Source: a virus
IMG/VR virus record: IMGVR_UViG_3300010401_000003
Location: 1-64,000 of that record
DNA: 64,000 nucleotides
Strand: one strand, 5' to 3'
The translations under genes and the position numbers were made by a program. The notes below the pieces were generated by a model. It did not search any database, was not told where the DNA came from, and saw only the letters and a list, made by a program, of their open reading frames with translations. The number at the start of each line of letters is the position of its first letter. Positions within the stretch are counted from its first letter, which is position 1. This document shows positions 1 through 64,000 of this stretch, in pieces.

Positions 1-3000
1 CAAGTACTCGAAGACCACGTCGAAGAGTGCTTCAAAAACTGGCAACCCGTGGACAGCCTAAAAGCGGAGAACCCAATGGACGAACCCATTCCCGACCTTC
101 TGATCAAAGTTGCCGATGTCCTCCACTTCCTCGGTCGCTACCGAGAAAGCAACGTGCTGATTCTGCTCTCGCGTTGGCTCCGAGCTCGCGGCATCGCTAC
201 GGACGAAACGCTTCAGCGCGCGGTGGAGGCGGCGGAGCGCGACATGCCGCCGTTCATTGTCGCCCCCCAAAGTATGGAAACCCCGGAGCGCAGCAAGTGA
301 AGCCTGCGATCCACAAGGAGCGCATGGCTGAACTCCTGAATCTTTTTCGGCTTCTTCGGGACCTCCGCCGCGTCATCACGTCACTCATTTTCGCTCCTAG
401 CCAATGGAAGCCGAGCAAATGAGACCGCTCGCGATGGTGCAAACGGTCGAGCAAAACGTGCGCGTGGTGCTGGTTTGGAGCTCGACCAGAAACCGCTACG
501 TGAAGAGCGATCGGAGCGTGCTCTTCGCGCGGTGCCCCGTGTGCAAATCCAAAAAGATGGAGCCCTGCGTCGGGCCGCGCGGCTACCACGGCACGACACA
601 TTACAAGCGCCGCGCGAAGGCCAAGCGGTTCATTCGACGCGGCCCCCAAAGTCTCGAATCCCCGGAGCGCAGCAAATGATTCTGGCAGACGCGGGTTTGC
701 GGGTTCGATTCCCGTTCGTGGTGGGTCTTGACTGGTACCCATCGCTCCTTTCTCCCGCGAAGAGCGCGAAGTCGCGTGCTCTCGCATCCCGAGCGGTCTT
801 TGCGCCCGCCGGTTCTTTCGCTGCCGAGCGCAATTTTCGTTACGTGGAAGCAAACTTTTGAGGAGCGGTGAGCCGATGGCAGCACAAGACGACGCTGAGT
901 TTTACAACGCCTCGCAGGAATCGCTGGAGAAGTTCCGCGAGGACTATCGCGAGCGCAAATCCGATCCGTTTCGGATGACGCTTGAGCAAGCGTACGCCGC
1001 GGGTTTTTCGGCGGGGCATCGACACGGGCGAGCAACCATGGTCGGCGCGTTGATTCGGTTCGCTGAGATTCAGGAGAAGGGCGAGCCGGTCGTAGAGCCG
1101 GTCGTCCAGCAGGAGCCGGCACGCTGATGTATCCGCTTACGTGTCAAAAGTGCGGCGTCGTCGACTGCAAGCGGCATCCGCTCCACATGATTTGGCTCCG
1201 GCTCCGGTGGCTTTTCTCGTGACCGTCACGAACGCCATGCGGGCCGATGCGGCTTTCGCTATCGAGCAGGGCTTGCGCGCGATCGCACGCTGTCCGACTC
1301 CGCTCCAAGTTTTCATCGATCACTTCGAGGGCTTGAAGCGCGCTTTCGCGGTCGAGCAGGGCGTGCGCGCCATTGCGCGCTATCGCATCCCGGTCTGCGG
1401 CGAGCACGGCTTCTACCGCTCTCGCTGCGAGCGGCTCGGTCTCTACCACGCCAACGGAAAAGTCACCCACGGGTGCATCAAAGAAAGAGGGACGTACTGA
1501 TGAGACCAAGTGAAGTGCTTCTGGACGGCGGTGGCTATCCGCTTCCCGACACGCTCGGCCGCGCCGACTTCGAAATGGCCGCCGGCATGATCGTGCTGGC
1601 GTGCGCGCTCTACGACGACAAGTGGCAGCCGGTCTCGGGGCCACAAATCGCCTACGCGCTCGAGCAAAACATCCGCGCCGGCCGCATGCCGTGGGTCGCG
1701 CTCCAGAAAAACCCCACGGTCGCGGCTCCGTCGTTCCAGGCGCTTGCCGATCGCGGCTACGCGCGCTTCACGAAGTCGGATCGCGAGCGGAGCCCGATCG
1801 AGCTCACCGACAAGGCGCTCGACTTGATTCGGGCCAAATGGTTTCGGCCGGGCGGCATCGCAGCGGTGGTGAAGTCGTGAGCCAATCGGTAGCTGCCCAC
1901 GTCATCACCATTCTCGTGCTCGAGAACGGTGCCGTAGAAGGCGATCTGGACGACGCCGTCTCGCTCTGGCCCGTCTGCGCGACGGAAGGCCAAGCGACCA
2001 CCATCGACGGGCAAGCCCGCTCGATTTTGGATCAGGCGCTCAGGAGGATTCTGGTCGGGGACCTCGCCCCAGAAAGATTGCCGTCCCCGGAGCCCTCCGA
2101 TGGATGAGATCACTCGAGACCAGGCGCGCGGTTACATCATGCAGAACCTGCTCGAGATCGCGCACAGGGCGGCACTGACCGAGCTTTCGTGCGCTCGCGA
2201 TTGTCTTGTCGAAGGAGAAGGCGAGCCGCTCGTGTTTCTCGTCGATGGCACGACTGCGGCCGTGGATACGTTTCGCGCCGAAGTCGCCGCATTTGCACCG
2301 AGCTTCGCTGAAGTGCAGGTCCGGCGCGCTCGGCCTGTTTGCTTCTGCGATGGCAACGGTTACGTCCCGTGCGACGAGTGCGAGGGCGAGGGCATCGTCG
2401 GGCCCTTTTGTGGCGATGATCTCTGCACCGGCAACGAGTGCTTTCACGACATGCCGAAGCACGTGTGTGGCGTGTGCAAGGGCAGCGGGATCCTCCTCTG
2501 CCCAGCCCACGAGTAACGCGGTTTCCAAGCTTTGAGGAGCGGTGAGCAGATGGACAAAACACCTACTGAGCTTTTCGCAGTCGTCTTTCCCGACGGCGGC
2601 TCGACGACGTTCAACAAGCTGAGCGAGGCCGAGCTTTACGCCGGCCGCGCGCGCGGAGCTTACGGGCCGCTCGTGATTGCGCGATTCGTGCTCGATGGCG
2701 CCGTGCCGCCGAAAACCTACGAACCGCCGACGATACGCATTCTGTCGTGCCAGACGTGCAAACACGCCGAGCTCGATGACGATGGCGACCTCAATTGCAC
2801 AAAACTCGCACAGGACGACGCCGTGTTCCGGAACAGCGTTTTCATGGCGTACAACAGCGACGGACCGGCGGAAGCGGTCGCGGTCGGCGACGATTTCGGC
2901 TGCGTCCTTCACGAGCAGCGAGATCCCAATGAACGTTGAAGGCTGGCAAGCCGGTTTATTCTTCGGGACGGCGTTCACGCTGGTCGCGGAGTTCGCGGTG

Positions 3001-4576
3001 CGCACCGTGCTCCACAAGGTTCGCCACCGCGGCCACGACCACTGCACCAACTGCCAAGGCTGCCTCCGCCCTGACGGCCGCGGCGAGGGCGCGCTCGAGA
3101 CTCTCTTCGTCTGTCCGGTCTGCGGCGACACAGTCCCGGAATGGGCGCCACACGACCAGACGCACACGATTCCGATTGGAGAGGTCGTGTGCCAATGCGG
3201 CGCCGCCTTCGGGCAACGCCTGCCGCTCGACTCCTGTCCGGTGCACGGTCCGGATAAGCAAAACTTTGAGGAGCGGAAATGAAGTCCTGCAAGTTTCGTT
3301 GGAAACGTCGTCGCCCCACATACGACTGGCAACCTCCGCGCCGAGGACGCTACGCGGAACTGGCCATTGCGGTCAGCAAGCGCTCGCCCGACCCTGCTAC
3401 GTACATCACCAAACTTCCCCGCGGCTGTTCGCTACAGGATGCTTTGAGTGATTTCGCACGCTCCGAGTGGAACCGTCAGACGTTAAAAACCACCGCGACG
3501 CTTTATGTCGACGGGGAAATAGCTGCTGAGTCGGCGGTCACTTTTCGCGTGCGCGAGACGAGAGGCAGGGCGCAATGACATCCGAGTCTCGCGCCTGGGG
3601 CGTTTGGGGTGGGGTGCCGGGCGGCTGGTGCCACATTGGCGATCCGCACGATGACGACGGCTATCGCGGCTCGCGCGAAACGGCACTCGCTTTTCTCGAA
3701 CGCTTTCGCCGCGAGTATCCGGAGCTCGACGCGCGCTCTCCGTACGAAGCGATGCTTTTCAATCCAGGCAAGGAGCCTCCGTTTGCTCGCCGTCGGTTGA
3801 CTCCCGCGATGCTGGAATGTCTGAAGCAGATCGCCGCTCGGCGGCGGGCGGCCTGCGATCAGTCGCCGCAGTCGTGGGGCGGGTTTTCACGCGCAACCTA
3901 CAGCGCGCTTCTTTTGCACGGCTATGTGATGAACAGCGCATCGCGGCGGGTGGGACTCCGGATAACGCGTGCAGGACAGGCGGAGCTCGATGCTGCATTG
4001 GAGAAACGCCCATGAGCGACGAGCATGAACGCCTCTTGCGTAAGGTGATGATCTGCAAGCCCGAGGATTACGAGCCCTGGGGCGAGCTCAAGCGATGGGG
4101 CAAGCCCGACGATCGGCATGCGGACTGCTCGACGGGATGCAAATTCGCCCGGTGGCTCGAGGACGTGAAGATCGAGGGCGATCAGCACTATTTGTCGATG
4201 GACTGGTGCGTGTGCACGAATTCATTGGGCGCTACGGCCCGCCCGCGTCGGCCGTGTGGGAGCAAGAGCCATGAAGGTTGATTTTTCTCATCTGGTCCGC
4301 GTGGTGTCCGGTCGCAAAGCCAGCGACGTCACCGCCCATCAAATGCGCAATCTGCTCGGCCTGATGATGCGGATCCACGGCATCTTTGGCGACACGCCGG
4401 GGCAGTTCGCGTTCATTGCTGACATGCTGCAACAGTGCTCGGAGAGCGACGAGCAGCTTCGGGTGCTTTGCATGCGCCTCGCACGGTTGATCTGCGTGGT
4501 GCACGTGGACGCCATCGGGAAGTGTTTGGCTACGGACTACGGAATCGGGGACGACATTGAGCGCCCGTCAAATTAG
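1..4576 (+). CDS. Cluster of ~14 small co-oriented early-type hypothetical genes (1..300 partial, 404..679, 876..1127, 1141..1500, 1500..1880, 1877..2107, 2100..2516, 2550..2939, 2929..3282, 3279..3578, 3575..4015, 4012..4281, 4271..4576)
   Basis: Mostly abutting or overlapping ORFs with ATGA/GTGA junctions and GGAG RBSs; several carry CxxC motifs. Confidence 0.65.
261..679 (+). repeat. Imperfect ~39-bp direct repeat at the 3' ends of two genes (261-300 and 641-679)
   Basis: gccccccaaagtatggaaaccccggagcgcagcaagtga vs ggcccccaaagtctcgaatccccggagcgcagcaaatga; encode PQSMETPERSK* and PQSLESPERSK*. Confidence 0.9.
848..3276 (+). repeat. Dispersed RBS-containing junction repeat TTTGAGGAGCGG (3 copies near 857, 2531 and 3265)
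   Basis: tttgaggagcggtgagc precedes ATGs at 876 and 2550; aagcaaaactttgaggagcgg precedes ATG 3279 and matches aagcaaacttttgaggagcgg at 848. Confidence 0.9.
2100..2516 (+). CDS. Zinc-finger protein with DnaJ-type CxxCxGxG repeats
   Basis: CFCDGNG, CDECEGEG, CGVCKGSG. Confidence 0.65.
   Translation: MDEITRDQARGYIMQNLLEIAHRAALTELSCARDCLVEGEGEPLVFLVDGTTAAVDTFRAEVAAFAPSFAEVQVRRARPVCFCDGNGYVPCDECEGEGIVGPFCGDDLCTGNECFHDMPKHVCGVCKGSGILLCPAHE
3575..4015 (+). CDS. Hypothetical protein with C-terminal winged-helix-like domain
   Basis: LTPAMLECLKQIA...ALLLHGYV...LRITRAGQAEL pattern; similar patterns in 1500..1880 and 7138..7389. Confidence 0.45.
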   Translation: MTSESRAWGVWGGVPGGWCHIGDPHDDDGYRGSRETALAFLERFRREYPELDARSPYEAMLFNPGKEPPFARRRLTPAMLECLKQIAARRRAACDQSPQSWGGFSRATYSALLLHGYVMNSASRRVGLRITRAGQAELDAALEKRP

Positions 4577-4591
4577 TGGAACCACGAAACG

Positions 4592-5194
4592 ATGAGACAG
4601 CTCGACATCGATACTTTCGTAGCATGGAAGGATGCGCCCGCATGGGCGCCCTGGCGCCGCGTGCACAAGGGCGATGTCCGTTGCCGCGTGCTCGCGGACA
4701 AGCACTACACGCGGCAGAGCCCGGGGCATCCCATGTGGACGCGCCCCGGCTACAACTTCGTGCTCTACGCGAACGACCTCGTGGGCGACGCCGTTTTTTG
4801 CTGGTGGCGTCCGAAGTGGGAAGCTGGCCAAGAACGCAAGGACCGGCTCCACGTCATCGAATGCACGATCTTTCGCCGCGAGCAGTTGCCGTGGGTCGCC
4901 TCGGATCTGATTCGCGCGGCGGTCGCGGCGCTCGACACCCCCGAAGCGGCGGCGGATTTGCGCTACGCGAGCATGGGCCTCATCGATTGCTTGATCACGG
5001 GCGTCGGCTCGAAAGCGACGGCACGGCTGCGCGGCAAGCGCAGCCTTCCCGGACACTGCTTTCGCCGCGCGGGCTGGCGCGAGCTCGCGAAGCGCGGTGG
5101 GCGCGCTGACGTTTGGCTTTGGTATCCAGCGCCGGCAGCGCTCTCGTTTCGCTGTCCCGCACCCGAATGCAACGAACAAGGAGAACCGCGGTGA
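4592..5194 (+). CDS. Putative GNAT-fold (Mom-like) phage protein
   Basis: LADKHYTRQ, ECTIFRRE..ASDLIRAAV and PGHCFRRAGW resemble a phage acetyltransferase-like family; recognised from memory, unverified. Confidence 0.45.
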   Translation: MRQLDIDTFVAWKDAPAWAPWRRVHKGDVRCRVLADKHYTRQSPGHPMWTRPGYNFVLYANDLVGDAVFCWWRPKWEAGQERKDRLHVIECTIFRREQLPWVASDLIRAAVAALDTPEAAADLRYASMGLIDCLITGVGSKATARLRGKRSLPGHCFRRAGWRELAKRGGRADVWLWYPAPAALSFRCPAPECNEQGEPR

Positions 5195-5710
5195 GCGAAA
5201 CAGAAGAACGCATTTTGGATCTGCTCGATGAAGTGCGCATGGACCTCGGCCGGATTGCAAATCACCTGCCCAATCCGGAGGAGCGGCGGGCGCGGCTTCG
5301 CGCTCAGATTGCTGCGATGCTTTTCACTACCGAGGCATACGACGCTGCCGGTGCAGCGCATGCTGTGAAGGGTGCGGATCTGTTGCTCACGGAGCTCGGC
5401 CTGTGAAAGCCCACCTCGAGCTTCGCCGCAACAAGGACTTTCCCTTCTCGCTCGTGGTTGCGCGAGACCGGGAATCGGTGAGCGCGAAGACCGCGCGCGT
5501 ACTCCACGATCGGTGCGCGTTTCGCATCCACGATCAGTGCCTGGACGACCACTGCAAAACCGCTGACGGCGGACCCCTCACCCACGGCGCGATCGATGGC
5601 AATTGCCTCGCGCTCTTGCTCCAGCACCCGGCCAGGCCGCTCGAGACGAGCAAGAAGGCGAATCGGATGCTCTCGATGTTTGTAGAGAGCTGGTTTCGGG
5701 AGCAACGGAC

Positions 5711-6175
5711 GTGAAAGCGCTATCGCTCACGCGACCCTGGGGCTGGATCATCCTAAACCTCGGGAAGCGCATCGAGAATCGCACCTGGGAGACCGAATAT
5801 CGGGGACCGGTGCTCCTTCACTCGTCGAAAACGATGACGCGCAATGATTGGTACAGCGCCCACGATTTCGTCGAGACGTTCGATCCGGAAGGTGCGTCCC
5901 GGATCCCCCAGCCGAAAGATCCGCGGCTCGTCGCGAGCGCGATCGTCGGGTACGCGGAAATCATCGGCGTCATCCAACCCGGCTGGCGCTTGCGGCGGAA
6001 GGTTTCGGAGCGGCAGCGCGCCGAGCTCGAGGCGCAGAAGCATTGGTACATGGGGAGCTACGGCTTCGTGCTCCGGAACGTCCGGGCCACGCCAATCGTA
6101 CCGTGCAGCGGGCTTCTCGGGCTCTGGACGCCGGCGCCCGCCGTGGTAGCAGCCGCGCTCGGAGTTCCGGCGTGA
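5711..6175 (+). CDS. ASCH domain protein
   Basis: MKALSLTRPW..LGKRIENRTWETEYRGPVLLHSS; GTG start overlaps the upstream stop. Confidence 0.9.
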   Translation: MKALSLTRPWGWIILNLGKRIENRTWETEYRGPVLLHSSKTMTRNDWYSAHDFVETFDPEGASRIPQPKDPRLVASAIVGYAEIIGVIQPGWRLRRKVSERQRAELEAQKHWYMGSYGFVLRNVRATPIVPCSGLLGLWTPAPAVVAAALGVPA

Positions 6176-6353
6176 GCTTCGAGGATACGCCCGCCGGCTA
6201 CGCCGTCTGCCAGGCGTGCGACGCGCCCGCGACGCATACGGTCAAGTACGAAGGGAAAGAGACGGTGCTTTGCAAGTACCACCGCGAGCTCTTGGGAAAA
6301 CACGCGAGCTTCGCGGAAGCGCTCCAGGAACGGGCGAGGAAGGAAAAGAAGCG

Positions 6354-6812
6354 ATGAGCTCACGACTCAAGAAACTCTGGAAGGACGACGACATGCCTCG
6401 AGCTCTGCTCGAGGCGTGGGCGCAACACGAAGCTTTCCGCCGGCTCGGATTTTCGCCGGACGACATTTTCTTCGGCGCCAACCAGCCGGAGCAAATGGGC
6501 CTCACTCCGATCCTGAAGCACCAGCCGGATCTCCGCATTTGCGTCACCGAAGAGCAGTACTGGCAAATCGTTTGCGTGCTGAAGACGCAGGAGAAGCAAT
6601 TCGTGGTGACGTGCGGGTGGTGCCCGAAGCGGATGAGCCACGAGCAGATCCTCGCGCGTTGGGAAAGCTTCGTGGAGCGGTTCAATGCGGGGAAGATCGA
6701 AGACTCGTACCTTCAGCGCGTTTGGGAGCGCTCGCAGGTGCGGCGCGATGCGGTCCATCTGATTGAAGCGCTCGGGCGCGCAGAGATCCGGATACCGGGG
6801 GACCTCTCATGA
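6354..6812 (+). CDS. Hypothetical protein
   Basis: ORF MSSRLKKLW..., ATGA overlaps at both ends. Confidence 0.65.
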   Translation: MSSRLKKLWKDDDMPRALLEAWAQHEAFRRLGFSPDDIFFGANQPEQMGLTPILKHQPDLRICVTEEQYWQIVCVLKTQEKQFVVTCGWCPKRMSHEQILARWESFVERFNAGKIEDSYLQRVWERSQVRRDAVHLIEALGRAEIRIPGDLS

Positions 6813-7135
6813 TGCACACGTGCCACGCGGTCGACTGCAAGGAGCACGTTCCGCCGCGGCTTCTCATGTGCCGTCGGCACTGGTTTATGGTGCCGGAGGA
6901 GCTCCGTGGAAATGTCGAAAAGACGTTCGTGTCGGGGCAGGAGCGCAGCAAGAAGCCGACTTTTCTCTACCTCCTGAACGCTTCGCTCGCGATCGCGGAG
7001 GTTGCCGAGAAGGAGGGCAAGACCCAATACGCTCAAGTCCACCGCGAGGCGGCGGCGCGTTGGGCGGCGCGACTCATCGCGCTCAAACCCGAGGGTCGAG
7101 AGCTTCTCCGCCGCTACGCGGCATCGCGGCGCTGA
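6809..7135 (+). CDS. Small Cys/His zinc-binding phage protein
   Basis: HTCHAVDC...LMCRRHWFMVP motif. Confidence 0.65.
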   Translation: MMHTCHAVDCKEHVPPRLLMCRRHWFMVPEELRGNVEKTFVSGQERSKKPTFLYLLNASLAIAEVAEKEGKTQYAQVHREAAARWAARLIALKPEGRELLRRYAASRR

Positions 7136-7617
7136 ACATGAAGCCGCTCACCACGCCGCAATATCGCGAGCTCGTCGAGCTTTCTCGTCCCGGCTATCCG
7201 GACATGGATCCGAGTTCCGAGCCTGTTTGCCAAGAGCTTCGGCGTGAAGGTTTTGCTGTCATCACGCGCACCGAGGAAGACGGGGACGACGAGATCGAGT
7301 TTTGGGACATCACCGAACGCGGTCGCTTGGCGCTTCGCATCCATCTGCTGTTTTTGGCCTCAGTGGCGGTGTCGCATGTACGACTCTGACAACAATTACG
7401 ACCGCTGCGATGCCGAGATCGGCGAATTCCAGTGCTTCCGCAAAGACGGGCACTACGGGCGCCACTCGGCGCGTCACTACAAACGAAACACGTTCATCTA
7501 TTGGATCATCGAGACACGTCGCGAAGGGCCGGAGCCGTGCACGTGTAACGCTGGTCCGCAGCACAAGCCGGATTGTCCGGCCTATTCGGAAATCCGGCGA
7601 CGAAAACGAGGTACGCG

Positions 7618-8667
7618 GTGAGAAAGAAGATTGTCCCGATTCGAGGCACCAAGAAACGGAAGTTCCGGCCGATCCCCAAGCACCTGCCACCGGTAAAGAC
7701 GCTCGGCGCGCCGCGGCCACTGGTAGGCGGGGGGGTCGGGGAGCTCGTTCGGCATTTCTTGTCGAACCGCGCGGCGACCACGCTGAAAGCCTACCGAGCT
7801 GACCTGGATTCGTTCGCGGGGTTTTTGGAGAAGCACTCGAGCGAGGAGGCGATCGCGGAGCTGCTCGAGGGCGGCTCGGGCAATGCGAACCTGATTGCGC
7901 TTCGCTGGCTCGGTCAGATGCGCGACGACGAGCTCGCGAGCTCGACGCGGGCGAGACGCATTTCGACGCTGCGCTCGGTGGTTGTCTTGGCGCGCATGCT
8001 TGGGATGGTGACCTGGGAGATTGAGATCAAGCCGCCCAAGTTTCAACGCACCTCCCACACCGTTCCAGAGGTTTCCGATCTGCAATGCTTATTGCGGGCG
8101 TGCGGAGATGGCTTGTTGGGCACGCGCGACAAGGCTCTTTTGCTCATCGCTCTGACAATGGGATTGCATCGGTCGGAATTGGCGACACTGACGCTCGGCG
8201 ACTACGATCACGCTCAATCGCGGCTCTTGATCCACGGGAAAGGCGGTCGCAAGTCTTGGATGAAGGTGCCACCGCGGACGGCGGAAGCCCTGAACGCCTG
8301 GATCTGTCTATCCCGCGGCGAATTCTGCTCGACTACCTCGCCGCCTTTGCGCGCTGACCCCAAGAGCCCCATTTTCTTCCGCTTGGACCGAACGCTCAGC
8401 GAGGAGTGTGCCTCGATGACCCCCGACGGGATCTACATCGTCATCCGCCGCTTGGGAAAACGGGCCGGCATCCGCGTTTCTCCGCACGACTTGCGTAACG
8501 CGTCGTTGGCGGCGGCTCTGAAAGCGACCAATGGCAATATTCGCGCGGTCCAAAGATTTGGCCGGTTCAGCGACCCCAACTCCGTTTTGCCGCACGACGA
8601 GCGGCGCATCGATGCGGCAGGCACGATTTCCGAGTCGGTGGCAGCTTTGACGGATGGTCGCAAATGA
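7618..8667 (+). CDS. Tyrosine recombinase (XerC/D-like) fold, catalytic residues degenerate
   Basis: N-terminal SAM-like region (TLKAYRADLDSF), RDKALLL..GLHRSEL, GKGGR, SPHDLR; expected catalytic R, second H and Y appear as H, F and H. Confidence 0.9.
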   Translation: MRKKIVPIRGTKKRKFRPIPKHLPPVKTLGAPRPLVGGGVGELVRHFLSNRAATTLKAYRADLDSFAGFLEKHSSEEAIAELLEGGSGNANLIALRWLGQMRDDELASSTRARRISTLRSVVVLARMLGMVTWEIEIKPPKFQRTSHTVPEVSDLQCLLRACGDGLLGTRDKALLLIALTMGLHRSELATLTLGDYDHAQSRLLIHGKGGRKSWMKVPPRTAEALNAWICLSRGEFCSTTSPPLRADPKSPIFFRLDRTLSEECASMTPDGIYIVIRRLGKRAGIRVSPHDLRNASLAAALKATNGNIRAVQRFGRFSDPNSVLPHDERRIDAAGTISESVAALTDGRK

Positions 8668-9585
8668 CCCGCCGCGCGATCCGCTGCGAACACGGCTTCC
8701 TCGAGAAGCTCTGCGCCAAGCCCGGTTGCAAACACTGGGATGGACTCCGCACCGCGCGCGAGAAAGCGTCGCTGACTCCGCGCCAGCGCTCGTGCCACGC
8801 TCGGCGCAGCAAAAAGTACCTCCCCAACTTCCGCACCGATCCGAGGTGACGCCCATGATGCAGCTCATCGTCCGCACGTACGAATACCAAGGCCAGAAGC
8901 TCGCGCTCGTTCTCGAGCACACGTTCATTGGCAAGACCCGCGCCGAGGCGCTTCACTATTCCAAGTCGCACGAGGCAACCGATTCGTTCTATCGGAAGAC
9001 GGGCGGCCATCTCGTTGCCAGGAACGCGTTCAGCGGGGTCGGACCAACGATCGCGCATGCCAAGTACAAAGGGATTCAGACCGTGACCGATGCCCAATTC
9101 CGGAGGCGCGAGCGATGAGAGAAATCCGACAATGGATGAAAAAGACCAAAGGGACGGTCACGTTTCAGCCGGGGCCGTTCGGAGGGGTGATCGTGCTTCT
9201 CTCGACGCCGCGCTCGGCCTCGGTGCGCCGCGAGGTGCTCACCACCACGAGCCCCGAAATGGACAACATCAGCGAGGCGTTTCGGCTGGCTCGGACCCGG
9301 CACACGATCAAATTGGCGGCTACCACTTGCGTCAGCCGCGAAGTCGACGGAAAGCATTCCTAATGAGCGACCACGAAGTCATCCTGGCGGACGCTTTCAA
9401 GGTGAGGACCACCCGGCCCGCGCGGCACGTGGTCGTCCCGCACATTCACACCAATGCCGTGGTGAGCGACTTTCTGGCGCCGCTCGTAAAGTACGCCGAG
9501 ACGGCCGACGGCTGCGTCGCCTACCTCTCGGTCCGCGGAAAGACGCTCAGAATCACGCTCGAGCGGCTGTGATAAACTTTTTTCC

Positions 9586-10035
9586 GTGGCTCACCGACTG
9601 ACGTTCGAGGGGTGTTTCGACAAGCGGAAGCTGCGCGCGCTGATCGTGACGCTGCCGCTCACCTACGCCGTGCTCAATTCGATGGTGAGCAAACCCGTCA
9701 AGTGGCCGAGCCAAGTGCGCTGCATGACCGACTCGAAGATCCGCGCCGGCAGGAAACGCGGCGCCGGCCACGGGTACACGTACACGAGCGGCCCGCGGCG
9801 CAATACGATTTGGCTCAATCACTACATGACCGAAGCCGGTTACTGGCTGGTCTTCACGCACGAGAATCTCCACCACGCCTTCCCCGATGCGAGCGAAGAC
9901 GAGATCAACTGCTCGCAATTGCCTTACGTTTTCGAGGAAGTGTTCGGGCGCAAATGGCCGGGGCACGAGTGGGCGCGGAGCCAAGGCGTCGGCTCGCCGC
10001 AACCTGGCACCGGAGACCGAAGCTATTGTCGGTGA
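9586..10035 (+). CDS. Putative zincin-like metallopeptidase
   Basis: HExxH (THENLHH) after a TIWLN strand, downstream SEDEI. Confidence 0.5.
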   Translation: MAHRLTFEGCFDKRKLRALIVTLPLTYAVLNSMVSKPVKWPSQVRCMTDSKIRAGRKRGAGHGYTYTSGPRRNTIWLNHYMTEAGYWLVFTHENLHHAFPDASEDEINCSQLPYVFEEVFGRKWPGHEWARSQGVGSPQPGTGDRSYCR

Positions 10036-10391
10036 AAGCCGCTGGCCTCTTCGTCGCCGCTCGCTCGACGCGCGCGCACCTCTTCGTGCAAAACAGCACG
10101 ACCGGCTGGTGGGAATCGACGGGCGGCCATATCGAGCGCGGCGAAACGGCCATGATGGCCGCGATTCGCGAATTCTGGGAAGAGACCGGCTACCGGGGCT
10201 CGCTCACGATCGAAGACCACAACTATCAAGTCGGAGAGTTTCTGCTGTTCGATGGCTGGATCCCGGTCGAGTTTTCGCCGGTGCTCAGCGTCGAGCATCG
10301 CGCGTATGCTTGGCGCCACCTCGACCACCCGCCTCGCCCGCTCCATCCGGGGCTCGAGGCCGTCATCCGGGAGAAGGGCTATGCTGTTTGA
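10032..10391 (+). CDS. NUDIX hydrolase
   Basis: Complete Nudix box GGHIERGETAMMAAIREFWEETG; later SVEHRAYAW. Confidence 0.92.
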   Translation: MKAAGLFVAARSTRAHLFVQNSTTGWWESTGGHIERGETAMMAAIREFWEETGYRGSLTIEDHNYQVGEFLLFDGWIPVEFSPVLSVEHRAYAWRHLDHPPRPLHPGLEAVIREKGYAV

Positions 10392-10641
10392 TGTCCACGT
10401 CGATCTGATCAAGAAAATGGCGCGCGACGTCGGCATCGGAAAGCGCGACGCCGAAATCAAAGCCGTGAAGCTCGGCCCGAACGAAGTCACTTACGTCGGA
10501 GCCAAGAGCGAAGATGGGTTACAGTTCGTGAAGGATTTGCGGGACGGGTACAAGCTGCCGCTCATCGAGTACTCGCCCGATGACGACGACGAAGATTTCG
10601 ACGGGGACGACGATGACGACGGAGACGACGACTCGGAGTAG
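10381..10641 (+). CDS. Small protein with poly-acidic C-terminus
   Basis: Ends in DDDDEDFDGDDDDDGDDDSE. Confidence 0.6.
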   Translation: MLFDVHVDLIKKMARDVGIGKRDAEIKAVKLGPNEVTYVGAKSEDGLQFVKDLRDGYKLPLIEYSPDDDDEDFDGDDDDDGDDDSE

Positions 10642-10827
10642 CTACGCGAACCGGATCGTCTTTCTGGCGATCGGATGCGGCTACGTCTGGGATGGCGTCG
10701 TCTGTAAGAGCGTCGGACAAGCCGTAGTCGACTGGTGCTTTTCGACCGTGCTCTTGTCGTTTCTGATCCTGGACGTGTTTCTCGGCGAGTAGCTACTCGA
10801 AGCCGCGACGCGGCTTCAGGCGTCGCC

Positions 10828-11433
10828 TCACGTGCTGCCGCGCACGGGCAAGAGCGCGCGGATCGGGTGCTGGGTCAAAACCGGCTGGGCGCGGCCCACG
10901 GTCGCAGGCAGCGGGCCGCGGAAGGCCGCGAGCTCGGCGTTGGTCGCCGCGTCGGGTGTCCACGCTCCGTTTGAATAGCGGTAGAAGCCGCAATCCATTT
11001 TCGAAAACGCGCGCGCGCTCGGGTCGGAGGTGAATTCCGATTTCGCGGCCGTCCAGGTCGAGACGGCTTGGTTTTCCACGTACCAGAGGTGATATCCCTT
11101 CGCTTGCTCGAAGGCGGTGAGCTCCTCGAAGGAAGCGCAAGCGGCCGCGGCAGGGGCGCTCTCTTTCTTCAACGCCCAGGCGACGCCGAAGACCACCACC
11201 GCGCCGATCGCGATCGCGAGGAGCGTGCCAGCCGGATCGGCATTCTCCAACATGGCTTCGTCGTCCTTGCCTTCGCGGCGCAGGGCCGCGCGGCGCTCGG
11301 CGGCGCTCATCTTGTGGTACCAGAGCGCGCCGCACACCGCGCCCGGGTTTCGCGCAGAGCGTGAAGCGCCGCGCACGCAATCGCGCATCCACTTCTTGGG
11401 CGGACGCCGCGGGTTTTCCTGTGCCGCAGTCAT
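10828..11433 (-). CDS. Single-pass membrane protein with basic ENP/RNP-motif N-terminus
   Basis: MTAAQENPRRPPKK..ARNPG..MLENADP, then TM LLAIAIGAVVVFGVAWAL; TGATG overlap with the upstream gene. Confidence 0.7.
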   Translation of the reverse strand: MTAAQENPRRPPKKWMRDCVRGASRSARNPGAVCGALWYHKMSAAERRAALRREGKDDEAMLENADPAGTLLAIAIGAVVVFGVAWALKKESAPAAAACASFEELTAFEQAKGYHLWYVENQAVSTWTAAKSEFTSDPSARAFSKMDCGFYRYSNGAWTPDAATNAELAAFRGPLPATVGRAQPVLTQHPIRALLPVRGST

Positions 11434-12011
11434 CACAGAATCTTTTCGACCAGCGCGTAAGACAATCCGCCGAGCGCCGTCGCTGTGCCGGTCGCGCCGG
11501 TCACGCGAAGCTTGACGGTTTGGCCCGCGCTTCCCGTCGTCACGAAGGTCTCCGCCGTCGGTTGCGGCTGCACGCTGTTGGTGTTCGTGACCGGAGTCAG
11601 ATACGCGCCGTGGCCCGCATGGATCGGCAGGTTGGTGATCGCGTCGACCCACTCGATGCCGAAATTGACGGTTTCTCCGCTGAAGGTCGAAAGCGCGAAG
11701 TGCGCGCTCAGTCGAAAGGTGCCGCTCGGGCCGAGGGTGAAGATCCCCGTCGCGGGGTTGTACGCTATGTCGCCGAAGCCGGCGTCGTCGAAGCGAATGT
11801 CGGTGTTGTTCGCGAGGAGCTGTCCCGGGCCGAGCGCGTTGTACTCGGTTTGCACGAAGTTGCCGCTCTGCGACGGATGCGACGACTGACCGGACGATCC
11901 ACCTTGCAGCGATTCGACCGCGTCGCTGATTTTCTGCGCCCAGTTTCCGGCCGGCGAGGAAAGCTGAAGTTGTCCGCCGACGGCTTTCAACGCGTCTCTG
12001 ATCAGGCCCAT
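11433..12011 (-). CDS. Putative spike/fibre head protein (QLQLxSP N-module + C1q/BclA-like beta domain)
   Basis: Full-length paralog of 33357..33977; IAYNPATGIFTL..TFRLSAHF..TVKLRV. Confidence 0.6.
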   Translation of the reverse strand: MGLIRDALKAVGGQLQLSSPAGNWAQKISDAVESLQGGSSGQSSHPSQSGNFVQTEYNALGPGQLLANNTDIRFDDAGFGDIAYNPATGIFTLGPSGTFRLSAHFALSTFSGETVNFGIEWVDAITNLPIHAGHGAYLTPVTNTNSVQPQPTAETFVTTGSAGQTVKLRVTGATGTATALGGLSYALVEKIL

Positions 12012-12015
12012 GTGC

Positions 12016-12300
12016 TCAACTCCCTTTCCAAAACCAGTACGCCAATCCTACCAGCACCGCGACCACTCCGATCGCCGCGGGCGATAGGCCCGCGCCCGAA
12101 GTCTTCGGGGAGGCCGAAGGGTTGGGCGATGGAGAAAGACCAGAGGCAGGGAGGGGGGAAGAGCCGGTCGTGCCCATGAAGTCGGGCGGAAGAATCACGC
12201 TCTTCGCACATTGTCCTACCGCAGCGAGATTGCCGGAGCTCGAGAGTACTCGCCGCCCCTGCCGCGGAACGATCGCTTGGATTGGGTGAAAACCCAACAT
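12016..12300 (-). CDS. Small C-terminally anchored membrane protein
   Basis: Ser/Pro linker, then AAIGVVAVLVGLAYWFWK. Confidence 0.6.
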   Translation of the reverse strand: MLGFHPIQAIVPRQGRRVLSSSGNLAAVGQCAKSVILPPDFMGTTGSSPLPASGLSPSPNPSASPKTSGAGLSPAAIGVVAVLVGLAYWFWKGS

Positions 12301-12301
12301 T

Positions 12302-13075
12302 TCAGCCTACGTAGCACGCCGAGTCGGGTGCTTTGGGGTCGATCGCGTTCCAGCGGGCGGCGAGCGTCGCGATGAGAGCTGCAGGCATGACTGCCTTGGC
12401 CTGGTAGATGTGATCGGCCGTGCCCATCGGTATGTCCCTGTTTTCAAAGCCGTAAATGATGAGACCGCCGCGGCGGCGCGGAGGCTTTGAGGGTGGGATT
12501 GGGTAGGCGACGGTGCGATCCGGCCCGGTCACCGGTCCGCCTTGCACGTGGACGCTGGTCGGGAGGATCGGCAAGACCGGCGCTTTGGGGTCTTCCGAGG
12601 GCGCCAGGCCGCCGCTCAGCGTTTTCCAGAGCCAATCCGCGGTTTCGGTCGTGCTCGCGTAAGTGGGTTTTACGGCCGAATGGGTGATGGTGAAGAGGCG
12701 CTCGTTGAGAAACGCGAGCTTGGCGAAGTTCAGCCAATTGGTCATCGCGGCGGGGGTGATGGGTTTTCCCGTGTGGATTCCATCGATTGCCACCGCCGCG
12801 TCCAAATGGCCGCCATCGCTCGAGGCCAAGAGCGAATGCACGCCTTGACACGAGGCAGAAAACCCCAGCGTCGCAATCCGCAGCGGCGTCACCCCGGGCG
12901 CGAATTTCGCGACGATCGCTCGTACCGGGGATGGCGAGGAATAGCTTGCGAGCGGTTGCCCCCAGCTCGCCGGATTCGGCAGCACCAGAAAACGCGTCGG
13001 CCGCTGAAACGCGGCCTTGGCCGCCTCGGGAAATCCAGAGTGCGCCCAGGCAATCACGATGTCCGCGTCGGCCAT
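12302..13075 (-). CDS. Putative alpha/beta-hydrolase-fold protein
   Basis: Nucleophile-elbow-like LGFSASCQG, AVAIDGIH, C-terminal ADHIYQ. Confidence 0.45.
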   Translation of the reverse strand: MADADIVIAWAHSGFPEAAKAAFQRPTRFLVLPNPASWGQPLASYSSPSPVRAIVAKFAPGVTPLRIATLGFSASCQGVHSLLASSDGGHLDAAVAIDGIHTGKPITPAAMTNWLNFAKLAFLNERLFTITHSAVKPTYASTTETADWLWKTLSGGLAPSEDPKAPVLPILPTSVHVQGGPVTGPDRTVAYPIPPSKPPRRRGGLIIYGFENRDIPMGTADHIYQAKAVMPAALIATLAARWNAIDPKAPDSACYVG

Positions 13076-13086
13076 CGAAGAGAAGG

Positions 13087-14928
13087 TTACCGCTTTTTCC
13101 GGCGGTTCGGAAGGCGGCGCCGGCGGCGCGGCGCGGGCGGCGGCGGCAATGGGTCCTTCGCGCGCTCGGCGCCGACCGCTAAAATTGCAATGAGCGCGAG
13201 CGCGAAGGCGCCCGCGGCCAGCCATTTCACCCAACGGAGGTCTTCGGCCGGCTTTTCTTCGGCGACCGGGATCGCGGCGAGCTCGCGGGTCACCACGGGT
13301 AATGCTGCTCGCAACGTCTCGGGCACCGGCAACGTCACCGCCGCCGGGATCTTCGGCACGCGCGCGAAGCGCTCGCGACTGAACGGATCCGCATAGCCGA
13401 ACGGGATCCGCTCGAGCGGATCGGCGTAGTGCCAGCGCCCGTCCGCCCAAACAGCGACCAGAATGCGCTCGTCGCGGATTTGATAGGTGTGCGCCACGAT
13501 CGCCGCATGAAGGCCCGCATCGATGTAGCCCGCGGCGAGCAAGCTCGAGAGTTGGAGGTCCGATCCGGGACTGCCGCGCACGGCGTCGAGGAGCTCCGCG
13601 GCGCGCTTGGTTTCGCTCTTCACTTTTCGCGCGTAGTAACGGCCCCACTCGAGGACATCGAGACGCTCTGCCTCGAGCGCGGACTTTTCAGCGATCGCGT
13701 CGACATCGGCAGCTGGCGCGGTTTCTCCATAGGTGTCGATCGGGGCGAAGTAGAACGATCCGCCTCCGGCGGCCGTCGAGCTCGACGACGGCGCGATCGG
13801 TTTTGGTTTGGTCGGTACGATCGGTTTCGGTTTGGGCGGCGTCGGAGGCGTCGGAGGCGTGAGACTGATGAGTGCGCCGGTTTGCGCAAAGGACGCGGAC
13901 AGTGTGCCGGCGATGTCTGTGCGGGTCGTCAGATCGCCGGATTGACCAAAGCTTGCGGCCGTTACAGCCGCGAACGCACCGACGCCCGCGAGCGTGGCCG
14001 ATTGAGAGAAGAGCGCGGCGGAGACGGCGACGAGCGGCGCCTCCGCAGTTAAATCGCCCGTTTCTCCGAAAAGCGCGGCCGACGTCGTCAGAAGCGCGCC
14101 GGCCGCGTCGAGTGCGCCACTCTCGCTAAAGGTCGCGGCGGTCAAAGTCAGAAGCGCGCCGGCGCCGCTGAGATCGCCGGATTCGAGGAAAGTCGCCGCG
14201 GCCTGTCCGAGAAGGGCGGTGTTCGAGAGAGAGGCGGTCTGATCGAAGATCGCGGCGGCGGACGCTAAGAGAGCGCCAGACGCTTCTAGAGTCGCTGATT
14301 GAGAGAAGAGCGCGGAGGAGAGGCTCGCGAGGTCGCCTGCGCCGGCGAGCGCGCCCGTTTGGCCGAACAAAGCCGAGGTGATGCCTGCGAATGGTCCCGT
14401 CCCGGTCAGCGACTCCGTTTGACCGAAGACGGCGGAGATCGAGCCGGCGAGGGCGCCCGCGGCCGTGAGATTGCCGGTCTGGGAAAAGGTGGCTGGGTTA
14501 TTTGCGGCGAGCGCGCCGGAGGCCGTGAGAGCGCCAGTCTGGTTAAACGCGGCGGGGGTCGTTCCTGCGAGTGCCCCGGAGCCGGTCAGATTTCCCGTTT
14601 GATTGAATGCGGCCGAGCTCGTCGCGGACAACGCGCCCGCTCCGGTCAAATTGCCGGTTTGCGCGAAAGTCGCGGCGTTGGTGGCGGCGAGGGCGCCGGT
14701 GCCGCTCAAAGATCCGGATTGGCCAAAGACCGCGTCGCTTACCGCTGCGAGCGCGCCGGCTCCGGCCAGGTTTCCGGTTTGGCCAAAGAGCGCATCGGAA
14801 GTCGCAGAGAGCGAGTTGTCTCCGGAAAGGGAAAGGCCCGTCGCCAGCGGATGAATGACGTTGGAAATCGCGATCGCGGTCCGCGATCCCGGCACCAGCG
14901 AAACTATCGGGCGAAACGCCGCAGGCAT
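13087..14928 (-). CDS. Membrane-anchored repeat fibre fused to an inactivated transglutaminase-like domain
   Basis: ~16 x 20-aa repeats, Pro/Lys hinge, domain aligning to 50177..50923 (DGRWHYADP), TM helix, Arg-rich tail. Confidence 0.75.
   Translation of the reverse strand: MPAAFRPIVSLVPGSRTAIAISNVIHPLATGLSLSGDNSLSATSDALFGQTGNLAGAGALAAVSDAVFGQSGSLSGTGALAATNAATFAQTGNLTGAGALSATSSAAFNQTGNLTGSGALAGTTPAAFNQTGALTASGALAANNPATFSQTGNLTAAGALAGSISAVFGQTESLTGTGPFAGITSALFGQTGALAGAGDLASLSSALFSQSATLEASGALLASAAAIFDQTASLSNTALLGQAAATFLESGDLSGAGALLTLTAATFSESGALDAAGALLTTSAALFGETGDLTAEAPLVAVSAALFSQSATLAGVGAFAAVTAASFGQSGDLTTRTDIAGTLSASFAQTGALISLTPPTPPTPPKPKPIVPTKPKPIAPSSSSTAAGGGSFYFAPIDTYGETAPAADVDAIAEKSALEAERLDVLEWGRYYARKVKSETKRAAELLDAVRGSPGSDLQLSSLLAAGYIDAGLHAAIVAHTYQIRDERILVAVWADGRWHYADPLERIPFGYADPFSRERFARVPKIPAAVTLPVPETLRAALPVVTRELAAIPVAEEKPAEDLRWVKWLAAGAFALALIAILAVGAERAKDPLPPPPAPRRRRRLPNRRKKR
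13860..14800 (-). repeat. Coding tandem repeat, ~16 copies of a 60-bp / 20-aa unit (xAxFxQTGxLxGxGALxAxx)
   Basis: e.g. SDALFGQTGNLAGAGALAAV, NAATFAQTGNLTGAGALSAT, TPAAFNQTGALTASGALAAN. Confidence 0.9.
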
Positions 14929-14943
14929 GGCCGCGTCAGCCTA

Positions 14944-15717
14944 TCAGTTGCGTGATGCGTACATCATCCACTGCGGAGTCAAGGTGTTCGAGGCGCTCGA
15001 GGTGCCCCAGATCACCGAGACACTCAAGCCCTGCGCGACCGTCTGATCGATGGTCGTCGGAATGAGGCCGCCAAAAACGCAGGTGGCCACCGTGGTCGCC
15101 GCAGCTGCGCCGGCACAGATCACAAATCCCGACCCGGTGATGGTCGCCGTGCTCGCGGCGACTCCAATTGAGCGGCAACCAAAGATTCCGGAGCCGTGGA
15201 AAGGCTGGGCTGTGAATGTGCCCAGCGTCATCGTCGGCCCAACGCCGAGGTCGACTCCGGTCGGCGGCGCGGCGTTATTCGTGCCGCAGCGGGCGCGAAA
15301 GCTGATCGCCGGTGTGCCGGTCGTCCCGTGCACGCCGCCGAAGTCGAGTTGCCAGGCACGGCCGCTTCGGATTTCGCCCACGGGGAGCGGCGCGAGAACG
15401 CCCGGATCCCAAAGGTTGGTTTCGGTGACCGTCGTGTTGATCGCTGCGCGGAGCGAAGCGGAAGGAAACTCGGTGTAGTCGCTCGAGGTGAAGCCCTGCT
15501 TCGAGCACAGCGCTTCGGAGAAGCGCTCTTCCTGCATACGAGCGAGGATTTTTTTGACCTGCTCCGGTGCGCGATCGAAGAGCCATGCGCGATGATACGG
15601 CCCGAACATCACGCCAGCGGCTTGCTCGCGCTCGATCGCCCAACGGGGATCGAACTCTCGAGTTATTTTTTCGAGGTCGATCCCGTGTTCGTGGCTGACT
15701 AGCTCGATGAGGCGCAT
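14944..15717 (-). CDS. Beta-rich putative virion structural protein
   Basis: Thr/Gly-rich alternating strands; lies in the fibre module. Confidence 0.55.
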   Translation of the reverse strand: MRLIELVSHEHGIDLEKITREFDPRWAIEREQAAGVMFGPYHRAWLFDRAPEQVKKILARMQEERFSEALCSKQGFTSSDYTEFPSASLRAAINTTVTETNLWDPGVLAPLPVGEIRSGRAWQLDFGGVHGTTGTPAISFRARCGTNNAAPPTGVDLGVGPTMTLGTFTAQPFHGSGIFGCRSIGVAASTATITGSGFVICAGAAAATTVATCVFGGLIPTTIDQTVAQGLSVSVIWGTSSASNTLTPQWMMYASRN

Positions 15718-15718
15718 G

Positions 15719-16167
15719 TCAATCCACGGTGCAAACGAGAGCACCGATCGCGAACGATGGGGTGATGCCGGGGTTTATGACGAGCGAGGCCGTCAGCGCG
15801 CCGTACCAGAGCATTTCACCCGCGCCGCTCGTGTCGCGGCCGACGTTGAAGTGCGTCATGGTCTGCGGGCCGCTTCCCGCCGACGCGTAGGTGATTGCGG
15901 CGACGTTTGCCGACTGCGTCGGGGCCGTGCCCGACACAGTCCAGCCGCCCGCCGAGCGCGCCACGGGCACGCGGGCGTAGTTGGTCCAGGTCGCTTCGTT
16001 GGTGAGCTGGGTGCCGGTTTCGCCCGGGTCGGCGGTTTGAAGCCCTATGAAGAACGATCCGGCCGTGGTGCTTCGCGGAGCCCCGTGGCATCGCCGAGGT
16101 TTGCCCAGTTGGTGTTGTTGAAGATCAACAACATCAGGTCGTTCTCGGCGGCGTTTCCTAAGCTCAT
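15719..16167 (-). pseudogene. Phage fibre-associated structural gene interrupted by a 1-nt frameshift near 16074
   Basis: MSLGNAAENDLMLLIFNNTNWANLGDATGLR continues in another frame as STTAGSFFIGLQTADPGETG..NEATWTNYARVPVAR; one added G restores ..LRGSTTAG.. Confidence 0.75.
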
Positions 16168-16702
16168 GATTTGGCTCCCAGGTCAGCTTCACGAACGAGC
16201 CTGTCGACTTCGGCCCAGAGATCCTTCCCATGTTTCTTCTGCCGGTAATGCACGTCGTCCGGATCTTCGCCACTGGCGGCGGGAGGGGTCGGCAACTGTG
16301 CATGGAGCGCCTCGAACACCTTGGTGCGCGTGGCGCGCACGAGCGCCTCTTCTAGCGGCAGGTCGCCATGGACGCGGCGATCGCGCTCGTGCTTCATGAT
16401 CTCGGCCTGATAGAGAGATTGGACGTCCGCCTCGGTGAGGGTGTGCTTCATTTGGGGTGCCTCTTCATTTCTCCGAGCACGAAGGCCGCAACGTCCTTCA
16501 TGTCGACTCGGCCGTCCTTGGTTTGGCACTTCTCCATGGCTTCGGTGAGAAGCCTCGAAAGCGCGTCGATCGCAGTCGTGTCTTCCACGATCTGGTCGAG
16601 ACGCTCGACCGCGGATTTGCCATACAACAGGCGCATCCGCTGGCGCAGACCCGGCGTCGGGCGGGCGACTCCGGAGAGCACGCCGTTGTCAACGACTTTC
16701 AT
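16164..16702 (-). CDS. Two small hypothetical genes (16448..16702 and 16164..16451)
   Basis: ATGA-coupled ORFs. Confidence 0.55.
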
Positions 16703-16759
16703 CGCCCCAAGAGTAGCCCCATTTCAGTCCGCGTAGCACGCGGTAATCGGGCTAACCGC

Positions 16760-17140
16760 TCAGCAGCGCTCGATTTTGAAGTCCATGACGATGCCGCCGG
16801 CAGTCGGCGCCGCGAAGGCTACCTGAAATCCAATGGTCGCCTTGGCGGGGATCGCGAATTGCTGCAAGTTGCCCCCGAGCATGGTGCCGATCACGATGTA
16901 GTTGGTGTCGGGTTGCACGCAGCCCTCGGGGAACGGCACGAACTGACTCACCTGTCCGTTGGCGATCGGAACGTGTAGGAGACAGCAGCCGCCCGCCGCG
17001 GGCGCGTCATCGCCACCCAGATTGCCGCCACCTAAGCCAGCGACCGCTTGAGCCAAACGCATGAGAGCTCGGCCTAGCGGCGATCCAAGCTGCACTTGGC
17101 TGCCCACATTTTTGACGATGTCTTCGATTGCTGTTGCCAT
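16760..17140 (-). CDS. Small structural protein with QLQLxSP N-module
   Basis: IEDIVKNVGSQVQLGSPLG; C-terminal QPDTNYIV..KATIGFQV resembles fibre beta-domains. Confidence 0.6.
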   Translation of the reverse strand: MATAIEDIVKNVGSQVQLGSPLGRALMRLAQAVAGLGGGNLGGDDAPAAGGCCLLHVPIANGQVSQFVPFPEGCVQPDTNYIVIGTMLGGNLQQFAIPAKATIGFQVAFAAPTAGGIVMDFKIERC

Positions 17141-17451
17141 GATTTGTCTCCCTTACTACTTCACCGGCACCGCGACGACCAGCGCGAGAGCGCCGTCCGG
17201 ATCGTCGTAGGCGAATTTTGGGGTGTCCGAGGGGTCTTCGGGATCTCGCGGCAACTCGCGGCGCGCGGCGTTCCAGCCGTCATCGGTGTAAGCGCGGCAC
17301 TCGCCGGTCGCGTCGATCAGATGCGTGTGAAGGCTTCCCCTGTAGCCGAGCTCGGCGGCCGCGGCATGCAGGATGTCACTCACGTCGTCGCCATCGAACA
17401 CGTTCGGGGGGTACGTTTTTCCAACGACTGTGATCGCGTAGGCCATGGGTT

Positions 17452-19119
17452 TCACCAGTATCCGTACATGTGGATAAAATCCATTTGGTTATTGGTGGCG
17501 CCCTTCGAGCTCTGCACGCAGGTCGGACGAAGGTTGGTGGTGTTGAGCGGCAGCGTCGCGGAAATGTCTGCGTCGTGCACGACGGTGTTGGTAGAACGAT
17601 TGATCAGCGTCGTGTGGATCTTGGTGTCATTGGGGAGCGCCCACATCTGCACCTCGAACACGCAGGGTCCGGCCGTGTTTGGGTCGCCGGTCACGAGCGA
17701 AGCTTTGGTGATGATTGCGGCCGACTTGGTGCTCCCACCGACGTTGTCAGTGCTGATGACGGTGATGTTGGCGTCTCCGGTGTCGGCTCCATAGACGACC
17801 CGGTTACCGCTCGCGCTCGGGTTGGCACCTCCGGCGATCACGGCGTTGTTGATGCCGATGGAAATGATCGAGTCGGTTTGGATGACCGCGACCGCGAAGC
17901 GGAAGCAAACGAAGAACCCACCCACTCCCGCGACGGCACCGCGGCACATGCCGGGGTCGGTGAAGTTTTGGCCGACGAGAATGTTGGCCGTCGAGGTCGT
18001 GGTGTTGTTGCGCGGGCTCGAGGTGCGGAGATCGGTGTTGGTCGGCGAAACGGTCGTCACGCCGGTCAGGGCGTTCGTGGTGAGACCGAGACTGTCTTGC
18101 AGACCGCCGTTGCTGCGCGGGATCACGTAACGAAAAGAACGCGACAGGACCGCGGTGCCCACTAACGCTTGAGGGATGCGAGCGAAAGAGGCGGTGGAAG
18201 CTCCTGCCTGGAGCGCCGCCGACACCTGCACGTCGTCGGCGTTGACGACGACGGAGCCATCGGCGTTTTGGCCGACGTCAAAGGTGCGATTGGCGGAGAG
18301 GTCGCCGCCGCCTGTCAGACCCGCTCCAGCTGTCAGCGTGCGCGCGGGTTGCACGCTGGTCGCTCCGAGCGCGGCTCCCGATTGGATCGCGGCGGACACC
18401 TGCACGTCGTTGGCGTTTACGACTACCGAGCCGTCAGCATTTTGGCCGACGTTGAAGGTGCGATCGGCGGAGAGGTCGCCGCCGCCCGTCAGGCCCGCGC
18501 CAGCCGTCAGCGTGCGCGTGTTCGGGACGGAGAAGGCTACGAGAGAGTCGAGTGCGGCCTTGTCGGCCGCGCTCATGAAGCCCGCGACGAGGTTGGTGGC
18601 TATTGCGTGGAGGGCGCCGCCAGAAAGGTTTCCGTGGTTTGCGTCAGCGATGACGCCCACACGGATGTCGTCCGCGCCGACGATGATCGTGCCGTCGGCG
18701 GCGACGATGTTAAACGTGCGATCTGCCGAGAGCTCGCCGCCGCCGGTCATGCCCGCGCCGGCCGTCAAGGTGCGTGTGACCGGAACGTACGGACCACCCG
18801 CGACCAGCGCATCGAGCTGTGCCTTGTCGAGGGCAGACATGAAGCCAGCGACCAGCGGCGTCGCCAGATCGTGGAGCGTGCCGCCCGGAAGATTTCCGTG
18901 CGCGTGGACGTGATCCGCGCGCGACGCAAAGAACGAGTTCCCTCCGGACCCGACGACCCCAACGGGCATCGCGGAGTTTCCGAACGGAGTCGCTCCGCCC
19001 GCAGCGATGATGCCCGCGTCGGCGAGACGCGAAATCAGTTGCATCCACACGCCGAGCGGCGACGACAGTTGGATCTGTCCGCTCGTGGCCTTCAGAACGT
19101 CTTCGACTAACCCGGACAT
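17452..19119 (-). CDS. Fibre/spike protein
   Basis: QLQLxSP N-module, ASRADHVHAH, 2x ATxLVAGFMSAxDK, 3x RTLTAGAGxTGGGxLSAxRTF fibre repeats, lectin-like C-terminal region. Confidence 0.8.
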   Translation of the reverse strand: MSGLVEDVLKATSGQIQLSSPLGVWMQLISRLADAGIIAAGGATPFGNSAMPVGVVGSGGNSFFASRADHVHAHGNLPGGTLHDLATPLVAGFMSALDKAQLDALVAGGPYVPVTRTLTAGAGMTGGGELSADRTFNIVAADGTIIVGADDIRVGVIADANHGNLSGGALHAIATNLVAGFMSAADKAALDSLVAFSVPNTRTLTAGAGLTGGGDLSADRTFNVGQNADGSVVVNANDVQVSAAIQSGAALGATSVQPARTLTAGAGLTGGGDLSANRTFDVGQNADGSVVVNADDVQVSAALQAGASTASFARIPQALVGTAVLSRSFRYVIPRSNGGLQDSLGLTTNALTGVTTVSPTNTDLRTSSPRNNTTTSTANILVGQNFTDPGMCRGAVAGVGGFFVCFRFAVAVIQTDSIISIGINNAVIAGGANPSASGNRVVYGADTGDANITVISTDNVGGSTKSAAIITKASLVTGDPNTAGPCVFEVQMWALPNDTKIHTTLINRSTNTVVHDADISATLPLNTTNLRPTCVQSSKGATNNQMDFIHMYGYW

Positions 19120-19121
19120 GG

Positions 19122-20780
19122 TTATGCGAACGCTACAATCATCGCGCCGTTGCCAGTGCCGACAGTCACGCCGTCGTAGCCGTTCATGTACGGGATCTGC
19201 GCCCAGGTGCGCGCAGTTCCGCCGACGTTCGCGTCGGTCGCTCCGGTGACCGTAGGTTTGGTCGTATACATCGTCTTGCCGCCAGAGCGCACGCGCATGC
19301 CGACTCCAGTCGAACCCGTTCCCCAGATCAGATCGTTGCCGCTAAAGAGTGCTGCGGCTCGCACGTTACCGTCTTCGATGAGGAGTCCATCGGCGCCAGC
19401 ATCGAACACCGCCATCGTTGCGACACGCAGCACGCCGTTGTAGCGCACGCGGATACCGTCATTACCGCTCTGGCTAAATAGCGTGTCGTAGTCGACGAAA
19501 AGGGTTGCCCCCGATTGCACCGACGGCCGTCCGCGCACGAGGCACGCGAAGAACGAGGTCGAGCTCGGCGCCGCTGCGATCACGACACCCGTGTCGATGA
19601 AGCACGTGCACAGGTTTGCATTGAAGGGCGGGTGCATGCGGCAGCCGTAGGCTACTGGCGCATTCGTGACCGTGCCGATCGGCAGCATCGAGATCGGGAT
19701 GTCGCTCTGGGTCAGGTAGACGTTCTGGAGGACAACCTGCGTGCCGTTCACGCTGGCGGCGCCGCCGTACTGCGCACTGATGTTATTGAGCGTGAGGTAG
19801 CCGATCGTCGTCAGGCTCTCGACTACGAACGTGTTTCCGGCCGCGACGTTGACGGGCGTCGGCGTGAAGGGCAGCGGGTTTGCCGCGAAGGACATCGTTG
19901 TCCATGGGCTCGTGCGGTACACGCCTCCGCCGAAGTCTCGATCCAACCACGCGATGGCGCCGGTGCTAGCGCCGCTCGTTGCGCGAATGCGCTGGCCGGT
20001 GCGGCCGGCGCCGAGGCCCGCCTCGGTGATCGCGCTCGCGGTTTGGGTGGCGCGGTTCAGGTTCGTGACGGCGGAGAAGCCTCCGCCTGGCGACGTGTAG
20101 ATCGTCGTCGCAACACCGGTGATGCGGAGTACGCCCGCTGACCCGAGGATGAAGTTGAAGATGCACGGGTCGGTCGCGGGGACGTTGTTGAGATAGGTGA
20201 CGGTGGTGTCGGCGACGATGTTCCAGATCGTTCCGACGCGACGCTGACGTTCAGCGTCGTGCTGGATTGCAGTGCCCGCAGTGAGCCCGTCGTTCGCATC
20301 ACTTCCTGCGACTGGATCGATAAACCAAGCCGTCTGGGCTCGCGAAGCTACGTTGCCTACGCCGAGAGCTGGGTTTATTTGCAGGTCGTTCGCGTTGACA
20401 AGGAGCGTTGCGTCAGCATTTGCGACAACATCGAATGTTCGGTTGGCGGAGAGATCGCCACCGCCGGTTAGACCGGCGCCGGCTGTGAGCGTGCGCGTGG
20501 GCTGCACAGCAGTCGCGCCAGCCGCGGAACCCGCCTGAATGGTCGGGTTCACTCGAATGTTGTCGCCGTTGACGATGATGGAGTTGTCGGGGTTTTGGCC
20601 GACCGCCAACTGCGTTCCATTGGGCACGAGCCCCGGGCCGGCGAGCGCGTTCACTTCACCGGCGGCGATCGAGACTATTTCATCAACACCTTGCGAAACC
20701 GCGAGAATCCACCGCCCGTGGCGACTCGCAAGCTGGAGTTCGCTTGCGAGGGACTTCGCTATATCGAGTATATTTCCCAT
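19122..20780 (-). CDS. Fibre/spike protein with probable beta-helix head
   Basis: N-module variant, TRTLTAGAGLTGGGDLSANRTF, WFIDPVAGSDANDGLT motif typical of pectin-lyase-like starts. Confidence 0.75.
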   Translation of the reverse strand: MGNILDIAKSLASELQLASRHGRWILAVSQGVDEIVSIAAGEVNALAGPGLVPNGTQLAVGQNPDNSIIVNGDNIRVNPTIQAGSAAGATAVQPTRTLTAGAGLTGGGDLSANRTFDVVANADATLLVNANDLQINPALGVGNVASRAQTAWFIDPVAGSDANDGLTAGTAIQHDAERQRRVGTIWNIVADTTVTYLNNVPATDPCIFNFILGSAGVLRITGVATTIYTSPGGGFSAVTNLNRATQTASAITEAGLGAGRTGQRIRATSGASTGAIAWLDRDFGGGVYRTSPWTTMSFAANPLPFTPTPVNVAAGNTFVVESLTTIGYLTLNNISAQYGGAASVNGTQVVLQNVYLTQSDIPISMLPIGTVTNAPVAYGCRMHPPFNANLCTCFIDTGVVIAAAPSSTSFFACLVRGRPSVQSGATLFVDYDTLFSQSGNDGIRVRYNGVLRVATMAVFDAGADGLLIEDGNVRAAALFSGNDLIWGTGSTGVGMRVRSGGKTMYTTKPTVTGATDANVGGTARTWAQIPYMNGYDGVTVGTGNGAMIVAFA

Positions 20781-20784
20781 GGCT

Positions 20785-21411
20785 TTAGCCCTGGGAACTT
20801 TGCACGATCGCGCCGACCGCTAACCCTCCGACTACGGCTCCGACCGGACCGGCCACGAGCGCGCCGACTGCGGCTCCCGCGGCGGCTCCGATGAGCGTCG
20901 CCGTGCTGAGACCACCCTTGCTCGAGGCGACCGGAGTAATCGCTCCGCCGCCCGCCCCCGAACCAAGCCGGGGCTTCAAGACTGCCCATGCGGAGTTTTG
21001 CTGAGCGAGCGTTTGCGCCGCTGCGCGACTTCCGACGACGAGCAAGTGGTAGAGCTCGCCGGGCTGGCCCTGCATCAACTTCAACGTGTCGTTGATGTCT
21101 GCGAGCGTGATCTGATCGGCCGGCAACTCTTGGAGCTGTTGCGCGGCGGTTGGCAAGCCCTCGAGCTGGATGCCTTGCTGGTTCAGGGCTTGCGGAGTGA
21201 CGGCGATGTAGCCGGTGGCTCCCGCGACGCCCGTGTTCTGGGGATCGAGAACCACATAGCGGTTTTGCAAAAACAACATGACGTTGTTTGCAGCGTCCGC
21301 GCCGAGCTCCTGGACACCATCACTCGCGATCGATCCGATCGATGGCGCGGGCGCGTCTTGCGACAAGCGGCCTTGGCCGCGGGGTGCGGCCAGATTCTGA
21401 TACAAGTGCAT
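20785..21411 (-). CDS. C-terminally anchored membrane protein (glycine-zipper TM)
   Basis: LIGAAAGAAVGALVAGPVGAVVGGLAVGAIV. Confidence 0.65.
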   Translation of the reverse strand: MHLYQNLAAPRGQGRLSQDAPAPSIGSIASDGVQELGADAANNVMLFLQNRYVVLDPQNTGVAGATGYIAVTPQALNQQGIQLEGLPTAAQQLQELPADQITLADINDTLKLMQGQPGELYHLLVVGSRAAAQTLAQQNSAWAVLKPRLGSGAGGGAITPVASSKGGLSTATLIGAAAGAAVGALVAGPVGAVVGGLAVGAIVQSSQG

Positions 21412-21423
21412 GGTTTGGTCCTC

Positions 21424-21837
21424 TTAGTTCGGGGGCGCGGGAGTCGCGGTCTCTGGCTTCGGACTTTCGATCGGATCGTCGTTTTGGACGATGACGATCG
21501 AAGACGAGGCACGCTTTTGATATTCGGTCGATTCGAGAAAAGCTCGAACCGCTGCGCGCATGAAGACGAGAGACACCACAACTCCCACGGTCGACACCAA
21601 ACCGAGCGCGTAAACCGAGTGGACGACTGAAATCGCCGATACGAACGCGAGCACGAGCAGGAAGAGCCCAATCACCGCGCCGGCCGTGAACGCGATCGCA
21701 AGCTCGGTGCGTCGCTTCAATTGGCCGTGGCTGAAAGCAGCTCGGAGGCTTTGCCCCTGCTCATCACGAATCGACTGAAGCCAATTATCCGCTTGATCAC
21801 CGGGGGCTGTTTTGGCTTGCAGACTGGCGCTTTTCAT
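21424..21837 (-). CDS. Two-TM membrane protein
   Basis: Two long hydrophobic segments. Confidence 0.6.
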   Translation of the reverse strand: MKSASLQAKTAPGDQADNWLQSIRDEQGQSLRAAFSHGQLKRRTELAIAFTAGAVIGLFLLVLAFVSAISVVHSVYALGLVSTVGVVVSLVFMRAAVRAFLESTEYQKRASSSIVIVQNDDPIESPKPETATPAPPN

Positions 21838-21868
21838 CGTCGTTCTCAGAGCTTATGATGCGAGCACC

Positions 21869-22864
21869 ATGTCGGGCAAGCCGCGCGCACTCATCACGGG
21901 GATCACTGGGCAAGACGGATTTTACCTCACCCGCCTTTTGCTCGAAAAAGGCTACGAGGTTCATGGGGTTGTGAGACGGGGGCAAAACCCGGATTTGCCC
22001 GTGGGCGTGGGCGTCCATCTTGGGGATCTCACGGACCCGGCTACCATTTACCAGGCGATCACCGACTCGGACCCGAGCGAGATTTACAACCTCGGTGCCC
22101 AAAGTCACGTCGGCGCGAGCTTCAAAGAAGCGTCGTACACGTTTCGCGCGACGGCCGAGCCGATCCTCACGATCCTCGAATGCCTCCGCGCGAACGGCGG
22201 CGCCGCGCGCGGCGTCCGCGTCTATCAAGCGAGCTCGAGTGAGATGTTCGGGGATGCGCCGGCGCCGCAAAACGAAAACTCGCCCTTCCGTCCGCAAAGT
22301 CCGTATGCGGTCGCGAAGGTCGCCGCGCATCACACCGTCAGTCTCTATCGCAAGGCGTACGGCCTGTTTGTGGTGGGCGGGATCTTGTTCAATCACGAGG
22401 GGCCGCGGCGGCCCCCGAGTTTCGTCACGCGCAAGATCACGCGCGGGGTCGCGCGGATTTTCTCGGGTAACGACGACTCTCTCACGCTCGGCAATCTCGA
22501 TGCTTGTCGGGACTGGGGCTTTGCGGGCGACTACGTCAAGGCCATGTGGCTCATGCTCCAGCAGGACACGCCGAAGGACTACATCGTGGCCACGGGCAAT
22601 ACGCATTCGGTGCGCGACTTCGTGATCGCCGCCTTCGATCACGCCAACCGACTCACGGGTAGAAATCTCCAGTGGGAGATGTTCGTGAAGACGAGCGCCG
22701 ACCTCCAACGCCCCTCGGAGGTGCCGCATTTGCTCGGCAACGCCAGCCGCACATGCCAAGAGCTCGGTTGGGCGCCCGAGGTCAACTTCGACGGCTTGGT
22801 CCGGATGATGGTCGAGGCGGATCTCGAAGACCACGGCGTCGCGTTGATCCGCGCGACCGGTTGA
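21869..22864 (+). CDS. gmd: GDP-mannose 4,6-dehydratase
   Basis: ALITGITGQDG, YNLGAQSHV, YQASSSEMFG, PQSPYAVAK, FNHEGPRR..FVTRKIT, LGNLDACRDWGFAGDYV. Confidence 0.97.
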   Translation: MSGKPRALITGITGQDGFYLTRLLLEKGYEVHGVVRRGQNPDLPVGVGVHLGDLTDPATIYQAITDSDPSEIYNLGAQSHVGASFKEASYTFRATAEPILTILECLRANGGAARGVRVYQASSSEMFGDAPAPQNENSPFRPQSPYAVAKVAAHHTVSLYRKAYGLFVVGGILFNHEGPRRPPSFVTRKITRGVARIFSGNDDSLTLGNLDACRDWGFAGDYVKAMWLMLQQDTPKDYIVATGNTHSVRDFVIAAFDHANRLTGRNLQWEMFVKTSADLQRPSEVPHLLGNASRTCQELGWAPEVNFDGLVRMMVEADLEDHGVALIRATG

Positions 22865-22895
22865 CATCTTGTTGCAAGATGTTACATCTTGCTAC
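22861..22895 (+). promoter_or_regulatory. Putative sigma70 promoter overlapped by a triple operator ACATCTTG / CAAGATGT / ACATCTTG
   Basis: TTGACA at 22861; acatcttg (22864-71), caagatgt (22875-82), acatcttg (22884-91), immediately before ATG 22896. Confidence 0.65.
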
Positions 22896-23567
22896 ATGGT
22901 GAAACTCTCGCATTCGTGGACCCATCAAGACATTCAACGCGTCTCGGCGGAAAGTTTGGTCGATACGCGTACGATCGAGCGGGCGCTGCGTGGCGATCCA
23001 GTTCGACCGGGAAGCCGCACGCGCATCGTTGCCGCGGCGCGCGTCCTTCGTCTCAAGCTTCCGGCCGTGCTTTTGGCCGCTCTCTTGGCGTTCGGGTGCT
23101 CGCTCGACTCCGAGAGCTCGCGGCTTTTCGGGAGCGGCGGGGCGGCGGGCGCGGCGGTCGATAGCGCGGCCGGCGGCGTGGCGGGCAGCGTGTCGCTCGG
23201 GGGCGGCGCGGGCCCGGGCGGGAGCAATACGGGAGGCGTCAGTGGCAGTCCGCCCGTGGATTCCGGGACAACGACGTGCAGCGACGGAGAAAAGCGACCG
23301 TGCGCATGCATCGGGATTGAGGGCTCGGAGCGTTGCACCGGCGGCACTTGGGAAGTCTGCAAGGAAGTGCTCGGCGGGCTCTGTTGCAGTCAGCCCGGGG
23401 AATGGCTCGGCTGCTGGGGAAGCGGGTGTTTGGTCTGCCAACAGGATATCGCAGCGTTCCCCCATTACATGGAGCACCACCCTGCTTGCGTGATCACCGA
23501 TTGCGCGCCATCGGCGCGCGGCGCGTGTAACTCGGCTTGCCCCATGCCGACGGCGGCCGACCAGTGA
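22896..23567 (+). CDS. HTH (LacI-like) fused to a lipoprotein signal and Cys-rich domain
   Basis: QDIQRVSAESLVDTRTIERALRG..VRPGSRTRIVAAA; LPAVLLAALLAFGC lipobox; Gly linker; many Cys. Confidence 0.6.
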   Translation: MVKLSHSWTHQDIQRVSAESLVDTRTIERALRGDPVRPGSRTRIVAAARVLRLKLPAVLLAALLAFGCSLDSESSRLFGSGGAAGAAVDSAAGGVAGSVSLGGGAGPGGSNTGGVSGSPPVDSGTTTCSDGEKRPCACIGIEGSERCTGGTWEVCKEVLGGLCCSQPGEWLGCWGSGCLVCQQDIAAFPHYMEHHPACVITDCAPSARGACNSACPMPTAADQ

Positions 23568-24433
23568 TCTCGTCGATTCGCGTCACCCGCGATTATCCGG
23601 TCTCGATTGCGGACAACGACGAATGGGCGCTCGGCGCGTGCCGCGGCGATGCGGATAACGTCAATTGGGACATGCTCTTTTCCCAAATCTCGCGCGATTG
23701 TTTGGTGGTCGACGTTGGCGCGCATCTTGGCACGTTCGCGGTGCGGGCGGCGGCGCTCGGCGCCTTCGTCATCGCGCTCGAAGCTGGGAGCTCGAACGTG
23801 GAGCACCTTCGCAGAACTGCGCGACTCAATCCGGATCTTCGGATCGAGGTCGTCCACGGCGCGGCCTGGTCGAAGCCCGGACGAGTTCGGTTTCGCGAAG
23901 ATCGCGCGTACGGAATGATCTGTGCGGAGGGCGGCGCAGAGATTGATGCCGTCACAGTCGACGATGTCGTGGATCTCTATCCGCGCTCGATGCGCAACCC
24001 CGACGTTTTCGTCAAAATCGATGTCGAGGGCTCGGAGCCGCAGGTGCTCCGCGGAATGCAGCACCTCCTTGCCTTCGATCCGGTGGTTTTTTACGAAAGC
24101 AATTCGCATACGCTCGCGCTCCAAGGCTCGGACATTCTTGAGCCCCGGCGGATTCTCGCGGAGAGTGGCTACGTCAGCTTTTTGATCCACGAGGGCGTGC
24201 TCTATCGCCTCGGTCCGGAAGACTCACAGCCGACGGTCTATACCGACGTGATTGCGCTCCGGCGGGAGCGGGCTATATCACCCGCGTCCGGAATGCCGCT
24301 TGCGCTCTTTCAATCGGCAATGCTTGCCGGGATGGCGCGTCTGCCCATTGAAGGCAAAGCGCACGTCCGGCGGGAGCTTCTCCGCCGTCCGGATCTCGCT
24401 AGCCCCGAGCTTCTCCATTTGATCGGCGAATGA
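23564..24433 (+). CDS. FkbM-family methyltransferase
   Basis: VVDVGAHLG and FVKIDVEGSEPQVLRG. Confidence 0.92.
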   Translation: MISSIRVTRDYPVSIADNDEWALGACRGDADNVNWDMLFSQISRDCLVVDVGAHLGTFAVRAAALGAFVIALEAGSSNVEHLRRTARLNPDLRIEVVHGAAWSKPGRVRFREDRAYGMICAEGGAEIDAVTVDDVVDLYPRSMRNPDVFVKIDVEGSEPQVLRGMQHLLAFDPVVFYESNSHTLALQGSDILEPRRILAESGYVSFLIHEGVLYRLGPEDSQPTVYTDVIALRRERAISPASGMPLALFQSAMLAGMARLPIEGKAHVRRELLRRPDLASPELLHLIGE

Positions 24434-25673
24434 CTCGAAACTCGGGCAGCGGCACAATGAACGCCCCACCGGCATCGAGGTAGGCCGCTTCGCGCTCGAG
24501 AAACTCGTCTAGGAAGTGCCACGGCAACACCAAGAAGTAGTCCGGCTTTTTCGCCCGCGCCTCTTCCTCGGAGATGATTGGGATTAACGAGCCGACGGTT
24601 TTCTTTCCCCACTTGTCCGGGTTCCGCTCGGCGGCGGCCGCGATCATCGGGTGCTTCAAGCCGACATATTGGAGAAGCGTGTTGCCCTTGGTCGAGGCTC
24701 CGTAGACGTAAATGGTTTTTCCGCTCGAGCATTCCTTGGTGATGAAACTCGCTAGCTCGGTGGTTTCAGAAATCACGCGCTCGGCGAAGGACGTGTAGGC
24801 GTCGAGGCTGTCGAGGCCCATCCGGAGCTCGTCTTCGCGCATGCGGAGCACCGATGGGGAGGGAGAGCGGCCGAGCGCGGCCTTTCGCACGAACACGCGG
24901 ATGCTGCCGCCGTTGACATCATTGTGCTCCACGAATTCGACCGCAAACCCGTGCGCTCCCAAGAGGCGCTCGAGCGAAAGCAGCGAGTAATATTCCAGGT
25001 GCTCGTGACAGATGTTGTCCCACATCGTTCGGTCGAGCATCGATTTCAAGTCGGCCATTTGGATGATCCAAACGCCATCGGGCGCGAGCACGCTCGCAAC
25101 ATCGCGCACGAAAGCGTTTGGGTCGTCGAGGTCGTAGAACATCGCGATAGACGTCACGATGTCGGCGGGCGAGCTCATTTTTTCGTGGTAGGCCGCTGCG
25201 TTGAAAAAGTCGTTGATGATGAGGTTGTTTCCCTCGCTCGCGGCGGCGATCAGATTCTTCGCGGGCTCAAATCCGACGCGGGTGACGAAGTCGTCCGGGC
25301 GTCCGAGAGCGCCGCAGTAGGCGCGCAGCAACGTCCCGTCATTGGCGCCGATGTCGAGCGCGACCAACTTTTCGGGCAACCGATCGCGCTCTTCGGCGAT
25401 CCAAGTGACCGCCAAGGCGGCGATGTCCTCGAGCTCTTTCGTCATGGATCGGTTGGTGCTCGAGCGATACCAGTAATGCCGATACATTTCCTCGGGCGGC
25501 ACGGTGTGACGGAGTTGCACCAAGGTGCAGCCGCGGCAAAGCACCAAGTCGAGCGGGTAGGACGGCACGACGGTGTCGTCATCGACGAAGGCCGACAAGT
25601 AGAGCTCGCCGAGGCCCAGGACTTCGAGCAGATCGGCGGAGTGACAAGCCCGGCAGACTTCGATGGTGCGCAT
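24399..25673 (-). CDS. NDP-sugar C-methyltransferase (class I SAM, zinc-binding N-domain)
   Basis: CRAC..LVLCRGCTLVQL, Y-x-Y-R-S, LDIGANDGTLL, WDNICHEHLEYYS, YGASTKGNTLL, PDYFLVLPWHF. Confidence 0.92.
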   Translation of the reverse strand: MRTIEVCRACHSADLLEVLGLGELYLSAFVDDDTVVPSYPLDLVLCRGCTLVQLRHTVPPEEMYRHYWYRSSTNRSMTKELEDIAALAVTWIAEERDRLPEKLVALDIGANDGTLLRAYCGALGRPDDFVTRVGFEPAKNLIAAASEGNNLIINDFFNAAAYHEKMSSPADIVTSIAMFYDLDDPNAFVRDVASVLAPDGVWIIQMADLKSMLDRTMWDNICHEHLEYYSLLSLERLLGAHGFAVEFVEHNDVNGGSIRVFVRKAALGRSPSPSVLRMREDELRMGLDSLDAYTSFAERVISETTELASFITKECSSGKTIYVYGASTKGNTLLQYVGLKHPMIAAAAERNPDKWGKKTVGSLIPIISEEEARAKKPDYFLVLPWHFLDEFLEREAAYLDAGGAFIVPLPEFRVIRRSNGEARG

Positions 25674-25713
25674 CTCGACCCCGAGTGTCGTTCGAGAGGC
25701 CCGGTCCGGTCAA

Positions 25714-26214
25714 CTAACCGCGGGCAACGAGCGCGAGATTCGTGTCTTCTTCGGTGATCGATTCAACGACCATCCCGAGCCCGGCCATGAGATCGAGGAG
25801 GCGCGCATGGTCGAAGCCCGCATAGTGCGCGTTCAGGCGCCAGTTTTCTCTGCCGACCACGGCTTCGTGGCCGCCGTAGATCCAAAGGCTTGCCTCGCGC
25901 GCGTCGAATGTCCCATCGAGATAACGCTGACAGAGCACGCGCAAGTTCGGGACGCGGAGGGTCAGGCTCCCGCCGGGCTCCAAGACGCGTTTCCATTCGA
26001 CCAGAACGGTCTCCGTGTGCATCCAGGACGTGTGCTCGAGAATGTCACCCGCCAGGATCTCGGAGAACGCGCCGTCCGGCCACGGCAGCGGGCCGAAGAC
26101 ATCGACCGTCTCGTCGCACGGCATGCCTTCGGCGATGTCGACGTTCCAGAAGTCGTCTCGCCAATCGGGGCCGCAACCGAGGTTTAGCTTGTTGAAGTCT
26201 TCTCGTTGTCGCAT
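25714..26214 (-). CDS. Class I SAM-dependent methyltransferase
   Basis: LNLGCG, LPWPDGAF, ILEH, RVLEPGGSLTLRVP. Confidence 0.88.
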   Translation of the reverse strand: MRQREDFNKLNLGCGPDWRDDFWNVDIAEGMPCDETVDVFGPLPWPDGAFSEILAGDILEHTSWMHTETVLVEWKRVLEPGGSLTLRVPNLRVLCQRYLDGTFDAREASLWIYGGHEAVVGRENWRLNAHYAGFDHARLLDLMAGLGMVVESITEEDTNLALVARG

Positions 26215-29200
26215 CTATTCGATTCCCATCGCGCGGAGCATGTTCGGGAAAGAGTGGCGGGCGGCGTACGCGGACTGGCGCTCGAGCGCAGCTCTGCGCT
26301 TGTCGTCGTCTTCCAAGAGATCTCTCACGACCGCGTCCACTTCTTCTTTGTTTTCGTAGACGACGACCGCGCCGACGTGGCCGTGCAGGTCGAAGTAGGA
26401 TTTGCTCCGGTCGACGACGAGCGGGATCTTAGCGGCCATGCAAAAACGCGCCGAGGCTGACGAATAGGCGCGACTCGTTGCGACGCGCGCCAGCAAGGCG
26501 ACGCGGTGGCGCGCGAGCTCGGAAGCGCACTCGGCTTCGTTCATGAAGGCTCGTCGGGGGCGAAAGCGGCGCCAGCCGCGGGTTTCGTACCATGACGAGA
26601 TTTGGTCGAGCCGCGGTCCGTAGCCGTAGATCGGGACGCCGAGGCGCTCGGCGACGCCGACCAAGAGATCGATGCGACGACTCGGATCGGCGAAGCCCAT
26701 GAAGGCCAGGCCGCCGAGTGGCTCACGGAAGGGCATTTCGAAGGACGGTACCGGGAGCGGGCAGTAGATGCCGCCGGCCCATTCGAGCGCTTCGGGATGA
26801 TGGAAGACCAACAGATCGGAGTGGTCGCGGTAGGCATGCATGTTGTGCAGCCACTCGAGCGAGGTTTCCGCGTGGTGATAGTTCACGAATATTTTCGCGC
26901 CGCGGGTCCGAAGGATTTCTAGATTTTTGATGTCGCCCGGTCCGAGCGCCTCGCCTGTTGGCTGGCAGCCCCATTGCACTTGCAAGATCACCGATTTCAC
27001 CGGGCGCTCGTCGGACACTTGTCGAGCTACGTCGATCGAGCGCACCCACGACGCGCGCTGGTGGGCGTCCCGCAAAAACATCGCATGGCTCGCGACCCCG
27101 TGGGGGACGGAATTCGGCCGGTAGACGATCAGGAGCTCGGACTTTTCTCGGGCGATGACCTCGGCGGCTTCGAGTGGGCGCTCGGCGTCGAGCAATTCAC
27201 GCAAGGTGAAAGTTCGGGCGAGCTCGGCGACGTAATCGGAGGGAGCCTCACCGGTCCATTTTTCGTGAAGTGTGGCCGCGGCAAGCTTGGGGAGAGCGGT
27301 GTTTGCGTGGCCGCGGATTTCTACCGCGTGGACCTCGTGCGGGTGATGCACCTCGGCAGCCGGATCGGCGTAGATGGCAAATCCCGCGCGCCGCATGTTC
27401 TTGGAGAAGCCGACGACGTCGTCGGTCTCGCTGAATCTCACGCCGCCGTAAATCGGAGCCGCGCGACAGAAGAGAACGCTGCCCACGGACTCGAGCTCGA
27501 TGGGCGATTGCGCGAACCTCGCGACCTCATCGCGCGTTGGCCCTTTGCCAAAGAGCGGATCGATATGGCCGGCGCTCCGGCGGAAGGCCCAGGAGTCGTA
27601 AAACTGATTTCCACGCCAAACCATCGGCGCCACAAGGCCCGCGCGGGGACGCTCGTCGAGTGTTCGTTGGAGCCGCTTCGCCAGATCGGGCGCGTACATC
27701 AAATCGGAGGTCAGGAAGAGCACGTATTCCACTTCGAGATGCTCGGTGATGAAGTCGAGGCCGACGTTGGACACGTGCGCGAGCGTCTTTAGGCGGACCG
27801 GGTTTAGCGTGGAGCCGAAGAGCGGGTTACCGAGCGAGACGTGCAGCACGGACACTCGATCGTTCTCCCTGGCCCACGCATCCAACAAATCCGGAGTCTC
27901 GTCGGTGCTGTCGCCCTCGACGCACACCACGAAAGGACGCTCGGCCCAGTCGAGCGATTCGATCTGCGCGCGATAACGACGCACGACCTCGGGGCATTGA
28001 CGGAAGAGCGAGACAATCGCGAGCCGGTTTTTCTTCACGTCGCGCGGCGGCGGGCGCGGCGCGACTCGAGCGATCGTCGGCGATACCAAATCTTCGAGGA
28101 GCGTGCGCATGAGCGCACCGACGTCGGCCGAGGTGAAGCCTGCCCACGAACGCCGCTCTCTTTTCGGTAACGGGTGGGCAGCGGCCTCCTGCATCGCGGC
28201 GGCGGCACTGTCCAGATCGAAGTCCCACCACTTCGCATCAGGTTCCCAGCCGTAGACCGGATCGCACGGCAGCATCGCGCTCGCTTTCACGCGAATGTCG
28301 CCCTCGGCTGCAAACTCTTCGGGGCCGCCTGATTCGGAATAGATCATCCGGTTTCCCGACAAGAGCGCGTCGAACGCCGGCATGTCCCATCCCTCTCCGT
28401 GGGAGAGCGACAGATAAACGTCGCCGTCGCGGTGAAGCGCCAAGAGCTCAGCCTCCGACCACACCTCGACGGGCACCCGCACCCACTGTCGTATTGACTC
28501 AGTCGTCCAGCCGTTTGCGCGCACCTCCGGATCAGCCAGCAGCGTCCAAAGATCGGCGAGGCTCCCGGCAACGTGGGTCGTCTTCAGTGTGAGGCGCGCT
28601 TCGCCAGGACGGAACGCGCGCAAAAACGCATGCAGGCTTTTCTTTTGGTCCTTGCGCGTGTCGAGCACGCCGATTCGATAGAAGTGGATCGGACCCGGTG
28701 AGCGCTCGCGGCCCAGCAAGCCTAGATGCGGATCGTTCGGGAAGAAGGGGACATGGACTTTGTGCAAACGGAAGTCCTGCACCCCGGAATTGCGAAAGGC
28801 ATCGATGTTCTTTTGGTTCGGGAGCCACCATTGCTTGACGCGATTGGCCTGAGCGACGCTTTGAGGACCGATGCGATCGCGCTCGATCATCGTCGTTAGC
28901 GCGACGGGCAACGGACGCGAAACAAGGCGATTTATTTCGGCCGCTTGCTCAGCATCGCCGCGGGTCGGGAAGCCACCCACGAAGGCGCTGACTGGGAGCG
29001 CGCGCAGCATGTCCATCACTTCCGCCGCGGCCTCGGGGCGCGCGTGGCCGTAGAAAGGATCGAGCGTGAGATACACCGGGAGCCGCGTGTCGCTGAGAGC
29101 TCGCGCCAATCGTCGCCATGCCGCGCAGATGCCCACACCCCAAAGCGCCCACGGGGCGTGAAACTCCGCGGCGCTGAGAGCGCCGGTGGCAACGGGCGGG

Positions 29201-29334
29201 GGCGGCGGAGCCGGCGGAGGCGGATACTTCGCTGTTACGCGCACGGTCGGCTGCGCGCGATTTTTTCCAAAGCGTTGCTGCTGAAGCGCGCGGAGTTTTG
29301 ATTGCCACTGATTGCGCTGCGTTTTGCTGTACAT
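26215..29334 (-). CDS. Multidomain glycosyltransferase (GT4-like + GT-A-like + further GT-B-like region)
   Basis: RKDQ..FLRAF, SHGEGWDMPAFDA; IVSLFR..VEGDSTDET..FYDSWAFR..LESVGS; C-terminal SASARFCMAAKIPLVV. Confidence 0.85.
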   Translation of the reverse strand: MYSKTQRNQWQSKLRALQQQRFGKNRAQPTVRVTAKYPPPPAPPPPPVATGALSAAEFHAPWALWGVGICAAWRRLARALSDTRLPVYLTLDPFYGHARPEAAAEVMDMLRALPVSAFVGGFPTRGDAEQAAEINRLVSRPLPVALTTMIERDRIGPQSVAQANRVKQWWLPNQKNIDAFRNSGVQDFRLHKVHVPFFPNDPHLGLLGRERSPGPIHFYRIGVLDTRKDQKKSLHAFLRAFRPGEARLTLKTTHVAGSLADLWTLLADPEVRANGWTTESIRQWVRVPVEVWSEAELLALHRDGDVYLSLSHGEGWDMPAFDALLSGNRMIYSESGGPEEFAAEGDIRVKASAMLPCDPVYGWEPDAKWWDFDLDSAAAAMQEAAAHPLPKRERRSWAGFTSADVGALMRTLLEDLVSPTIARVAPRPPPRDVKKNRLAIVSLFRQCPEVVRRYRAQIESLDWAERPFVVCVEGDSTDETPDLLDAWARENDRVSVLHVSLGNPLFGSTLNPVRLKTLAHVSNVGLDFITEHLEVEYVLFLTSDLMYAPDLAKRLQRTLDERPRAGLVAPMVWRGNQFYDSWAFRRSAGHIDPLFGKGPTRDEVARFAQSPIELESVGSVLFCRAAPIYGGVRFSETDDVVGFSKNMRRAGFAIYADPAAEVHHPHEVHAVEIRGHANTALPKLAAATLHEKWTGEAPSDYVAELARTFTLRELLDAERPLEAAEVIAREKSELLIVYRPNSVPHGVASHAMFLRDAHQRASWVRSIDVARQVSDERPVKSVILQVQWGCQPTGEALGPGDIKNLEILRTRGAKIFVNYHHAETSLEWLHNMHAYRDHSDLLVFHHPEALEWAGGIYCPLPVPSFEMPFREPLGGLAFMGFADPSRRIDLLVGVAERLGVPIYGYGPRLDQISSWYETRGWRRFRPRRAFMNEAECASELARHRVALLARVATSRAYSSASARFCMAAKIPLVVDRSKSYFDLHGHVGAVVVYENKEEVDAVVRDLLEDDDKRRAALERQSAYAARHSFPNMLRAMGIE

Positions 29335-30512
29335 CAGAGTGTTTTCATCCACGTAACTATTTCGTTGCCGATGTGCTGAGCTCGGAAGCGATCGCGCGGC
29401 CAGTCGAGAACTTGCACGGGGGGCTCACTACGAACGCGAGCCATGGCCTCGACGAGTTTTTCTAATTCATAGTCGGCGTAGGTCGACGAGTGCTCCCAGC
29501 CGTGCGCCGTGTAATCGGGATGCACCGGCACCTTTCCCGTCGAGGGAATGAGAATGTCCTCGGATCCCAAGAAGTCGCGTGGGCCGCCGGAGTCGGTGGT
29601 GATGACGCGCCGCTTGGCGAGCTTGGCCGCGTAGGCGGGCATATCGAATCCCTCGCCACGCGAAGCGGAAACGTAAACGTCGCCCGGGGCGTGGATCAGT
29701 CGAATCAGATCGGGTCCGGACAGGGTGCGGCTCTCGATGCGGATCGATTCCGACCAGTTTTCTTTCGTCCAGCCGTTCGTGCCGAAGCTCTCTGCCGCGA
29801 CCGTTTCGGGCGTGGGCATGCTCCGGTGCACGTATTGACGCTTGATCGTGAGCGTCGCGTCACCAGGACGAAACGCGCGCATGAAGGCTCGGATGAGATT
29901 GTCGGGCGCCTTGTGCGGACTCCAGGAACCGATCCAGTAGAATGCCTTCGCCTCCTGCGGCGGATCGAGGCGCAACAGCTCGTCCTCGTCAAAATGCGGT
30001 ACGCCGAAGTGGCGGACGTTTTTCAGACCGAGCGCCTCGAGCGCCTCACGATTCGCGCTACAGGGCACCCAAACACCGACCAAGCGCGCGAGCGATGATG
30101 CGATCGCCGGATCAAAGTCTTGGCGCTCGAACATTGTATGAAAAATGGTCTTCGGCTTGGTGGGCAGCGCTCGGATCGCGCGACCGAGCTTTTGCGCCGT
30201 TGCAAACGCGCCGGACCACACGCGGATATCGATATCCAAGGCGTTACACGGTTTGCCCAAGTGTCCGGCTTCCCTTGCCACTTCGTCAGACCGAGTCGGA
30301 ATGGGCGGAAGCCGCACGTCGGCGCCAACTAGAGCGAGCGCGCGCGCCCAAGCGCGAGCTGCGATGTCCCAGCCCACCTCGAGCCGACTCCAAGGAATAT
30401 CGAAGCGCACGTAGGGATCGCCCGCGCGGGGCGGGATCACGGGCTCTACGCCCGGGCGAAAGCGTTCCTCTTGGAGTTTTTTCAGGCGCTCAATCCACGT
30501 TATTTCAGGCAT
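29334..30512 (-). CDS. Glycosyltransferase, GT4-like
   Basis: HKAPDNLIRAF, DVYVSASRGEGFDMP, TDSGGPRDF. Confidence 0.88.
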   Translation of the reverse strand: MPEITWIERLKKLQEERFRPGVEPVIPPRAGDPYVRFDIPWSRLEVGWDIAARAWARALALVGADVRLPPIPTRSDEVAREAGHLGKPCNALDIDIRVWSGAFATAQKLGRAIRALPTKPKTIFHTMFERQDFDPAIASSLARLVGVWVPCSANREALEALGLKNVRHFGVPHFDEDELLRLDPPQEAKAFYWIGSWSPHKAPDNLIRAFMRAFRPGDATLTIKRQYVHRSMPTPETVAAESFGTNGWTKENWSESIRIESRTLSGPDLIRLIHAPGDVYVSASRGEGFDMPAYAAKLAKRRVITTDSGGPRDFLGSEDILIPSTGKVPVHPDYTAHGWEHSSTYADYELEKLVEAMARVRSEPPVQVLDWPRDRFRAQHIGNEIVTWMKTL

Positions 30513-31615
30513 CGCTCGATCCATTCACTGAATTTTTTGGCCACAGCTTCGGGCCGGTGAGCTTCGGGCAACGCGCGCTTTTTCGGCGGCCTCTCCTTGG
30601 CTTCGCGAAGCGCCCACATAAGATCCGAGAGCGGATAGTCGATCAGCGATTGGCCCTCTCCCCAAATTCCGGCGTACTCGGGGGCCGCAATGGTGCCCGT
30701 GGCGTGCACCAAGATGTCGTCTTGGTCCAAGAAGTCTTCGGGGCCGCCCGAGGCGGACGTCACGATGCGCCGGCCGGCAAGGCGGGCGCGGAAAGCGGGC
30801 AGGTCGATGCCCTCGCCGCGGCTCGCGGAAGCGTAAATGTCGGTGCGCGCTTCGAGCGCGAGCATCTCATCCGCAGACAGCGTGCCATCGATGATCTCGA
30901 TCGCTTGGTGCCAGTTGTCGACACGCCAGCCGTTGTCTCGCGTCTCTCCGCACTCAAGCTCGGAAGCAATTACGAGCTCGGGGCCGGCGTAGACCGATCG
31001 CGTCCATTGGACGGCTCCGATCTTCAGGATGAGCTCCGCCTCGCCGAACTTGAAGGCACGCATGAATGCGCGAAGCAGTCGATCGGGGGCTTTGCGCGGC
31101 TCCCACCGGCCGTGCCATGCGAACACGCGAGGGCGGTCGCTTGGCGGCGGCAGCGACAAATGAGGATCGTCGTCAAAGAACGGCAGCGGGATCACGCCGA
31201 CGTCGTCGAGACCCGCGGCCGAGAGACGCTCGCCGTTCTTTTCGCAGGGGACGAATACGCCTTCGAGCTCGGCGAGCTCGGCGACCACTTCCTTCTGCAC
31301 CGCGATGCGCTCGAACATCGTGTAAAACATGCGCGGCCGGCGAGAGGCGCGGAGCGCCTCGAAAACATGACCCATGTTGTGAATACCGCCGAGCGGGCAC
31401 GAAAAAATGTAGGCGTCCCACGAGCTCACCGGGATTGTGAGCGGCAAGTACTTTTTGATTTCTTCGTTCGGGGCCGATTCGGTGAAAACCTGCACCGGCG
31501 ATTTCAAGCGGACATCCCAGCCGGCGAGAAGCATCGCGCGCGTGTAGGCCCGGGCAGCGATCGCCCAGCCGTCGGCGGGATTGGCCCACAGGGTCTCGAA
31601 GACGAGCGTTTTCAC
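30500..31615 (-). CDS. Glycosyltransferase, GT4-like (paralog)
   Basis: RKAPDRLLRAF, DIYASASRGEGIDLP, SGGPEDF. Confidence 0.88.
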   Translation of the reverse strand: MKTLVFETLWANPADGWAIAARAYTRAMLLAGWDVRLKSPVQVFTESAPNEEIKKYLPLTIPVSSWDAYIFSCPLGGIHNMGHVFEALRASRRPRMFYTMFERIAVQKEVVAELAELEGVFVPCEKNGERLSAAGLDDVGVIPLPFFDDDPHLSLPPPSDRPRVFAWHGRWEPRKAPDRLLRAFMRAFKFGEAELILKIGAVQWTRSVYAGPELVIASELECGETRDNGWRVDNWHQAIEIIDGTLSADEMLALEARTDIYASASRGEGIDLPAFRARLAGRRIVTSASGGPEDFLDQDDILVHATGTIAAPEYAGIWGEGQSLIDYPLSDLMWALREAKERPPKKRALPEAHRPEAVAKKFSEWIERCLK

Positions 31616-31932
31616 TTGCCGAGGCTTCGCCGCGCGAAGCCCGCGAGGAGGGAGAGGGCCGCCTGGCTCGCAACTGTGCGCGCTTCCTTCGGATGTTCCT
31701 TGATGAATTTCCGGGTCTCGGCCGCGAGCTCGGCGGCTTTGCTCATGCCGTTTAGGACCTTTTCGGGGTTTTCCTCAGCTTGGGCGAGTAGAGCCAAAAG
31801 CGCCTTCTTGGCCTGAATCTCGAGCTCGGAGGGCTTTCGCGGAGCAAAGCCGAGCTCGATGCGGATCGGCCGCGTGGTCTTTTTCTTCAGTCGCCTCGGG
31901 CGGCGACCATTTTTTCGATTTGTTCGTTTCAT
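31612..31932 (-). CDS. Small basic protein
   Basis: MKRTNRKNGRRPRRLKKK; stop overlaps the GT start. Confidence 0.55.
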   Translation of the reverse strand: MKRTNRKNGRRPRRLKKKTTRPIRIELGFAPRKPSELEIQAKKALLALLAQAEENPEKVLNGMSKAAELAAETRKFIKEHPKEARTVASQAALSLLAGFARRSLGK

Positions 31933-32013
31933 ACGCGCTCGTAGCCTACAACGGCTGTGCACTTTTTCGCTACTGGTGGCGCAGACCCCGGGGACCGCGC
32001 TACGGTCCCGGCC

Positions 32014-32610
32014 ATGGACCGCGACCCCACCGCTATCGTTTTTTCCCTTGGAATCCTGATCTTGGCTGCCGTTGCTATCGCGTTCGTCGGCATGTTTCTG
32101 CACCGTCGCCGCGAAACGGAAAGTCCGGCGCTTCGGCGCGAGCGCGAGATTTCGCGAAAGCGGAGCCTCGATGCCGGAACCCATGTGGCGCTTTCAGATG
32201 GCTCGATCGTTCCATCCTGCGAAGTGAACGGGTGCAAATCGGCCGCGAAGTGCCGCCCGCTGAAGTTCGCGCGCGAAGAGGGGCTCGGGGACTTCGTGCG
32301 GCGGCTCTTTGGAGCTCCGCCGCGGCTTCGGGTGATCGAAGACGTTTGGGGCGAGCCGGTCCGCTGCGAGAGCCATCAGTTTTTGGCTCGTGAGGAAATG
32401 CGCCTCAAGCTCGCCGACGTCGAACGGCGTCGGCAAGAACATCAGCGCGACGCCGAAGTCGAGCTCGGCCAATTCGAGCGCACGCTGAAAGACCGCGTCA
32501 GCCTGGTCGTCAGCAAACACGAACGACAGCTCGGCGGACGCAAGCGCAAGAGCGACGCTGGGAACGTGCTCCCTTTTTCGTCGTCGCGGCCGACCGGCAC
32601 TCAGGGGTAA
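32014..32610 (+). CDS. N-terminally anchored membrane protein with coiled coil
   Basis: TM IVFSLGILILAAVAIAFVGMFL, CxxxxC...CxxH, charged helix. Confidence 0.65.
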   Translation: MDRDPTAIVFSLGILILAAVAIAFVGMFLHRRRETESPALRREREISRKRSLDAGTHVALSDGSIVPSCEVNGCKSAAKCRPLKFAREEGLGDFVRRLFGAPPRLRVIEDVWGEPVRCESHQFLAREEMRLKLADVERRRQEHQRDAEVELGQFERTLKDRVSLVVSKHERQLGGRKRKSDAGNVLPFSSSRPTGTQG

Positions 32611-33045
32611 ATGAAAACTGCGGCGGCGATGTTTCTCGCGCTTCACCCGTGGTGGGCGACGATCAAACATGAGGCCCGCCGCGAGCACGTCGATCCCTAC
32701 GCGCTCGCTGGGATCGTTTGGCACGAGAGCCGCGGCAACCCGAATGGGTTCTTTCAGGAGCGCGGGGGGCACTGCTCGATCGGGCTCGGGGGCGTTTTCG
32801 TAAAGAACTGCGATCCCGCGCGCGTCGCGGCGCTTCGCAATGGCCCTTACAACCTCCGCGTTTCGGCCAAGATCCTTTCGGGCTCGATCCGCTACTGCAA
32901 GGCGCATCGGCTCGAGCGGCGCTGCGCCGCGGGCGAACGCGTTTTCCCGGGCGGCGGCGGCGCCAACCTCTACGCGGGCAACACCACGCGATTCGCGGCG
33001 GAATTGGCCAAGATCCGACGCGACGTCCGGCGCGCCTTTCGCTAG
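32611..33045 (+). CDS. Lytic transglycosylase (SLT-like)
   Basis: VDPYALAGIVWHESRGNP with catalytic ES; PYNLRVSAKIL. Confidence 0.75.
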   Translation: MKTAAAMFLALHPWWATIKHEARREHVDPYALAGIVWHESRGNPNGFFQERGGHCSIGLGGVFVKNCDPARVAALRNGPYNLRVSAKILSGSIRYCKAHRLERRCAAGERVFPGGGGANLYAGNTTRFAAELAKIRRDVRRAFR

Positions 33046-33356
33046 AGGTTGGGGTTTCTTACGCGCCAGCGCTGGGCGCCGGACGTGGACCGCGCTTTCG
33101 GGGTTTGCGATGGCGGTCGAGATCCGGTCGGCCGGTCGCGTCGTGAAAGCTTGAGCACGCGCACGAGATCGGCGTGGCGTCTGCGCCGTCGCTCGAGGAG
33201 GTCGAGGTACGCCTCGAGCTCGCGGCGGAGTTTCTCGCGGCGGATCTCTTCGGGATTCGCACCGCGCCAAATGACGCGAGACGTCGCATCGCCGGTGCTT
33301 ATGATTGTGATTGTCGAATTCGCGGCAACCACAAACTCTGTCTGATCCGCGTACAC

Positions 33357-33977
33357 TTACCGAAGCTGCTTCACGACCGCGCCGAAAAAGTCGGCCGGGA
33401 TCGACGCGGTGCCGGTGGCGTTGGTGACGCGGAGTTTCACTTGCGCGTCCGTCGTGCTCGAGGGGATGAACACCGCGCGGGTGCGACCGCCGTTGCTCGA
33501 GGCGTTGGTTTGGGTCGACGGCTTGTAGATGCCGGTGATGTTTCCGAAGAGCGGCACGTTGGTGTTCGCGTCGACCCAATCGATCGCGAAGAAGCCGGCG
33601 GCTGCGTCGCTGAAAGTTCCGACCGCACCCCCCGCGTCGAGCTCGTAGACTTTTCCGGGGATGAGCGTGTAAACGCCGGTGTTGAAGTTGTAGGTCGCGG
33701 ATCCGCGAACGAAGATCGTGTTGTTGAGGATGACGTCCGAGCCGGTCGTCAGGAGCGTCTGATCGAGACCGGCGCGCTTGGTCTCGAGGATGTCGAGATC
33801 GAGGCTCGCGCCTCCGCCGCTTCCGCCGCCGCCTCCGACGGGCGTGACGCCGAGCGCGATCAAGAGCAGGTCCACCTGATCGATCACCTCGCTGACTTTT
33901 TGCGCCCAGTTTCCGACCGGACTCGTCAGTTGGAGCTGCGAAGAGGCTGCTTTCAGTGCGTCGCGGATGCGTCCCAT
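33357..33977 (-). CDS. Putative spike/fibre head protein, paralog of 11433..12011
   Basis: MGRIRDALKAASSQLQLTSPVGNWAQKVS; YNFNTGVYTL; IDWVDANTNVP; VKLRVTNATGTA. Confidence 0.65.
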   Translation of the reverse strand: MGRIRDALKAASSQLQLTSPVGNWAQKVSEVIDQVDLLLIALGVTPVGGGGGSGGGASLDLDILETKRAGLDQTLLTTGSDVILNNTIFVRGSATYNFNTGVYTLIPGKVYELDAGGAVGTFSDAAAGFFAIDWVDANTNVPLFGNITGIYKPSTQTNASSNGGRTRAVFIPSSTTDAQVKLRVTNATGTASIPADFFGAVVKQLR

Positions 33978-34215
33978 GGTCGTTTTCTCCTACCAGTTTT
34001 TTTCTTCGGCCGCTGGAACCCATGATCCACCGGTGCCCCACGTGTTCGGGGACCAGCGCCACCAGCGCTCATACAAGTACGGCGGCGCGATCGAGCAGAA
34101 GGTCGGACCTTCGAAGGTGCAATTCGGAGCGAACGTGCGGACGTAGCCCTCGACGACGTGCACCCATTTGCCGTCAATCCACTGCTCTACGAGGCGGTAA
34201 AATAGGCTCATGTGC

Positions 34216-35031
34216 TCACCGGGTGAGGAAGATCGCCGCGGCGGCGACGGCTAGAACGGCCAGGACGATGGGGCCCGCGCTCGAAGAGCCCTGACTCGAG
34301 CTCGGCGCGGGAGTCGGCGCCGGCGGCACCGGGAGGGTTTGCGCCGGGGGCGGCAAGGGCGCCGGGGTCACCGGGATCGGCGGCAGCGGCAGCGGCCATG
34401 GAAGCTCGGCTGGGTAGCCCGGTGGCCGCGCTGGAGGCCACGGAGAGCACGGCCAAGTGCCCGGGGGCAAAAGCGAGCATGCGGGGGGCGGAGTCGCGGG
34501 AAAAGCGCCGGTGGGGGGCCAGTCGAGGCCGGTCGCTTCCTTCCAGCCAGGCGGCTCCGGAACGCCCGTCCAATTTTGCGGCGGCGTGGTTTGCCCCAGA
34601 TGCCCGCTTTTGAGCGTCGTGACGGCGGCCCAGGACGCGCAGTCTTTCTGCCAAAATCCCGCATCAGTGACGAAGGAAAACGCCTTTTTCCAGTATCCCT
34701 CGCCCGCGTACCACGCCTCGATCGTGGTCGACGTGCCGGCGGGCAAGTGCGCTTTGACCCACTCGCACGCGGCGACGCGCGGATCTTCGGTCGGTTCGAG
34801 CTCGAGGTTTCCCGAGCTCGAGAAGCCGTTGACGACGAAGTGCCAAACCGGCCGCCTCGGCATAAGGGCCGAGGTGCGCGTCACAAACACTTGAGCGGGA
34901 TTCGGGAGGGAGGAGCGGACGAGCCTCGGGGTAGTCGTTTGCACCTGCACGCGCGAGGCGCTCGGCGCGACGACCACGGCGGAACGCACCACTTGTGCGC
35001 TCAGCGCGCCGGACCATTTCAGGAGGGCCAT
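34216..35031 (-). CDS. W-leader C-terminally anchored membrane protein, Pro/Trp-rich
   Basis: MALLKWSG.., internal GHLGQ, Pro linker, TM PIVLAVLAVAAAAIFLTR. Confidence 0.7.
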   Translation of the reverse strand: MALLKWSGALSAQVVRSAVVVAPSASRVQVQTTTPRLVRSSLPNPAQVFVTRTSALMPRRPVWHFVVNGFSSSGNLELEPTEDPRVAACEWVKAHLPAGTSTTIEAWYAGEGYWKKAFSFVTDAGFWQKDCASWAAVTTLKSGHLGQTTPPQNWTGVPEPPGWKEATGLDWPPTGAFPATPPPACSLLPPGTWPCSPWPPARPPGYPAELPWPLPLPPIPVTPAPLPPPAQTLPVPPAPTPAPSSSQGSSSAGPIVLAVLAVAAAAIFLTR

Positions 35032-35555
35032 TAACTTTTATCCTTGGCAGTCGCGAAGGTTTGCACGAAGAGCTCGACGGCGGCGCTCGCCGCAAGCGAG
35101 TACTTCATGAGGGTTTTCGGATCGTGGACGCCGACGGCAGCGAGACCGATGCCGACTTCGATCGCACGGGAGACGAACGACACGAAAAGCCGGAGCCATG
35201 CGCCGGACTTCCCCGCTCGGATTTCGTCGGCAATCTCGCCGGACGGAAGCGGCTTTTGGCCGCGGTTGATGTAGGCGAAGGTCAGAACCGACGCTTCGAT
35301 CGCGCCTCCGGCCGCGAGCGAGTATTTCACGAGGTCCGTGCCGCGCGCGCCGGCCGCTGCGAGTCCGGCTCCGATGATGAAGGACCGGCCGAAGTAGTGG
35401 AGCATCACGGCCCAAAAGGCGCCTGGCTCTTTCTCGACGAAGGCGTTGGCGCTTTCTTCCGACGGCAGCGTCACGCCCAAAAAGGCGCGATCGATCGCGC
35501 GATCGGCGACCGCGATCGCCGTCGTGTCGATTGGGGTGTTCCACCGGAGCGCCAT
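35031..35555 (-). CDS. Multi-pass membrane protein with internal duplication
   Basis: MALRW..; RSFIIGAGLAAAG..KYSLAA repeated as RAIEVGIGLAAVG..KYSLAA. Confidence 0.7.
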   Translation of the reverse strand: MALRWNTPIDTTAIAVADRAIDRAFLGVTLPSEESANAFVEKEPGAFWAVMLHYFGRSFIIGAGLAAAGARGTDLVKYSLAAGGAIEASVLTFAYINRGQKPLPSGEIADEIRAGKSGAWLRLFVSFVSRAIEVGIGLAAVGVHDPKTLMKYSLAASAAVELFVQTFATAKDKS

Positions 35556-35564
35556 GGCCTCATT

Positions 35565-35972
35565 CTACCTTGAATCCGGGTCCTTTCCGGTGGGTGTGCG
35601 GGATCGGTAGCCGGTTTCGGTGCGCTGGAGACGCACGGCGGGTTGCTCGCGGTCGCTCGAGGGGCGAAATCCTCCGAGGCGCTTGATTCCGTCGATGATC
35701 GATCGGTGTTCTTCGGCGGCGCTCTCGCCGGTCTGCTCGATGGAAGCCGTCAGCCCCTGGACGGCATTGGTCAGGGCTTGCAGCGCCTTGGTGTTGTCGC
35801 CGATCTGATCGGAGAGCTCCTTCATGCGCTCGAGCGTGCCTTCGATCAGACGCTCCTGGTTTTTGGCGGAGGACTGCACGTAGATGATCGCGATCTTTCC
35901 CGCGAACCAAATCACGACGAGCAGGACGCCGAGCGCGCCGAATTGCAGGAGCGTGGGATCGATCACGTTCAT
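35565..35972 (-). CDS. Putative holin-like protein (N-terminal TM + coiled coil)
   Basis: LLQFGALGVLLVVIWF; coupled directly downstream of the endolysin. Confidence 0.5.
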   Translation of the reverse strand: MNVIDPTLLQFGALGVLLVVIWFAGKIAIIYVQSSAKNQERLIEGTLERMKELSDQIGDNTKALQALTNAVQGLTASIEQTGESAAEEHRSIIDGIKRLGGFRPSSDREQPAVRLQRTETGYRSRTPTGKDPDSR

Positions 35973-36742
35973 GCGGCCAGCTTTTGCTTCGCGAGCTCGG
36001 CCTCTTGGATCGCGTGCCACGTGTCCATGCCGACGACGCCGTCGGGCTGTAGACCGTGATAGGCGATCTGGAACGCCTTGACCTTGGCGGCAGTCTTACT
36101 CCCGTACCAGCCGTCATCGTCGATGCCCACGACGCGCTGGACGCGCTTGACGTCTTCGCCCCGGCTCGGGATCGGCACGAGCCAGGACCACTTCAGCACG
36201 CGCGCGAGCGGATCGAAGCCGTCGGGCATCTTTTCGCTGAGTGCGACCGCGGCGCGATTGACCGCCGAGCGGAGAGCCGCGTAGTGATGCGCGACGCGCT
36301 GCGCCTTGGTGGCGCCGAAACCCCGATAGTAGTTGGTGTCGTAAAGGGCTTCGCTCACCGCATACAGATCGCCGGTTTTGGCAGCCTCGAGCACCGAGGG
36401 GCGCTTCACGTACATCACGCGCACGAGGTCGGCCCAGCCGACCTCGGGGGTTGCGTAGCGCCGGAAGCACACCTGATAGGGCACGTTCGTGCCGGTGTTG
36501 GTCGGGTTGGTGTCCGTGTAGAGAAAGCTCGTTGCCGGATTGCAAGGTGGATTGCCAGCCTGGATCGCGCCGATGTTGTTCGAGCCCGCGCCGTCGCCGT
36601 GCCAGCCGGCGCCGTAATCGGTCTCGAGCCAGCCGACACCTTGGCAGGCTTGCAAAACCGCGCGCAGCGGCTCAGCCTGGACGCCGAAGTTTTTTTCGTA
36701 GCCGCGCGTGGTGTAGAGGCGCGCGTCTTTGTGCGTCGTCAT
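35969..36742 (-). CDS. Endolysin: glucosaminidase (GH73-like) domain + peptidoglycan-binding domain
   Basis: WLETDYG..NNIGAIQ..FRRYAT; C-terminal GEDVKRVQ..DGWYGSKT..VKAFQ..GLQPDGVVGMDTW. Confidence 0.85.
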   Translation of the reverse strand: MTTHKDARLYTTRGYEKNFGVQAEPLRAVLQACQGVGWLETDYGAGWHGDGAGSNNIGAIQAGNPPCNPATSFLYTDTNPTNTGTNVPYQVCFRRYATPEVGWADLVRVMYVKRPSVLEAAKTGDLYAVSEALYDTNYYRGFGATKAQRVAHHYAALRSAVNRAAVALSEKMPDGFDPLARVLKWSWLVPIPSRGEDVKRVQRVVGIDDDGWYGSKTAAKVKAFQIAYHGLQPDGVVGMDTWHAIQEAELAKQKLAA

Positions 36743-36882
36743 CGAGCCCTCCTTGCCATTTGCCAAAACAGCGCGATGAAGCCCACGACCAAAACGGCAC
36801 CGATGAAGGTCAAGCGCTCAGAGCGCGGCAGCCGATCGAATGGCAAGCCCAGCGTCATCGGTTTTTCCCAGCGGAGTATCAT
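36739..36882 (-). CDS. 47-aa W-leader membrane peptide (absent from the ORF track)
   Basis: MILRWEKPMTLGLPFDRLPRSERLTFIGAVLVVGFIALFWQMARRAR; ATGA overlaps at both ends. Confidence 0.75.
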   Translation of the reverse strand: MILRWEKPMTLGLPFDRLPRSERLTFIGAVLVVGFIALFWQMARRAR

Positions 36883-37130
36883 CCTCCGATTGGCTTCATT
36901 TGCAGCCACTCACCCGCGGCTTTCTTGTTCGCTATCTCGAAAGAAGCCGCCTCGAAGGCGCGCACCCAAACGGCCGGATCAGTGACCTTGCCGCTGGTCA
37001 GCGCGAAGTCGAGCGCGCTCTGAAGGATCGGCATGATCGTGTCGGCGACGAGCGGCTCCTGCTCGGCGAGGATCAACAAGCGATTGACCAGGCCGAGGTA
37101 GTTTTCCGGAATGGGGACGGGGACGTTCAT
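36879..37130 (-). CDS. Small hypothetical protein
   Basis: MNVPVPIPENYLG..; ATGA overlaps. Confidence 0.6.
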   Translation of the reverse strand: MNVPVPIPENYLGLVNRLLILAEQEPLVADTIMPILQSALDFALTSGKVTDPAVWVRAFEAASFEIANKKAAGEWLQMKPIGG

Positions 37131-37320
37131 TTTTGGCACCTCACCCACTGCTTGAGCCGGTCGTGAAACTCGGCGTCGATTTCCTTCTTGGCTTCGCAGC
37201 GGTCGTCTTGCCCGTGGCACTTTTCGGCGAGGCTTGCGTGATACCAGGCGCCGACCGCGGCCATGTCTTCCACCGAGCACGCTTCATTGTGGACCGAAGC
37301 GCACGCCGAAGCGGCCATCG

Positions 37321-37611
37321 CTAGGAGCCCGATGAGGGCATGCGCACGCGATCGGTTAGAATTTTTATCTTTACCTGGACAGCTACGAAGCCGACACGGA
37401 GACCGACGTGCGGATCGCCGATCATATAGGTCACTTGGACGTAGCAGGTCGGACCCGTGTACTCGCCCGCGTCCGCTGACCATTCCCGCAGCTTCAGGAT
37501 GTCGCCGAGGAGAATCGGAGGTTGCGCTTCGCAGATCAGAAAGTGGAGACGCTTCTCGGCGATCGCCCGGTAGGTGGGGATGTGGAGTTTGATTTCGCGA
37601 AAACCGCTCAT
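37321..37611 (-). CDS. DUF3850/ASCH-PUA-like protein
   Basis: GDILKLREW...YTG....VTY. Confidence 0.7.
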   Translation of the reverse strand: MSGFREIKLHIPTYRAIAEKRLHFLICEAQPPILLGDILKLREWSADAGEYTGPTCYVQVTYMIGDPHVGLRVGFVAVQVKIKILTDRVRMPSSGS

Positions 37612-38300
37612 GCTGCACGACTCACCACTTTCGTTAGCACGTAGATCGCGCCCGCCACCAAGGCCACCAATCCGATCGCTGCGCCCGCACTGGCCCCCTG
37701 GGCAACACCGCCAGATCCGCCGCCACTCGGCATCGGCTCGTTCCGCGCTTTGGTGATCGCCTGGAGGTTCTTGGTCATGGCGGCAATGTGTTTGCTCAGC
37801 GCGAGCTCGAAGTAGTGCGACTCGCGGAGCGTCTTCGAGAAATTCGCGATGTCGCCCATGTTGGCCGCCGCGAGCACCTTCGGACGCTGCTTGTAGAGTA
37901 CCTGGATGAAGTGCGTGAATCCCTCATCGGGCGAAGCGTACTTGCGAAAGCATGCCTGGTAGGCTGTGCTTCCATGCTCGGGACCGCGATGGTCGGTGGC
38001 CTCGAAGCAGCTGCTCGAGCAGGGCGGCAGACCGCACTGCACCGCGCCCATGTTCCAGGTGTTGCAAGTGGTCGTGCCAGCGGGGATGTTTTTGTAGCAG
38101 GCTTGTCCGTAGTAGGACTCGCCGCGCGAAACGGCTTGCGCGAATTGGGCCTCTAGTAACGTCGGCGTTCGGCCGAAAACGACCTTGAACGCGTTTTCGA
38201 TGAAGGTGCGGGCGGAAACGTCGCTTATTTGTGCCGCACCGAGGCCGACTTGGCGCGCGCCAAGCACTCTCACTTCACCGAGCCAAAGAAGCTTCGACAT
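37608..38300 (-). CDS. Membrane-anchored glucosaminidase-like muralytic enzyme (probably virion-associated)
   Basis: Paralog of the endolysin catalytic domain (GESYYG..NMGAVQ..FRKYAS); W...GLGA leader; C-terminal TM. Confidence 0.8.
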   Translation of the reverse strand: MSKLLWLGEVRVLGARQVGLGAAQISDVSARTFIENAFKVVFGRTPTLLEAQFAQAVSRGESYYGQACYKNIPAGTTTCNTWNMGAVQCGLPPCSSSCFEATDHRGPEHGSTAYQACFRKYASPDEGFTHFIQVLYKQRPKVLAAANMGDIANFSKTLRESHYFELALSKHIAAMTKNLQAITKARNEPMPSGGGSGGVAQGASAGAAIGLVALVAGAIYVLTKVVSRAA

Positions 38301-39949
38301 TAGCGCCGACGCTTTCTGCCGCGGGCTCGTCGCTTGTGCGCGCGTTGGGCGGAGCGCTGCACTTTCGGCGAGCGATAGCCCAGTCGCACTACGCGCTCAT
38401 GGGGCGCTGGACCTTGCGGCAAATCGCGGATTCCTGCCTCGGTCGGTCCGCGCCGCAGTCGCCGCGACACCATTGTGGCTGCCGCATCTTGAGAAGGCGC
38501 TCCGCTGACTCGATAAACGGTTCCGTCATGGTTGTCATAGACGTAATACACGCCAGGCGGCGTCTGTGGAGATTCGGCTTCGTCCAGTGGCGTCTTCTTG
38601 AACCAACCGGACCAGAAGGCGTTCTCGTTGCTCGGATTCGAACGTGCCGCTGGCCGCTTCGGCGTGGCCGCTGTAGCACCGCTACTTCCGCCACCGAATA
38701 TCGCCGCGCCGAGACCGAGGAGCGCGAGCGCCCCGACCGCAATCAGGATGCCAGTGTTTCCGCCACTTTCCGAGCTCGAAGGCGTTCCCCCGCCCGGGAT
38801 CGGAGTCGGAGGGATCGGCAGGGGCGTCACGACGCAGAGCTTGCTCACCGGATCCCAATGGAAGCCGGGATCGCACTGCGTGACGTCGCTCGGATTTCCC
38901 GGAACGGGAGTCGGCACGCGCGGAAGCGGCACTTGCGGAGTCGGCGCCGACGGAACCGGAGCGGATGGCGCCGGCGCGCTCGGAAATCCGGGGTTCGGGA
39001 GCTGTCCGGGGACGATCGTGATGCCCTTGGCCTGCGCCCAGACTTTCAACGAGTAAAGGCCCTGGGTCGTCAGGTCTTGCCACGCGATTTCGTTTTTCGT
39101 GGTGGGATTCGGGAGCGGTGGCGCCCATCCGGATTTGTTCCACCAGTTGTAAAAGTTCGCGAGGGTCCAGCCGTCGCGATCGCCCCAGACGAGCGAAATG
39201 TCGGCCGGCTGAAGACCATAGCTGCCGATCGAATTGTTTCCGTCGGTTCCGTTCCATGCGGCGAGAATCGCCTTGGCCATCGCGACGTCGGCGTCGGGAA
39301 GAGCGCCGAGATCGCCGGGACCTTGGATGGTCACGGGAGGCCGATAGCGCGAGGTCGATGGAAAGATCGGAGCGATCGTTGTGAGAGGCTGGCGATATCC
39401 CGGGGGAGTTGGCATCGGTGCCGGGAGAGTGGGCAGGTAGGGAGGAATGCACCCGAAGCTGCCGTCGTCATGGACGATCTTCGAGTAGCCCGGAGGGCAC
39501 GTGGTTTTGATTTGGGTGCCGGTGCTCAGAACTTCGTTGAGACTCTTCGAGACAGGGTCATAGCAATAGTAGTTAGCATTCCCACTGCCGGCGCTTTTGC
39601 TGAAATCGAAGGGTTCGAAGTTGGCGCCTTTCGGCACGAATTCGAGCGCGCACACCTTGAGCGGCTTCGATGTTTTCTTGGACCATTGCTCATAGAGCGC
39701 GCGCATGCGCTGTACGGCGACCCAGCGCAAAACCGTGTTGAAGGTGATTCCGCTCTGAAGTGGGAAATCTTCATGCACATAGTCATCGCCACCCGGGAGC
39801 GGGAAGACGGGGAATGGAGCCGCTGCGTTGAAAACGTAAATCTTCCACGCACCGCTCGTGTTCCACCACTGCCACTCGGCTGGCGTCATGCCGAGCTGCC
39901 CCGGCGCGCCGAGCACTTGGACCTTTTCTTCTAGCCATCGCATCGACAT
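38300..39949 (-). CDS. W-leader multi-domain membrane protein with basic tail
   Basis: MSMRWLEEKVQVLGAPGQLG; internal GDLGAL precedes a domain paralogous to 39956..40576; TM; SNPSNENA; Arg tail. Confidence 0.75.
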   Translation of the reverse strand: MSMRWLEEKVQVLGAPGQLGMTPAEWQWWNTSGAWKIYVFNAAAPFPVFPLPGGDDYVHEDFPLQSGITFNTVLRWVAVQRMRALYEQWSKKTSKPLKVCALEFVPKGANFEPFDFSKSAGSGNANYYCYDPVSKSLNEVLSTGTQIKTTCPPGYSKIVHDDGSFGCIPPYLPTLPAPMPTPPGYRQPLTTIAPIFPSTSRYRPPVTIQGPGDLGALPDADVAMAKAILAAWNGTDGNNSIGSYGLQPADISLVWGDRDGWTLANFYNWWNKSGWAPPLPNPTTKNEIAWQDLTTQGLYSLKVWAQAKGITIVPGQLPNPGFPSAPAPSAPVPSAPTPQVPLPRVPTPVPGNPSDVTQCDPGFHWDPVSKLCVVTPLPIPPTPIPGGGTPSSSESGGNTGILIAVGALALLGLGAAIFGGGSSGATAATPKRPAARSNPSNENAFWSGWFKKTPLDEAESPQTPPGVYYVYDNHDGTVYRVSGAPSQDAAATMVSRRLRRGPTEAGIRDLPQGPAPHERVVRLGYRSPKVQRSAQRAHKRRARGRKRRR

Positions 39950-39955
39950 GGAACA

Positions 39956-40576
39956 TCACCTCAAGAGCAGGGCAGCAAGACCGAGCACCGCGCCGACGAT
40001 CGCAAGGACGCCCACCGCCCCAATGCCCTCCGAGCTCGGCGCTGACGTGATCGGCGCGGGCGGCGCCGGTAGGGGCGTCTGATTCGTCGGAACCGGAACC
40101 GGGATCGGTACGGGCACCGGAACTGGTTGAGGTTGCGTGCGCGGACCGCAGGCCGCGAGACAGGTCGCGAGATTCGCGAGATCGCCCGCGTACTTCTGTT
40201 GACACGCAAGCGCGCAGTTGACGGATGGCGCCGGAACTTGGCCGGGATTGATGACGCCCTTTTCCACGCCCCATTGCAGAAGCGCCTGGAGATGCTCGGG
40301 CTTCAGATCGATCCAGGTGTACGAGCCGGGCGCGGGGAAGACCGCGGGCTGCTTGTTGTTGGCCTTCCACCAATTGGCGAAGCAGGCGAGCGCGTTTCCA
40401 TCGCGCGTTTTCCACGTGGTCGGATCGACGTCGTCCGGCTCGAGGCCGTAGCCGGTGACGCAATTGTTGCCGTCGGTTGCCACGAACGAAGCGAGCAACG
40501 CCTTGGCTTGCGCGTTCGAGGGCGCGTCGAGAGCACCCAAGAAGTCGACTTTCTTTTCTAGCCAGCGCATGCCCAT
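39956..40576 (-). CDS. W-leader C-terminally anchored membrane protein
   Basis: MGMRWLEKKVDFLGAL; Cys helical hairpin; PV repeat; TM. Confidence 0.75.
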   Translation of the reverse strand: MGMRWLEKKVDFLGALDAPSNAQAKALLASFVATDGNNCVTGYGLEPDDVDPTTWKTRDGNALACFANWWKANNKQPAVFPAPGSYTWIDLKPEHLQALLQWGVEKGVINPGQVPAPSVNCALACQQKYAGDLANLATCLAACGPRTQPQPVPVPVPIPVPVPTNQTPLPAPPAPITSAPSSEGIGAVGVLAIVGAVLGLAALLLR

Positions 40577-40579
40577 GAC

Positions 40580-41158
40580 TCACCTCGAGAGAAAGAATGC
40601 CGCGAGGCCGATCACGATACCCGCGATCGCGAGCGCCACGCCGGTGCCGCCGCCGGACGCCGCGGGCGTCGTAGAGCTCGCGGGCGGCGTCGTCGTGCCA
40701 CCACCGCCGCCAGATCCGGGACGGGGGATTTTCTTACCGCCGGGCGTGCCTTGCGTCGTGGGACCGAAGCCGCACTTCTGGCCGCACTGAATCGCGGCGG
40801 CTTTGAGCGCCGCTTCGTCGGTGCCTACCGCTTCTTGCTGGAAGGCGTCCATACATGCGTTGAAGCACGGGCTCACCTTTGCGCCGACCTTCTGCATTTG
40901 CTCGTGGTCGACCAAGATCCCCGCGCCGCACGCTTCGGTCATGCACTGGTTCACGCACGGCCAAATCAGAAGTCCGCCCCAGCCGCCGATGCCGATCGCG
41001 GTGCAGATCGCGTAGCAGGCGTCCTGGTTATAGAGGTTTGCCTGGCACGCGGAAGTGGTCGGCTCGGTGAAAAGTCCGACGCCAACAGGCGCAGCAAGGC
41101 GGCCGTTCCAGCGAACTGAGGAACGCGGGCCGACCTGGCCGCGCCAAGCTACGATCAC
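40580..41158 (-). CDS. W-leader Cys-rich C-terminally anchored protein
   Basis: GTG start IVAWRGQVG..GRLAAPVGVG; CxxxC repeats; TM. Confidence 0.7.
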   Translation of the reverse strand: MIVAWRGQVGPRSSVRWNGRLAAPVGVGLFTEPTTSACQANLYNQDACYAICTAIGIGGWGGLLIWPCVNQCMTEACGAGILVDHEQMQKVGAKVSPCFNACMDAFQQEAVGTDEAALKAAAIQCGQKCGFGPTTQGTPGGKKIPRPGSGGGGGTTTPPASSTTPAASGGGTGVALAIAGIVIGLAAFFLSR

Positions 41159-41526
41159 GGGTTTGCTCTCATGTGCCCGCGTCCGCCCGCGAACATGATC
41201 GCCGCGGCGACCGCGAGCGCTCCGCCGAGCAACCACACGATCACAGGGACGCCCGCCGTCGCCGACGAGCTCGCGGGCGCGGGGGCCGGCGCGGGAGTCG
41301 GGGTCGGCGTCGGCGCGGGGACCGGAATGCCGGCGTTGATGACTTCGCCGATTTTAGCGGGGAGCTCCGCCGGGGTGAGGCCGCACGCCTTGAGGCACGG
41401 CTCGATGCACGTGAGGAACGGGCGAGCGTTGGCGCACGATTGCGCGCAAAGCGCCTCGCAGTTCGAGAGGGCGCCGAGGCGCCCGTTCGGGCGGAGGGCG
41501 ACTTGTCCTGACCAGGATTGGATCAC
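41155..41526 (-). CDS. W-leader Cys-rich C-terminally anchored protein
   Basis: MIQSWSGQVALRPNGRLGA; CxxxCxxxC; PT/PA linker; TM; ends RANP. Confidence 0.7.
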   Translation of the reverse strand: MIQSWSGQVALRPNGRLGALSNCEALCAQSCANARPFLTCIEPCLKACGLTPAELPAKIGEVINAGIPVPAPTPTPTPAPAPAPASSSATAGVPVIVWLLGGALAVAAAIMFAGGRGHMRANP

Positions 41527-42734
41527 GCTGCCGCCCTTCTACGCTTCGGGGCCGAGCGCCGACGCTTTTGCGAACGAGCTCGCGCCGCGCGCGCGGGCTG
41601 CTTCGGGAGGTTCGGGGCACGCATGCCCAAGAAGATCGCGCCGATGGCCGCGCCGATGCCGAGTAGCCAACCCCATCCGGAGCCGCCACCGATCCCGGCG
41701 GTGGTTGCCGTGGATTCGCAAGATCCGTCAGCTGCGCGCTTGTAACCCGTCGGGCACTTGTCGACGCACGATCCGGACACGCACTCCTTGGTCGGATCGG
41801 TGCACGGCGTTGCGGGCGTGCACTCCGGAGCGGGCGGCGGAGGAGCACCACCGCCGCTTCCCGCTGCGGCTTCGCACTCGTTCAGTTGCTGTTGGATTTG
41901 GTTGACCTGCGCTTGCGCTGCGTTTCGCGCTGACACTTGTCCGGCATATTGCGCGTCGAGAGCTTGGCCGGTGGCCGTGTCTCCGTTTTGATACGCCGCG
42001 ATGCGCGCGGCATCGAGGTCGACGATGTAGCTCTTGATTCCCGCCAGTTTTGCCTTAGCGGCCTGCAACTGAGCATTTAGCGCGTCGCACGCTTCGTTTT
42101 GCCCGAGCCGCCCCTCGCCCGGACCGAACAAGAACGGAACCGGCGGGCGCGTGATGCGCGTCTGAAATTGCGTGGTCGTGACGGTCGTTCCGCCGAACGG
42201 CTGAGTCCCGAACGGGCTCAGCGGGATGCTTCGCCGAAAGAACGACGTGAACGGGAACGGATAGACGAACGGGATCGGATTGGGCGGAGGCGGCTGGTAG
42301 TTTCCGATCGTCGTCTTGACGCCGTCGTAGGTGCAGTACGAGACCGGCTGCATCAGGATGTTGGTCTTGGTGTACGAGCCGCACACGGCCTTGTATTTCC
42401 AGACCGGAGTGGCGCCCGGTGGAATGCCGCCCGGCTGCCACGAGTTGAACGCCTGCGTGATGCCCGCGTAGCCCTGCGCGTGCGTTCGCAGATGCGGCCC
42501 GCTGGTGCCGACGAGCTGGCCGTTGTTGTAAAAGTAGTAGGTCCAGTACTCGAGCTCGTAAGGCGCACCGACGCCTTCCTTCGGTCCGAGCAACTGCTGA
42601 GGCCCGCCGGCTCCGCCGCGATCGTGCAAGAACACCGGCCGGAGATTCGGCGGCATCACCGCGCTGCCGAAGTACGCTCGCGCGCTCGGTCCGGTTTGCG
42701 TCTTCACCGGGTCAATCCATTTCACGAGCGCCAT
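41523..42734 (-). CDS. W-leader membrane protein with coiled coil, EGF-like Cys domain and Arg tail
   Basis: MALVKWIDP; internal GRLGQ; TM WGWLLGIGAAIGAIFLG; RRRSAPKRRR. Confidence 0.7.
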   Translation of the reverse strand: MALVKWIDPVKTQTGPSARAYFGSAVMPPNLRPVFLHDRGGAGGPQQLLGPKEGVGAPYELEYWTYYFYNNGQLVGTSGPHLRTHAQGYAGITQAFNSWQPGGIPPGATPVWKYKAVCGSYTKTNILMQPVSYCTYDGVKTTIGNYQPPPPNPIPFVYPFPFTSFFRRSIPLSPFGTQPFGGTTVTTTQFQTRITRPPVPFLFGPGEGRLGQNEACDALNAQLQAAKAKLAGIKSYIVDLDAARIAAYQNGDTATGQALDAQYAGQVSARNAAQAQVNQIQQQLNECEAAAGSGGGAPPPPAPECTPATPCTDPTKECVSGSCVDKCPTGYKRAADGSCESTATTAGIGGGSGWGWLLGIGAAIGAIFLGMRAPNLPKQPARAARARSQKRRRSAPKRRRAAA

Positions 42735-43624
42735 CAGCGTGGTCCTTTCGGTAAATCTTCGCAGCACGGGAAAAGCTCGACGGCCAAGCCGCCCGCGACT
42801 CGTCCGTAAACGACCGGCAAGGGTGAATCGAGCTCCTCGAAGGCAGAGACGAACTGATCCTCGGGGCGACCGACGCCCGCAGGGATGTTGAGGCCACAAC
42901 GGCTGACCGGATTGGTCTGATGCACCGAGGCGTAGAAGGTCACTCGCCCAGGGCCGAGCACCGGGATCGAGAGCTCGCGCGCCGTCGGGTCGAGATAGCG
43001 CATGTCGCGCCACGTCCCGAGCAGGTCGACGTCAGCGCCAGGCGGGATGCCGGCGCCGGGGGGCTTGTACGGCAGGAACGGCGGCACATAGAGCAACGCC
43101 GCATCCTGGCCGCTCATCGAAGGGCTCGCGCCGTCCGGTTGCGCGGGATCGTTGACCGACTCGGGGGAGAAGCGGTGGGGCTCGTAGCGCAAATGCCAGG
43201 AGATGTTTCCGTCCTGGAAGTGCCAGCCGGGGGAAGTGATCTCGAGCTCGACCGGGACCGGTCCGCACTCGGTGCTGCGCGATTGAGGCACGGTGCGAAT
43301 CGTCGCGTACTGCCAAATGCCGCGGATCACGATCGCGCGCTTCTTGTCGATTTCGACTTGAAGCAACCGAATCAAGTAGCGCTCAGCTTGCGATCGCGTC
43401 GCGTTGTCGGGCACGCGCACGCCAAGCGCGCTCGTGTCTCCCAGCCACGGCGTCGAACCGATGCCGAGCAAGTCGGGATCGAACGACTGCGTGAAGAGCT
43501 CGATCACCGCGCGGCAGTCCCAACGCGGATCGGCGCTCCCCAAAAACGAGGGATGGCCCACGACGCCCGCGCGCTTGGCGCGCTCGGCAGAGAGAGAGAT
43601 TACGGATTTGGCGTTTGCCGACAC
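42734..43624 (-). CDS. Beta-rich structural protein, candidate minor capsid/penton
   Basis: Alternating hydrophobic strands; lies in the operon after the capsid candidate. Confidence 0.4.
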   Translation of the reverse strand: MSANAKSVISLSAERAKRAGVVGHPSFLGSADPRWDCRAVIELFTQSFDPDLLGIGSTPWLGDTSALGVRVPDNATRSQAERYLIRLLQVEIDKKRAIVIRGIWQYATIRTVPQSRSTECGPVPVELEITSPGWHFQDGNISWHLRYEPHRFSPESVNDPAQPDGASPSMSGQDAALLYVPPFLPYKPPGAGIPPGADVDLLGTWRDMRYLDPTARELSIPVLGPGRVTFYASVHQTNPVSRCGLNIPAGVGRPEDQFVSAFEELDSPLPVVYGRVAGGLAVELFPCCEDLPKGPR

Positions 43625-43638
43625 GGGCTATTCCCCTT

Positions 43639-44352
43639 TCAGGGGCAGCCCGGCCCCAAATCCCTCGGAGCGAAAACGCCCTCTGCCTGGAGCTCGTCGA
43701 TGATCTGCGTGAAGTCGCAGCCGTTGTAGAGACCGGTCGGAAGCCGCGTCCCGTGAAAGGTGATAATCGCCTCGGTCGGTACTTCGTCGGCTTGAAGAGT
43801 GCGGAGGTTCGTGAAGAGGGCGTCGAAGGTGGCTGAGCACTTCAAGACCAGGCCGGCGGGGCAGACGCACTCGAAGACCGCTTCGATGTTCTCGAGGGGG
43901 GTCGGCTCGGTGTTGATCAGGTAGTTGCAGAACGAGTGGATGATGAGCGAGTTCAGGTCGATGTTGGGGTTCAGGCGATTGAAGTAATCGGACTGAGCCT
44001 TCCAGATCGATCCTGCCGCGAAGTTCGGGCGGCGCACCGTGTAGGTGACGCGCCGGATCCAAATGTCGCTTTCGACCGTGCCGAGCATCTGACCCAGCAC
44101 GGGCTTGTCCGCCGTGGTCGCATCCCAACGCGCTTTCACGCTGAGCATCACCCAGCCGTTGGTCTCGGTCACCAGCCAGCCGTCGCCAGCCATGCGGTAG
44201 CCGAGACCCTTTTTCGCGGCCTGCAAGAGCGTGTGCGCCAGCCGTGGCTCTTGGAGGGCGATCCCTCCGAGCCATTGCGGCGCCGCCGCTCGGCGCGCCC
44301 GGGCGAGCGCGGCCGAAACCTCGTCGCCCGGAGCTGTGTTGGGTGCGTTCAC
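43639..44352 (-). CDS. Beta-rich structural protein, candidate second jelly-roll capsid protein
   Basis: DIWIRRVTYTV, GLVLKCSATFDALF, AIITFHG strands. Confidence 0.4.
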   Translation of the reverse strand: MNAPNTAPGDEVSAALARARRAAAPQWLGGIALQEPRLAHTLLQAAKKGLGYRMAGDGWLVTETNGWVMLSVKARWDATTADKPVLGQMLGTVESDIWIRRVTYTVRRPNFAAGSIWKAQSDYFNRLNPNIDLNSLIIHSFCNYLINTEPTPLENIEAVFECVCPAGLVLKCSATFDALFTNLRTLQADEVPTEAIITFHGTRLPTGLYNGCDFTQIIDELQAEGVFAPRDLGPGCP

Positions 44353-44393
44353 TGGAGTGTGGCCTTGCCGATGACCTTACTTACCCGACGACC

Positions 44394-45578
44394 TTACTTC
44401 GCCGAGGCGAGGAGGTTGTCGAATTGCTTCTTGACGTCTTCCGGCAGGCCGTTCAGGGCGCCGCGGTTCGCGATGAGCTTGCTCGTCAGGTACGAGCCGA
44501 TGCCCACCTGCTGGTAGAGCATTTCGAGCGCGCTTCCCGAGGTCACTCCCGCGAGGTACTCCACGCAAGCCGCCGGCACGAGGTCGTAGCCCGCGAGGAC
44601 CGCGCCGATCGTGAAACAGCCACCCGGCACCGTGTAGATCCCGGCGTTGCCCGAGCCGCACTCGAGCGTGTCCGTGAACTGGCTGCTCGGCAGAGTCGGA
44701 GTGGCGCAGTCGAGGACCGCGTCGCGCCGCATCGCCGGGAAGAAGCAGCAATCACCCTCGACGCGCGTGAAACGGACGTCGATGGTCATGCCGGGCAACC
44801 AAAGGATCGGGAACGGCAGCGGATAGCAGCGGTTCGAGATGCCCTTGGTGTGCTGGCTTCCCCACATCGCTTCCGCAGTCGGCGCGGGCATGCACTCGCT
44901 ACCAGCGGCGGTGTTCTGGGGGATGAATTGCTTGTTGCAACCCTTGGCCACGAGCACGTCGTTGACGTCGCGATTGAACGGAGTCGTCGAGATGAGCGAG
45001 GTGCCGCTCCCGACGAATTCCATGGTCGCTCCGACGAGACCCATGACGTGGGCCGCTTCCTCGAAAATCTGGAAATGCCGTCCGATGAACATCGAGACGC
45101 GGTACGCCTGGAAGAACTTCTCGATGATGTTCCAGGTCGGGTAACCCCATGCGAGCACCGCGTTGTGCTCGTCGAGCGCGCCGGTGCATCCGGTCACGCA
45201 AGGGGTCGGTCCGCCCGAGGCGACCACGTTCTTCATGACGCCCGTGAGCGCGAAGCCCTGGCCCTCTGCGGTCGCCAAGATGCCGAAGCCCATCATGAGG
45301 AACGGAGTCTCGACGGTCGTCCCGCGCGAGAGATTGGTCTGGCGACCCGGGCACGCTTGCGGCTGGTCGAGCGTGAAGAGTCGGATTTCCCCGGGGAATG
45401 CCGCGTCGAATTCCTCGGGCGTCATCGGCAGTTGGTACTGCGCGATGTCGTAGAGGCGAGCGGTCAAGCGCGAGAGCGGGCTCTTGCCGGCCGTGATCTG
45501 GCCGAGGATGCCGCCCTTGTGGGTCGGCTCGATCTGCGAAAACTGCTTGTGGTCTGCCTTGATAACTTCGGTCGCCAT
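44394..45578 (-). CDS. Candidate major capsid protein (jelly-roll type)
   Basis: Strongly biased codon usage; beta-strand pattern LYD..IRLFT..TNL..PFLMMGFGI and YPLPFPILWLPGMTIDVRF; no HK97 features recognised; inferred from position and pattern. Confidence 0.5.
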   Translation of the reverse strand: MATEVIKADHKQFSQIEPTHKGGILGQITAGKSPLSRLTARLYDIAQYQLPMTPEEFDAAFPGEIRLFTLDQPQACPGRQTNLSRGTTVETPFLMMGFGILATAEGQGFALTGVMKNVVASGGPTPCVTGCTGALDEHNAVLAWGYPTWNIIEKFFQAYRVSMFIGRHFQIFEEAAHVMGLVGATMEFVGSGTSLISTTPFNRDVNDVLVAKGCNKQFIPQNTAAGSECMPAPTAEAMWGSQHTKGISNRCYPLPFPILWLPGMTIDVRFTRVEGDCCFFPAMRRDAVLDCATPTLPSSQFTDTLECGSGNAGIYTVPGGCFTIGAVLAGYDLVPAACVEYLAGVTSGSALEMLYQQVGIGSYLTSKLIANRGALNGLPEDVKKQFDNLLASAK

Positions 45579-45680
45579 TTTCTTTATCGATCCTTTTTCA
45601 GCGGGGCCGGCCGGTGTACGTGCGCGGGCGACCCCGATGAATAAACGTGTTGGAGCAAACTTTTTGGTGAATTTTCGCGA

Positions 45681-47531
45681 TCAGACTTCTTGCGGCGCTT
45701 CGTCCATGTTCCAGAAGGAAATGGTCCCGGAGGGTCGCTGACGAGCAACAACCTTCTCGGGCTGTTGCGGCTGGCCGTTCGCCTTTTCAGGGGCGGCGCC
45801 GGCCATCGTTCCGGCGGCGGTCATGACCGTCGTCGTGGGGGGCGTGATCAACACACGCTCCGGGCCGCCAGGAATGGGAGCGATGGTCTCGGTGACGACC
45901 GTGCCCGAGGGGACATACGGAGTCGACGGAACGAGCGGCACACCGGCGGGGACTCCGCCTTTGCGCTGTTCGACCACCAAGCACATGCCGTACGGCAAGC
46001 GCACCGAGTTTCCGACCACCCAGTAGGTGTCCGGAGTGCCACCATTCATGGCGGAGACTGCGTCGATCGAGACACCACCGGCGGCGGCGATTTCGGCGAG
46101 ATCATCGCCGACTTCCACCTCGTAGGTGCACTCGGTGTACGGGCGGTAGCTGTCGCCACAGCCCGGACAGAGCGATTGGCAGTCGCTGTAGCAACCGTCT
46201 TTTCCACCGCACGATTGGCAGTTTCCAAGACGGTTCGTTTGGAGGAACGTCCGCGGATTTTGGCCGGAACCCACACTGCCCGCGGGGTCAGTTAGGGCTT
46301 GCGCTTTTCCCTGGGGGTTTGCTCCCAAGACCGCGAGGTTGGTCGTCTGGTCGCCGAGGGGCGAGTTGATCTGAGACGCTTCCCCTTGCTGGCCCGCCGA
46401 AAGCGAGGGCACCGTCGCCCAAGCCTTGAACGACGCATCGATCGCCTTCTGCACCGAGTCCTGCTCGAGTGCGTACATGCGATTCGCGAAGGACATCGGC
46501 TTCGCCGGGTCGACCTTCAGGATTGCCGGCATCAGGTACCAGTTAGCGAGCTTGAGGAGCGCGTTCGAGCCGAAGCCGAGCGCGATACCCGAAGCGAGCC
46601 ACGGGATGATGCCGCGACCGCGCGTCCAAGCTGCGAGGCCGAGGGCGACGACGCCGCCCACAACCTGCACGCCGAGGCGCGTGGCGTCCGGCCGGCGGTA
46701 GATCGCGGCAGCCGCGTCTGCGCCGTACCAGGCATTTTTGCCGTCCTTCGGCTTCATGGTCGCGACGACGCGATCCACGAAGTCGGCGACCAAGAGCCCG
46801 ATCGCCACGCCGGCCGCAGCCGTGCCGTACCGAACGAGGTTTTCTCGGGTGTAGGGGCTCGCGGGATTCGAGAGAAGCCCGCCGATCCCGGGATTTTCGA
46901 GCATGGCCATTTCGCGGCGGGTCAAACCACCGGCGAATTTGCCGCTGCGCGTACGTTTGTACTTGCAGGGCGGGCAACGCCGACGCGAAGACCGGCGGCG
47001 CGAAGCCGCTCGAGTCGTCCGGCGACGCTTCCGGCCTCCACCGTGGCGGCGTTTCCGCCACCCCTTCCGGGCCGCTCGAGCATGCCGGCGGGGCTGACCC
47101 GGCCAGGCGTTCTCGAGGGTCACGGTGGTCGGATTTTCGTTCTGGGCCGCGGCGGCCGCTCGGCGCCGCTTCGGGCGTCGGCGTGCCTTTCGGCGGCGGC
47201 GGCGGTTCTCTTCGTACCGCCCACGATTGTCCGCGACGCGGCGACGCTTGGCGTAGCGACGCTTTCGCGGATTGGCCGAGGCGCTCGCAGCGGCGCGGCG
47301 GCGACGGCCACCACGCTTCTTGCGACGAGCGGCTTGCGCCTTTCGGATGTTCTTTCGAGCAGCAGCGATCTGAGCGCGAGTTGCCATCTTGTTCTCTTCG
47401 TGGGCCTTCAGCGCGTCAGCACGACGCGGCGATTTGATGCCAGGATTTTCGAGGTAACGAGCGATTTGCGCTTTTACGCGCAAAGCGACTTTCGTCGGCT
47501 CCGCACACGCACACGCCACGTTTCTCGCCAT
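45681..47531 (-). CDS. Arg-rich core-like membrane protein with LysM domain (alternative start 47387)
   Basis: ~200-aa protamine-like N-terminal region punctuated by ENP/ENA, 2-3 hydrophobic helices, CxxC cluster, LysM TYEVEVGDDLAEIA..VSIDAVSAMN..VGNSVRLP (45993-46130). Confidence 0.8.
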   Translation of the reverse strand: MARNVACACAEPTKVALRVKAQIARYLENPGIKSPRRADALKAHEENKMATRAQIAAARKNIRKAQAARRKKRGGRRRRAAASASANPRKRRYAKRRRVADNRGRYEENRRRRRKARRRPKRRRAAAAAQNENPTTVTLENAWPGQPRRHARAARKGWRKRRHGGGRKRRRTTRAASRRRSSRRRCPPCKYKRTRSGKFAGGLTRREMAMLENPGIGGLLSNPASPYTRENLVRYGTAAAGVAIGLLVADFVDRVVATMKPKDGKNAWYGADAAAAIYRRPDATRLGVQVVGGVVALGLAAWTRGRGIIPWLASGIALGFGSNALLKLANWYLMPAILKVDPAKPMSFANRMYALEQDSVQKAIDASFKAWATVPSLSAGQQGEASQINSPLGDQTTNLAVLGANPQGKAQALTDPAGSVGSGQNPRTFLQTNRLGNCQSCGGKDGCYSDCQSLCPGCGDSYRPYTECTYEVEVGDDLAEIAAAGGVSIDAVSAMNGGTPDTYWVVGNSVRLPYGMCLVVEQRKGGVPAGVPLVPSTPYVPSGTVVTETIAPIPGGPERVLITPPTTTVMTAAGTMAGAAPEKANGQPQQPEKVVARQRPSGTISFWNMDEAPQEV

Positions 47532-47542
47532 GCACGAAAAGA

Positions 47543-48130
47543 TTATGGCCAGCGAAATCCGTGCTCGTCAACAATACAGCCGCGCGGAAGCGGCAAACGC
47601 CACCCCAAAGTGCGCTTGCTATAACGCACCTCAACGGGCGGATCGTATTCGTGCTCGAACGGCTTGTCGAAGCCCGGACGCCGATAGCGAATGAGACGCA
47701 CGCGCGCTAAGCGCGCCCACGGTCCCTCGGGAATTTCCACCGATCCGTAAGTGAGAGGAAGTGGGCGGTCGTTCTGATCGACGAAGTACTTTTCTGCGTC
47801 ATCGAGCACGTCGCCAGGTGCGTTTTTCGCACCTCCTCCGCGCGCTCGAACAATATACAAATCGCACCGGTCCAAAAGTGCGCCGGTCGTGTCGTGCACG
47901 AGCACATACCCCCGCGGGAAGGTCACGTCGGCCGCCGGCATGCGCGGTTCCCAGAAGACTTCGCGCTCTCCGTTTGGACCGGTCGCGCGCACGATGCGGC
48001 GCGCGCCGGAGTTTCGCACGCGTTCGACGGACACGAATTGGATGTTCGTGCCGCGCACGATCATGTGGTGCGTGTAACACGCACCGGTCGTGCAATCTTC
48101 AGCTTCGACGATGCGGCCGGAGTCCGTCAT
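47543..48130 (-). CDS. Hypothetical protein in the structural operon
   Basis: TAATG-coupled ORF. Confidence 0.6.
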   Translation of the reverse strand: MTDSGRIVEAEDCTTGACYTHHMIVRGTNIQFVSVERVRNSGARRIVRATGPNGEREVFWEPRMPAADVTFPRGYVLVHDTTGALLDRCDLYIVRARGGGAKNAPGDVLDDAEKYFVDQNDRPLPLTYGSVEIPEGPWARLARVRLIRYRRPGFDKPFEHEYDPPVEVRYSKRTLGWRLPLPRGCIVDEHGFRWP

Positions 48131-48996
48131 TAGGCCGCTCGCGCCAATTGACGACTCGGCGGAAGCGCGCGCGAGCTCGAGCGCGCACCCGCAGGCGGCA
48201 CCAAGCGCACGAGTGCGTAAAGCACACCGAGACCGAGCGCGACCAGCGCGACGGTCTTAATCGTGTTCGTGATGTCGGTAGTGGGCTGACTGCCGGCTTT
48301 GATTTGCTCGACCTTCTGCGCGCGCACCGCAGCGGCGCCGGTGTAGATCGATTGATTGAGCTTCGCGGCTTGGTCGGGCGTGCATTTTCCGGTCGTCACG
48401 CACTCGTAGGATTTTTCCGCGATCGTGCGCATCGTCTTTTGCTCGGCGACGTCAGTGATGTTGTTGACCGCTTTCTCGACCGCCCAGTACGCGGGCAGAG
48501 CGAGCACCGTGACGCCCAAGGTGGTAGCCCACACGATCGCGGGCACTCCGACTTGCCCTTGCACGTGCGTTTGCTCACCCGCGGGATTCACGATGATCGG
48601 CACGTCGCCATTGAGCGCCAAGCGCACGACGTCCGATGAGAGCCCCTCGATTTCGAATTGATTCTTTTCCGTGTTCCAAGCGACTTTGCGCTTTCCGGCG
48701 ATCGCGTCGTTTAGGGCGTCGGTGATGATCTTCACCATCGCCATCGCGTCGACTGCGTTCTGATCGAGATCCGAAGACCACGCCGACGCGCTCGACATGC
48801 CCGGGACGGCGCCACCCTCCGGGCCGGCGCCGTCGACCAGGAACGGCAGGCCGAGATTCTGCCGGACCGTCTTTAGCCCGGTGTAGGCGGCGACAGCTCG
48901 CGTCCACGAGCCTTGCAGGTTGTCGCGGAGCGCCGTGAGGTACGCTTCCCAGGCTTTTTCGTCGGCCGGCTGGCCCAGCCATCGCAGCTTTTTCAT
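48130..48996 (-). CDS. W-leader membrane protein (2 TM)
   Basis: MKKLRWLGQ; TMs AIVWATTLGVTVLALPAYW and VALVALGLGVLYALV. Confidence 0.7.
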   Translation of the reverse strand: MKKLRWLGQPADEKAWEAYLTALRDNLQGSWTRAVAAYTGLKTVRQNLGLPFLVDGAGPEGGAVPGMSSASAWSSDLDQNAVDAMAMVKIITDALNDAIAGKRKVAWNTEKNQFEIEGLSSDVVRLALNGDVPIIVNPAGEQTHVQGQVGVPAIVWATTLGVTVLALPAYWAVEKAVNNITDVAEQKTMRTIAEKSYECVTTGKCTPDQAAKLNQSIYTGAAAVRAQKVEQIKAGSQPTTDITNTIKTVALVALGLGVLYALVRLVPPAGARSSSRALPPSRQLARAA

Positions 48997-49164
48997 TTGT
49001 TGAGTCTCGCTCGGTAGATGTTGATTGCCAGGGAAGTCGCTGAAATCAGCAGGCCCACGATCGCAAACCACTCGATCCGCGAGAGCCTATGGCCGTCGCC
49101 CGGGATTTCCTCGGGAGCGGCGGAAACCTGACCGGACCAGCGCAAAATGGCCATCGCTCGCCCT

Positions 49165-50157
49165 CTAGAGTAGCGCCCAAATCACGAGCGCGACAATGCC
49201 GGCGCCGATCGCCAAGGGCGCGATGCTCGATCCGCCGCCTCCGCCGCCGCTCCCGGCGGCGGCGACATTCTTGAAGTCGATCTGCGATTTCAGCTTTTCG
49301 ATGAGCGGCTCCATCGATTTGCTCGGGAGCTCCGTCAAGCACTGCGGATCTTCACCGTGCATGTTGCTCGGCGTCTTCGGGTCGAAGACGTTGAAGAACC
49401 CCGCTGGGCAGTCGCCCTTACTCTGAAACCAGCTCGAGGCATTCTCCATGCGCCCGACCGCGAACCAATCGATCGGCTCGCCGGGCTTGGCGATGGGGCC
49501 GAAGTTACCGTTGAAGTAGGTCAGCCAAACGTAGTCCTTGCAGGTCAGCTTTTCGTTGACGATGCCGAGCTTCTTGGCCACCGCGCACTCGTCGAGCGCC
49601 GTCTTCGTCAACTCGAACTTCTCATACGCTTGCGCCGCCGCGTAGCGCTCGGCGCTCGGCGCAAACTTCGAGAACACCGGCGCCGGTGGCAAGCCCGCTT
49701 CAGTCAGCGCCACGTCGGAAGCGCCTTGGCTGATGGCCAGATCGCGGAGCGTCAAATACGACTTGACGGCAAGGATGCCCTTGGCCGCGCGCTTGGCACG
49801 CGGGGCGGTGAAGTCGTTCCAGGTTTCCGAAACCAAGTCCTCCATGGTCGATCCCTTGGCCACAGGGATCGATTTTCCGATGAAGCCGCCGATGATGCCG
49901 CCCAAGATCGCGCAGCCGCCCGCGACTGGAGCAGTCACTACGAAGGCCGAGCACGCCGCAGCGCCACCAATTGCGCCGCCCACCTCGCCGTAGGCTTTCA
50001 GATCCGCCGAGCTCGTGCCGCCCTTCCGCTCGATGATCTCTCTCGTGAGCGGATTGGTTGCCTTGTCCATTCCGGAATACGCGCCGAGGCCGACGGGCCG
50101 CCTCGAGCTCGGCGAAAGCACGAGCGGGACAGACGCATTCCAGATAAGGGCGGACAT
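49165..50157 (-). CDS. W-leader C-terminally anchored membrane protein
   Basis: MSALIWN..PVGLGA; Gly-zipper segment; Gly linker; terminal TM. Confidence 0.7.
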   Translation of the reverse strand: MSALIWNASVPLVLSPSSRRPVGLGAYSGMDKATNPLTREIIERKGGTSSADLKAYGEVGGAIGGAAACSAFVVTAPVAGGCAILGGIIGGFIGKSIPVAKGSTMEDLVSETWNDFTAPRAKRAAKGILAVKSYLTLRDLAISQGASDVALTEAGLPPAPVFSKFAPSAERYAAAQAYEKFELTKTALDECAVAKKLGIVNEKLTCKDYVWLTYFNGNFGPIAKPGEPIDWFAVGRMENASSWFQSKGDCPAGFFNVFDPKTPSNMHGEDPQCLTELPSKSMEPLIEKLKSQIDFKNVAAAGSGGGGGGSSIAPLAIGAGIVALVIWALL

Positions 50158-50176
50158 CGCCTCACCAGTTTAAGAG

Positions 50177-50923
50177 CTAGCCGGGACAGCGAGCAAGCGT
50201 GAGCGCTCTTTCGAGCGTCCGATCACCCGGCTTCCACACGACGCGAGCTCGGAGGCCGCGCAAGCCGTCAACGCCAATGAAAACGCCCTTGTCGACGAAG
50301 TTTAGCCGGTCGGGATCGAAGGACCTTCCGCCGCCCGCGCCGATGCACACTTCGTCGTCGCAAATCACCTTCACGTTTGGGACGGAGAGGATCCGCTCGT
50401 AGGTGAAGGGGACGCATTTGCCGAGCTGGTAGTCGGTCGACGGATCGCCGTAGTGCCAGCGGCCGTCCAAGTGCGCGGCGCACAGCACGTGCTCGATGTT
50501 GTGCTCGTCGTCGTACGCATGGCCCACCACCAAGGTGTGGATCCCGACGGACATCCAAGCCGCGCCGAGGAGCGTCGCGACGCCGTCGCAATCGTCGCCA
50601 CGAATGCAAACCTTGTTGGGGTTGGTCTTCGGATCGCACGCGAGCAAGGTCGCCGCCGGCATGTATTCGGCCCCGATTGGGTCGGGCACCCATAATTTCT
50701 TCTGGACGGCGGAAAGGAGAATGCGCGCGCGGTCGTTCGGGGTCTTGGCGCTCGAGAGGCCGCGTTCGCGGGCCACGTCGAGCATTTCGATCGCCCAAGT
50801 GCGCACGCCCGGATCGATCGCGCCCTTCGAGACGCGCTTGGCCACTTCGTCGAGCGAGCTATTGACGCCCGCTTTGCCGAATGGGTGCTCGCGTTCGGTT
50901 ACAGCAGTCCAAGGGGCGGGCAT
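50177..50923 (-). CDS. Transglutaminase-like cysteine protease
   Basis: Cys-His-Asp triad GDDCDG..EHVLC..WHYGDPS. Confidence 0.8.
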   Translation of the reverse strand: MPAPWTAVTEREHPFGKAGVNSSLDEVAKRVSKGAIDPGVRTWAIEMLDVARERGLSSAKTPNDRARILLSAVQKKLWVPDPIGAEYMPAATLLACDPKTNPNKVCIRGDDCDGVATLLGAAWMSVGIHTLVVGHAYDDEHNIEHVLCAAHLDGRWHYGDPSTDYQLGKCVPFTYERILSVPNVKVICDDEVCIGAGGGRSFDPDRLNFVDKGVFIGVDGLRGLRARVVWKPGDRTLERALTLARCPG

Positions 50924-50940
50924 CGATTCAGTGTAACCCG

Positions 50941-51255
50941 CTACTTGACGGGCGTCAGCAACGCGCGCGGAAGCGACCAGCCGCGGGTCAATCGGTCATG
51001 GACGGTCGACTTCTTGAACCCGAACGCGCGAGCCTTGGCGGCGACGCTGCCGCATTTCTCCCACGGCTTGAAACGCCGGAAGCCGAGCTTCAGCGCTCGG
51101 CGACGCCGAGCTCGACAGTCTTTACACTCGCCGCGCCGGCCATCAGCGCAACGGCCATCGCGCTGGAATTCATCGATCGGGAGCCACAGGCGACAGCGCG
51201 GATTGTTGCACCGCTTCAGACGTCCAGACCGCGGCTCGACGCGCGGGATCTCCAT
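50941..51255 (-). CDS. Zn-ribbon + DNA-binding tail typical of HNH homing endonucleases, no nuclease core
   Basis: KRCNNPRC..PIDEF..DGRRGECKDC; STVHDRLTRGWSLPRALLTP. Confidence 0.55.
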   Translation of the reverse strand: MEIPRVEPRSGRLKRCNNPRCRLWLPIDEFQRDGRCADGRRGECKDCRARRRRALKLGFRRFKPWEKCGSVAAKARAFGFKKSTVHDRLTRGWSLPRALLTPVK

Positions 51256-51502
51256 CAGCCGGTTTTGCCGCTGGCCACGCTCGAGGCCGCCTCGGCGAGC
51301 TCCCGCGTGACGCCTTCCACGAATGACACACGCCCCGGATCTTCCTCACCGGGCACCTCGGCGTTGATCGCTCGCACGGCTTCGACGAGCTGCGCGGCGT
51401 GCTCGGGGCGCATCATGATCGCGACTTGCATCTGCACGAAGCGCCCGGCGGCGGCGGGTTCGCAAGCGACGCGGATGGTGACGTCCTTGGTCTGGTAGGT
51501 GT

Positions 51503-51943
51503 TCAATGGAGATTCCTTTCGGGGTGGGCGAAGTCTATGTGTGCTGCGCACGCGGCGGAGCACACCGCTTCGTGGTCTTCGTTGACGTACCAGTCGTGCT
51601 GGAAGGACACCCATTTGTGATCTCCGAGCACGACCACTTCGGATTTCTCGCCGCAACAGGCGCAGGTCACCGGCATCAGGACGATGCCCTTTTCGCGCGC
51701 GCGCTTCTTCCAGTAGTTCAGGAGAGGTTGGGCGAGGAGACCGTGCAGCGGCCAGATCATCAACTGCACGAGCAGGCCGACCATCGACCACAAGAGCACC
51801 CAGGCGCGCGCGGTCGGCCAGCGGCGCATCTGATTTTTCACCACGCTCTTTACGCCGCGGCCCACGTCGGGATTGACGAGAAAAAGGAGCGCCTGGCCCG
51901 CAATCCCGCCCAGCCACAACCAGAAAAGCAACGACACGATCAC
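51503..51943 (-). CDS. Membrane protein with C-terminal Cys cluster
   Basis: Two TMs; CACCG..VCSAAC. Confidence 0.6.
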   Translation of the reverse strand: MIVSLLFWLWLGGIAGQALLFLVNPDVGRGVKSVVKNQMRRWPTARAWVLLWSMVGLLVQLMIWPLHGLLAQPLLNYWKKRAREKGIVLMPVTCACCGEKSEVVVLGDHKWVSFQHDWYVNEDHEAVCSAACAAHIDFAHPERNLH

Positions 51944-53835
51944 GCTCCGTCGGAAGGAGTGACCGGAGCGATGAAGTCGGGCGGAGGCGGAAGCGGCTCG
52001 GCCTTCTCGGGCTCGGGTGCAGGCGGCGGTGGCGGAGGCGGCGCCACGGGCGCGCTCACCATGACGTGGCCGGGCGGCGGCGTGTATTGCGTCTGCGTGT
52101 ATTGCGACGCCGGCACGAACGGAGGAGCGGGTGGAGGGGGAGGCGGCGGAGGTTGCGCCACGAACGGTGCCGGCGGCGGTGGCGGTGGCGTCACGAGCGG
52201 CGTCGCGGTGCCCATGCGCGCAGCTTCCGCTTTGATGACTTCGGATCGCGCGATGCGCTCTTGAGCCGTCGCCACGCGCTCGAGCACTTCGGCGCTCTTG
52301 ATCTGCGCTTCGGCCTTCAGCTTCGCGGCTTCGGCTTCGCGCGTGATGATGTCCATCTGATCTTTCTTCCGCTTGTCCATCATTTCGACGAATTCCTTGA
52401 CCGCGGCTTTGCCGAGGTCTTGGAACTTGTCGAAGTTCGAGGCGACGAAGGGACCGAAGCCCGTCACCATTTCGCCGTCGATCGCCGTTACGCGAAACGG
52501 CCCGACGTCGCGGACCTTGAGCGGGAAGTCATCGTCGGCGGCGGGATTTTCCCGGTGTTCCGGGGTTTCACTCTTTTCAGGGGCGAGCGCCTCGCGCGTC
52601 TTGCCCATGAGGTTCGAGAGCTCGAGCACCGATTGCACCGATTGTCGGGCCGCTTCCATCGGCGTCAGTTGCACCGGAGGCGGCGCCGGTTTTTCCACTG
52701 GCGCCGAGGCGGGCTGCTGGAGAGGGGACCAGGCCGAGCCGTTCCAGACGATCCATTGGCCGTTCCAGAATATCGGCTGACCAGGGGCGGGGCCGGCTTG
52801 CTGTTGCTGTTGGGGTTGCTCGCGGCGGGCGGCGGAGAGCTCGGCGACCAGGCGGTCGTTCATGGTGATGAGGGCGGCGATCGCGGCGTCGTTGGTCGGC
52901 GCCGCGGCCGGCGGCGGGGGAGGCGGCGGCTGGTGCTGCTGGTACTGCGGGCCGGCTACGCCGCTCGGTGGAGGCGGATACTGCGGACCAGGCGCGCCTT
53001 GGGGATACGCTGGCGGCGCACCATGCGCGGGCGGGTAGCCCGGAGGCGGATACGGCGCGGGAGCGGATTGAGGAGGAACGGCCCCCGGGGGATATCCATA
53101 ACGCGGATCGTACGCTTGCTGCGGAGGGTAGCCAGCGGGCGGGTAACCCTGCGGCGGATAGCCGCCTTGGGGCGGGTAGCCTTGCTGCGGCGGATAGCCG
53201 GGAGGAGCGCCGTAGCCGCCTTGCGGCGGGTAGCCTTGTTGCGGCGGGTAGCCGGGCGGGGGGTAGCCGTTTCCTCGCTGACTCATTTCTCGGTCCTCTT
53301 CCTGCCAACGCGGATCGTCGAGCATGTAGATCATGCCCGTTGCCCAACATGGCTCCGTCGAATCTCCGATGGTCCACTTGCAAGTGCACTTCTTGCCCTG
53401 CGTGTATTCCGCTACAAATCGCTGGAGGTCCCGCCACTCACGCAGCGATTCCACCGGCACCACGGGCAAGTGCGCGCGCGTCGGCTCCGTCATCATGATC
53501 GTGACGGACGAATTTGGATGGAGCATCACCGCTTGCTGGTAGCGGAGCGGGAAGTCGGCGTTTAGCTTGACGTTGCGATCGCCACGATGCTTCTGCGCGA
53601 CCTGGCCGCGATACTGCTGAGATATGACGGCGGCGGTGCGATCGAGCGGAATATTGAGCGCGTCTTCGGGCGAGACTTCGACTTCGTCTCCGATCGGCAT
53701 GCTGTGAGCGTCAACCGGGAAGCCGTTGACGACCGCCTTTGCCGAGTCTTGGAGATCCGGCGGCGGGGCGGGCGGGTGACGCACGCGCGCGTCGCCGTTG
53801 GTTCCGTTTTCGAGACGTTTTCGACGACTTGCCAT
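51940..53835 (-). CDS. Large Pro/Gly/Tyr/Gln-rich low-complexity protein with coiled coil
   Basis: GYPPQ repeats, poly-Pro tracts, charged helix. Confidence 0.75.
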   Translation of the reverse strand: MASRRKRLENGTNGDARVRHPPAPPPDLQDSAKAVVNGFPVDAHSMPIGDEVEVSPEDALNIPLDRTAAVISQQYRGQVAQKHRGDRNVKLNADFPLRYQQAVMLHPNSSVTIMMTEPTRAHLPVVPVESLREWRDLQRFVAEYTQGKKCTCKWTIGDSTEPCWATGMIYMLDDPRWQEEDREMSQRGNGYPPPGYPPQQGYPPQGGYGAPPGYPPQQGYPPQGGYPPQGYPPAGYPPQQAYDPRYGYPPGAVPPQSAPAPYPPPGYPPAHGAPPAYPQGAPGPQYPPPPSGVAGPQYQQHQPPPPPPPAAAPTNDAAIAALITMNDRLVAELSAARREQPQQQQQAGPAPGQPIFWNGQWIVWNGSAWSPLQQPASAPVEKPAPPPVQLTPMEAARQSVQSVLELSNLMGKTREALAPEKSETPEHRENPAADDDFPLKVRDVGPFRVTAIDGEMVTGFGPFVASNFDKFQDLGKAAVKEFVEMMDKRKKDQMDIITREAEAAKLKAEAQIKSAEVLERVATAQERIARSEVIKAEAARMGTATPLVTPPPPPPAPFVAQPPPPPPPPAPPFVPASQYTQTQYTPPPGHVMVSAPVAPPPPPPPAPEPEKAEPLPPPPDFIAPVTPSDGA

Positions 53836-54185
53836 TTTGGTGCGCTATCAAGTAACCACGGGCTCGGACGCCGTCACGGCCGCCGGCATCAATGCGGCGA
53901 AGATTCGACCGAAGAGATTGCGGGTCGCCTTCTTCAAGAGCTCGTCCGTTGGGAAGGCGTAGTTGCCTTGGGCTTCCACGTCATAGATCAGGCGGCGGCG
54001 GATTTGCCCGGAGAAGGGCGAGGCTTCGGTGATGTCGTCCGCGAGGTTTAGGCCGATGAGGGCGGCGGTCTCGCCGTTGTGATCGAAGACGATGGTGCTG
54101 GCGGCTTTGAGGAAGAGTTTCGTGCCGGGACCGGACGGTTGGTTTCCGACGTTGAGGTCGTAGATGAGCTCGATTTGGTTTGCCA

Positions 54186-54404
54186 TCACTCAGCTGCCTT
54201 TCCGTTTACCGGCGACTCTTTGACGAGTCGACCCTGCTTCACTTCGGCACGATGAAGCCTTGCAAGCGCGAGCGCAATCACCGCGCTTCGGTTGATGTCG
54301 TTGGAGTCGGCGAGCGACTCCAGATGGCGGAAGGATTTTGTATTCAAAAACACCACTACTCGAACACGATCCACCTGCCTGCGTTTGGCGGGGCGGGCGG
54401 CCAT
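54186..54404 (-). CDS. Ribbon-helix-helix DNA-binding protein
   Basis: RVVVFL..HLESLA..INRSAVIALAL. Confidence 0.6.
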   Translation of the reverse strand: MAARPAKRRQVDRVRVVVFLNTKSFRHLESLADSNDINRSAVIALALARLHRAEVKQGRLVKESPVNGKAAE

Positions 54405-54423
54405 TTTTCTAGGTGACCTCCAT

Positions 54424-55053
54424 TTACGCGGTCGGGGAAACGTTTGTGCCGTTGGGTTTGGCGGCCGCCGGCTCTTCGTCGTCTTCGTCGTCGTCGTCGT
54501 CGGCGGTCTCTTCGGCCTGCACGACTTCGATGAGCTCGACGAGCTCTTTGGCGAGAATGCGATCGACCTCGCAAAATTGCTTCAAACGCGGGAAGCGCTC
54601 GTCGACCCAAGAGTTGATCTGCTCGTCGAGATCCGGATCGGGGCCGGGCGGGATCAAATCCTGATTGAGCGTATTCATCATTTTCCCGAACATATCGATG
54701 GCGTCGTTGAAGCCTTGCGTACGGCAAAGGCGCGCCACGTTGTCGGCGGGGATCTCGTGCACTTGCGTCTCTTCGGGGCACGCGGGGCAGCCCGCGCGGT
54801 TAAGGGGCTGGCACTCAGGACACATGCCGGGGTTTTTGATGCCGTGCATGCCGGCGGCATCGCGCATCAGCACGTAGTAGCGCTCGGGGCGGATGGTCTT
54901 CGTCAAGCCGTGGAAGCTTTCGACGATTTCCGACTCGTAGCCGATCAGCCAGATGATGCCGCGGATGTTTTCTTTGCCCGTGTTGGGCCATTCTTCGTTG
55001 CAGGTGTAGACCGTGCCGTCCTTGCAAATCAGGCGGAAGTACTGTCGTTGCAT
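54424..55053 (-). CDS. Hypothetical protein with CxxC..CxxC and acidic tail
   Basis: CPEC..CPACP; DDDDDEDDEE. Confidence 0.6.
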   Translation of the reverse strand: MQRQYFRLICKDGTVYTCNEEWPNTGKENIRGIIWLIGYESEIVESFHGLTKTIRPERYYVLMRDAAGMHGIKNPGMCPECQPLNRAGCPACPEETQVHEIPADNVARLCRTQGFNDAIDMFGKMMNTLNQDLIPPGPDPDLDEQINSWVDERFPRLKQFCEVDRILAKELVELIEVVQAEETADDDDDEDDEEPAAAKPNGTNVSPTA

Positions 55054-55253
55054 CGATTACCGGCTCGCTTTCCCAGTGCACAAAATAGACACAAGCTCGG
55101 CGGGAGCGCCATAGGCCACAAAAAATCACGGCCACCTCGATCGCCCCGGCGGGTGGTGTTGTTTCCCTATATGGGAGACTCCGCCGAGCGCAACAGAAGT
55201 GGCCGAGACGAGAATCCGCGGTGAGCAGTCCTCGACGGCGAGGGTAGGCACTC

Positions 55254-56783
55254 TCACGCTGAAGCGCAAGTGGTGGAGAGTAGGTCGAAAAGAGTCGGGA
55301 TTGGTGGGCCGCGAGCTCGAGTCACGTCCGGCCGCGGTGGAGCGTGCGGGCGCAGGGAGTCGATCGCGCCACAAGCTCGGCACTCGCAGTGCTGTTTTAC
55401 CCAGAATTTTCGGCTAGCTGTGATGAGGCGCCCAGAATCGAGGCCGCAATAGACGGCGGAAAAAAGCCACGGGCTCATGAACACCGCGCCGTTTTTTCCC
55501 GACTCGATGTCTTTGGTCAGGTATTTGATGAGCTCGAGACCGAGGTCGAAGCCATCGACCGTGGCAGAATTCCCCCGCGGGGTCACGCGCTTGATGTGGA
55601 CCATCGGGTAGGGGAGCCTCTGCGGCTGGTAGCGCGCCCAGGTCAGCGCGACTTCGTCGTTTGCCGCCTGGAGCTCCGCGACCACGGCCTTCTTGTCCAT
55701 CCAAGCGTGCTCCGGCCAGTGCTCTTTCGGGAAGCCCGCTTTCATCAGAGCGCGGCCCCACATGGCGCGAATGATCTGCACGCGAAGGAATGGCGAAAGA
55801 AGCCAAATGTGGATATGCACGTGCCCGAGCTCGTCGCGGCCGGTGGTCGCTTCGATCACACGCACGAACGAAATCAGATCGAGACCGGGATGTACGTTGC
55901 CTTTTCTCTTGAAGCGATTGCGAAGCGAATTCCAAAATCGACTCCACGCGTTTCGCACAAGATAGGCTTGCGCGTCGGGCCCGCGAAGCACCTTCCATGA
56001 GACTGTGCCGTCGGGGTTTTCGATCTTCGCCATGATGGATTGCTCCATCGTCAAGTGCGGACAGGTGAGCGTGATGAAGCGCTCGACCAGCGGATCGGAT
56101 TTGACCTGACCGGGACCGAGGCGTGCGTCACGCACTCGTTGCAGGGCGTTTATGCGTGAGAGGGTGAAGCGCTTTCGGTTTTTCTTGATCTTGATTTGCC
56201 GGCAGTCGTGACAGAGCAGGATCGCTCCGCACATTTTTTTCAGCACTAGAGGATTGCCGGCAGCGTCGGCGCATTGGTTTTTGCAATGCACGCACTGCAA
56301 GATGCCGCGCTCTTCTTTGCCGCACTCAGCGACGCGCTTGAAGCGCTCCTCTTGGCCTTTCGCTCGATGGGCGTGCCAGCGGCTATCGATGCGGCGATCG
56401 CACTCTTCGAAGATTCGGGTGATGTAGTCGCTGGTGAGCTCGTTGACTTCGCGCAGCAAACGCGCGGCGCCGCGGGTGCGCTGACGGATCTGCGTGTCCC
56501 AGCGGCGGAGGATCTTTTTTATTTCGGGCGTGCCGCCCGGCAGCGCTCGCCGCTTGGCGAGAGGTCCGCAGCCGCGCTCGTCATCCAGGGCTTGGCGGAT
56601 GGTGTTCCGGACGAAGAGCGCCTCCTCGCTTCGCTGTTGACCCTTGTCGGAGATTCGGTCAGCGCGGTCTTTTCGGTGCGGGCGTGTGAAGCGCTCGGCG
56701 TCTGTTAGCCACCAATCGGGCTTTTGTTTGAGGCTCTTTGCGCGCGCGACCGGATTTGTGAGCGCAAAGACCGCGGCTTGCAT
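55254..56783 (-). CDS. rep: Rolling-circle replication initiator (HUH endonuclease)
   Basis: Motif I FITLTCPH, motif II GHVHIHIWL, motif III IKYLTKD; preceding Cys zinc-finger cluster. Confidence 0.88.
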   Translation of the reverse strand: MQAAVFALTNPVARAKSLKQKPDWWLTDAERFTRPHRKDRADRISDKGQQRSEEALFVRNTIRQALDDERGCGPLAKRRALPGGTPEIKKILRRWDTQIRQRTRGAARLLREVNELTSDYITRIFEECDRRIDSRWHAHRAKGQEERFKRVAECGKEERGILQCVHCKNQCADAAGNPLVLKKMCGAILLCHDCRQIKIKKNRKRFTLSRINALQRVRDARLGPGQVKSDPLVERFITLTCPHLTMEQSIMAKIENPDGTVSWKVLRGPDAQAYLVRNAWSRFWNSLRNRFKRKGNVHPGLDLISFVRVIEATTGRDELGHVHIHIWLLSPFLRVQIIRAMWGRALMKAGFPKEHWPEHAWMDKKAVVAELQAANDEVALTWARYQPQRLPYPMVHIKRVTPRGNSATVDGFDLGLELIKYLTKDIESGKNGAVFMSPWLFSAVYCGLDSGRLITASRKFWVKQHCECRACGAIDSLRPHAPPRPDVTRARGPPIPTLFDLLSTTCASA

Positions 56784-56796
56784 GGATCCGCGGTGC

Positions 56797-58456
56797 TCAG
56801 ACTGGCAAGCGGGCGCGGATCTGGGTTTTCAGGATCCCACGCACGTCGATGGCCGCACGGTGACGCACTTCGAAGGCGGTAGCGTGCGGGGCACGCAGCC
56901 GCGCTTCGTAGCGCGCTTGGTCGAAAATCTCGACGATCGACAGATCGGAGACTCCGAGAAGGATGAGCGCGTAGCGGAGCTCGGACTCGAGCGCGAGTGC
57001 ATCGGTCTCGAGCGCGGCGTCGCGAATTGCGTCGTTGACTAAATGCTCTGCGGGCTCAGTGATCCGGTCGGACGGAAGCCACGCGGGAAACAACACCATC
57101 GGAACGGCCACCGTAAACGCGTGGCCGATCGAAGGTCAACAAACGGGAGAAAGAAAAATTCACCAGTTCTTTTGGCGCCAATTTGGATCGCAGGTGTCGA
57201 GAATCGCCACAGCCAAGAGCGCCACGCAGCGGCGGATCTTCACAGCGTTTGCTGAAGAAACGTCACGCATCCCACCGATCATCAATAGCAAAGAAGCGCC
57301 CCGCATGAACGACGCGGCGTTGCTCAGCACGGCGCCGGTGGCGACATGCTCGAGCGAAGACCAGTCGGGAGCGTTGTCGGCGCGTGTTGCAATCGTGTAC
57401 GCCTGGAGGCGGCGCTCCGACCAAAACGCTTGTAGACCGCCGCGCGCGGCGGTCGCCAGCGCCGCGGCCGCGTCGCTGTAGCCGCGCGCCTCGAGCCAGC
57501 GCGCAGCTCGCAGAAATTCGGGTGACGCGCGAAATTGCCGTTGTCTTCCCCGAGCCGCCTTTCGATAGCGATCGACGTCCGGTCCTTCGGGCGGCTCAAC
57601 CACGCTCGGCCTTTGGAACTGCCGGCGGCGCCGGCGGGGCGGGATCGGTCGGCGCTTCCGCCGGCTCGGTGGGCCGAGCGGGCGGGAGGATCGGAGGAAC
57701 CGTCCCCGGAGGGGTCGGTTTCCAAGGTTTTGAAGGGGTTTCCGGTTTTGTAGGCGGCTCGTCCGGCGGGAAGCTCATGGCGATTTTTCCGGATCGTCGG
57801 GACCTACGGCCATTTCTCGCAAAATTCCGTCGATCGTTGTGACCACGTGGGTTTTCAAAATGTACCTAACCGTGCGTAACATTTCGATTCCCACCACGTG
57901 CTCGGGGATCTCTCCTTTCGGATCTTGAGAAAGCTCTCGGAAATTTTCAATTATTTCGAGGCATACGGCGATTTGTTTGGCGAGATTGTCGGCGTTGCTA
58001 TCGGCCAGAAGCTCTTCCGCCCGCTCGATCATGACTTTGGTCGAGGCACGCTGGGCGTCGAACACGCGATTTTGCTTGGCACGCTTCTTGGGGCTGAATC
58101 TTTTCATATGGTTACCGATGTATGGTCATTTCGTTTTTCACAGTTGTTCGATTCTGTATCGAGCAGAGAGATCAGAACAGAGCGCCGCGCGAAGCATCGG
58201 GCCAATCGCTTCCCAGCCGCGTCTCTCGCGCCGCGATGTTTTGGCAGATCCAGCCTAGCTTTTCGCGCTCGGCGAGCGCATTGGCCAAGCGGATCAGCTT
58301 TTTTCTGACCCGCGGAGAGTGCTTGTATCCGAGTGCAATACGGCGGAGTCGTTCGGATTTTCTCTCGGCTCGAATGACGAATCGGTGCCGCGTAGCCCAC
58401 TGCGCATCGTCGGCTTCGGCCGATTGAATTTGACTCGGTCTCATAAATTTGTGCAT
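56797..58456 (-). CDS. Five small hypothetical genes upstream of rep (56797..57111, 57160..57603, 57596..57778, 57775..58107, 58172..58456)
   Basis: Co-oriented, partly overlapping ORFs. Confidence 0.5.
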
Positions 58457-58467
58457 CGTGAAACTCC

Positions 58468-58899
58468 GTGAAACCGGTTGGCCATCGACACACGGAGGCG
58501 CTTCGGGCGGAACTGGCCCGGTGCTGGTGTCCTTGGCACAAGGCTTACCATCCGCGCGAGGAATTCGCCGTGTTCCGGGGCAAGCGCGACCGGTATTGCC
58601 GCGAGGCGCGCCGGGCTTACCAGCGGGAGTACTGGATCCGGAGCAATGGCACGGACAAGCGAAACGAGCGTTACTCGCAAGATCCCGAATTCAGGGATAA
58701 AGTTCGGGCGCGCTCGCGATTGGGGGGCAAGATCGCGCGCGGAACGCTCCTGCGAGGAGAGTGCGAAGGCTGCGGGACTACTGAGAATGTCCATGGGCAT
58801 CACGAAAGCTACGACAAGGACTGGATTATTTGGCTTTGTGCCAAGTGCCACGCCAAGCATCACCGGCGGGATTTTTTAGTTCGGATTGACGCGGCCTAG
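58468..58899 (+). CDS. HNH-like zinc-binding endonuclease
   Basis: CEGCG..VHGHHESY..IWLCAKCHAKHH; lone + strand gene in a - strand block. Confidence 0.75.
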   Translation: MKPVGHRHTEALRAELARCWCPWHKAYHPREEFAVFRGKRDRYCREARRAYQREYWIRSNGTDKRNERYSQDPEFRDKVRARSRLGGKIARGTLLRGECEGCGTTENVHGHHESYDKDWIIWLCAKCHAKHHRRDFLVRIDAA

Positions 58900-58949
58900 T
58901 CTCTCTCTGTTACGGGGATGGGCACCATTCGGGAGCGCAGACTGCGCCT

Positions 58950-60116
58950 TCACTTGCAGCCAAAACTTGCTGAAGTCCTTAGCTCTTTCGCCCGCTCCAT
59001 CTGCTCGACGACGCTCTTGGCCACGGCGGCAGCGAGCGCCGGCGGCATGGCTTGGCCGATTTGCGACCAGCGCGAAATCTTGGTTTTCCCCGCGAACATC
59101 CAATCCTCAGGGAATCCTTGAAGGATCGCGGCCGCGAGCTCGGAAAGCACGACGGCGTTTGGTTGCGAGAGGATCGATCCCGTTTCGGGGTGATGACCGG
59201 GCGGCGGCAGGGCGGCGCGCGTGGTCACGGTGGTCGCGGGGCGTTCCCAGGGCCATTCGCACATGGACGCGCCTTGGGAGACGCGGCCGCCGTTGCACTT
59301 GATCACGAAGGCCGGATCGTCGGCGCTCGAGATGGGGTGCCGCGGGTGAGCATCGAGCACGACGCGCTCGCGACCGGTGCGCGAAGCGGTGACAGTTTTC
59401 CCGGGCTGGTCGGGGACGTGCTCGCGGGTCGAGCCGTCTTTACCGCGGATGCGACCGCGGGTTTTGACGGTGCGACCGATTTTTGCGGGTGGCAGGTGTG
59501 AAAGCGCCTGTTTCACGGTCACCCACGGCTCGAGGCGCGCGACGCCCGGCAAACCGAGCAGATGCGGCGCGCAGTGGGAGCGCTCGGGCCAGCGGATGCA
59601 CGGCCCCGATTGGTGGCCAAACCAAAACGGCCGGACGCGGTGTTGAGGGACGCCGAAATCCGCGGCGTCGAGGCTCGCGTAGTCGAGCACGCAATAGTCC
59701 TGACCGCCGAGAAAGGTCCCGATGAGCGCCTGGACGATCGGCCAATTGTCGGCCGTGTCGAGGCCGGGGACGTTGCCGATCAGGTAAGCGTGGGGTCGGA
59801 GCGCCGCGATGATTTCGCAGGTCTCGCGCAGCATGTCGCGTTCGTCTTTGGGGCCTAGGCGTTTGCCGGCGAGCGAGTAGGGCGTGCACGGCGGATCGGC
59901 GACGATGAGATCGATCGGCGAGCTCGGCGACCAACCGGTTTTCACGAGCCGCAAGAGATCGCGCGCGTCCATTTGGATCGGCCGGTGGCCGAGGTTTTTT
60001 TCGTACGAGTCGCAAGCGTTGGGGTCTTTGTCGAACGCCCACGCAAACTCGACGCCCGCGCGGCGAAAGCCCTCGGCCATCCCGCCGGAGCAACAGAATA
60101 TTTCGAGCGCCTTCAT
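58950..60116 (-). CDS. DNA cytosine-5 methyltransferase (variant motifs)
   Basis: FCCSGG, DPPCTPYS, GVPQHRVR, LQGFP, QIGQAMPP; ENV motif reads GNV. Confidence 0.9.
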   Translation of the reverse strand: MKALEIFCCSGGMAEGFRRAGVEFAWAFDKDPNACDSYEKNLGHRPIQMDARDLLRLVKTGWSPSSPIDLIVADPPCTPYSLAGKRLGPKDERDMLRETCEIIAALRPHAYLIGNVPGLDTADNWPIVQALIGTFLGGQDYCVLDYASLDAADFGVPQHRVRPFWFGHQSGPCIRWPERSHCAPHLLGLPGVARLEPWVTVKQALSHLPPAKIGRTVKTRGRIRGKDGSTREHVPDQPGKTVTASRTGRERVVLDAHPRHPISSADDPAFVIKCNGGRVSQGASMCEWPWERPATTVTTRAALPPPGHHPETGSILSQPNAVVLSELAAAILQGFPEDWMFAGKTKISRWSQIGQAMPPALAAAVAKSVVEQMERAKELRTSASFGCK

Positions 60117-60120
60117 CTGC

Positions 60121-63100
60121 TCACCGCGTTCTCTCCTTCATGATTTCGCGTAAACGCGCCTCCGCTACTTCGCGCGTCAAGTACGCTTTGTCAGGCGGCA
60201 TGGGCAGCAATTGTCCGACGCCCACGATGACTAAGAGCTCGTCGTTGCTCTCGGACCACACCTCAGCCTCGAAGACCGCGGGGTCTCCGCCGTCTTCACG
60301 ACCGATCACGTAAACCCGGCGTCGGGTGTTCATGCTTGGGCGCCCTCTCGAATTTTTCGTGCTCACCGCGTTCTCCTTCAGTCGGCCGCCGGGTTTCTGC
60401 GAATTTCTTTGACTCGATATTCGGCGAGCCCGCGATACTCGCCTCGTTCGGGATCGAGAAGCTTTGGCCGCTCGTGCGTGCAGAGCCACCACCAACCCTC
60501 GCTGCTGTTCGGGGGACGGCTGGGGCAGCCAGTCACCTCGCAGATATGCGCGACGTGGGCGGCGCTCGCAGCTTGCAGCGCTTTCGCGTACTCCTCCGCC
60601 ATTTCGCCTTCATCGAAAACGGCCACGGGCCACGTCCGATAGTCGTCGTAGATGCCGCTCGAGCCGCTTACCAGATAAACCTTGCAGGCCATTATGCTTG
60701 CGCTCCTTCATGAAGTTGCACGCGCACGCGCGCCCAAAACCGTTGCTCCTCTTGCACGCAACCGACGACGCACCGGAGCATGCCCATGGCTTCCACCGCG
60801 TCTACTTCGCAAAGCCAAGGCGTCACCTCCTCGAACATCGCCGGGACGTCGTGCTGGAGCTCGACGATGAGCCCCGCGCGCTTTTCGATTTCCATGACGA
60901 TCACGGAGATGTCTTCGCCTACGCAGAAGAGGAATCCGAAGAGCTCAGTCAGGGGCTTTCCGTTTTCCTCGACTTGGGCGCAGAGAATTTCATGCGCGCT
61001 TTCGATGATGAGGTTGATCCACGTTTCGTCCGCGTCGCTCGCGTTGTCGGTCAGGCATTTCACCGCCATGGTCAGACCCTCACTGGCACCCAAAGCGGAA
61101 ACGACACCGCGCCATCGGTGGCGAGCCGGATCTTGTCCGCGAATTCGACGCTCACGCGCCGCTCGGGATCCTTCAGTTGCATCAAATGTCGGAAGTCGCG
61201 GTCGGACAGGCCCGCCTTCTTGGCAAACGCCGTGCGCGTCATTCCGTGGTCGCTGATCCAGCGGTCTAGGATGTCGTAAGCCAGGATTTGACAAGCCATG
61301 GGGCCTTCCCTCCGTGGGTACACCACTCGCGCAGTCCGCGCACGATCGCCTCGAGCTCGTGAATGCGCTCGAGCGGCGCGGCTTCAGCGTCGATTTGCGT
61401 GACGCTAACGTCCGCGCCCGGATGCCAGCACGCGGCTTCGGCCCACCAGGCGTGGCCGCGCATCGAGACGCAGAGCACACCAAACTCGTCCACTTCGGCT
61501 TCTACTTTCATCGTTCCCCTAACATGCGTTTGATTTCTTCCCAGGTATAGCCCGCGTGGCTGCCGAGGTAGCCGAGCGCGTAGGCGGCCCGCTCGGTCAA
61601 GCTTCCGTTGATGGCGAGCGCGACTCGACACGCGCGCCGAAACACGATGCGGCGGCTCGGCTTCGGCATGGTCCGTTTTTTCTTCCGGCGCCGCAGCCTC
61701 ACGTGCCGTCGAATCACTCGAGCCGCTCCACGTGGATGCGGTAGATCGGCGACCGCTTCTTTTCCTCGAAGACCACGCGCTTGCCGCGCTTTCGCTCGCG
61801 CGGAACGATCGCGCAGCCTTGCTTCGGATCAAACTCGGTGTGCCAGTAGGCGCCCGGGCCGAAAAGCTTGCGGAGCGCGAGCGTGCGCGCCTCGAGCCGA
61901 TCGTCGGCTTCCACTTGGCACTCGAGCGTCGATCCCTTCCGCTTCAGTTGGATGATAAACGTGCTCATGTCTCGGCCTTTCCCTTCGCCACTTCCGCTTC
62001 CAATGCGACCACGCGCGCCTCGAGCTCCTCGGCGGCTTTGGCGATGCCCACCAGAAGCGCGGCGAATCCCGAGGTCACGCCTTGCCGTTGCGCTTCACGC
62101 GCGTGCTGTTTGACTCGCTCCTCGAACGTCATCGGGTCACCTCGTTTCGGGGTTCGGAGCATTTCGTTATCCGATCCATAGCCACGTCTCCCCCGGGCTC
62201 AGCAATCCTCCCGATTCAAGCTCGGCCTCGAATTCGTCGATGTCGTGTGCTTCGGCTTCGTCCACGAGATAACGGGCAATCTTCTTGCCGATCGGGCAGT
62301 AGACGCCGCTCGAGGAGGCGTTCAGGCGGATCCAGACGCGGACGCGGGTTGCTTTCTTGATCGCGGCGCGGAGTTCGTCACCGGTCATCCGACGCCTATC
62401 TTGCAGATCGCCTCGAGCAAGTCGGCCGCGGTGTGGAAGTAGAGCGTCACGATCGGCTCGCCGTCGGGCGCGTACACGCCGAGCACGTAGCCGCTCGCCC
62501 CGTCGGCTTCGGTCACGAGCAAGTAATGCTGGCCGACCGAACGCGTCCACTCCGGGCCGCCCGCGCCGCAGCCGTACTCAAAGCCGCTTTCGCGTAACGC
62601 TTGGTCGTCGGGGATCACGACGCGGCCTCGATCGCGCGCCAGAGATCGACCAGCGTGGTCCGGTCGAGCTCGATCGAGTGCACGACCCCCTTTCTGTCAA
62701 ACACGTAGATCAGAAAGACGCGCTCACCGTTGACGGTCGAGCTCGTGACGGTCGCGTTTGCGTCAGGGCGTACGCCCATGGTGGCGGGCGGCCACGGCGC
62801 CGCGAGCGCGTCGAGCGCGTCGAGGATCTCCGGGATGTGATCGGCGGGCGAAACTATGTCTCGGCCGCTGCTTAGCAGGCGCGCGCTCGTGCGCTCTTTG
62901 ATGCGTTCGGAAATCTTTTTCATAGCGGATCCCAGATCCTTTCGATGAGGCGCACCATCGGAGCCCCACTGGCATCGCTGATTACGGCTGTCCGAGAAGG
63001 TGCGTGCCACTCGACCGAATCGAGCCCGCGCGGCGCGTAGATGCGGAGCACTGCTAGGGCGTGTTCGAGCTCGACGTGGGACGCCTCCCAAAACATCAGC

Positions 63101-63784
63101 ACAGTGCCGCCGTAGTCGATTTCCTCCCAGTCTTCGATCGGCTCCCCGGGCTTCCAATCGGCGTACGTCATACCGGGCGGAAGGATTTCCACGCCATAGC
63201 GCACCAAGCGCCGCTTCGCGTCTCGACGCGCCCTTAGTTCGGCCGACACGCGGGCGCCTCGCAGTGGAACCCGGCCACGCAATCGCAATCATGCGCGCAC
63301 GGCCAAGCGCATTTCCCATAGGTGAGATTGCAGCGATGTCCGCCGCAATCGTCGTCGCTATCGCACGCGAACGCCAACTCGGCCGGCACGACTTCGCAGA
63401 CCGAGTAAACGGGCTTGTAGCCGTCGGCCGAGGCGGCCGCGTCGGCCGCCTCCGTTCCATCGGGCGTGTTGATCGACGACGACGAGCAGGCCGCGAGCGC
63501 GAGCGCGACAAGCGCCGCGCGGATCACGGCCACACCCGACCTGTAACAGTCGCGTTGACGCCACCGAGTTGTTTTGCGCGCTTGGCCGCCGCAATCGCCG
63601 ACGTCCGCCGGTGAAATCCAAACTCCAGGTCCCGCCAGCCCTCCGTAAACGAAAACCCCGCTCCGTCGTGCCGACGTCCTACGGCCGCACAGATCGCCTT
63701 GTCTCGCTCGCGATCGAATCCTTTATATTCCACCATCACCGAGAACGGGGGCGGGGGCTTCCAGCGGACTTTCTGCTTTTTCAT
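60121..63784 (-). CDS. Cluster of ~13 small early-type hypothetical genes
   Basis: Abutting ATGA/GTGA-coupled ORFs, e.g. 60378..60692, 60692..61069, 61714..61968, 62385..62618, 62615..62923, 63524..63784. Confidence 0.6.
61072..61299 (-). CDS. Cro/XRE-like HTH regulator
   Basis: MTRTAFAKKAGLS..RRVSVEFADKIRLATDGAVS. Confidence 0.8.
   Translation of the reverse strand: MACQILAYDILDRWISDHGMTRTAFAKKAGLSDRDFRHLMQLKDPERRVSVEFADKIRLATDGAVSFPLWVPVRV
63234..63533 (-). CDS. Cys-rich lipoprotein of myxobacterial style
   Basis: Lipobox ALAAC; CDSDDDC..C..C..CAHDCDCVAGFHC. Confidence 0.75.
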   Translation of the reverse strand: MAVIRAALVALALAACSSSSINTPDGTEAADAAASADGYKPVYSVCEVVPAELAFACDSDDDCGGHRCNLTYGKCAWPCAHDCDCVAGFHCEAPACRPN

Positions 63785-64000
63785 TTGGGTTCCCCCACGA
63801 ACGTCTCGGCGATGCGCTCGGCCAATTGCCAGGCATTCCAGCCGGGGAAGCGTTGCCACGCGCCCGCGCTCGGAGACCAGCGAAAGCCGCTCGACTTGCA
63901 AAGCTTCCGGATTTCCTCGCTGGGCTTGCCCGGGAAGTAGATCCGGACGCGGTTTTCCTCTTCTGCGATGCGCACCTCGCCGATTTGCTTCGCTTTCGGC
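63781..64000 (-). CDS. C-terminus of a DUF3560-like mobile-element protein (partial)
   Basis: RVRIYFPGKPSEEIR..GFRWSPSAGAWQR. Confidence 0.65.
   Translation of the reverse strand, partial: PKAKQIGEVRIAEEENRVRIYFPGKPSEEIRKLCKSSGFRWSPSAGAWQRFPGWNAWQLAERIAETFVGEPK

What the first reader, a model, noticed from the sequence alone, without database searches (positions are those of the whole stretch)
10828..56783. Large tailless, membrane-containing virus candidate with rolling-circle Rep and no visible packaging ATPase
Seen: a ~40-kb co-oriented structural region containing fibres, lysins and more than 15 membrane proteins, with no terminase, portal, HK97 capsid, tape measure or Walker-A ATPase, plus an HUH Rep with motifs I-III. 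Known: RCR Reps occur in small tailless viruses (Corticoviridae PM2, Finnlakeviridae FLiP, some pleolipoviruses), which are far smaller than this window. Inference: 44394..45578, 43639..44352 and 42734..43624 are jelly-roll capsid proteins of an unusually large, possibly undescribed lineage that co-assembles around a condensed genome. Cys-rich lipoproteins and high GC suggest a myxobacterial host.
Basis: partly seen in the sequence, partly recalled or inferred. Interest (0 to 1): 0.88.

Follow-up and report, generated by a model that had tools for sequence, protein, structure and literature searches.

The report
Large tailless jelly-roll soil virus
This is most of a complete 73.5-kb circular genome of an uncultured soil bacterial virus that has no tailed-phage head, portal or DNA-packaging motor genes and probably builds a jelly-roll protein shell over a membrane and arginine-condensed DNA, a design known only from much smaller viruses.

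Summary
The window is 64 kb of a 73,644-bp record that two assemblies close into the same ~73,521-bp circle, so no flank can hide missing genes. No credible gene has a Walker-A motif, and no terminase, portal, HK97 capsid or FtsK-type ATPase was detected by Pfam, PHROGs or six-frame searches.

The block 248-313-195-616-394-237-296 keeps its order in relatives: the trio is in 31 of 31 metagenome loci with enough flank, on contigs up to 149 kb. The 616-aa protein joins a protamine-like tail (about +64 net charge) to membrane helices. The 248-aa Cys-His-Asp protein matches virion protein gp34 of the membrane-containing phage SSIP-1, which does have a packaging ATPase.

Most likely this is a large tailless, membrane-containing virus assembled without a motor. 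The myxobacterial host and lipoprotein ideas are not supported; binning hints at Gemmatimonadota. The Rep is not family-wide. The scan has found this lineage before on other DNA. My literature searches found no description.

The parts
55254..56783 (-). 509-aa HUH rolling-circle Rep-like protein with no helicase domain
   Evidence: Motifs FITLTCP, HVHIHIW and YLTKD. PF23343 E 3.6e-4, below the cut-off. phrog_11698 E 2.3e-5. Of G001-G003, found only in G001 at 67% identity.
51940..53835 (-). 631-aa proline/glutamine-rich protein with a coiled-coil tail, at the head of the conserved block
   Evidence: No Pfam or PHROG family. Its 21 homologue clusters cover only about 30% of it. Present upstream of the block in 12 of 31 loci.
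50177..50923 (-). 248-aa transglutaminase/cysteine-protease-like protein, homologue of SSIP-1 virion protein gp34
   Evidence: tblastn to SSIP-1 gp34: 24% identity over 87%, E 5e-5. jackhmmer E 1.2e-24. C112, H145 and D160 are kept in 25, 26 and 26 of 27 sequences, gp34 included. A distant homologue has a weak Transglut_core match, E 8.6e-4.
49165..50157 (-). 330-aa membrane protein (three hydrophobic segments, the last C-terminal)
   Evidence: 46% identical in G002 and G003.
48130..49071 (-). 313-aa membrane protein of the conserved block
   Evidence: Present in 18 of 31 loci.
47543..48130 (-). 195-aa conserved protein with no known family
   Evidence: Present in 27 of 31 loci.
45681..47531 (-). 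616-aa protein: about 200-aa Arg/Lys-rich N-terminal tail, hydrophobic helices, Cys cluster, Pro-rich end; candidate DNA condenser anchored in the virion membrane
   Evidence: Sequence. No Pfam family, LysM included, at E<=5. 31 of 32 distinct homologues have net charge +34 to +177. Present in 27 of 31 loci.
44394..45578 (-). 394-aa major capsid protein candidate (jelly-roll-type beta-sandwich with insertions and a helical C-terminus)
43639..44352 (-). 237-aa conserved partner gene, fold unknown
   Evidence: Present in 31 of 31 loci between the 394 and 296 homologues. No Pfam family, PDB sequence match or profile link. The Atlas model is unusable, pLDDT 0.33.
42734..43624 (-). 296-aa second jelly-roll-type capsid candidate (second coat protein or vertex protein)
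41523..42734 (-). Tail-anchored protein ending in a hydrophobic helix and an Arg-rich tail. The longest ORF runs to 43013; the likely start is the Met at 42734.
   Evidence: About 30% identical in G002 and G003 from residue ~141.
34216..41236 (-). Run of small, mostly C-terminally anchored proteins, with two paralogous lysin-like genes (35969-36766 and 37608-38300)
   Evidence: Hydrophobic segments. PG_binding_1 and a weak Glucosaminidase match. Conserved in G002 and G003.
32194..33977 (-). Fibre gene carrying the shared N-terminal module
   Evidence: Alignment A7. A partial match in G003.
21812..31615 (.). Glycosylation cluster: three paralogous glycosyltransferases (one fused, 1045 aa), sugar C-methyltransferase, two further methyltransferases, GDP-mannose 4,6-dehydratase
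   Evidence: Pfam and PHROGs. Conserved in G002 and G003 and, in other forms, in G051.
11433..20780 (-). Four more fibre genes with the shared N-terminal module (11433-12011, 16760-17140, 17452-19119, 19122-20780) and a Gp80-domain protein (15719-16303)
   Evidence: Alignment A7. phrog_21962. PF23140 at 64 bits and phrog_240.
7573..8667 (+). Tyrosine integrase, outside the finding's range
   Evidence: phrog_1 E 2.1e-18. Pfam Phage_integrase among the 67 ORFs. 40% identical in G002.

Best explanation
The window is most of the complete ~73.5-kb circular dsDNA genome of an uncultured, probably temperate bacterial virus from soil. It belongs to an apparently undescribed lineage of large tailless, membrane-containing viruses.

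Shown:
- The genome closes into a circle.
- It has no detectable terminase, portal, HK97 capsid or P-loop ATPase.
- It has a conserved, collinear gene block 248-313-195-616-394-237-296.
- Two genes of that block fold as jelly-roll-type beta-sandwiches.
- One gene joins a protamine-like tail to membrane helices.
- One gene is homologous to a virion protein of SSIP-1.

Inferred:
- The 394-aa protein, with the 296-aa and perhaps the 237-aa protein, forms an icosahedral shell over a lipid vesicle studded with the many tail-anchored proteins.
- The DNA is not pumped into a preformed shell. It is condensed on the inner face of the membrane by the Arg-rich tail of the 616-aa protein, with help from the Arg-rich end of the 41523-42734 product, and is enclosed as the particle assembles.
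- The five fibres plug into one common socket through their shared N-terminal module.
- The virus's own glycosyltransferase cluster decorates virion proteins or the host surface.
- The Cys-His-Asp enzyme matures or cross-links virion proteins.
- The peptidoglycan-binding lysins serve entry or exit.
- This member replicates by an HUH Rep. Relatives use other replication modules.
For: Completeness.
- The record has a 123-bp exact terminal repeat.
- A second assembly of 73,663 bp has a 141-bp overlap, starts at position 31,450 of this record, and is 100% identical over 21,182 bp.

Absence of a motor.
- No credible Walker-A gene in six frames.
- Pfam on 87 ORFs gave no terminase, portal, capsid or ATPase.
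- Five hallmark Pfam families found 0 of 4 records, with positive controls.
- No homologue of the SSIP-1 ATPase gp40.
- In 80 related loci (884 kb), 17 of 1,385 ORFs match the Walker pattern. None is conserved in position.

Folds.
- Both models are confident.
- Foldseek and VIA lists are headed by jelly-roll capsid proteins of SPV1, HHIV-2, HCIV-1, PRD1/PR772, P23-77, STIV, FLiP and poxvirus D13.

Conservation.
- The trio is in 31 of 31 loci with at least 8 kb of upstream flank. The 195 and 616 homologues are in 27, the 248 in 26, all in the same order.
- The block is also found in G002, G003 and G051.

Other support.
- Arg-rich tail in 31 of 32 homologues of the 616-aa protein.
- SSIP-1 gp34 link with a conserved catalytic triad.
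- The capsid candidates have no hydrophobic anchor, apart from one flagged beta-strand segment in the 394-aa protein. This fits a shell assembled in the cytoplasm.
Against: - The same lists include non-capsid jelly-rolls: PHM, TNF/C1q-like heads, phage tail-fibre tips and head-decoration proteins.
- The three families show no profile relation to each other, to PDB sequences, or to SSIP-1 proteins other than gp34.
- The 237-aa fold is unknown.
- No particle, lipid, proteome or virome evidence exists.
- The membrane count rests on a crude hydropathy window.
- Only 2 of about 90 proteins were folded, so an unrecognised HK97-fold or portal protein is not strictly excluded.
- A 73.5-kb genome enclosed without a motor has no characterised precedent.
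Confidence: 0.6

Rival explanations
1. It is an enveloped or pleomorphic virus, like plasmaviruses or pleolipoviruses but far larger. Arg-condensed DNA is wrapped in a membrane vesicle without an icosahedral shell. The jelly-roll proteins are matrix, spike or receptor-binding parts rather than coat proteins.
For: - Many membrane proteins, no motor and an RCR-type Rep.
- Jelly-roll matches include TNF/C1q-like heads and tail-fibre tips at the same Z as capsid proteins.
Against: - The 394-, 237- and 296-aa proteins have no signal or anchor segment of the kind surface spikes need. The one flagged 19-residue stretch in the 394-aa protein lies in a long predicted beta-strand.
- Separate fibre genes already supply receptor binding.
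- The only cultured virus sharing a virion gene is icosahedral (passages).
Confidence: 0.15
2. It is a non-viral mobile element, a large RCR plasmid or integrative element. Its conserved block would build a glycosylated cell-surface or envelope structure, and IMG/VR would have misfiled it as a virus.
For: - No packaging machinery.
- Integrase and a Rep-like HUH protein, which could equally be a relaxase.
- A large glycosyltransferase cluster typical of envelope biosynthesis.
- It was binned with a bacterial MAG.
Against: - No Walker-A protein at all, so none of the ATPases that conjugation needs.
- Phage-type fibres with a shared adaptor module, plus Gp80 and tail-protein PHROG matches.
- Endonuclease VII, HNH and lysin genes.
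- A virion-protein homologue in SSIP-1.
- A protamine-like protein beside the jelly-roll genes makes little sense for a surface structure.
Confidence: 0.12
3. It is a very divergent tailed phage (podovirus-like). Its terminase, portal and HK97 coat protein would have escaped every profile, and the jelly-roll proteins would be head-decoration or fibre parts.
For: - A Gp80 head-fibre domain and PHROG 'tail protein' repeats.
- Jelly-roll cement and decoration proteins of tailed phages (KHP40, Pam1, GP4, HFTV1 turret) appear in the fold lists at similar Z.
Against: - A large terminase needs a P-loop, and none exists in the closed genome.
- 0 of 4 records match TerL_ATPase, Terminase_6N, Phage_capsid or Phage_portal, while the controls ring.
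- No tape measure or baseplate.
- The most conserved, most codon-biased genes are the jelly-roll trio.
Confidence: 0.05
4. It is a dependent element. It makes its own shell but borrows a packaging ATPase from the host (for example FtsK) or from a helper replicon.
For: - Absence of any ATPase in a complete genome.
- The cultured SSIP-1 does carry a Walker-A protein, gp40, in the equivalent module.
Against: - The absence is family-wide around the capsid block.
- The conserved Arg-rich membrane protein offers a motor-free alternative.
- ATPase-less jelly-roll viruses are known (passages of PMC8812541).
Confidence: 0.08

Closest known systems
[quoted passage not shown]
   Same: - Circular dsDNA.
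- It is the only record among 50,697 phage records with a hit to any of the four proteins I searched (394, 296, 248, Rep): its virion structural protein gp34 matches the 248-aa protein, with the Cys-His-Asp triad kept.
- Passages describe it as tailless and internal-membrane-containing, about 100 nm, T=49, 44 kb, with two coat-protein types that are possibly single jelly-rolls.
- Its structural module also has many small membrane proteins.
   Different: - SSIP-1 gp40 has a clear Walker-A motif. This genome has no homologue of it.
- SSIP-1 has no Arg-rich protein: the maximum net charge in any 60-residue window is +13.
- No detectable homology for the capsid trio.
- Its genome is 43.8 kb against 73.5 kb here.
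- The original SSIP-1 paper was not held, so I do not know which gps are its coat proteins.
Portogloboviridae: Sulfolobus polyhedral virus 1 (SPV1; PDB 6oj0)
   Same: - Best Foldseek PDB match of the 394-aa model (E 1.9e-3).
- It lacks a packaging ATPase (passage of PMC8812541).
- That it has a membrane and a protein-condensed genome is my recollection, not from a call.
   Different: - Archaeal host and a genome of about 20 kb (both recalled).
- No sequence relation.
- The condensing protein here is membrane-anchored and far larger.
- The bacterial signs here are the peptidoglycan-binding lysin and the MAG bin.
Vertical single-jelly-roll viruses with two coat proteins (P23-77 VP16/VP17, HHIV-2, HCIV-1, SH1)
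   Same: - Adjacent genes for two different jelly-roll-type proteins.
- Internal-membrane design, which is inferred here.
   Different: - Those viruses are 16-30 kb (passages listed). Per PMC8812541, they encode an FtsK-HerA ATPase.
- None is found here.
Double jelly-roll viruses (PRD1 P3, PR772, poxvirus D13, FLiP)
   Same: - P3's solved chains are 367-392 residues, against 394 aa here.
- FLiP has an RCR Rep and no ATPase (passages).
   Different: - About 13 strands are predicted rather than 16.
- The genome is 5-8 times larger.
Adenovirus core proteins / protamine-like DNA condensers
   Same: Long Arg/Lys-rich, low-complexity region with net charge about +64, next to the coat genes.
   Different: Here the basic region is fused to membrane helices and an outer Cys-rich domain. 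There is no sequence relation.

Membership tests
Caudoviricetes (tailed phages) | Large terminase with a P-loop ATPase | tested here: not met
   No credible Walker-A gene in six frames of the closed genome. PF03354 and PF03237 found 0 of 4 records, controls positive. No terminase family among 87 ORFs in Pfam.
Caudoviricetes (tailed phages) | HK97-fold major capsid protein | tested here: inconclusive
   PF05065 found 0 of 4 records. No capsid family in Pfam. The two folded candidates are beta-sandwiches, not HK97. Only 2 of about 90 proteins were folded.
Caudoviricetes (tailed phages) | Portal protein and tail (tape measure, baseplate) | tested here: inconclusive
   PF04860 found 0 of 4 records. 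The only 'tail' hits are fibre repeats and a Gp80 head-fibre domain. The 1045-aa ORF is a glycosyltransferase. Other portal families were not searched one by one.
Double jelly-roll viruses (PRD1-like, Bamfordvirae) | [quoted passage not shown] | tested here: inconclusive
   [not shown]
Double jelly-roll viruses (PRD1-like, Bamfordvirae) | FtsK-HerA-type packaging ATPase (most members) | tested here: not met
   PF01580 found 0 of 4 records at E<=1, control 14 of 14. No Walker A.
Two-coat-protein single jelly-roll viruses (P23-77, HHIV-2 type) | Two adjacent vertical single-jelly-roll coat genes | tested here: inconclusive
   [not shown]
Two-coat-protein single jelly-roll viruses (P23-77, HHIV-2 type) | FtsK-HerA-type packaging ATPase beside the coat genes | tested here: not met
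Portogloboviridae (SPV1-like) | Single jelly-roll coat protein, no packaging ATPase, protein-condensed genome inside a membrane | tested here: inconclusive
   [not shown]
SSIP-1-like phages | Shared virion genes | tested here: inconclusive
   One shared gene (gp34 and the 248-aa protein). The gp40 ATPase has no homologue here. The coat trio has no detectable SSIP-1 homologue.
HUH rolling-circle Rep superfamily | Motif I (FxTLT-like), motif II (HUH), motif III (YxxK) | tested here: met
   FITLTCP at about residue 236, HVHIHIW at about 321, YLTKD at about 421. HMM support is weak: PF23343 at 21.2 bits against a 27.8 cut-off, phrog_11698 E 2.3e-5. No PDB or phage homologue. What the motifs should look like is from my own knowledge.

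The most novel reading that the evidence does not exclude
This is a member of a widespread, undescribed high-rank lineage of large bacterial viruses. MCP-bearing contigs seen here run from 73 to 149 kb, and earlier notes of this scan mention up to 171 kb. These viruses dispense with any NTP-driven packaging motor. A membrane-anchored protamine-like protein condenses the genome on a vesicle, and a shell of sequence-orphan jelly-roll proteins then closes around it. The virus would carry its own glycosylation machinery for the particle, as giant eukaryotic viruses do. That would extend motor-free co-assembly to genomes several times larger than any known case and would add a new branch near the root of the jelly-roll virus kingdoms.
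Probability: 0.35. Interest if true: 0.9.

Novelty: new variant of a known kind. Interest (0 to 1): 0.8.

Why it matters
Tailless, membrane-containing bacterial viruses are known from a few small-genome families; the literature passages I read list 9-44 kb. A motor-free lineage of 73-149 kb, common in soil, would have three consequences.
- It would enlarge the size range of that architecture several-fold.
- It would show that large dsDNA genomes can be enclosed without a terminase or an FtsK-type pump.
- It would give a testable model for how jelly-roll viruses assembled before they acquired packaging ATPases, the scenario proposed for SPV1 and FLiP in PMC8812541.

There is also a practical point. 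Such genomes carry none of the hallmark genes that virus-detection pipelines and taxonomies rely on.

Tried and rejected
Sequence and profile searches that found nothing useful:
- Profiles of the 394, 296 and 237 families against PDB sequences found nothing, or only chance rows.
- hhalign between the three families found nothing.
- hmmsearch and hhalign of the three family alignments against SSIP-1 proteins found nothing significant (best E 0.0021, A8 vs gp47, in a 33-protein set; no hhalign hit at >=5% probability).
- tblastn of the 394-aa, 296-aa and Rep proteins against 50,697 phage records gave no match.
- Rep against PDB gave a chance hit only.
- PHROGs on 105 distant relatives of the 394-aa protein gave 1 phrog_280 'virion structural protein' (E 1.9e-5) and 1 phrog_2098. 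That is too thin to use.
- Permissive Pfam (E<=5) on ten core proteins gave no LysM and no Transglut_core for this genome's own proteins.

Structure tools that did not help:
- The Protein Atlas on the 237-aa protein: the stored model is unusable (pLDDT 0.33) and the hits are at chance level.
- Complex prediction with 394+296+237 (partner 237) returned no verdict, score 0.00. This is no evidence either way.
- PM2 P2 did not appear in the 50 rows shown of any fold list. This says nothing about relatedness.

Other attempts:
- Sequencing runs: no RNA holder is listed. Apart from one possible source run, one further soil-metagenome run holds 0.93 of the sampled words.
- The lipobox scan argues against the lipoprotein idea.
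- ARAGORN found no tRNA.
- I considered the 1045-aa ORF as a tape measure and rejected it, because it is a glycosyltransferase.

Literature:
- Searches listed no paper describing such a lineage.
- I read only passages of PMC8812541, PMC6356626, PMC6260650, PMC4958249 and PMC5332951.
- The SSIP-1 paper PMC3344969 is not held.
- Supplements are closed. The supplementary lists of Yutin et al. 2018 (PMC5894146, seen only in search listings) could bear on the novelty claim.

Full report
WHAT THE WINDOW IS

The window is bases 1-64000 of a single 73,644-bp virus record. IMG/VR classes it as having direct terminal repeats, and CheckV rates it 100% complete.

The two ends share an exact 123-bp repeat. 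A second public assembly of the same sequence sits in a MAG titled Gemmatimonadaceae bacterium. That contig is 73,663 bp long, has a 141-bp end overlap, and begins at position 31,450 of this record. It is 100% identical over the 21,182 bp fetched. Two assemblies broken at different points but closing to the same ~73,521-73,522 bp mean the map is a circle.

GC content is 60-67.5%. There are no tRNA genes.

CHECKING THE OBSERVATION

I called genes by ORF length and third-position GC. From 10.8 to 56.8 kb nearly all credible genes are on the minus strand. The exception is three plus-strand sugar genes at 21812-24433.

I scanned 87 ORFs against Pfam and PHROGs. One search printed only 25 of its 57 families.

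Recognisable genes:
- Three paralogous glycosyltransferases, one of them a 1045-aa fusion.
- A sugar C-methyltransferase, two other methyltransferases and GDP-mannose 4,6-dehydratase.
- A C5 DNA methylase, RadC, endonuclease VII, HNH endonucleases, NUDIX and DUF3560.
- A tyrosine integrase at 7573-8667 on the plus strand.
- A peptidoglycan-binding lysin-like protein at 35969-36766.
- A Gp80 head-fibre domain at 15719-16303.
- Fibre repeats in 17452-19119.

No terminase, portal, capsid, tape-measure or ATPase family appeared. Six-frame searches of this record and three relatives used FtsK_SpoIIIE, TerL_ATPase, Terminase_6N, Phage_capsid and Phage_portal. Each found 0 of 4 records at E<=1, while each family rang in control genomes. 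A six-frame scan for Walker-A-like patterns hit only non-coding frames or chance contexts. Outside the window, in 64-73.6 kb, the largest ORF is 301 aa, a NUDIX protein.

The Rep-like 509-aa protein has the three HUH motifs and weak HMM support. Five fibre genes share an N-terminal module. Two caveats apply: the membrane-protein count rests on a crude hydropathy window (22 of 52 ORFs flagged, some falsely), and about 12 kb of the 'structural' block is a glycosylation cluster.

THE CAPSID CANDIDATES

The 394-aa protein.
- It has 23 homologue clusters at 90% identity, all unnamed and without Pfam domains. A profile search found 147 clusters at 50% identity.
- With alignment A2, AlphaFold2 gave pLDDT 77.3 and pTM 0.75. 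The model has about 13 strands and a helical C-terminus.
- The Foldseek PDB list is headed by SPV1 (E 1.9e-3). PRD1 P3 follows, with PR772 and the STIV MCP further down the list.
- In BFVD the best match is an unnamed entry at E 3.2e-4. The list also holds tectivirus coat proteins (Wip1, GC1), a poxvirus D13-like protein and an asfarvirus-like MCP.
  - a cellular jelly-roll, PHM: 6.3
  - HHIV-2: 6.2
  - SPV1: 5.8 over 152 residues
  - HCIV-1: 5.7
  - Orf virus D13-like scaffolding protein (Orfv075): 5.5
  - PRD1 P3: 5.5
  - VP17: 5.0
  - VP16: 4.8
  - FLiP: 4.7

The 296-aa protein.
- It has 41 clusters. The model has pLDDT 79.5 and pTM 0.80.
- Foldseek gave E 6e-3 or worse.

How to read these scores.
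- The lists also hold non-capsid jelly-rolls: TNF/C1q-like heads, tail-fibre tips and head cement proteins.
- My reading: both proteins are jelly-roll-type sandwiches with insertions, and a capsid role is the best guess. A double jelly-roll is not shown.

It has no detectable relative in any known family.

FAMILY AND SYNTENY

Relatives found:
- IMG/VR holds three: G001 (77.6 kb, 99% identical in the 394-aa protein), G002 (97.1 kb) and G003 (42.0 kb).
- A sample of 401 genomes of the MAG's phylum gave 2 with a match. One is the same virus contig. The other, G051:C20 (54.6 kb), is a distant member.
- A metagenome scan with the 296-aa family found 102 relatives and returned 80 loci. Contigs of 73-85 kb are frequent, and the largest are 119,384 and 148,729 bp.

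Conservation of the block (jackhmmer). I counted the 31 loci with at least 8 kb upstream of the 296 homologue:
- 394, 237 and 296: 31 of 31
- 195 and 616: 27 of 31 each
- 248: 26 of 31
- 313: 18 of 31
- 631: 12 of 31

The order and strand are always the same. Two pairs of these loci (L023/L024 and L025/L026) are near-duplicates, so the independent count is a little lower.

Beyond the block, G002 and G003 also share the glycosyltransferase trio, the dehydratase, the C-methyltransferase, the fibres, the lysin paralogues and the integrase.

The replication genes are not shared:
- The Rep is found only in G001, at 67% identity with one in-frame TGA.
- G002 has two P-loop ORFs outside the block. 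I did not scan them against families.
- G051 has a D5_N primase-helicase, a ResIII helicase, a PD-(D/E)XK nuclease and AAA_24.

Around the capsid block in the 80 loci (884,428 bp), 17 of 1,385 ORFs match the Walker pattern. None recurs in a fixed position. One is a Rossmann-type motif, and one at a contig edge might be genuine.

THE PROTAMINE-LIKE MEMBRANE PROTEIN AND THE SSIP-1 LINK

The 616-aa protein has about 200 N-terminal residues of Arg/Lys-rich low complexity. These are followed by hydrophobic helices, a Cys cluster and a Pro-rich end. Among 32 distinct homologues, 31 carry net charge +34 to +177. I counted charge before the first hydrophobic segment, or over the whole protein where my filter found no such segment. 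The one exception is a truncated ORF at a contig edge. The gene after the trio (41523-42734) ends in a hydrophobic helix followed by an Arg-rich tail.

The 248-aa protein is the only core protein with a match among cultured phages. It matches SSIP-1 gp34, annotated as a structural protein, with jackhmmer E 1.2e-24 in my small database. Its Cys-His-Asp triad is kept in 25-26 of 27 sequences, gp34 included. A distant homologue reaches Transglut_core at E 8.6e-4.

Passages describe SSIP-1 as a tailless icosahedral phage with an internal membrane, about 100 nm, T=49, 44 kb circular dsDNA, two coat-protein types and no family assignment. Unlike this genome, SSIP-1 encodes a Walker-A structural protein, gp40, and has no Arg-rich protein. 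gp40 has no homologue here or in the 80 loci.

HOW IT MOST LIKELY WORKS

Shown: the closed circle, the missing motor and tailed-phage hallmarks, the conserved block, two jelly-roll-type folds, the basic membrane protein and the SSIP-1 virion-gene link.

Inferred:
- The 394-aa protein is the main coat protein. It has the highest codon bias in the window and no anchor. The 296-aa and 237-aa proteins are its partners.
- The shell forms on a vesicle that carries the tail-anchored proteins.
- The DNA is condensed by the basic tails on the inner face of the membrane and is enclosed during assembly, as proposed for SPV1.
- The fibres share one socket through their common N-terminus.
- The glycosylation cluster modifies the particle or the host surface.
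- The integrase allows lysogeny.

I put this at 0.60. The rivals are an enveloped, shell-less virus (0.15), a non-viral element (0.12), dependence on a borrowed ATPase (0.08) and a divergent tailed phage (0.05).

HOST AND HABITAT

The only host hints are the MAG bin title and a distant relative in another MAG of the same phylum. Binning can misplace viral contigs, so this is weak. The peptidoglycan-binding lysin fits a bacterial host. Nothing supports Myxococcota. One run labelled soil metagenome, other than a possible source run, holds 0.93 of the sampled words.

NOVELTY

None of my six literature searches listed a description of such a lineage. I read passages only. The SSIP-1 paper was not held, and supplements are closed.

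Earlier notes of this scan describe the same virus on another record and relatives of 64-171 kb, with the same reading (jelly-roll trio, SSIP-1 and SPV1 as closest known). I reached the SPV1 and SSIP-1 links before reading those notes. They agree with my reading but are not independent evidence.

I class the finding as a new variant of a known kind: tailless, membrane-containing jelly-roll viruses, including the ATPase-less SPV1 and FLiP.

Noticed in passing
window 21812-31615: A ~10-kb glycosylation cluster sits inside the virion module. It holds three paralogous GT-B-like glycosyltransferases (one fused to further GT domains, 1045 aa), GDP-mannose 4,6-dehydratase, a sugar C-methyltransferase, and FkbM-type and other methyltransferases. 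It is conserved in G002 and G003 and, in other forms, in G051. This is unusual for a bacterial virus and recalls the virus-encoded capsid glycosylation of giant viruses (recalled).
   Followed up: partly
window 34216-50157: Several tail-anchored proteins begin with a similar short motif: a W, then LG a few residues later (for example MSMRWLEEKVQVLGA, MGMRWLEKKVDFLGA, MSKLLWLGEVRVLGA, MALVKWIDP). Other first-stage notes flag this as a possible leader. I did not test it.
   Followed up: no
L007 (G001:C1:42162-43667, minus strand): The Rep homologue of the closest relative (67% identity) contains one in-frame TGA. This could be a broken gene, a sequencing error or read-through.
   Followed up: no
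G002:C1:9585-12383 and 24451-26322; L018/L020 (G051:C20): The replication modules differ between relatives. G051 has a D5_N primase-helicase, a ResIII helicase, a PD-(D/E)XK nuclease and AAA_24. G002 has two large P-loop ORFs. This genome has an HUH Rep and no P-loop protein at all.
   Followed up: partly
window 44394-45578: Many cysteines of the 394-aa protein are invariant among closer relatives (C76, C131, C277, C278, C321 and C338 in alignment A3). This suggests disulfide or metal stabilisation of the particle.
   Followed up: no
window 51940-53835: The 631-aa protein has a long run of GYPPQ-like repeats and poly-proline stretches between two ordinary domains. Its weakest homologue hit (E 7e-4) is a stomatin/prohibitin-family protein, which is too weak to use.
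   Followed up: no
L103 (SSIP-1 JN880423.1) 24775-25737: SSIP-1 gp40, annotated only as 'structural protein', carries a clear Walker-A motif. It is the likely packaging ATPase of that phage.
   Followed up: partly

Follow-up and report, generated by a model that had tools for sequence, protein, structure and literature searches.

The 64,000-nucleotide stretch of viral DNA analysed here (the window) is part of a closed, circular genome of 73.6 Kb (73,644 bp). Translation of the window identifies five minus-strand open reading frames (ORFs) that begin with a common module, their start codons lying at 12011, 17140, 19119, 20780 and 33977. The question raised by this locus is what a short N-terminal unit might do in front of proteins that otherwise differ in length and type. 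The five genes are:

11433..12011, minus strand: module gene 1 (P0001, 192 aa); module in the first 36 codons, 11904-12011
16760..17140, minus strand: module gene 2 (P0002, 126 aa); module at 17033-17140, "MATAIED" subtype
17452..19119, minus strand: module gene 3 (P0003, 555 aa); module at 19012-19119
19122..20780, minus strand: module gene 4 (P0004, 552 aa); module at 20673-20780
33357..33977, minus strand: module gene 5 (P0005, 206 aa); module at 33870-33977

A common N-terminal module

Run against all six translated frames of the window, a profile built from its five modules retrieves exactly 5 copies (E 1.5e-23 to 1.6e-19; next best, 2.4); run against the entire 73,644-bp genome, it again retrieves exactly 5. 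A second profile, made from 83 outside instances (P0011, which is nearly identical, was left out together with the window's own five), identifies the same five ORFs alone (E 3.9e-13 to 4.4e-9; next best, 0.29). Real copies score 65.8-78.8 bits; when the residues of the six-frame translation were shuffled, in 20 rounds, no score exceeded 10.0 bits. These findings confirm the preliminary description, which had reported five genes with a shared N-terminus; all five N-termini are as quoted. They lie within the interval assigned to them (11433-33977), but this interval also holds many unrelated genes.

The module sets in at residue 4 to 6 of each ORF. It was originally put at about 35 aa, a figure that the conserved core, about 33 aa long, brings down slightly. 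The consensus first proposed, D-x-x-K-x4-QLQLxSPxGxW, stands for D, K, QL, S and G (D7, K10, Q17, L18, S20 and G23 are invariant in the five copies) but not for W, replaced by Ala in the 17140 gene, nor for P, replaced by Arg in the 20780 gene. Pairwise identity among the five modules is 31-61%. Conservation of the DNA is no greater than the protein demands: three genes encode the invariant Ser by TCG, the other two by AGT. Being confined to the protein level, the conservation suggests that the copies are old and have been maintained by selection, rather than stemming from a recent duplication.

Searches of Pfam, PHROG and NCBIfam with the five window proteins (in Pfam, with 13 homologues as well, E up to 1) gave no match for the module, and specifically none to a known non-structural domain. 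Nor did these searches return a known anchor family such as the T7 tail-fibre N-terminal domain or the P22 head-binding domain. Hydrophobic segments are absent from the module region and, in P0001, P0002 and P0005, from the whole protein, so that these proteins would require a protein partner for staying on the particle. In each of the five window proteins, 50-62% of the 26 residues directly after the module are Gly, Ser, Ala or Pro. As a distinct unit at the N-terminus, the module precedes a flexible linker rich in these residues, behind which stand unrelated heads.

Heads, neighbouring genes and relatives

In P0001, the module is followed by a GGSSGQSS linker and a C1q/BclA_C-like head. The protein matches Pfam BclA_C (PF18573) faintly (E 0.017, 15.4 bits for a cut-off of 38) and has a 58% identical homologue in G402, one of two distant relatives considered below. 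A profile search of the PDB for a C1q/TNF-like fold returned only the BP39L lectin (E 0.0075). P0005 has a GGGGGSGGG linker and a C1q-like head; it was aligned with 9 homologues, and a faint match to seadornavirus VP9 was seen (E 0.013, under the cut-off). It is on faint matches such as these that the C1q/BclA-like label of these heads is based. Separated from the other four, the P0005 gene is located downstream of the lysis genes, at a place where relatives carry a free triple-module gene.

P0002 combines a module in which Trp has become Ala with a Gly-rich linker and a Cys-containing head of about 80 aa; its "MATAIED" N-terminal subtype recurs in P0020, P0025, P0029, P0032, P0052, L007 and a G403 gene (36572-37213). 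In P0003 a stalk of phage tail-fibre repeats separates the module from a C-terminal head. This protein matches the PHROG "tail protein" family phrog_21962 (E 2e-14) and, by sequence, the PDB entries 9d93 ("tail collar fibers gp4", E 2.1e-4) and 9j1l (FtbO, E 1e-4). P0004, whose gene ends 2 nt upstream of the gene 3 start, has a short fibre-repeat stalk (residues 78-136 match 9d93 gp4, E 7.4e-5) and a large head, beta-helix-like by eye; the same architecture is found in P0011 (503 aa) and at 50264-51736 of G402. The total lengths (126-555 aa) and differing downstream types first reported are thereby borne out, the heads being unrelated and of receptor-binding type. Besides the C1q/BclA-like, tail-fibre-repeat and beta-helix-like types, the heads include a small sandwich.

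Other features in the vicinity are:

12256..12302, no strand: cassette insertion point; a ~95% identical strain has a ~700-bp insert here
15719..16303, minus strand: fibre-head gene without module, Pfam PF23140 (Gp80, podophage GP4 fiber I)
17156..17455, minus strand: 99-aa ORF overlapping the stop of module gene 3 and translationally coupled
21812..31615, both strands: glycosylation cassette between module genes, kept in both distant relatives

The C-terminal 110 aa or so of the 15719-16303 product match PF23140 with 63.5 bits (cut-off 27), and the true start of this ORF is probably internal. A further fibre-like gene (14944-15744) also lacks the module. The 99-aa ORF adjoins the homologous head in G402 as well (70% identity) and is possibly an assembly helper for the gene 3 fibre.

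The distant relatives, G402 and G403, have capsid candidates 37-40% identical to that of the window virus (see below), and each carries several module genes: four plus one triple-module gene in G402; two long-form, two short-form and one triple-module gene in G403. The G402 head homologous to that of P0003 (59% identity) belongs to an ORF without module, and the homologue of the 20780 head likewise lacks it. In the two short-form genes of G403 both helices are kept and the whole QLQLSSPxG loop is missing, showing that the best-conserved part of the module is not always required. The adaptor was initially described as universal. This qualification has to be dropped, because some homologous spikes do without the module, and the loop-less genes weaken it further.

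Interchangeability of the heads, on the other hand, is supported. Unrelated heads stand behind the module, and several genes of this kind are found in each of three related viruses. At a point occupied by just 46 bp in the window, the insert of the ~95% identical strain (a 77.6-Kb contig) holds a sixth module gene, P0053, whose product joins the module to a BclA_C/C1q-like head. These sequence comparisons show that heads are swapped or added as cassettes between strains.

The glycosylation cassette comprises a GDP-mannose 4,6-dehydratase and an FkbM methyltransferase gene on the plus strand, and genes for a C-methyltransferase, a 1045-aa multi-glycosyltransferase and two GT1-like proteins on the minus strand. 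Separately, a second common N-terminal motif was found on the membrane proteins of this virus. One might imagine that the module marks its protein for recognition by some other machine: the glycosylation enzymes encoded by the virus itself, which would target the loop Ser, or a chaperone or sorting step bringing proteins to an assembling membrane-containing particle. All three viruses have the cassette, which here lies between module genes; loop Ser is present in 79 of 89 module instances (Gly in 88 of 89), and N-terminal tagging could be a habit of this virus. Yet the proposed target is gone from the two loop-less G403 genes, and headless triple-module proteins are awkward as mere substrates. 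We consider such a role improbable.

Headless proteins of this kind also emerged from a database search. A search of 1.84 billion representatives with a module profile gave 46 matches, 44 of which were kept (P0022 and P0045 were dropped as unrelated repeat proteins). Small proteins of 93-130 aa with nothing but 2-3 detectable tandem modules account for 27 of the 44; another 15 have a single N-terminal module and diverse heads, and the remaining two combine tandem modules with a head (three modules in a Kelch protein, two in a BNR protein). For a triple-module protein, AF2 modelling from 27 aligned sequences (pLDDT 75.3, pTM 0.66) predicts three helical hairpins, which resemble an ordinary TPR-like stack rather than a three-fold bundle. 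The model aligns with TPR proteins over 78-98 residues (rmsd 3-4 Å) with Z values of 5-6.6, the noise level for helical repeats. TPR-like repeats resemble the module in their helix-turn-helix unit and in a repeat length of about 34-40 aa; they differ from it in that no Pfam TPR match is obtained and in that the inter-helix loop of the module is long and its best-conserved part.

The predicted mutual packing of tandem hairpins, the presence of free triple-module proteins in G402 and G403 and the recurrence of module subtypes in different genomes would all fit an oligomerisation or bundling element, whose hairpins bind each other and not the capsid while another component attaches to the particle. 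The module could then be a trimer-folding nucleus, form mixed spikes of different heads or, as the triple-module protein, serve as a hub. C1q-like heads and fibre repeats, however, trimerise on their own, and a pure folding nucleus is not expected as a stand-alone protein. Moreover, the window and its ~95% identical strain have five or six module genes and no free triple-module gene that could provide the hub; a triple-module plug is, by the same token, not essential. Bundling as the main function appears to us rather unlikely.

Virus type and a candidate capsid shell

Among about 150 ORFs of the complete genome, Pfam, PHROG and NCBIfam searches detected neither a terminase or portal nor an HK97 capsid or tail protein, and the scanned ORFs matched no ATPase family. 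Nor did the six frames of the whole genome contain a P-loop ([GA]x4GK[ST]) in a plausible ORF. A very divergent terminase, portal or HK97 capsid protein may have escaped the family searches. The candidate for the shell is a conserved trio of genes:

44394-45578, 43639-44352 and 42734-43624, minus strand: 394-, 237- and 296-aa proteins, candidate jelly-roll capsid shell

The 394-aa protein has 23 homologues, and synteny of the trio is kept in G402 and G403. Its AF2 model (pLDDT 77.3, pTM 0.75) is mostly beta. The closest folds are viral jelly-roll capsid proteins, and the matches are weak: SPV1 is best in a Foldseek search of the PDB (E 1.9e-3), with PRD1 P3 at about 2e-2; VIA lists capsid proteins amid non-viral beta-sandwiches at Z 5-6.3; in BFVD there is one match at E 3.2e-4, with tectivirus capsids at 4e-3 to 1.5e-2. 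A tblastn search of 50,697 phage records found no relatives of the trio, SSIP-1 included. We regard the 394-aa protein as a candidate jelly-roll capsid protein and, since the trio is a candidate shell, its surface as a candidate docking site for the module. The preliminary description had proposed modelling the module proteins together with the 42734..43624 product; docking on this protein is a conjecture.

The weak fold matches of the capsid candidate come from SPV1, P23-77, HHIV-2, SSIP-1 and PRD1. Like tailless membrane-containing jelly-roll viruses, the window virus has a circular genome and encodes many membrane proteins; it departs from those named in the size of its genome (73.6 Kb) and in that no ATPase was found. 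To our knowledge, SPV1-type viruses have no packaging ATPase either. The virion would seem to be tailless with a jelly-roll capsid, and we take the virus to be a temperate, tailless soil virus whose particle probably contains a membrane.

The tail-fibre repeats of P0003 and P0004 and the podophage fibre-head domain (PF23140) nearby could, alternatively, betray an ordinary tailed phage, with the module as its tail-attachment domain and with genes for head, portal, terminase and tail that have diverged beyond recognition. However, fibre repeats and head domains move between virus types, and this interpretation has to accommodate the negative family and P-loop searches together with a 394-aa protein that models as a beta-sandwich best matched by jelly-roll capsids. 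It strikes us as very improbable.

A putative attachment adaptor and its counterparts

With modest confidence, we lean towards the module being a common virion-attachment adaptor working in threes. Formed by a helix, the conserved loop (GGQxQLSSPxG) and a second helix, it would fix interchangeable host-recognition proteins onto the particle of a tailless jelly-roll-capsid virus. The plan of each protein would be an anchor, a flexible Gly/Ser-rich tether and a head or stalk. Heads would be free to vary and to be gained or lost as cassettes, and the anchor, having to fit one socket, would be held constant by selection. With trimer-forming heads (C1q-like, fibre repeats), three chains would bring three copies of the module; Kelch- and BNR-type heads are usually monomers, and here two or three tandem modules would be supplied within one chain. 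The free proteins of about 100 aa found in related viruses would go into the same socket as plugs or adaptors that carry no head. That the module works in threes is probable from the two headed multi-module proteins (with 3 and 2 modules) and the usual oligomeric states of such heads; the TPR-like stack modelled for a triple-module protein speaks against it. Attachment to the virion, and to its capsid in particular, the existence of a socket, the trimer rule and the display of different heads on a single particle (the multi-specific virion originally envisaged) are what we infer from this pattern.

An anchor with exchangeable heads is a known principle, met here with an unrelated 33-aa module absent from Pfam, PHROGs and NCBIfam. 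Tailed phages with multiple receptor-binding proteins (RBPs) are established to attach these exchangeable proteins through N-terminal anchors and short conserved N-terminal peptides (PMC6872550). The Klebsiella phage groups KP32, KP34, Menlow and PhiK64-1, as well as K1-5/SP6 and G7C, likewise have a conserved extreme N-terminus and a divergent receptor-binding part; standard attachment units are re-used by several RBPs per genome, with horizontal exchange of heads as here, and KpV767 has truncated RBPs with the N-terminal peptide only (PMC6872550). The window module has no sequence relation to these anchors (Pfam and PHROG being negative), and its virus seems to be tailless and has no T4gp10-like branching domain. 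Moreover, one module serves all five window genes, whereas the phages covered there use one anchor plus distinct peptides.

That article also mentions that soluble, non-incorporated depolymerases have been proposed in some phages (PMC6872550). By analogy, the module proteins could be lectin- or enzyme-like factors released at lysis and remaining outside the virion, the module having some unrelated role. Nothing in our data speaks directly for this, and solubility in those phages was suggested by a missing conserved N-terminal element, whereas here such an element is present on five or six genes per genome. We hold this to be the least probable of the readings considered.

Another parallel to the proposed attachment adaptor is offered by the trimeric spikes of the PRD1-adenovirus type, in which a short N-terminal part holds the spike on a jelly-roll capsid: the adenovirus fibre tail sits on the penton base, PRD1 P5/P2 on P31, and some adenoviruses have two fibre genes with an identical tail. 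As in the window virus, genomes that are otherwise syntenic vary in their spike genes; PM2 and Cr39582, for instance, are syntenic with non-homologous spikes (PMC6356626). The window spikes show no sequence similarity to these spikes, and viruses of this type have one or two spike types and a packaging ATPase, against five or six and no ATPase found. The N-terminal head-binding domain of P22-type tailspikes is also common to proteins with unrelated receptor-binding parts; it is larger than the window module, mostly beta, binds the tail and occurs in one gene per genome. It is described as dome-like (PMC6872550).

In tailed phages, conserved N-terminal anchors with swappable heads explain host-range evolution and underlie engineering. 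Five or six module genes per genome is an unusually high number. We know of no counterpart in phage RBP systems to single-chain triple-module proteins, a twist that extends to the tandem modules on heads that are probably monomeric. Should the module be an anchor, it would mark the host-recognition genes across a group of uncultured soil viruses and point to a vertex or capsid protein carrying the socket, making virion architecture testable.

Finally, and with considerable doubt, these viruses may represent an undescribed lineage: large, tailless, membrane-containing and self-glycosylating viruses of soil bacteria, with no ATPase found, that would use a three-hairpin plug-and-socket to display up to six heads per particle. 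The number of modules would correspond to the oligomeric state of the head, with a single module on each chain of a trimer and tandem modules on monomeric enzymes, and headless triple-module proteins would fill or regulate the sockets. If true, this would take multi-RBP cassette systems beyond the tailed phages for the first time and would provide a compact natural scaffold on which to exchange virus specificity.

The N-terminal module in the window

Five minus-strand ORFs of the window share an N-terminal module, as the preliminary description had proposed; translations, circular and non-circular profiles and shuffled controls all confirm it.

Start 12011, minus strand, module protein P0001, 192 aa
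Start 17140, minus strand, module protein P0002, 126 aa
Start 19119, minus strand, module protein P0003, 555 aa
Start 20780, minus strand, module protein P0004, 552 aa
Start 33977, minus strand, module protein P0005, 206 aa

The module starts at residue 4-6 of each ORF and has a core of about 33 aa. A profile of the first 45 residues gave exactly five matches in the six-frame translation of the window (E 1.5e-23 to 1.6e-19; next 2.4), and the five-copy profile likewise found only these five in the whole genome. Because a profile made from the window copies is circular as a test of those copies, it was rebuilt from 83 module instances from elsewhere, leaving out the window's five and the near-identical protein P0011. 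Searched with this non-circular profile, the window again gave the same five ORFs and no others (E 3.9e-13 to 4.4e-9; next best 0.29). When the residues of the six-frame translation were shuffled 20 times, the best score was 10.0 bits at most, whereas the real copies score 65.8-78.8 bits.

The consensus of 89 instances reads D-L-L-K-A-A-G-G-[EQ]-[VIL]-[QS]-L-S-S-P-[LF]-G-R-W-[AM]-x-[RK]-[VLI]-S-x-A-[VLI]-D, with a Gly kept in 88 of the 89 and one Ser in 79. The module occurs in MATAIE-, MGRIL- and MGxIRD-type subtypes. Pairwise identity among the window's five modules is 31-61%, and their DNA is not conserved beyond what the protein requires, the Ser that is invariant among them being encoded by TCG in three genes and by AGT in two. 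These two features indicate that the copies are old and held by selection, recent duplication not being their source. The preliminary description had named a match to a known non-structural domain as evidence against its reading; no Pfam, PHROG or NCBIfam model matches the module in the five proteins or their relatives.

Heads behind the module and their exchange

In all five proteins, 50-62% of the 26 residues following the module are Gly, Ser, Ala or Pro, a composition that reads as a flexible tether. The parts beyond differ. P0003 carries a stalk of phage tail-fibre repeats (phrog_21962 "tail protein", E 2e-14; among solved chains, 9d93 "tail collar fibers gp4", E 2.1e-4, and 9j1l FtbO, E 1e-4), and its sole match among known phages is an 8% tail-fibre-repeat match. 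P0004 has a shorter piece of the same type of repeat (9d93, E 7.4e-5), then a large head, and P0002 ends in a small head of about 80 aa. The heads of P0001 and P0005 (about 130 aa) share an alignment with eight database proteins. Their faint family matches (BclA_C, E 0.017; seadornavirus VP9, E 0.013; BP39L lectin, E 0.0075) all fall below cut-offs, so that a C1q/TNF-like fold is taken as a lead. The ORF at 15719-16303 contains a fibre-head domain (PF23140, Gp80 of podophage GP4) and has no module.

By a crude hydropathy scan, the module region is free of hydrophobic segments, and P0001, P0002 and P0005 have none over their entire length. N-myristoylation of the "MG" N-termini was considered and dropped, because bacteria are not known to possess an N-myristoylation system and many members of the family begin with MA or MS.

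Searches for related loci returned few relatives: among viral contigs only a near-identical one of 77.6 kb, among species-representative genomes only the same contig, inside a MAG, and in JGI metagenomes the same contig plus two short ones. Searching with the triple-module alignment (from proteins of about 100 aa made up of three tandem modules) added no contigs. The 77.6-kb IMG/VR contig is a strain-level variant (aligned blocks 79-100% identical, the long ones about 95%). It carries each of the five module genes and a sixth, P0053, whose head resembles BclA_C by eye. P0053 lies in an insert of about 700 bp, where the window has only 46 bp (12256-12302).

A search with the alignment of the candidate capsid protein led to G402 (97.1 kb) and G403 (a fragment of 42 kb), distant relatives whose capsid candidates are 37% and 40% identical, respectively. 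Both retain the lysin, the glycosylation cassette and a block of five genes in which the capsid candidate sits. G402 has four module genes with heads (two C1q-like, one other, one large and P0004-like). G403 has two full-module genes and two further P0005-like genes in which both helices are present and the GGQxQLSSPxG loop is absent. These loop-less forms weaken the proposal that the module is a tag, either for the conserved glycosylation enzymes or for sorting, which we regard as quite unlikely.

In G402, four spike genes are without the module and open with another motif, and two of these four are homologous to the heads of P0003 (59% identity) and P0004 (63%). The module was previously described as a universal adaptor; while a shared N-terminal adaptor with interchangeable heads is well founded, these genes make "universal" too strong. 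The G402 module-less spikes may represent an alternative mode of attachment, or a spike that is branched. Within G402, positions 46032-50330 hold three tandem paralogous large spike genes and the P0003-head homologue, all module-less, and the start of two module-less spike genes, MTTxQVxLSPNxNL, corresponds to an internal stalk segment of P0004.

Genome content and probable virion type

The window represents bases 1-64000 of a 73,644-bp virus record with a GC content of 63%. The first 123 bases of the genome recur at its end, so the contig is either closed or terminally redundant. An identical contig is present inside a MAG labelled Gemmatimonadaceae, which is weak evidence of the host. Megablast of 11000-35000 against 50,697 phage records gave no match.

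About 150 candidate ORFs from the whole genome were scanned against Pfam, PHROG and NCBIfam. The scans recognise a tyrosine integrase, a C5 DNA methylase, RadC, HNH and NUDIX proteins, a lysin with a peptidoglycan-binding domain and a glycosylation cassette at 21.8-31.6 kb. Among these ORFs there was no match to a terminase, portal, HK97 capsid or tail protein, and no packaging ATPase family turned up in the closed 73.6-kb genome; the Walker-A P-loop pattern [GA]x4GK[ST] occurs in no plausible ORF in any frame of the whole genome.

For the 394-aa capsid candidate (44394-45578, minus strand), 23 homologues of 377-415 aa were found, and Pfam recognises no domain in any of them; the homologues P0057, P0058, P0059, P0070 and P0074 lie on contigs of 20-33 kb. 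The AF2 model of the capsid candidate is a beta-sandwich (pLDDT 77.3, pTM 0.75) whose best fold matches, albeit weak, come from jelly-roll capsid proteins of viruses. In the PDB, Foldseek picked out SPV1 (E 1.9e-3) and PRD1 P3 (about 2e-2); VIA-align placed HHIV-2, SPV1, HCIV-1, PRD1 and P23-77 at Z 5-6.3, among non-viral sandwiches; and BFVD yielded one match at E 3.2e-4, with tectivirus capsids at 4e-3 to 1.5e-2. In the ESM Atlas, this protein had weak feature matches only (0.77, RNA-virus capsid clusters) and an unusable model, and the neighbouring 296-aa protein (42734-43624, minus strand) had nothing. By tblastn, neither of these proteins nor the 237-aa one beside them had a relative, SSIP-1 included, in the phage collection. 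Many neighbours in the capsid region have a C-terminal hydrophobic segment. The lack of recognisable tailed-phage genes, the weak jelly-roll matches and the hydrophobic neighbours together led us to the view that the virus probably has a jelly-roll capsid and a membrane and lacks a tail. That the module is instead the tail-fibre anchor of a tailed phage diverged beyond recognition appears very improbable.

Three membrane proteins (13087-14928, 38300-39949 and 41523-43013) end in Lys/Arg-rich tails, with 11-13 such residues in the last 25, which might condense DNA. The first of them, a 613-aa minus-strand protein, has about 20 tandem repeats of about 15 aa (GQTGNLTGAGALAA-like), a Pro-rich linker, a transglutaminase-like region recognised by eye and a C-terminal hydrophobic segment before the basic tail; its sole Pfam match, "Zein", is due to composition.

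A second N-terminal motif, M-x-x-[LRK]-[KRLI]-W, was seen by eye on at least eight putative membrane or structural proteins, most of them with a C-terminal hydrophobic segment.

Genes with the second N-terminal motif, identified by eye
34216-35031, minus strand, second-motif gene
35031-35555, minus strand, second-motif gene
37608-38300, minus strand, second-motif gene
38300-39949, minus strand, second-motif gene
39956-40576, minus strand, second-motif gene
41523-~42730, minus strand, second-motif gene
48130-~48996, minus strand, second-motif gene
49165-50157, minus strand, second-motif gene

The N-termini in question are MSMRWLEEKV, MGMRWLEKKV, MSKLLWLGEV, MKKLRWLGQP, MALVKWIDPV, MALLKWSGAL, MALRWNTPID and MSALIWNASV; the motif may be a sorting or assembly tag.

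The glycosylation cassette (21812-31615), conserved in both distant relatives, comprises a GDP-mannose 4,6-dehydratase, FkbM and C-methyltransferases, a 1045-aa multi-domain glycosyltransferase and two GT1-like genes; the virus is likely to produce a modified sugar of its own and to attach it to a target. Two minus-strand genes (35969-36766 and 37608-38300) encode paralogous lysin-like proteins, one with PG_binding_1 and the other with a C-terminal membrane segment, and a small plus-strand ORF (32611-33045) shows, by eye, an SLT-like HESRGNPN motif. A 248-aa protein (50177-50923, minus strand), conserved in G402, has no family match and displays a Cys...His...Asp pattern, transglutaminase- or protease-like by eye. 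Finally, a 509-aa protein (55254-56783, minus strand) combines a weak Rep match (PF23343, E 3.6e-4, below cut-off) with an HUH-like HVHIHIW and a YLTKD motif, both seen by eye; on these grounds it might act as rolling-circle initiator for this 73-kb genome.

Tandem modules and the proposed role in virion attachment

The search for the module beyond the window, as suggested in the preliminary description, covered 1.84 billion representative proteins (E <= 1e-3) and returned 46 matches. Two, P0022 and P0045, were dropped as unrelated long repeat proteins. Fifteen of the 44 kept matches have a single N-terminal module; what follows it is a C1q-like, beta-helix-like or other head, unless the protein is a fragment. 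Twenty-seven are proteins of 93-130 aa with tandem modules, two detectable in 17 and three in 10, and all 27 align in three-repeat register. The remaining two place tandem modules before an enzyme-like head: three and a Kelch propeller in P0027, two and a BNR/sialidase-like head in P0050. Across 401 genomes of the MAG's phylum, the module occurs in two, the MAG with this contig and one with a marginal 23-bit match, which was not counted.

G402 and G403 each have one triple-module gene of about 100 aa (in G403, L035:18257-18559), directly downstream of the lysin and a holin-like gene; neither the window genome nor its close strain has one. The AF2 model of a triple-module protein (pLDDT 75.3, pTM 0.66; 27-sequence alignment) contains six helices, and in each repeat the conserved loop joins a short first helix to a longer second one. 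Foldseek against the PDB found nothing (best E 3.7), and VIA-align returned TPR-like rows only, at Z <= 6.6, which for helical proteins amounts to noise.

The tandem forms point to a functional unit of three hairpins, a rule drawn from two headed multi-module proteins (P0027 and P0050) and from the presumed oligomeric states of the heads. Trimeric heads would bring three copies together, while probable monomers would carry the copies in a single chain; the free triple-module proteins would then be headless plugs or adaptors. An element for self-association, or a hub, is an unlikely alternative.

The module would be an anchor, followed by the Gly/Ser-rich tether and the variable head. Heads are gained and lost as cassettes, and the module is conserved across viruses whose capsid candidates are 37-40% identical. 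This plan, the presence of several such genes per genome, the conservation across viruses, the cassette-like heads and the lack of a membrane anchor of their own argue for a shared virion-attachment adaptor, a reading to which we give slightly better than even chances. The interpretation of the preliminary description is partly supported, its hypothetical parts being docking on the capsid, the 42734-43624 protein as the proposed partner and a multi-specific virion. That the module proteins are soluble and not part of the virion seems very improbable. According to PMC6872550, multi-RBP tailed phages attach exchangeable RBPs via N-terminal anchor domains and conserved N-terminal peptides, a logic that the window's module proteins fit. 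Likewise, the head exchange seen here fits the variability of spike genes in membrane-containing phages, as described in PMC6356626. The principle of a shared anchor is already known, from tailed phages and from adenovirus-type spikes; the novelty lies in the module family with its copy number and single-chain triple form, and in the lineage of viruses in which it occurs.

What the first reader, a model, noticed from the sequence alone, without database searches (positions are those of the whole stretch)
34216..50157. Shared N-terminal Mx(2-4)W...LG leader on ~11 membrane proteins lacking Sec signals: candidate virus-specific export/maturation tag
Seen: MSALIW..VGLGA (50157), MKKLRWLGQ (48996), MALVKW (42734), MIQSW..GRLGA (41526), MIVAW..VGVG (41158), MGMRW..FLGA (40576), MSMRW..VLGA..QLG (39949), MSKLLWLG..VLGA..GLGA (38300), MILRW..TLGL (36882), MALRW (35555), MALLKW (35031). 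Most continue with unrelated, often Cys-rich or muralytic domains, a Pro/Gly linker, a C-terminal TM and basic residues. Known: the positive-inside rule puts the N-domains outside the cytoplasm, yet no hydrophobic signal peptide is present. Inference: the leader is a common sorting or cleavage signal, analogous to double-glycine leaders or adenoviral precursor processing, that loads diverse cargo onto the virion membrane.
Basis: partly seen in the sequence, partly recalled or inferred. Interest (0 to 1): 0.9.

Follow-up and report, generated by a model that had tools for sequence, protein, structure and literature searches.

The report
Shared Trp leader on virion proteins
A dozen otherwise unrelated membrane proteins of an uncultured tailless bacterial virus begin with the same short tryptophan tag, beside a conserved protease-like enzyme; it is probably an address-and-clip signal for building the virus particle, but no cutting has been shown.

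Summary
All 11 listed starts, plus a twelfth at 49154, begin with M-x(2-4)-W. That is 13 of 23 genes in the block (counting the enzyme gene) against 1 of 82 elsewhere in the genome.

The window belongs to a complete 73.6-kb uncultured virus with a jelly-roll capsid protein. Relatives whose capsid protein or 288-aa protein is only 35-45% identical keep the tag, mostly as W-L-G-Q/S/A.

A related hydrophobic-Leu-Gly-x element occurs in four other places:
- ahead of the folded part of the capsid proteins;
- between repeated domains in a relative;
- between the catalytic domain and the membrane anchor of the operon-leading enzyme in 11 of the 12 homologues that carry an anchor;
- only in membrane-anchored members of one enzyme family (7 of 9, against 0 of 3 without an anchor).

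The enzyme has a transglutaminase/papain-like fold and an invariant Cys-His-Asp triad. It is homologous to virion protein gp34 of Salisaeta phage SSIP-1.

Best reading (about 0.45): a propeptide made of a Trp address tag plus Leu-Gly cut sites for a virion maturation protease. Cleavage is inferred, not shown. The "export signal" argument is not needed, because most of these proteins are tail-anchored.

The scan reached the same reading earlier on other genomes (e1-5923934, e1-5324357 and others).

The parts
50177..50923 (-). Operon-leading enzyme (248 aa) with a transglutaminase/papain-like fold; the candidate maturation protease. Starts MPAPW. A disordered tail carries the invariant W230.
   Evidence: AF2 model pLDDT 85.2. 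Foldseek probability 1.0 to putative Cys proteases 3kd4 and 3isr, PNGase, TG2/TG3 and LapG, with TM-scores of only 0.3-0.4. C112, H145, D160 and W230 are invariant in 26 sequences. Homologous to SSIP-1 gp34: hhalign probability 97%, E 9e-11. No Pfam hit at E<=5.
49165..50157 (-). 330-aa membrane protein. Leader MSALIW...PVGLGA occupies about 50080-50157. The hydrophobic segment ends at the C-terminus.
   Evidence: Homologues in L009 and L010 start MITWLG....
48993..49154 (-). 53-aa tail-anchored microprotein with leader MAILRWSGQV (49125-49154).
   Evidence: In 12 of 52 enzyme homologues a tail with a membrane anchor is fused to the enzyme, and in 6 of these W-L-G sits before the anchor. Separate genes in L009 and L010 start MGTVRAVTWLGQ and MASSRVTWLGQ.
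48130..48996 (-). 288-aa membrane protein with leader MKKLRWLGQ (48970-48996).
   Evidence: 27-sequence alignment at 35-89% identity: L7 is invariant and W-L-G-Q-like in most, with W 3-11 residues from the Met.
41523..42734 (-). 403-aa protein with leader MALVKW (about 42690-42734), a Cys-rich C-terminal part, a hydrophobic segment and a 32-residue basic tail.
   Evidence: The L005 counterpart starts MNAKIKW and holds two further W-L-G copies.
41155..41526 (-). 123-aa Cys-rich tail-anchored protein with a GTG start. Leader MIQSWSGQV...GRLGA (about 41470-41526).
40580..41158 (-). 192-aa Cys-rich tail-anchored protein with a GTG start. Leader MIVAWRGQV...VRWNGRL (about 41075-41158).
   Evidence: The orthologue in L002 matches 18 of 20 residues in the leader but 44% in the rest.
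39956..40576 (-). 206-aa tail-anchored protein with leader MGMRWLEKKVDFLGA (40532-40576).
   Evidence: The L013 counterpart starts MQVQWVSKKKVSWLGAVSRLGEV, so both the tag and the Leu-Gly site are kept.
38300..39949 (-). 549-aa protein with leader MSMRWLEEKVQVLGAPGQLGM (39887-39949). An internal copy of the 206-aa protein's domain follows ...DLGAL.
37608..38300 (-). 230-aa glucosaminidase-like tail-anchored protein. Leader MSKLLWLGEVRVLGARQVGLGA (38235-38300) holds three Leu-Gly sites.
   Evidence: an N-terminal extension is present in 7 of 9 anchored family members and in 0 of 3 members that carry PG_binding_1 instead of an anchor.
36739..36882 (-). 47-aa tail-anchored microprotein with leader MILRWEKPMTLGL (36844-36882).
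   Evidence: 100% identical in L002.
35031..35555 (-). 174-aa membrane protein with leader MALRW...RAFLGV (about 35472-35555).
34216..35031 (-). 271-aa Pro-rich tail-anchored protein with leader MALLKWSGA (35005-35031).
44394..45578 (-). Major capsid protein candidate (394 aa, jelly-roll). I-L-G-Q at residues 24-27 lies at the border between the disordered arm and the folded part.
   Evidence: AF2 pLDDT 85.6, residues 1-22 below 50. Weak matches to capsid proteins of SPV1, HHIV-2, HCIV-1, PRD1 P3, P23-77 and FLiP, Z 5-5.9. h-G-Q-h lies in the N-terminal arm of 14 of 53 family members against 1.2 expected.
43639..44352 (-). 237-aa conserved capsid-module protein. PQWLGG at residue 27 comes just before the conserved part.
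   Evidence: The counterpart positions read WLGD (L006), HLGE (L005), TLGQ (L009) and TFGE (L010).

Best explanation
The 12 genes encode proteins of the internal membrane of an uncultured ~74-kb tailless bacterial virus with a jelly-roll capsid. Most are tail-anchored.

Each begins with a short propeptide built from two linear motifs:
- a Trp tag directly after the Met (M-x2-4-W, often with a basic residue before W);
- one to three hydrophobic-Leu-Gly-(Gln/Ala/Ser/Glu) sites, either merged with the tag (W-L-G-Q) or within about 25 residues of it, always just ahead of the conserved domain.

The most likely mechanism is as follows. The operon-leading Cys-His-Asp enzyme is a virion maturation protease. 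It sits on the same (cytoplasmic, capsid-facing) side of the membrane as the N-domains. It recognises and cuts at the Leu-Gly sites, and the Trp tag serves as an address or exosite that brings diverse cargo to the assembling particle.

The same sites would then trim the N-terminal arms of the capsid proteins, separate the domains of polyprotein-like cargo, and free the enzyme from its own anchor in relatives.

Shown here: the motifs, their enrichment and conservation, their positions, the enzyme's fold and triad, the synteny, and the link between leader and membrane anchor.

Inferred: that cutting occurs, where exactly the bond is broken, and what the tag binds.
For: 1. Enrichment: 13 of 23 block genes against 1 of 82 outside. 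The signal is at protein level, not nucleotide level.

2. Conservation across a virus lineage.
- The 288-aa family keeps x(3-11)-W-L-G-Q in most of 27 sequences, with L7 invariant.
- L009 has 7 ORFs that start with W-L-G-[RQSA] after 2-7 residues.
- L010 has 3 of 3 ORFs after the enzyme with such a start.
- L005 and L013 have variants.
- The core order enzyme-288-195-616-capsid-237-296 is kept in L005, L009 and L010.

3. The motif is not tied to the free N-terminus.
- It lies at three repeat boundaries inside the L009 628-aa protein.
- It lies at the C-terminal end of the enzyme in L009 (...VWWLGRRG).
- It lies between enzyme core and anchor in 11 of the 12 homologues with an anchor, 6 of them as strict W-L-G.
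- It occurs in tandem copies, for example three in the 38300 leader and MITWLGRPRWLGQQ in L009.

4. It lies 10 or fewer residues upstream of the conserved domain in the 288-, 230-, 206- and 237-aa families and in the capsid protein. It is enriched in the capsid protein's N-terminal arm: 14 of 53 against 1.2 expected.

5. Enzyme.
- C112, H145 and D160 are invariant, with a transglutaminase/papain-like fold.
- It is the best-conserved protein of the module: 46-78% identity over 52 homologues, against 21-75% for the capsid protein.
- A mini-intein sits right at the catalytic Cys in 8 of 52 homologues, which marks a critical site.
- The homologue in the cultured phage SSIP-1 is annotated as a structural protein and is tail-anchored.

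6. A transglutaminase-fold Cys-His-Asp enzyme that clips the N-terminal part of its substrate is precedented by LapG (passages of PMC3032545).

7. The leader goes with the anchor: 7 of 9 anchored against 0 of 3 non-anchored members of the 230-aa family.

8. In four diverged orthologue pairs with L002, the first 20 residues are 74 of 80 identical while the rest is 44-74% identical.
Against: - There is no direct evidence of cleavage from any source I could reach. The SSIP-1 paper, which may hold N-terminal sequences, is not held.
- In the simplest leaders a cut after W-L-G would remove only 6-8 residues, which is hard to rationalise.
- The residue after Gly varies (Q, A, E, S, L, V). Four window leaders (42734, 36882, 35555, 50157) have W-x-x-P instead of W-x-G, with the Leu-Gly much further on or weak.
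- The window's own enzyme reads ...VVWKPG, not W-L-G.
- No Pfam protease or transglutaminase model matches the enzyme, and the Foldseek TM-scores are modest.
- The fold also includes cross-linking, amidase and acyl-transfer enzymes.
- The homologues compared are related, so the counts across them are not independent.
- The N-terminal conservation against L002 extends beyond the leader (60 identical residues in the 42734 protein), so it could reflect recombination blocks.
Confidence: 0.45

Rival explanations
1. Uncleaved docking or sorting tag. The Trp/Leu-Gly peptide stays on the mature protein and binds a common receptor: the inner face of the capsid, an assembly factor, or the enzyme acting as a non-catalytic adaptor. 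By this route only tagged viral membrane proteins are captured into the membrane patch that becomes the virion's inner membrane.
For: - Unrelated cargo shares the tag, and it is linked to the membrane anchor.
- The capsid protein and the 237-aa protein carry a similar element in their N-terminal arms.
- According to the scan's unchecked note e1-6190756, the same genome reuses a shared N-terminal module on five fibre genes. If so, shared docking modules are part of this virus's style.
Against: - Twelve or more different proteins would compete for one site.
- Tandem copies, copies at repeat boundaries and copies at the enzyme-anchor junction fit cut sites better than a single docking peptide.
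- It leaves the invariant catalytic triad without a role.
Confidence: 0.2
2. Cross-linking tag. The enzyme is a true transglutaminase, and the Gln in W-L-G-Q and h-G-Q-h is the acyl donor. It becomes covalently linked to Lys residues, stitching membrane proteins and capsid together.
For: - The fold matches TG2 and TG3 as well as proteases.
- Gln follows Gly in 5 of 12 window leaders, in most of the 288-aa family and in 14 of 53 capsid arms.
Against: - Gln is replaced by A, S, E, T, V or L in many orthologous positions. A Gln donor could not tolerate this.
- The conserved residues are W, L and G.
Confidence: 0.1
3. Sec-independent export or secretion leader. The tag takes the N-domains across the cytoplasmic membrane.
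For: - Cys-rich cargo, a CAP domain (L009:20206, Pfam E 3e-26) and cell-wall-type cargo would suit an extracytoplasmic location.
- Four proteins have basic tails of 22-131 residues after the hydrophobic segment.
Against: - Eight of 12 proteins have the tail-anchored layout, with tails of 14 or fewer residues.
- No exporter or C39 peptidase was seen among the 30 window proteins scanned.
- The motif also sits in capsid proteins and inside the soluble enzyme.
- The distance from the N-terminus is variable.
Confidence: 0.05
4. No function of its own. The shared start is a relic of gene duplication or recombination, or a nucleotide-level translation signal.
For: - Some cargo genes are paralogues (206/549 aa; 123/192 aa).
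- Many starts are translationally coupled.
Against: - Codons differ synonymously between leaders.
- The cargo domains are unrelated.
- The motif persists in relatives whose capsid or 288-aa protein is only 35-45% identical, and in internal and C-terminal positions.
- It is absent from the non-anchored paralogue.
Confidence: 0.03

Closest known systems
Phage T4 capsid targeting sequence (CTS) of the internal proteins, with the prohead protease
   Same: A short N-terminal peptide is the only feature shared by a diverse set of virion cargo proteins, and it directs them into the assembling particle (passages of PMC3012670). That the T4 peptide is removed by the prohead protease is recalled, not read here.
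   Different: - Here the capsid protein is jelly-roll rather than the tailed-phage type.
- The cargo is membrane-anchored rather than soluble inside the head.
- The candidate enzyme is a Cys-His-Asp transglutaminase-fold protein.
- The motif is W / Leu-Gly, with no conserved acidic residue at the site.
Adenovirus protease (adenain) and its consensus sites in virion precursor proteins (recalled knowledge; no paper read here)
   Same: One virion cysteine protease and one short Gly-containing consensus site are spread over many structural precursors of a jelly-roll-capsid virus, near their N- and C-termini and sometimes in tandem.
   Different: - The enzyme here has the residue order Cys-His-Asp and matches transglutaminase-like folds, not the adenain type.
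- The site has Leu before Gly plus a Trp tag.
- The substrates are mostly tail-anchored membrane proteins.
- The host is bacterial.
LapG / BTLCP bacterial transglutaminase-like cysteine proteinases
   Same: A transglutaminase-like fold with a Cys-His-Asp triad. LapG cuts the N-terminal part of its substrate LapA at a conserved small-residue site, between Ala108 and Ala109 (passages of PMC3032545). LapG structures are among the Foldseek matches.
   Different: - LapG is periplasmic, has a single adhesin substrate and is regulated by c-di-GMP.
- There is no sequence-level family match here.
- Here there are many substrates in a virus particle.
[quoted passage not shown]
   Same: - gp34 is a homologue of the enzyme: tblastn 24% identity over 87% of the query, E 5e-5; hhalign probability 97%.
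- The record annotates it as a structural protein, and it has a C-terminal hydrophobic anchor.
- Many neighbouring SSIP-1 ORFs are tail-anchored and hold G-[LM]-G within their first 40 residues.
- SSIP-1 is a tailless phage with an internal membrane (passages of PMC6356626).
   Different: - SSIP-1 is 43.8 kb and is described as having two capsid protein types.
- No match to the window's capsid protein was found in the phage collection; hhalign to gp45 and gp46 gave probability 8% or less.
- Its tags are G-L/M-G without the N-terminal Trp.
Double-glycine bacteriocin leaders with a C39 peptidase exporter (recalled knowledge)
   Same: A short leader that ends in Gly plus a small residue, removed by a papain-like cysteine peptidase.
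   Different: - No ABC exporter or C39 domain was seen among the 30 window proteins scanned.
- The leaders here are on large membrane-anchored proteins, not secreted peptides.

Membership tests
T4-type capsid targeting sequence system | A short N-terminal peptide shared by otherwise unrelated virion cargo proteins | tested here: met
   12 proteins with unrelated downstream parts share M-x2-4-W. The feature is kept in relatives.
T4-type capsid targeting sequence system | The peptide is removed by the virion protease after incorporation | not testable with these tools
   This needs N-terminal proteomics of particles.
T4-type capsid targeting sequence system | The protease and capsid are of the tailed-phage type | tested here: not met
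   The only protease-like gene found has a Cys-His-Asp transglutaminase fold. The capsid candidate gives jelly-roll matches. Only 30 window proteins were scanned with Pfam.
Adenain-type maturation system | The protease belongs to the adenain family (catalytic residue order His...Cys, as recalled) | tested here: not met
   The invariant residues come in the order C112, H145, D160. The Foldseek matches are transglutaminase-like proteins.
Adenain-type maturation system | One consensus site recurs in several virion precursors | tested here: inconclusive
   A recurrent h-L-G-x site exists. It differs from the recalled adenovirus pattern, and no cutting has been shown.
Transglutaminase-like superfamily, including BTLCP/LapG proteases | A Cys-His-Asp triad in that order on a transglutaminase/papain-like core | tested here: met
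   C112, H145 and D160 are invariant in 26 sequences. Foldseek probability is 0.99-1.0 to 3kd4, 3isr, PNGase, TG2, TG3 and LapG, with TM-scores of 0.3-0.4. The Atlas feature search hits Transglut_core clusters at 0.96.
Transglutaminase-like superfamily, including BTLCP/LapG proteases | A match to the curated sequence models (Pfam Transglut_core, Peptidase_C93) | tested here: not met
   No such hit at E<=0.01 or at E<=5. No PDB sequence match either.
Transglutaminase-like superfamily, including BTLCP/LapG proteases | Peptidase activity | not testable with these tools
   This needs an enzyme assay.
SSIP-1 gp34-like virion enzymes | Sequence homology to gp34, including the catalytic motifs | tested here: met
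   The alignment covers the D-C-D-G, H-V and D-P motifs.
SSIP-1 gp34-like virion enzymes | A C-terminal membrane anchor on the enzyme | tested here: not met
   The tail of the window copy (248 aa) has no hydrophobic segment. 12 of 52 homologues and gp34 itself have one.
Tail-anchored membrane proteins | A hydrophobic segment at the extreme C-terminus with a short tail and no N-terminal signal peptide | tested here: met
   This holds for 8 of 12 leader proteins, with tails of 0-14 residues. The other four have tails of 22-131 residues. This is a crude hydropathy scan, not a trained predictor.
Double-glycine leader / C39 exporter systems | A C39 peptidase-ABC exporter is encoded alongside | tested here: inconclusive
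   None was seen among the 30 window proteins scanned. Not every gene was scanned.

The most novel reading that the evidence does not exclude
These viruses use a dedicated address-and-clip system. A Trp tag selects which tail-anchored proteins enter the virion's inner membrane. A transglutaminase-fold cysteine protease, unrelated to adenain and to tailed-phage prohead proteases, then matures membrane cargo, capsid arms and itself at Leu-Gly sites. This would be the first maturation protease and the first membrane-protein sorting signal described for prokaryotic jelly-roll viruses with an internal membrane. It would be testable in the cultured relative SSIP-1.
Probability: 0.35. Interest if true: 0.8.

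Novelty: new variant of a known kind. Interest (0 to 1): 0.6.

Why it matters
How phages with an internal membrane choose the proteins of that membrane and exclude host proteins is, to my knowledge, not understood. No maturation protease has been described for bacterial jelly-roll viruses in the papers I could search. Searches found nothing on this system, but the SSIP-1 paper itself is not held.

A shared tag together with a conserved virion enzyme gives a concrete, mutable handle on both questions. It would also be a convergent counterpart of adenovirus and T4 maturation built from a different enzyme fold.

The lineage is sizeable:
- 78 capsid-protein clusters at 50% identity;
- 52 enzyme homologues;
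- repeated independent sightings in this scan.

Tried and rejected
- Chance: rejected.
- A nucleotide-level signal: rejected, because codons vary synonymously.
- Pure paralogy: rejected, because the cargo is unrelated and a non-anchored paralogue lacks the leader.
- Pfam and PHROGs gave nothing for 9 of the 10 structural proteins first scanned. Nothing above the curated cut-offs turned up for the leader proteins at E<=5.
- Capsid protein against the phage collection: no match.
- Capsid family against SSIP-1 gp45 and gp46: hhalign probability 7.9% and 0.6%, so no link is established.
- Enzyme against PDB sequences: nothing.
- Complex prediction of the enzyme (A5) with residues 1-40 of the 288-aa family (A4): verdict 'no answer', score 0.00. 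This is neither for nor against binding.
- Foldseek and VIA matches of the capsid model are weak (E 5e-4 at best, Z<=5.9). I call it jelly-roll, and do not say whether it is single or double.
- Host: the only hint is that the same 73,663-bp contig sits in a Gemmatimonadaceae MAG bin, which is weak.
- Literature: searches found no description of this enzyme-plus-tag system. Searches gave only review passages on SSIP-1. Supplements are closed and were not consulted. The SSIP-1 paper and its supplement may hold N-terminal sequences that bear directly on cleavage.

Full report
**What the window is.** The window is the first 64 kb of a 73,644-bp IMG/VR virus record with direct terminal repeats, rated 100% complete. 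GC content is about 63%. A contig of 73,663 bp whose capsid gene is 100% identical lies in a Gemmatimonadaceae MAG bin. That is only a weak host hint.

Genes 50923 to 33990 on the minus strand form a tightly packed morphogenesis block. The 394-aa protein (44394-45578) folds with confidence (pLDDT 85.6). It gives weak matches to jelly-roll capsid proteins, several of them from viruses with an internal membrane: SPV1, HHIV-2, HCIV-1, PRD1 P3, P23-77 and FLiP, with Foldseek E 5e-4 at best and VIA Z 5.0-5.9. Its family has 78 cluster representatives in a 1.84-billion-protein library. It has no match among 50,697 phage records.

**The observation.**
A twelfth, 49154 (MAILRWSGQV, 53 aa), belongs to the set.
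- Two starts are GTG. Four lie inside longer mechanical ORFs.
- All 12 have a GAGG-type site or a 1-4-nt start/stop overlap with the preceding gene.
- W at residue 4-6 occurs in 13 of 23 block genes, counting the enzyme's MPAPW, against 1 of 82 genes elsewhere (Fisher 1e-9). Allowing three start choices per outside gene gives 9 of 82 (1.5e-5).
- W-[LS]-G occurs 6 times in the first 12 residues against 0.25 expected.
- Codons for the shared residues differ synonymously, so selection acts on the peptide.

**Anatomy of the leader.** It has two parts.

The first part is a Trp tag right after the Met, often h-(R/K)-W.

The second part is one to three hydrophobic-Leu-Gly-(Q/A/S/E) sites. They are either merged with the tag (MKKLRWLGQ, MAILRWSGQ) or lie 8-25 residues on (MGMRWLEKKVDFLGA; MSKLLWLGEVRVLGARQVGLGA).

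L013 shows that the two parts are separable. Its enzyme is 47% identical, and its leaders read x-V-T-W-V-K and MQVQWVSKKKVSWLGAVSRLGEV. The latter aligns with the window's 206-aa leader in both parts.

**Conservation in relatives.**
- The 288-aa family (27 sequences, 35-89% identity) keeps W-L-G-Q-like residues. L7 is invariant, and W sits 3 to 11 residues from the Met.
- L009's 288-aa protein is 37% identical to the window's. The locus has seven ORFs that start MITWLG, MGTVRAVTWLGQ, MSAIQWLGQ, MTQIQWLGS, MVEWLGQ, MAIQWLGS and MNLTWLGA. At least five of them end in a hydrophobic anchor, and one carries a CAP domain.
- In L010, all 3 ORFs after the enzyme have the motif.
- L005, whose capsid protein is 45% identical, has variants.
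- The core order enzyme-288-195-616-capsid-237-296 is kept in L005, L009 and L010.
- Against the close relative L002, four diverged orthologue pairs are 74 of 80 identical in the first 20 residues and 44-74% identical elsewhere. In one pair the identical stretch runs 60 residues, so recombination blocks may contribute.

**The motif is not bound to the N-terminus.**
- Inside the L009 628-aa protein...GELGQVTLRSP...PVQWLGQVTLKSP and ...DGALGQASAP open successive repeats.
- The window's 549-aa protein has ...DLGAL in front of an internal copy of the domain that follows ...FLGAL in the 206-aa protein.
- The 237-aa capsid-module protein has PQWLGG at residue 27, just before its conserved part. The same position reads WLGD, HLGE, TLGQ and TFGE in four relatives.
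- The capsid protein has I-L-G-Q at residues 24-27, at the edge of its disordered arm.
- h-G-Q-h occurs in the arm of 14 of 53 capsid family members, against 1.2 expected (maximum 5 in 500 shuffles). The looser h-G-[QSTEDNAK] occurs in 33 of 53 against 14.4 expected. These sequences are related, so the counts are not independent.

**The enzyme.**
- Gene 50177-50923 has no Pfam, PHROG or PDB sequence match.
- An alignment of 26 homologues shows invariant C112 (in D-C-D), H145, D160 and W230.
- The AF2 model (pLDDT 85.2) matches transglutaminase-like putative cysteine proteases, PNGase, TG2/TG3 and LapG at Foldseek probability 0.99-1.0, with TM-scores of only 0.3-0.4.
- A protein-language-model search also points to Transglut_core clusters.
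- It is more conserved than the capsid protein: 46-78% over 52 homologues against 21-75%.
- In 8 of 52 homologues a 144-163-residue insert sits exactly before the catalytic Cys. In L009 the insert is larger and hits the Hint and LAGLIDADG models below their cut-offs. Inteins favour critical sites.
- W230 lies in a tail that the model leaves disordered (pLDDT below 50 at 219-225 and 229-235). It is therefore a linear motif rather than part of the fold.
- In 12 of 52 homologues the tail runs on into a membrane anchor. In 11 of those 12 a W-L-G or h-L-G-x element lies between core and anchor.
- In L009 the enzyme simply ends ...VWWLGRRG.
- The only cultured relative is SSIP-1. Its gp34 is homologous, is annotated as a structural protein and is tail-anchored.

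**Link to the membrane anchor.** All 12 leader proteins have a hydrophobic segment, and in 8 of them at most 14 residues follow it. The Fisher p of 2e-4 in that call counted the enzyme as a leader protein and used a crude threshold.

In the 230-aa glucosaminidase-like family, an N-terminal extension of 20-35 residues is present in 7 of 9 anchored members. It is absent in 0 of 3 members that carry PG_binding_1 instead of an anchor, including the window's own paralogue 35969-36766.

**Interpretation.** The pattern has the following elements:
- a short linear motif near N-termini at variable distance from the Met;
- tandem copies;
- copies at domain junctions and in the enzyme's own tail;
- a position always just ahead of folded domains;
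- co-inheritance with a conserved, virion-associated Cys-His-Asp enzyme.

This is what a maturation protease and its cut sites look like. I therefore favour a propeptide with an address tag plus cut sites (0.45). It works like T4's capsid targeting sequence (passages of PMC3012670) and like adenovirus precursor processing (recalled). The enzyme is of the kind that LapG represents (passages of PMC3032545).

The tail-anchored layout places the N-domains and the enzyme on the same side of the membrane.

Rival readings are an uncleaved docking tag (0.2), a transglutaminase Gln-donor tag (0.1; weakened because Gln is often replaced), an export leader (0.05) and a relic or nucleotide-level signal (0.03).

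Nothing here shows a broken peptide bond. Removing only 6-8 residues from the simplest leaders is puzzling. Four window leaders have W-x-x-P rather than W-x-G.

**Relation to earlier scan notes.** Follow-up reports on other genomes reached the same reading: e1-5923934 on a related virus, and e1-5324357, e1-5360286, e1-3269656 and others. I took the SSIP-1 gp34 lead from e1-5360286 and tested it here.

**Limits.**
- The SSIP-1 paper is not held, and supplements are closed.
- The complex prediction gave no verdict.

Noticed in passing
L005:4299-5537; L009:7253-9133; proteins P0127-P0130, P0132, P0134, P0150, P0153: An intein-like insert of 144-163 aa sits directly in front of the catalytic Cys of the transglutaminase-like enzyme in 8 of 52 homologues. 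In L009 the insert is larger and gives sub-threshold Hint (E 4.7e-5) and LAGLIDADG_3 hits.
   Followed up: partly
window 48130-48996, 41523-42734, 37608-38300, 35969-36766 (C-terminal ends): These four proteins end in Ala-Ala after a basic stretch. In the 288-aa family 17 of 27 members end in Ala-Ala, against 1.4% expected from composition. This may be a C-terminal degron or processing signal; it is unexplained.
   Followed up: partly
window 35969-36766: A leaderless, anchorless paralogue of the 230-aa leader protein. It carries PG_binding_1 (E 4e-10) in place of the membrane anchor, so it is probably a soluble lysis enzyme.
   Followed up: partly
window 21797-31774: A sugar-modification cluster: GDP-mannose 4,6-dehydratase (E 2e-107), a C-methyltransferase (E 3e-48), a 1069-aa multi-glycosyltransferase and two group-1 glycosyltransferase-like genes. 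It suggests glycosylated virion or host-surface components.
   Followed up: no
window 45681-47531: A 616-aa protein with long Arg/Lys runs and a hydrophobic segment, conserved next to the capsid gene in L005, L006, L009 and L010. It is a candidate DNA-condensing membrane protein.
   Followed up: no
window 37321-37611: A DUF3850 domain protein (E 3e-7) lies inside the structural block. A homologue lies elsewhere in L009.
   Followed up: no
window 55254-56828 and 58950-60137: A weak match to a replication-protein domain (PF23343, E 4e-4, below its cut-off) and a clear C-5 cytosine DNA methylase (E 3e-39). No packaging ATPase was seen among the 30 proteins scanned.
   Followed up: no
L007 (contig DASRAP010000433.1): A 73,663-bp contig with a 100% identical capsid gene is binned in a Gemmatimonadaceae MAG. 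This is a possible host hint or a binning artefact.
   Followed up: no
L011:20636-21268 (SSIP-1 gp45) against window 44394-45578: The capsid family's conserved L-P-L-T-x-x-E-F motif also appears near the start of SSIP-1 gp45. The hhalign probability is only 7.9%, so no relationship is established.
   Followed up: partly
window 38300-39949 and 39956-40576; 41155-41526 and 40580-41158: Neighbouring cargo genes are partial paralogues (a shared domain after ...LGAL; a shared Cys-rich part). They are the most divergent genes against the close relative L002, at 44-74% identity. This part of the array is fast-evolving.
   Followed up: partly
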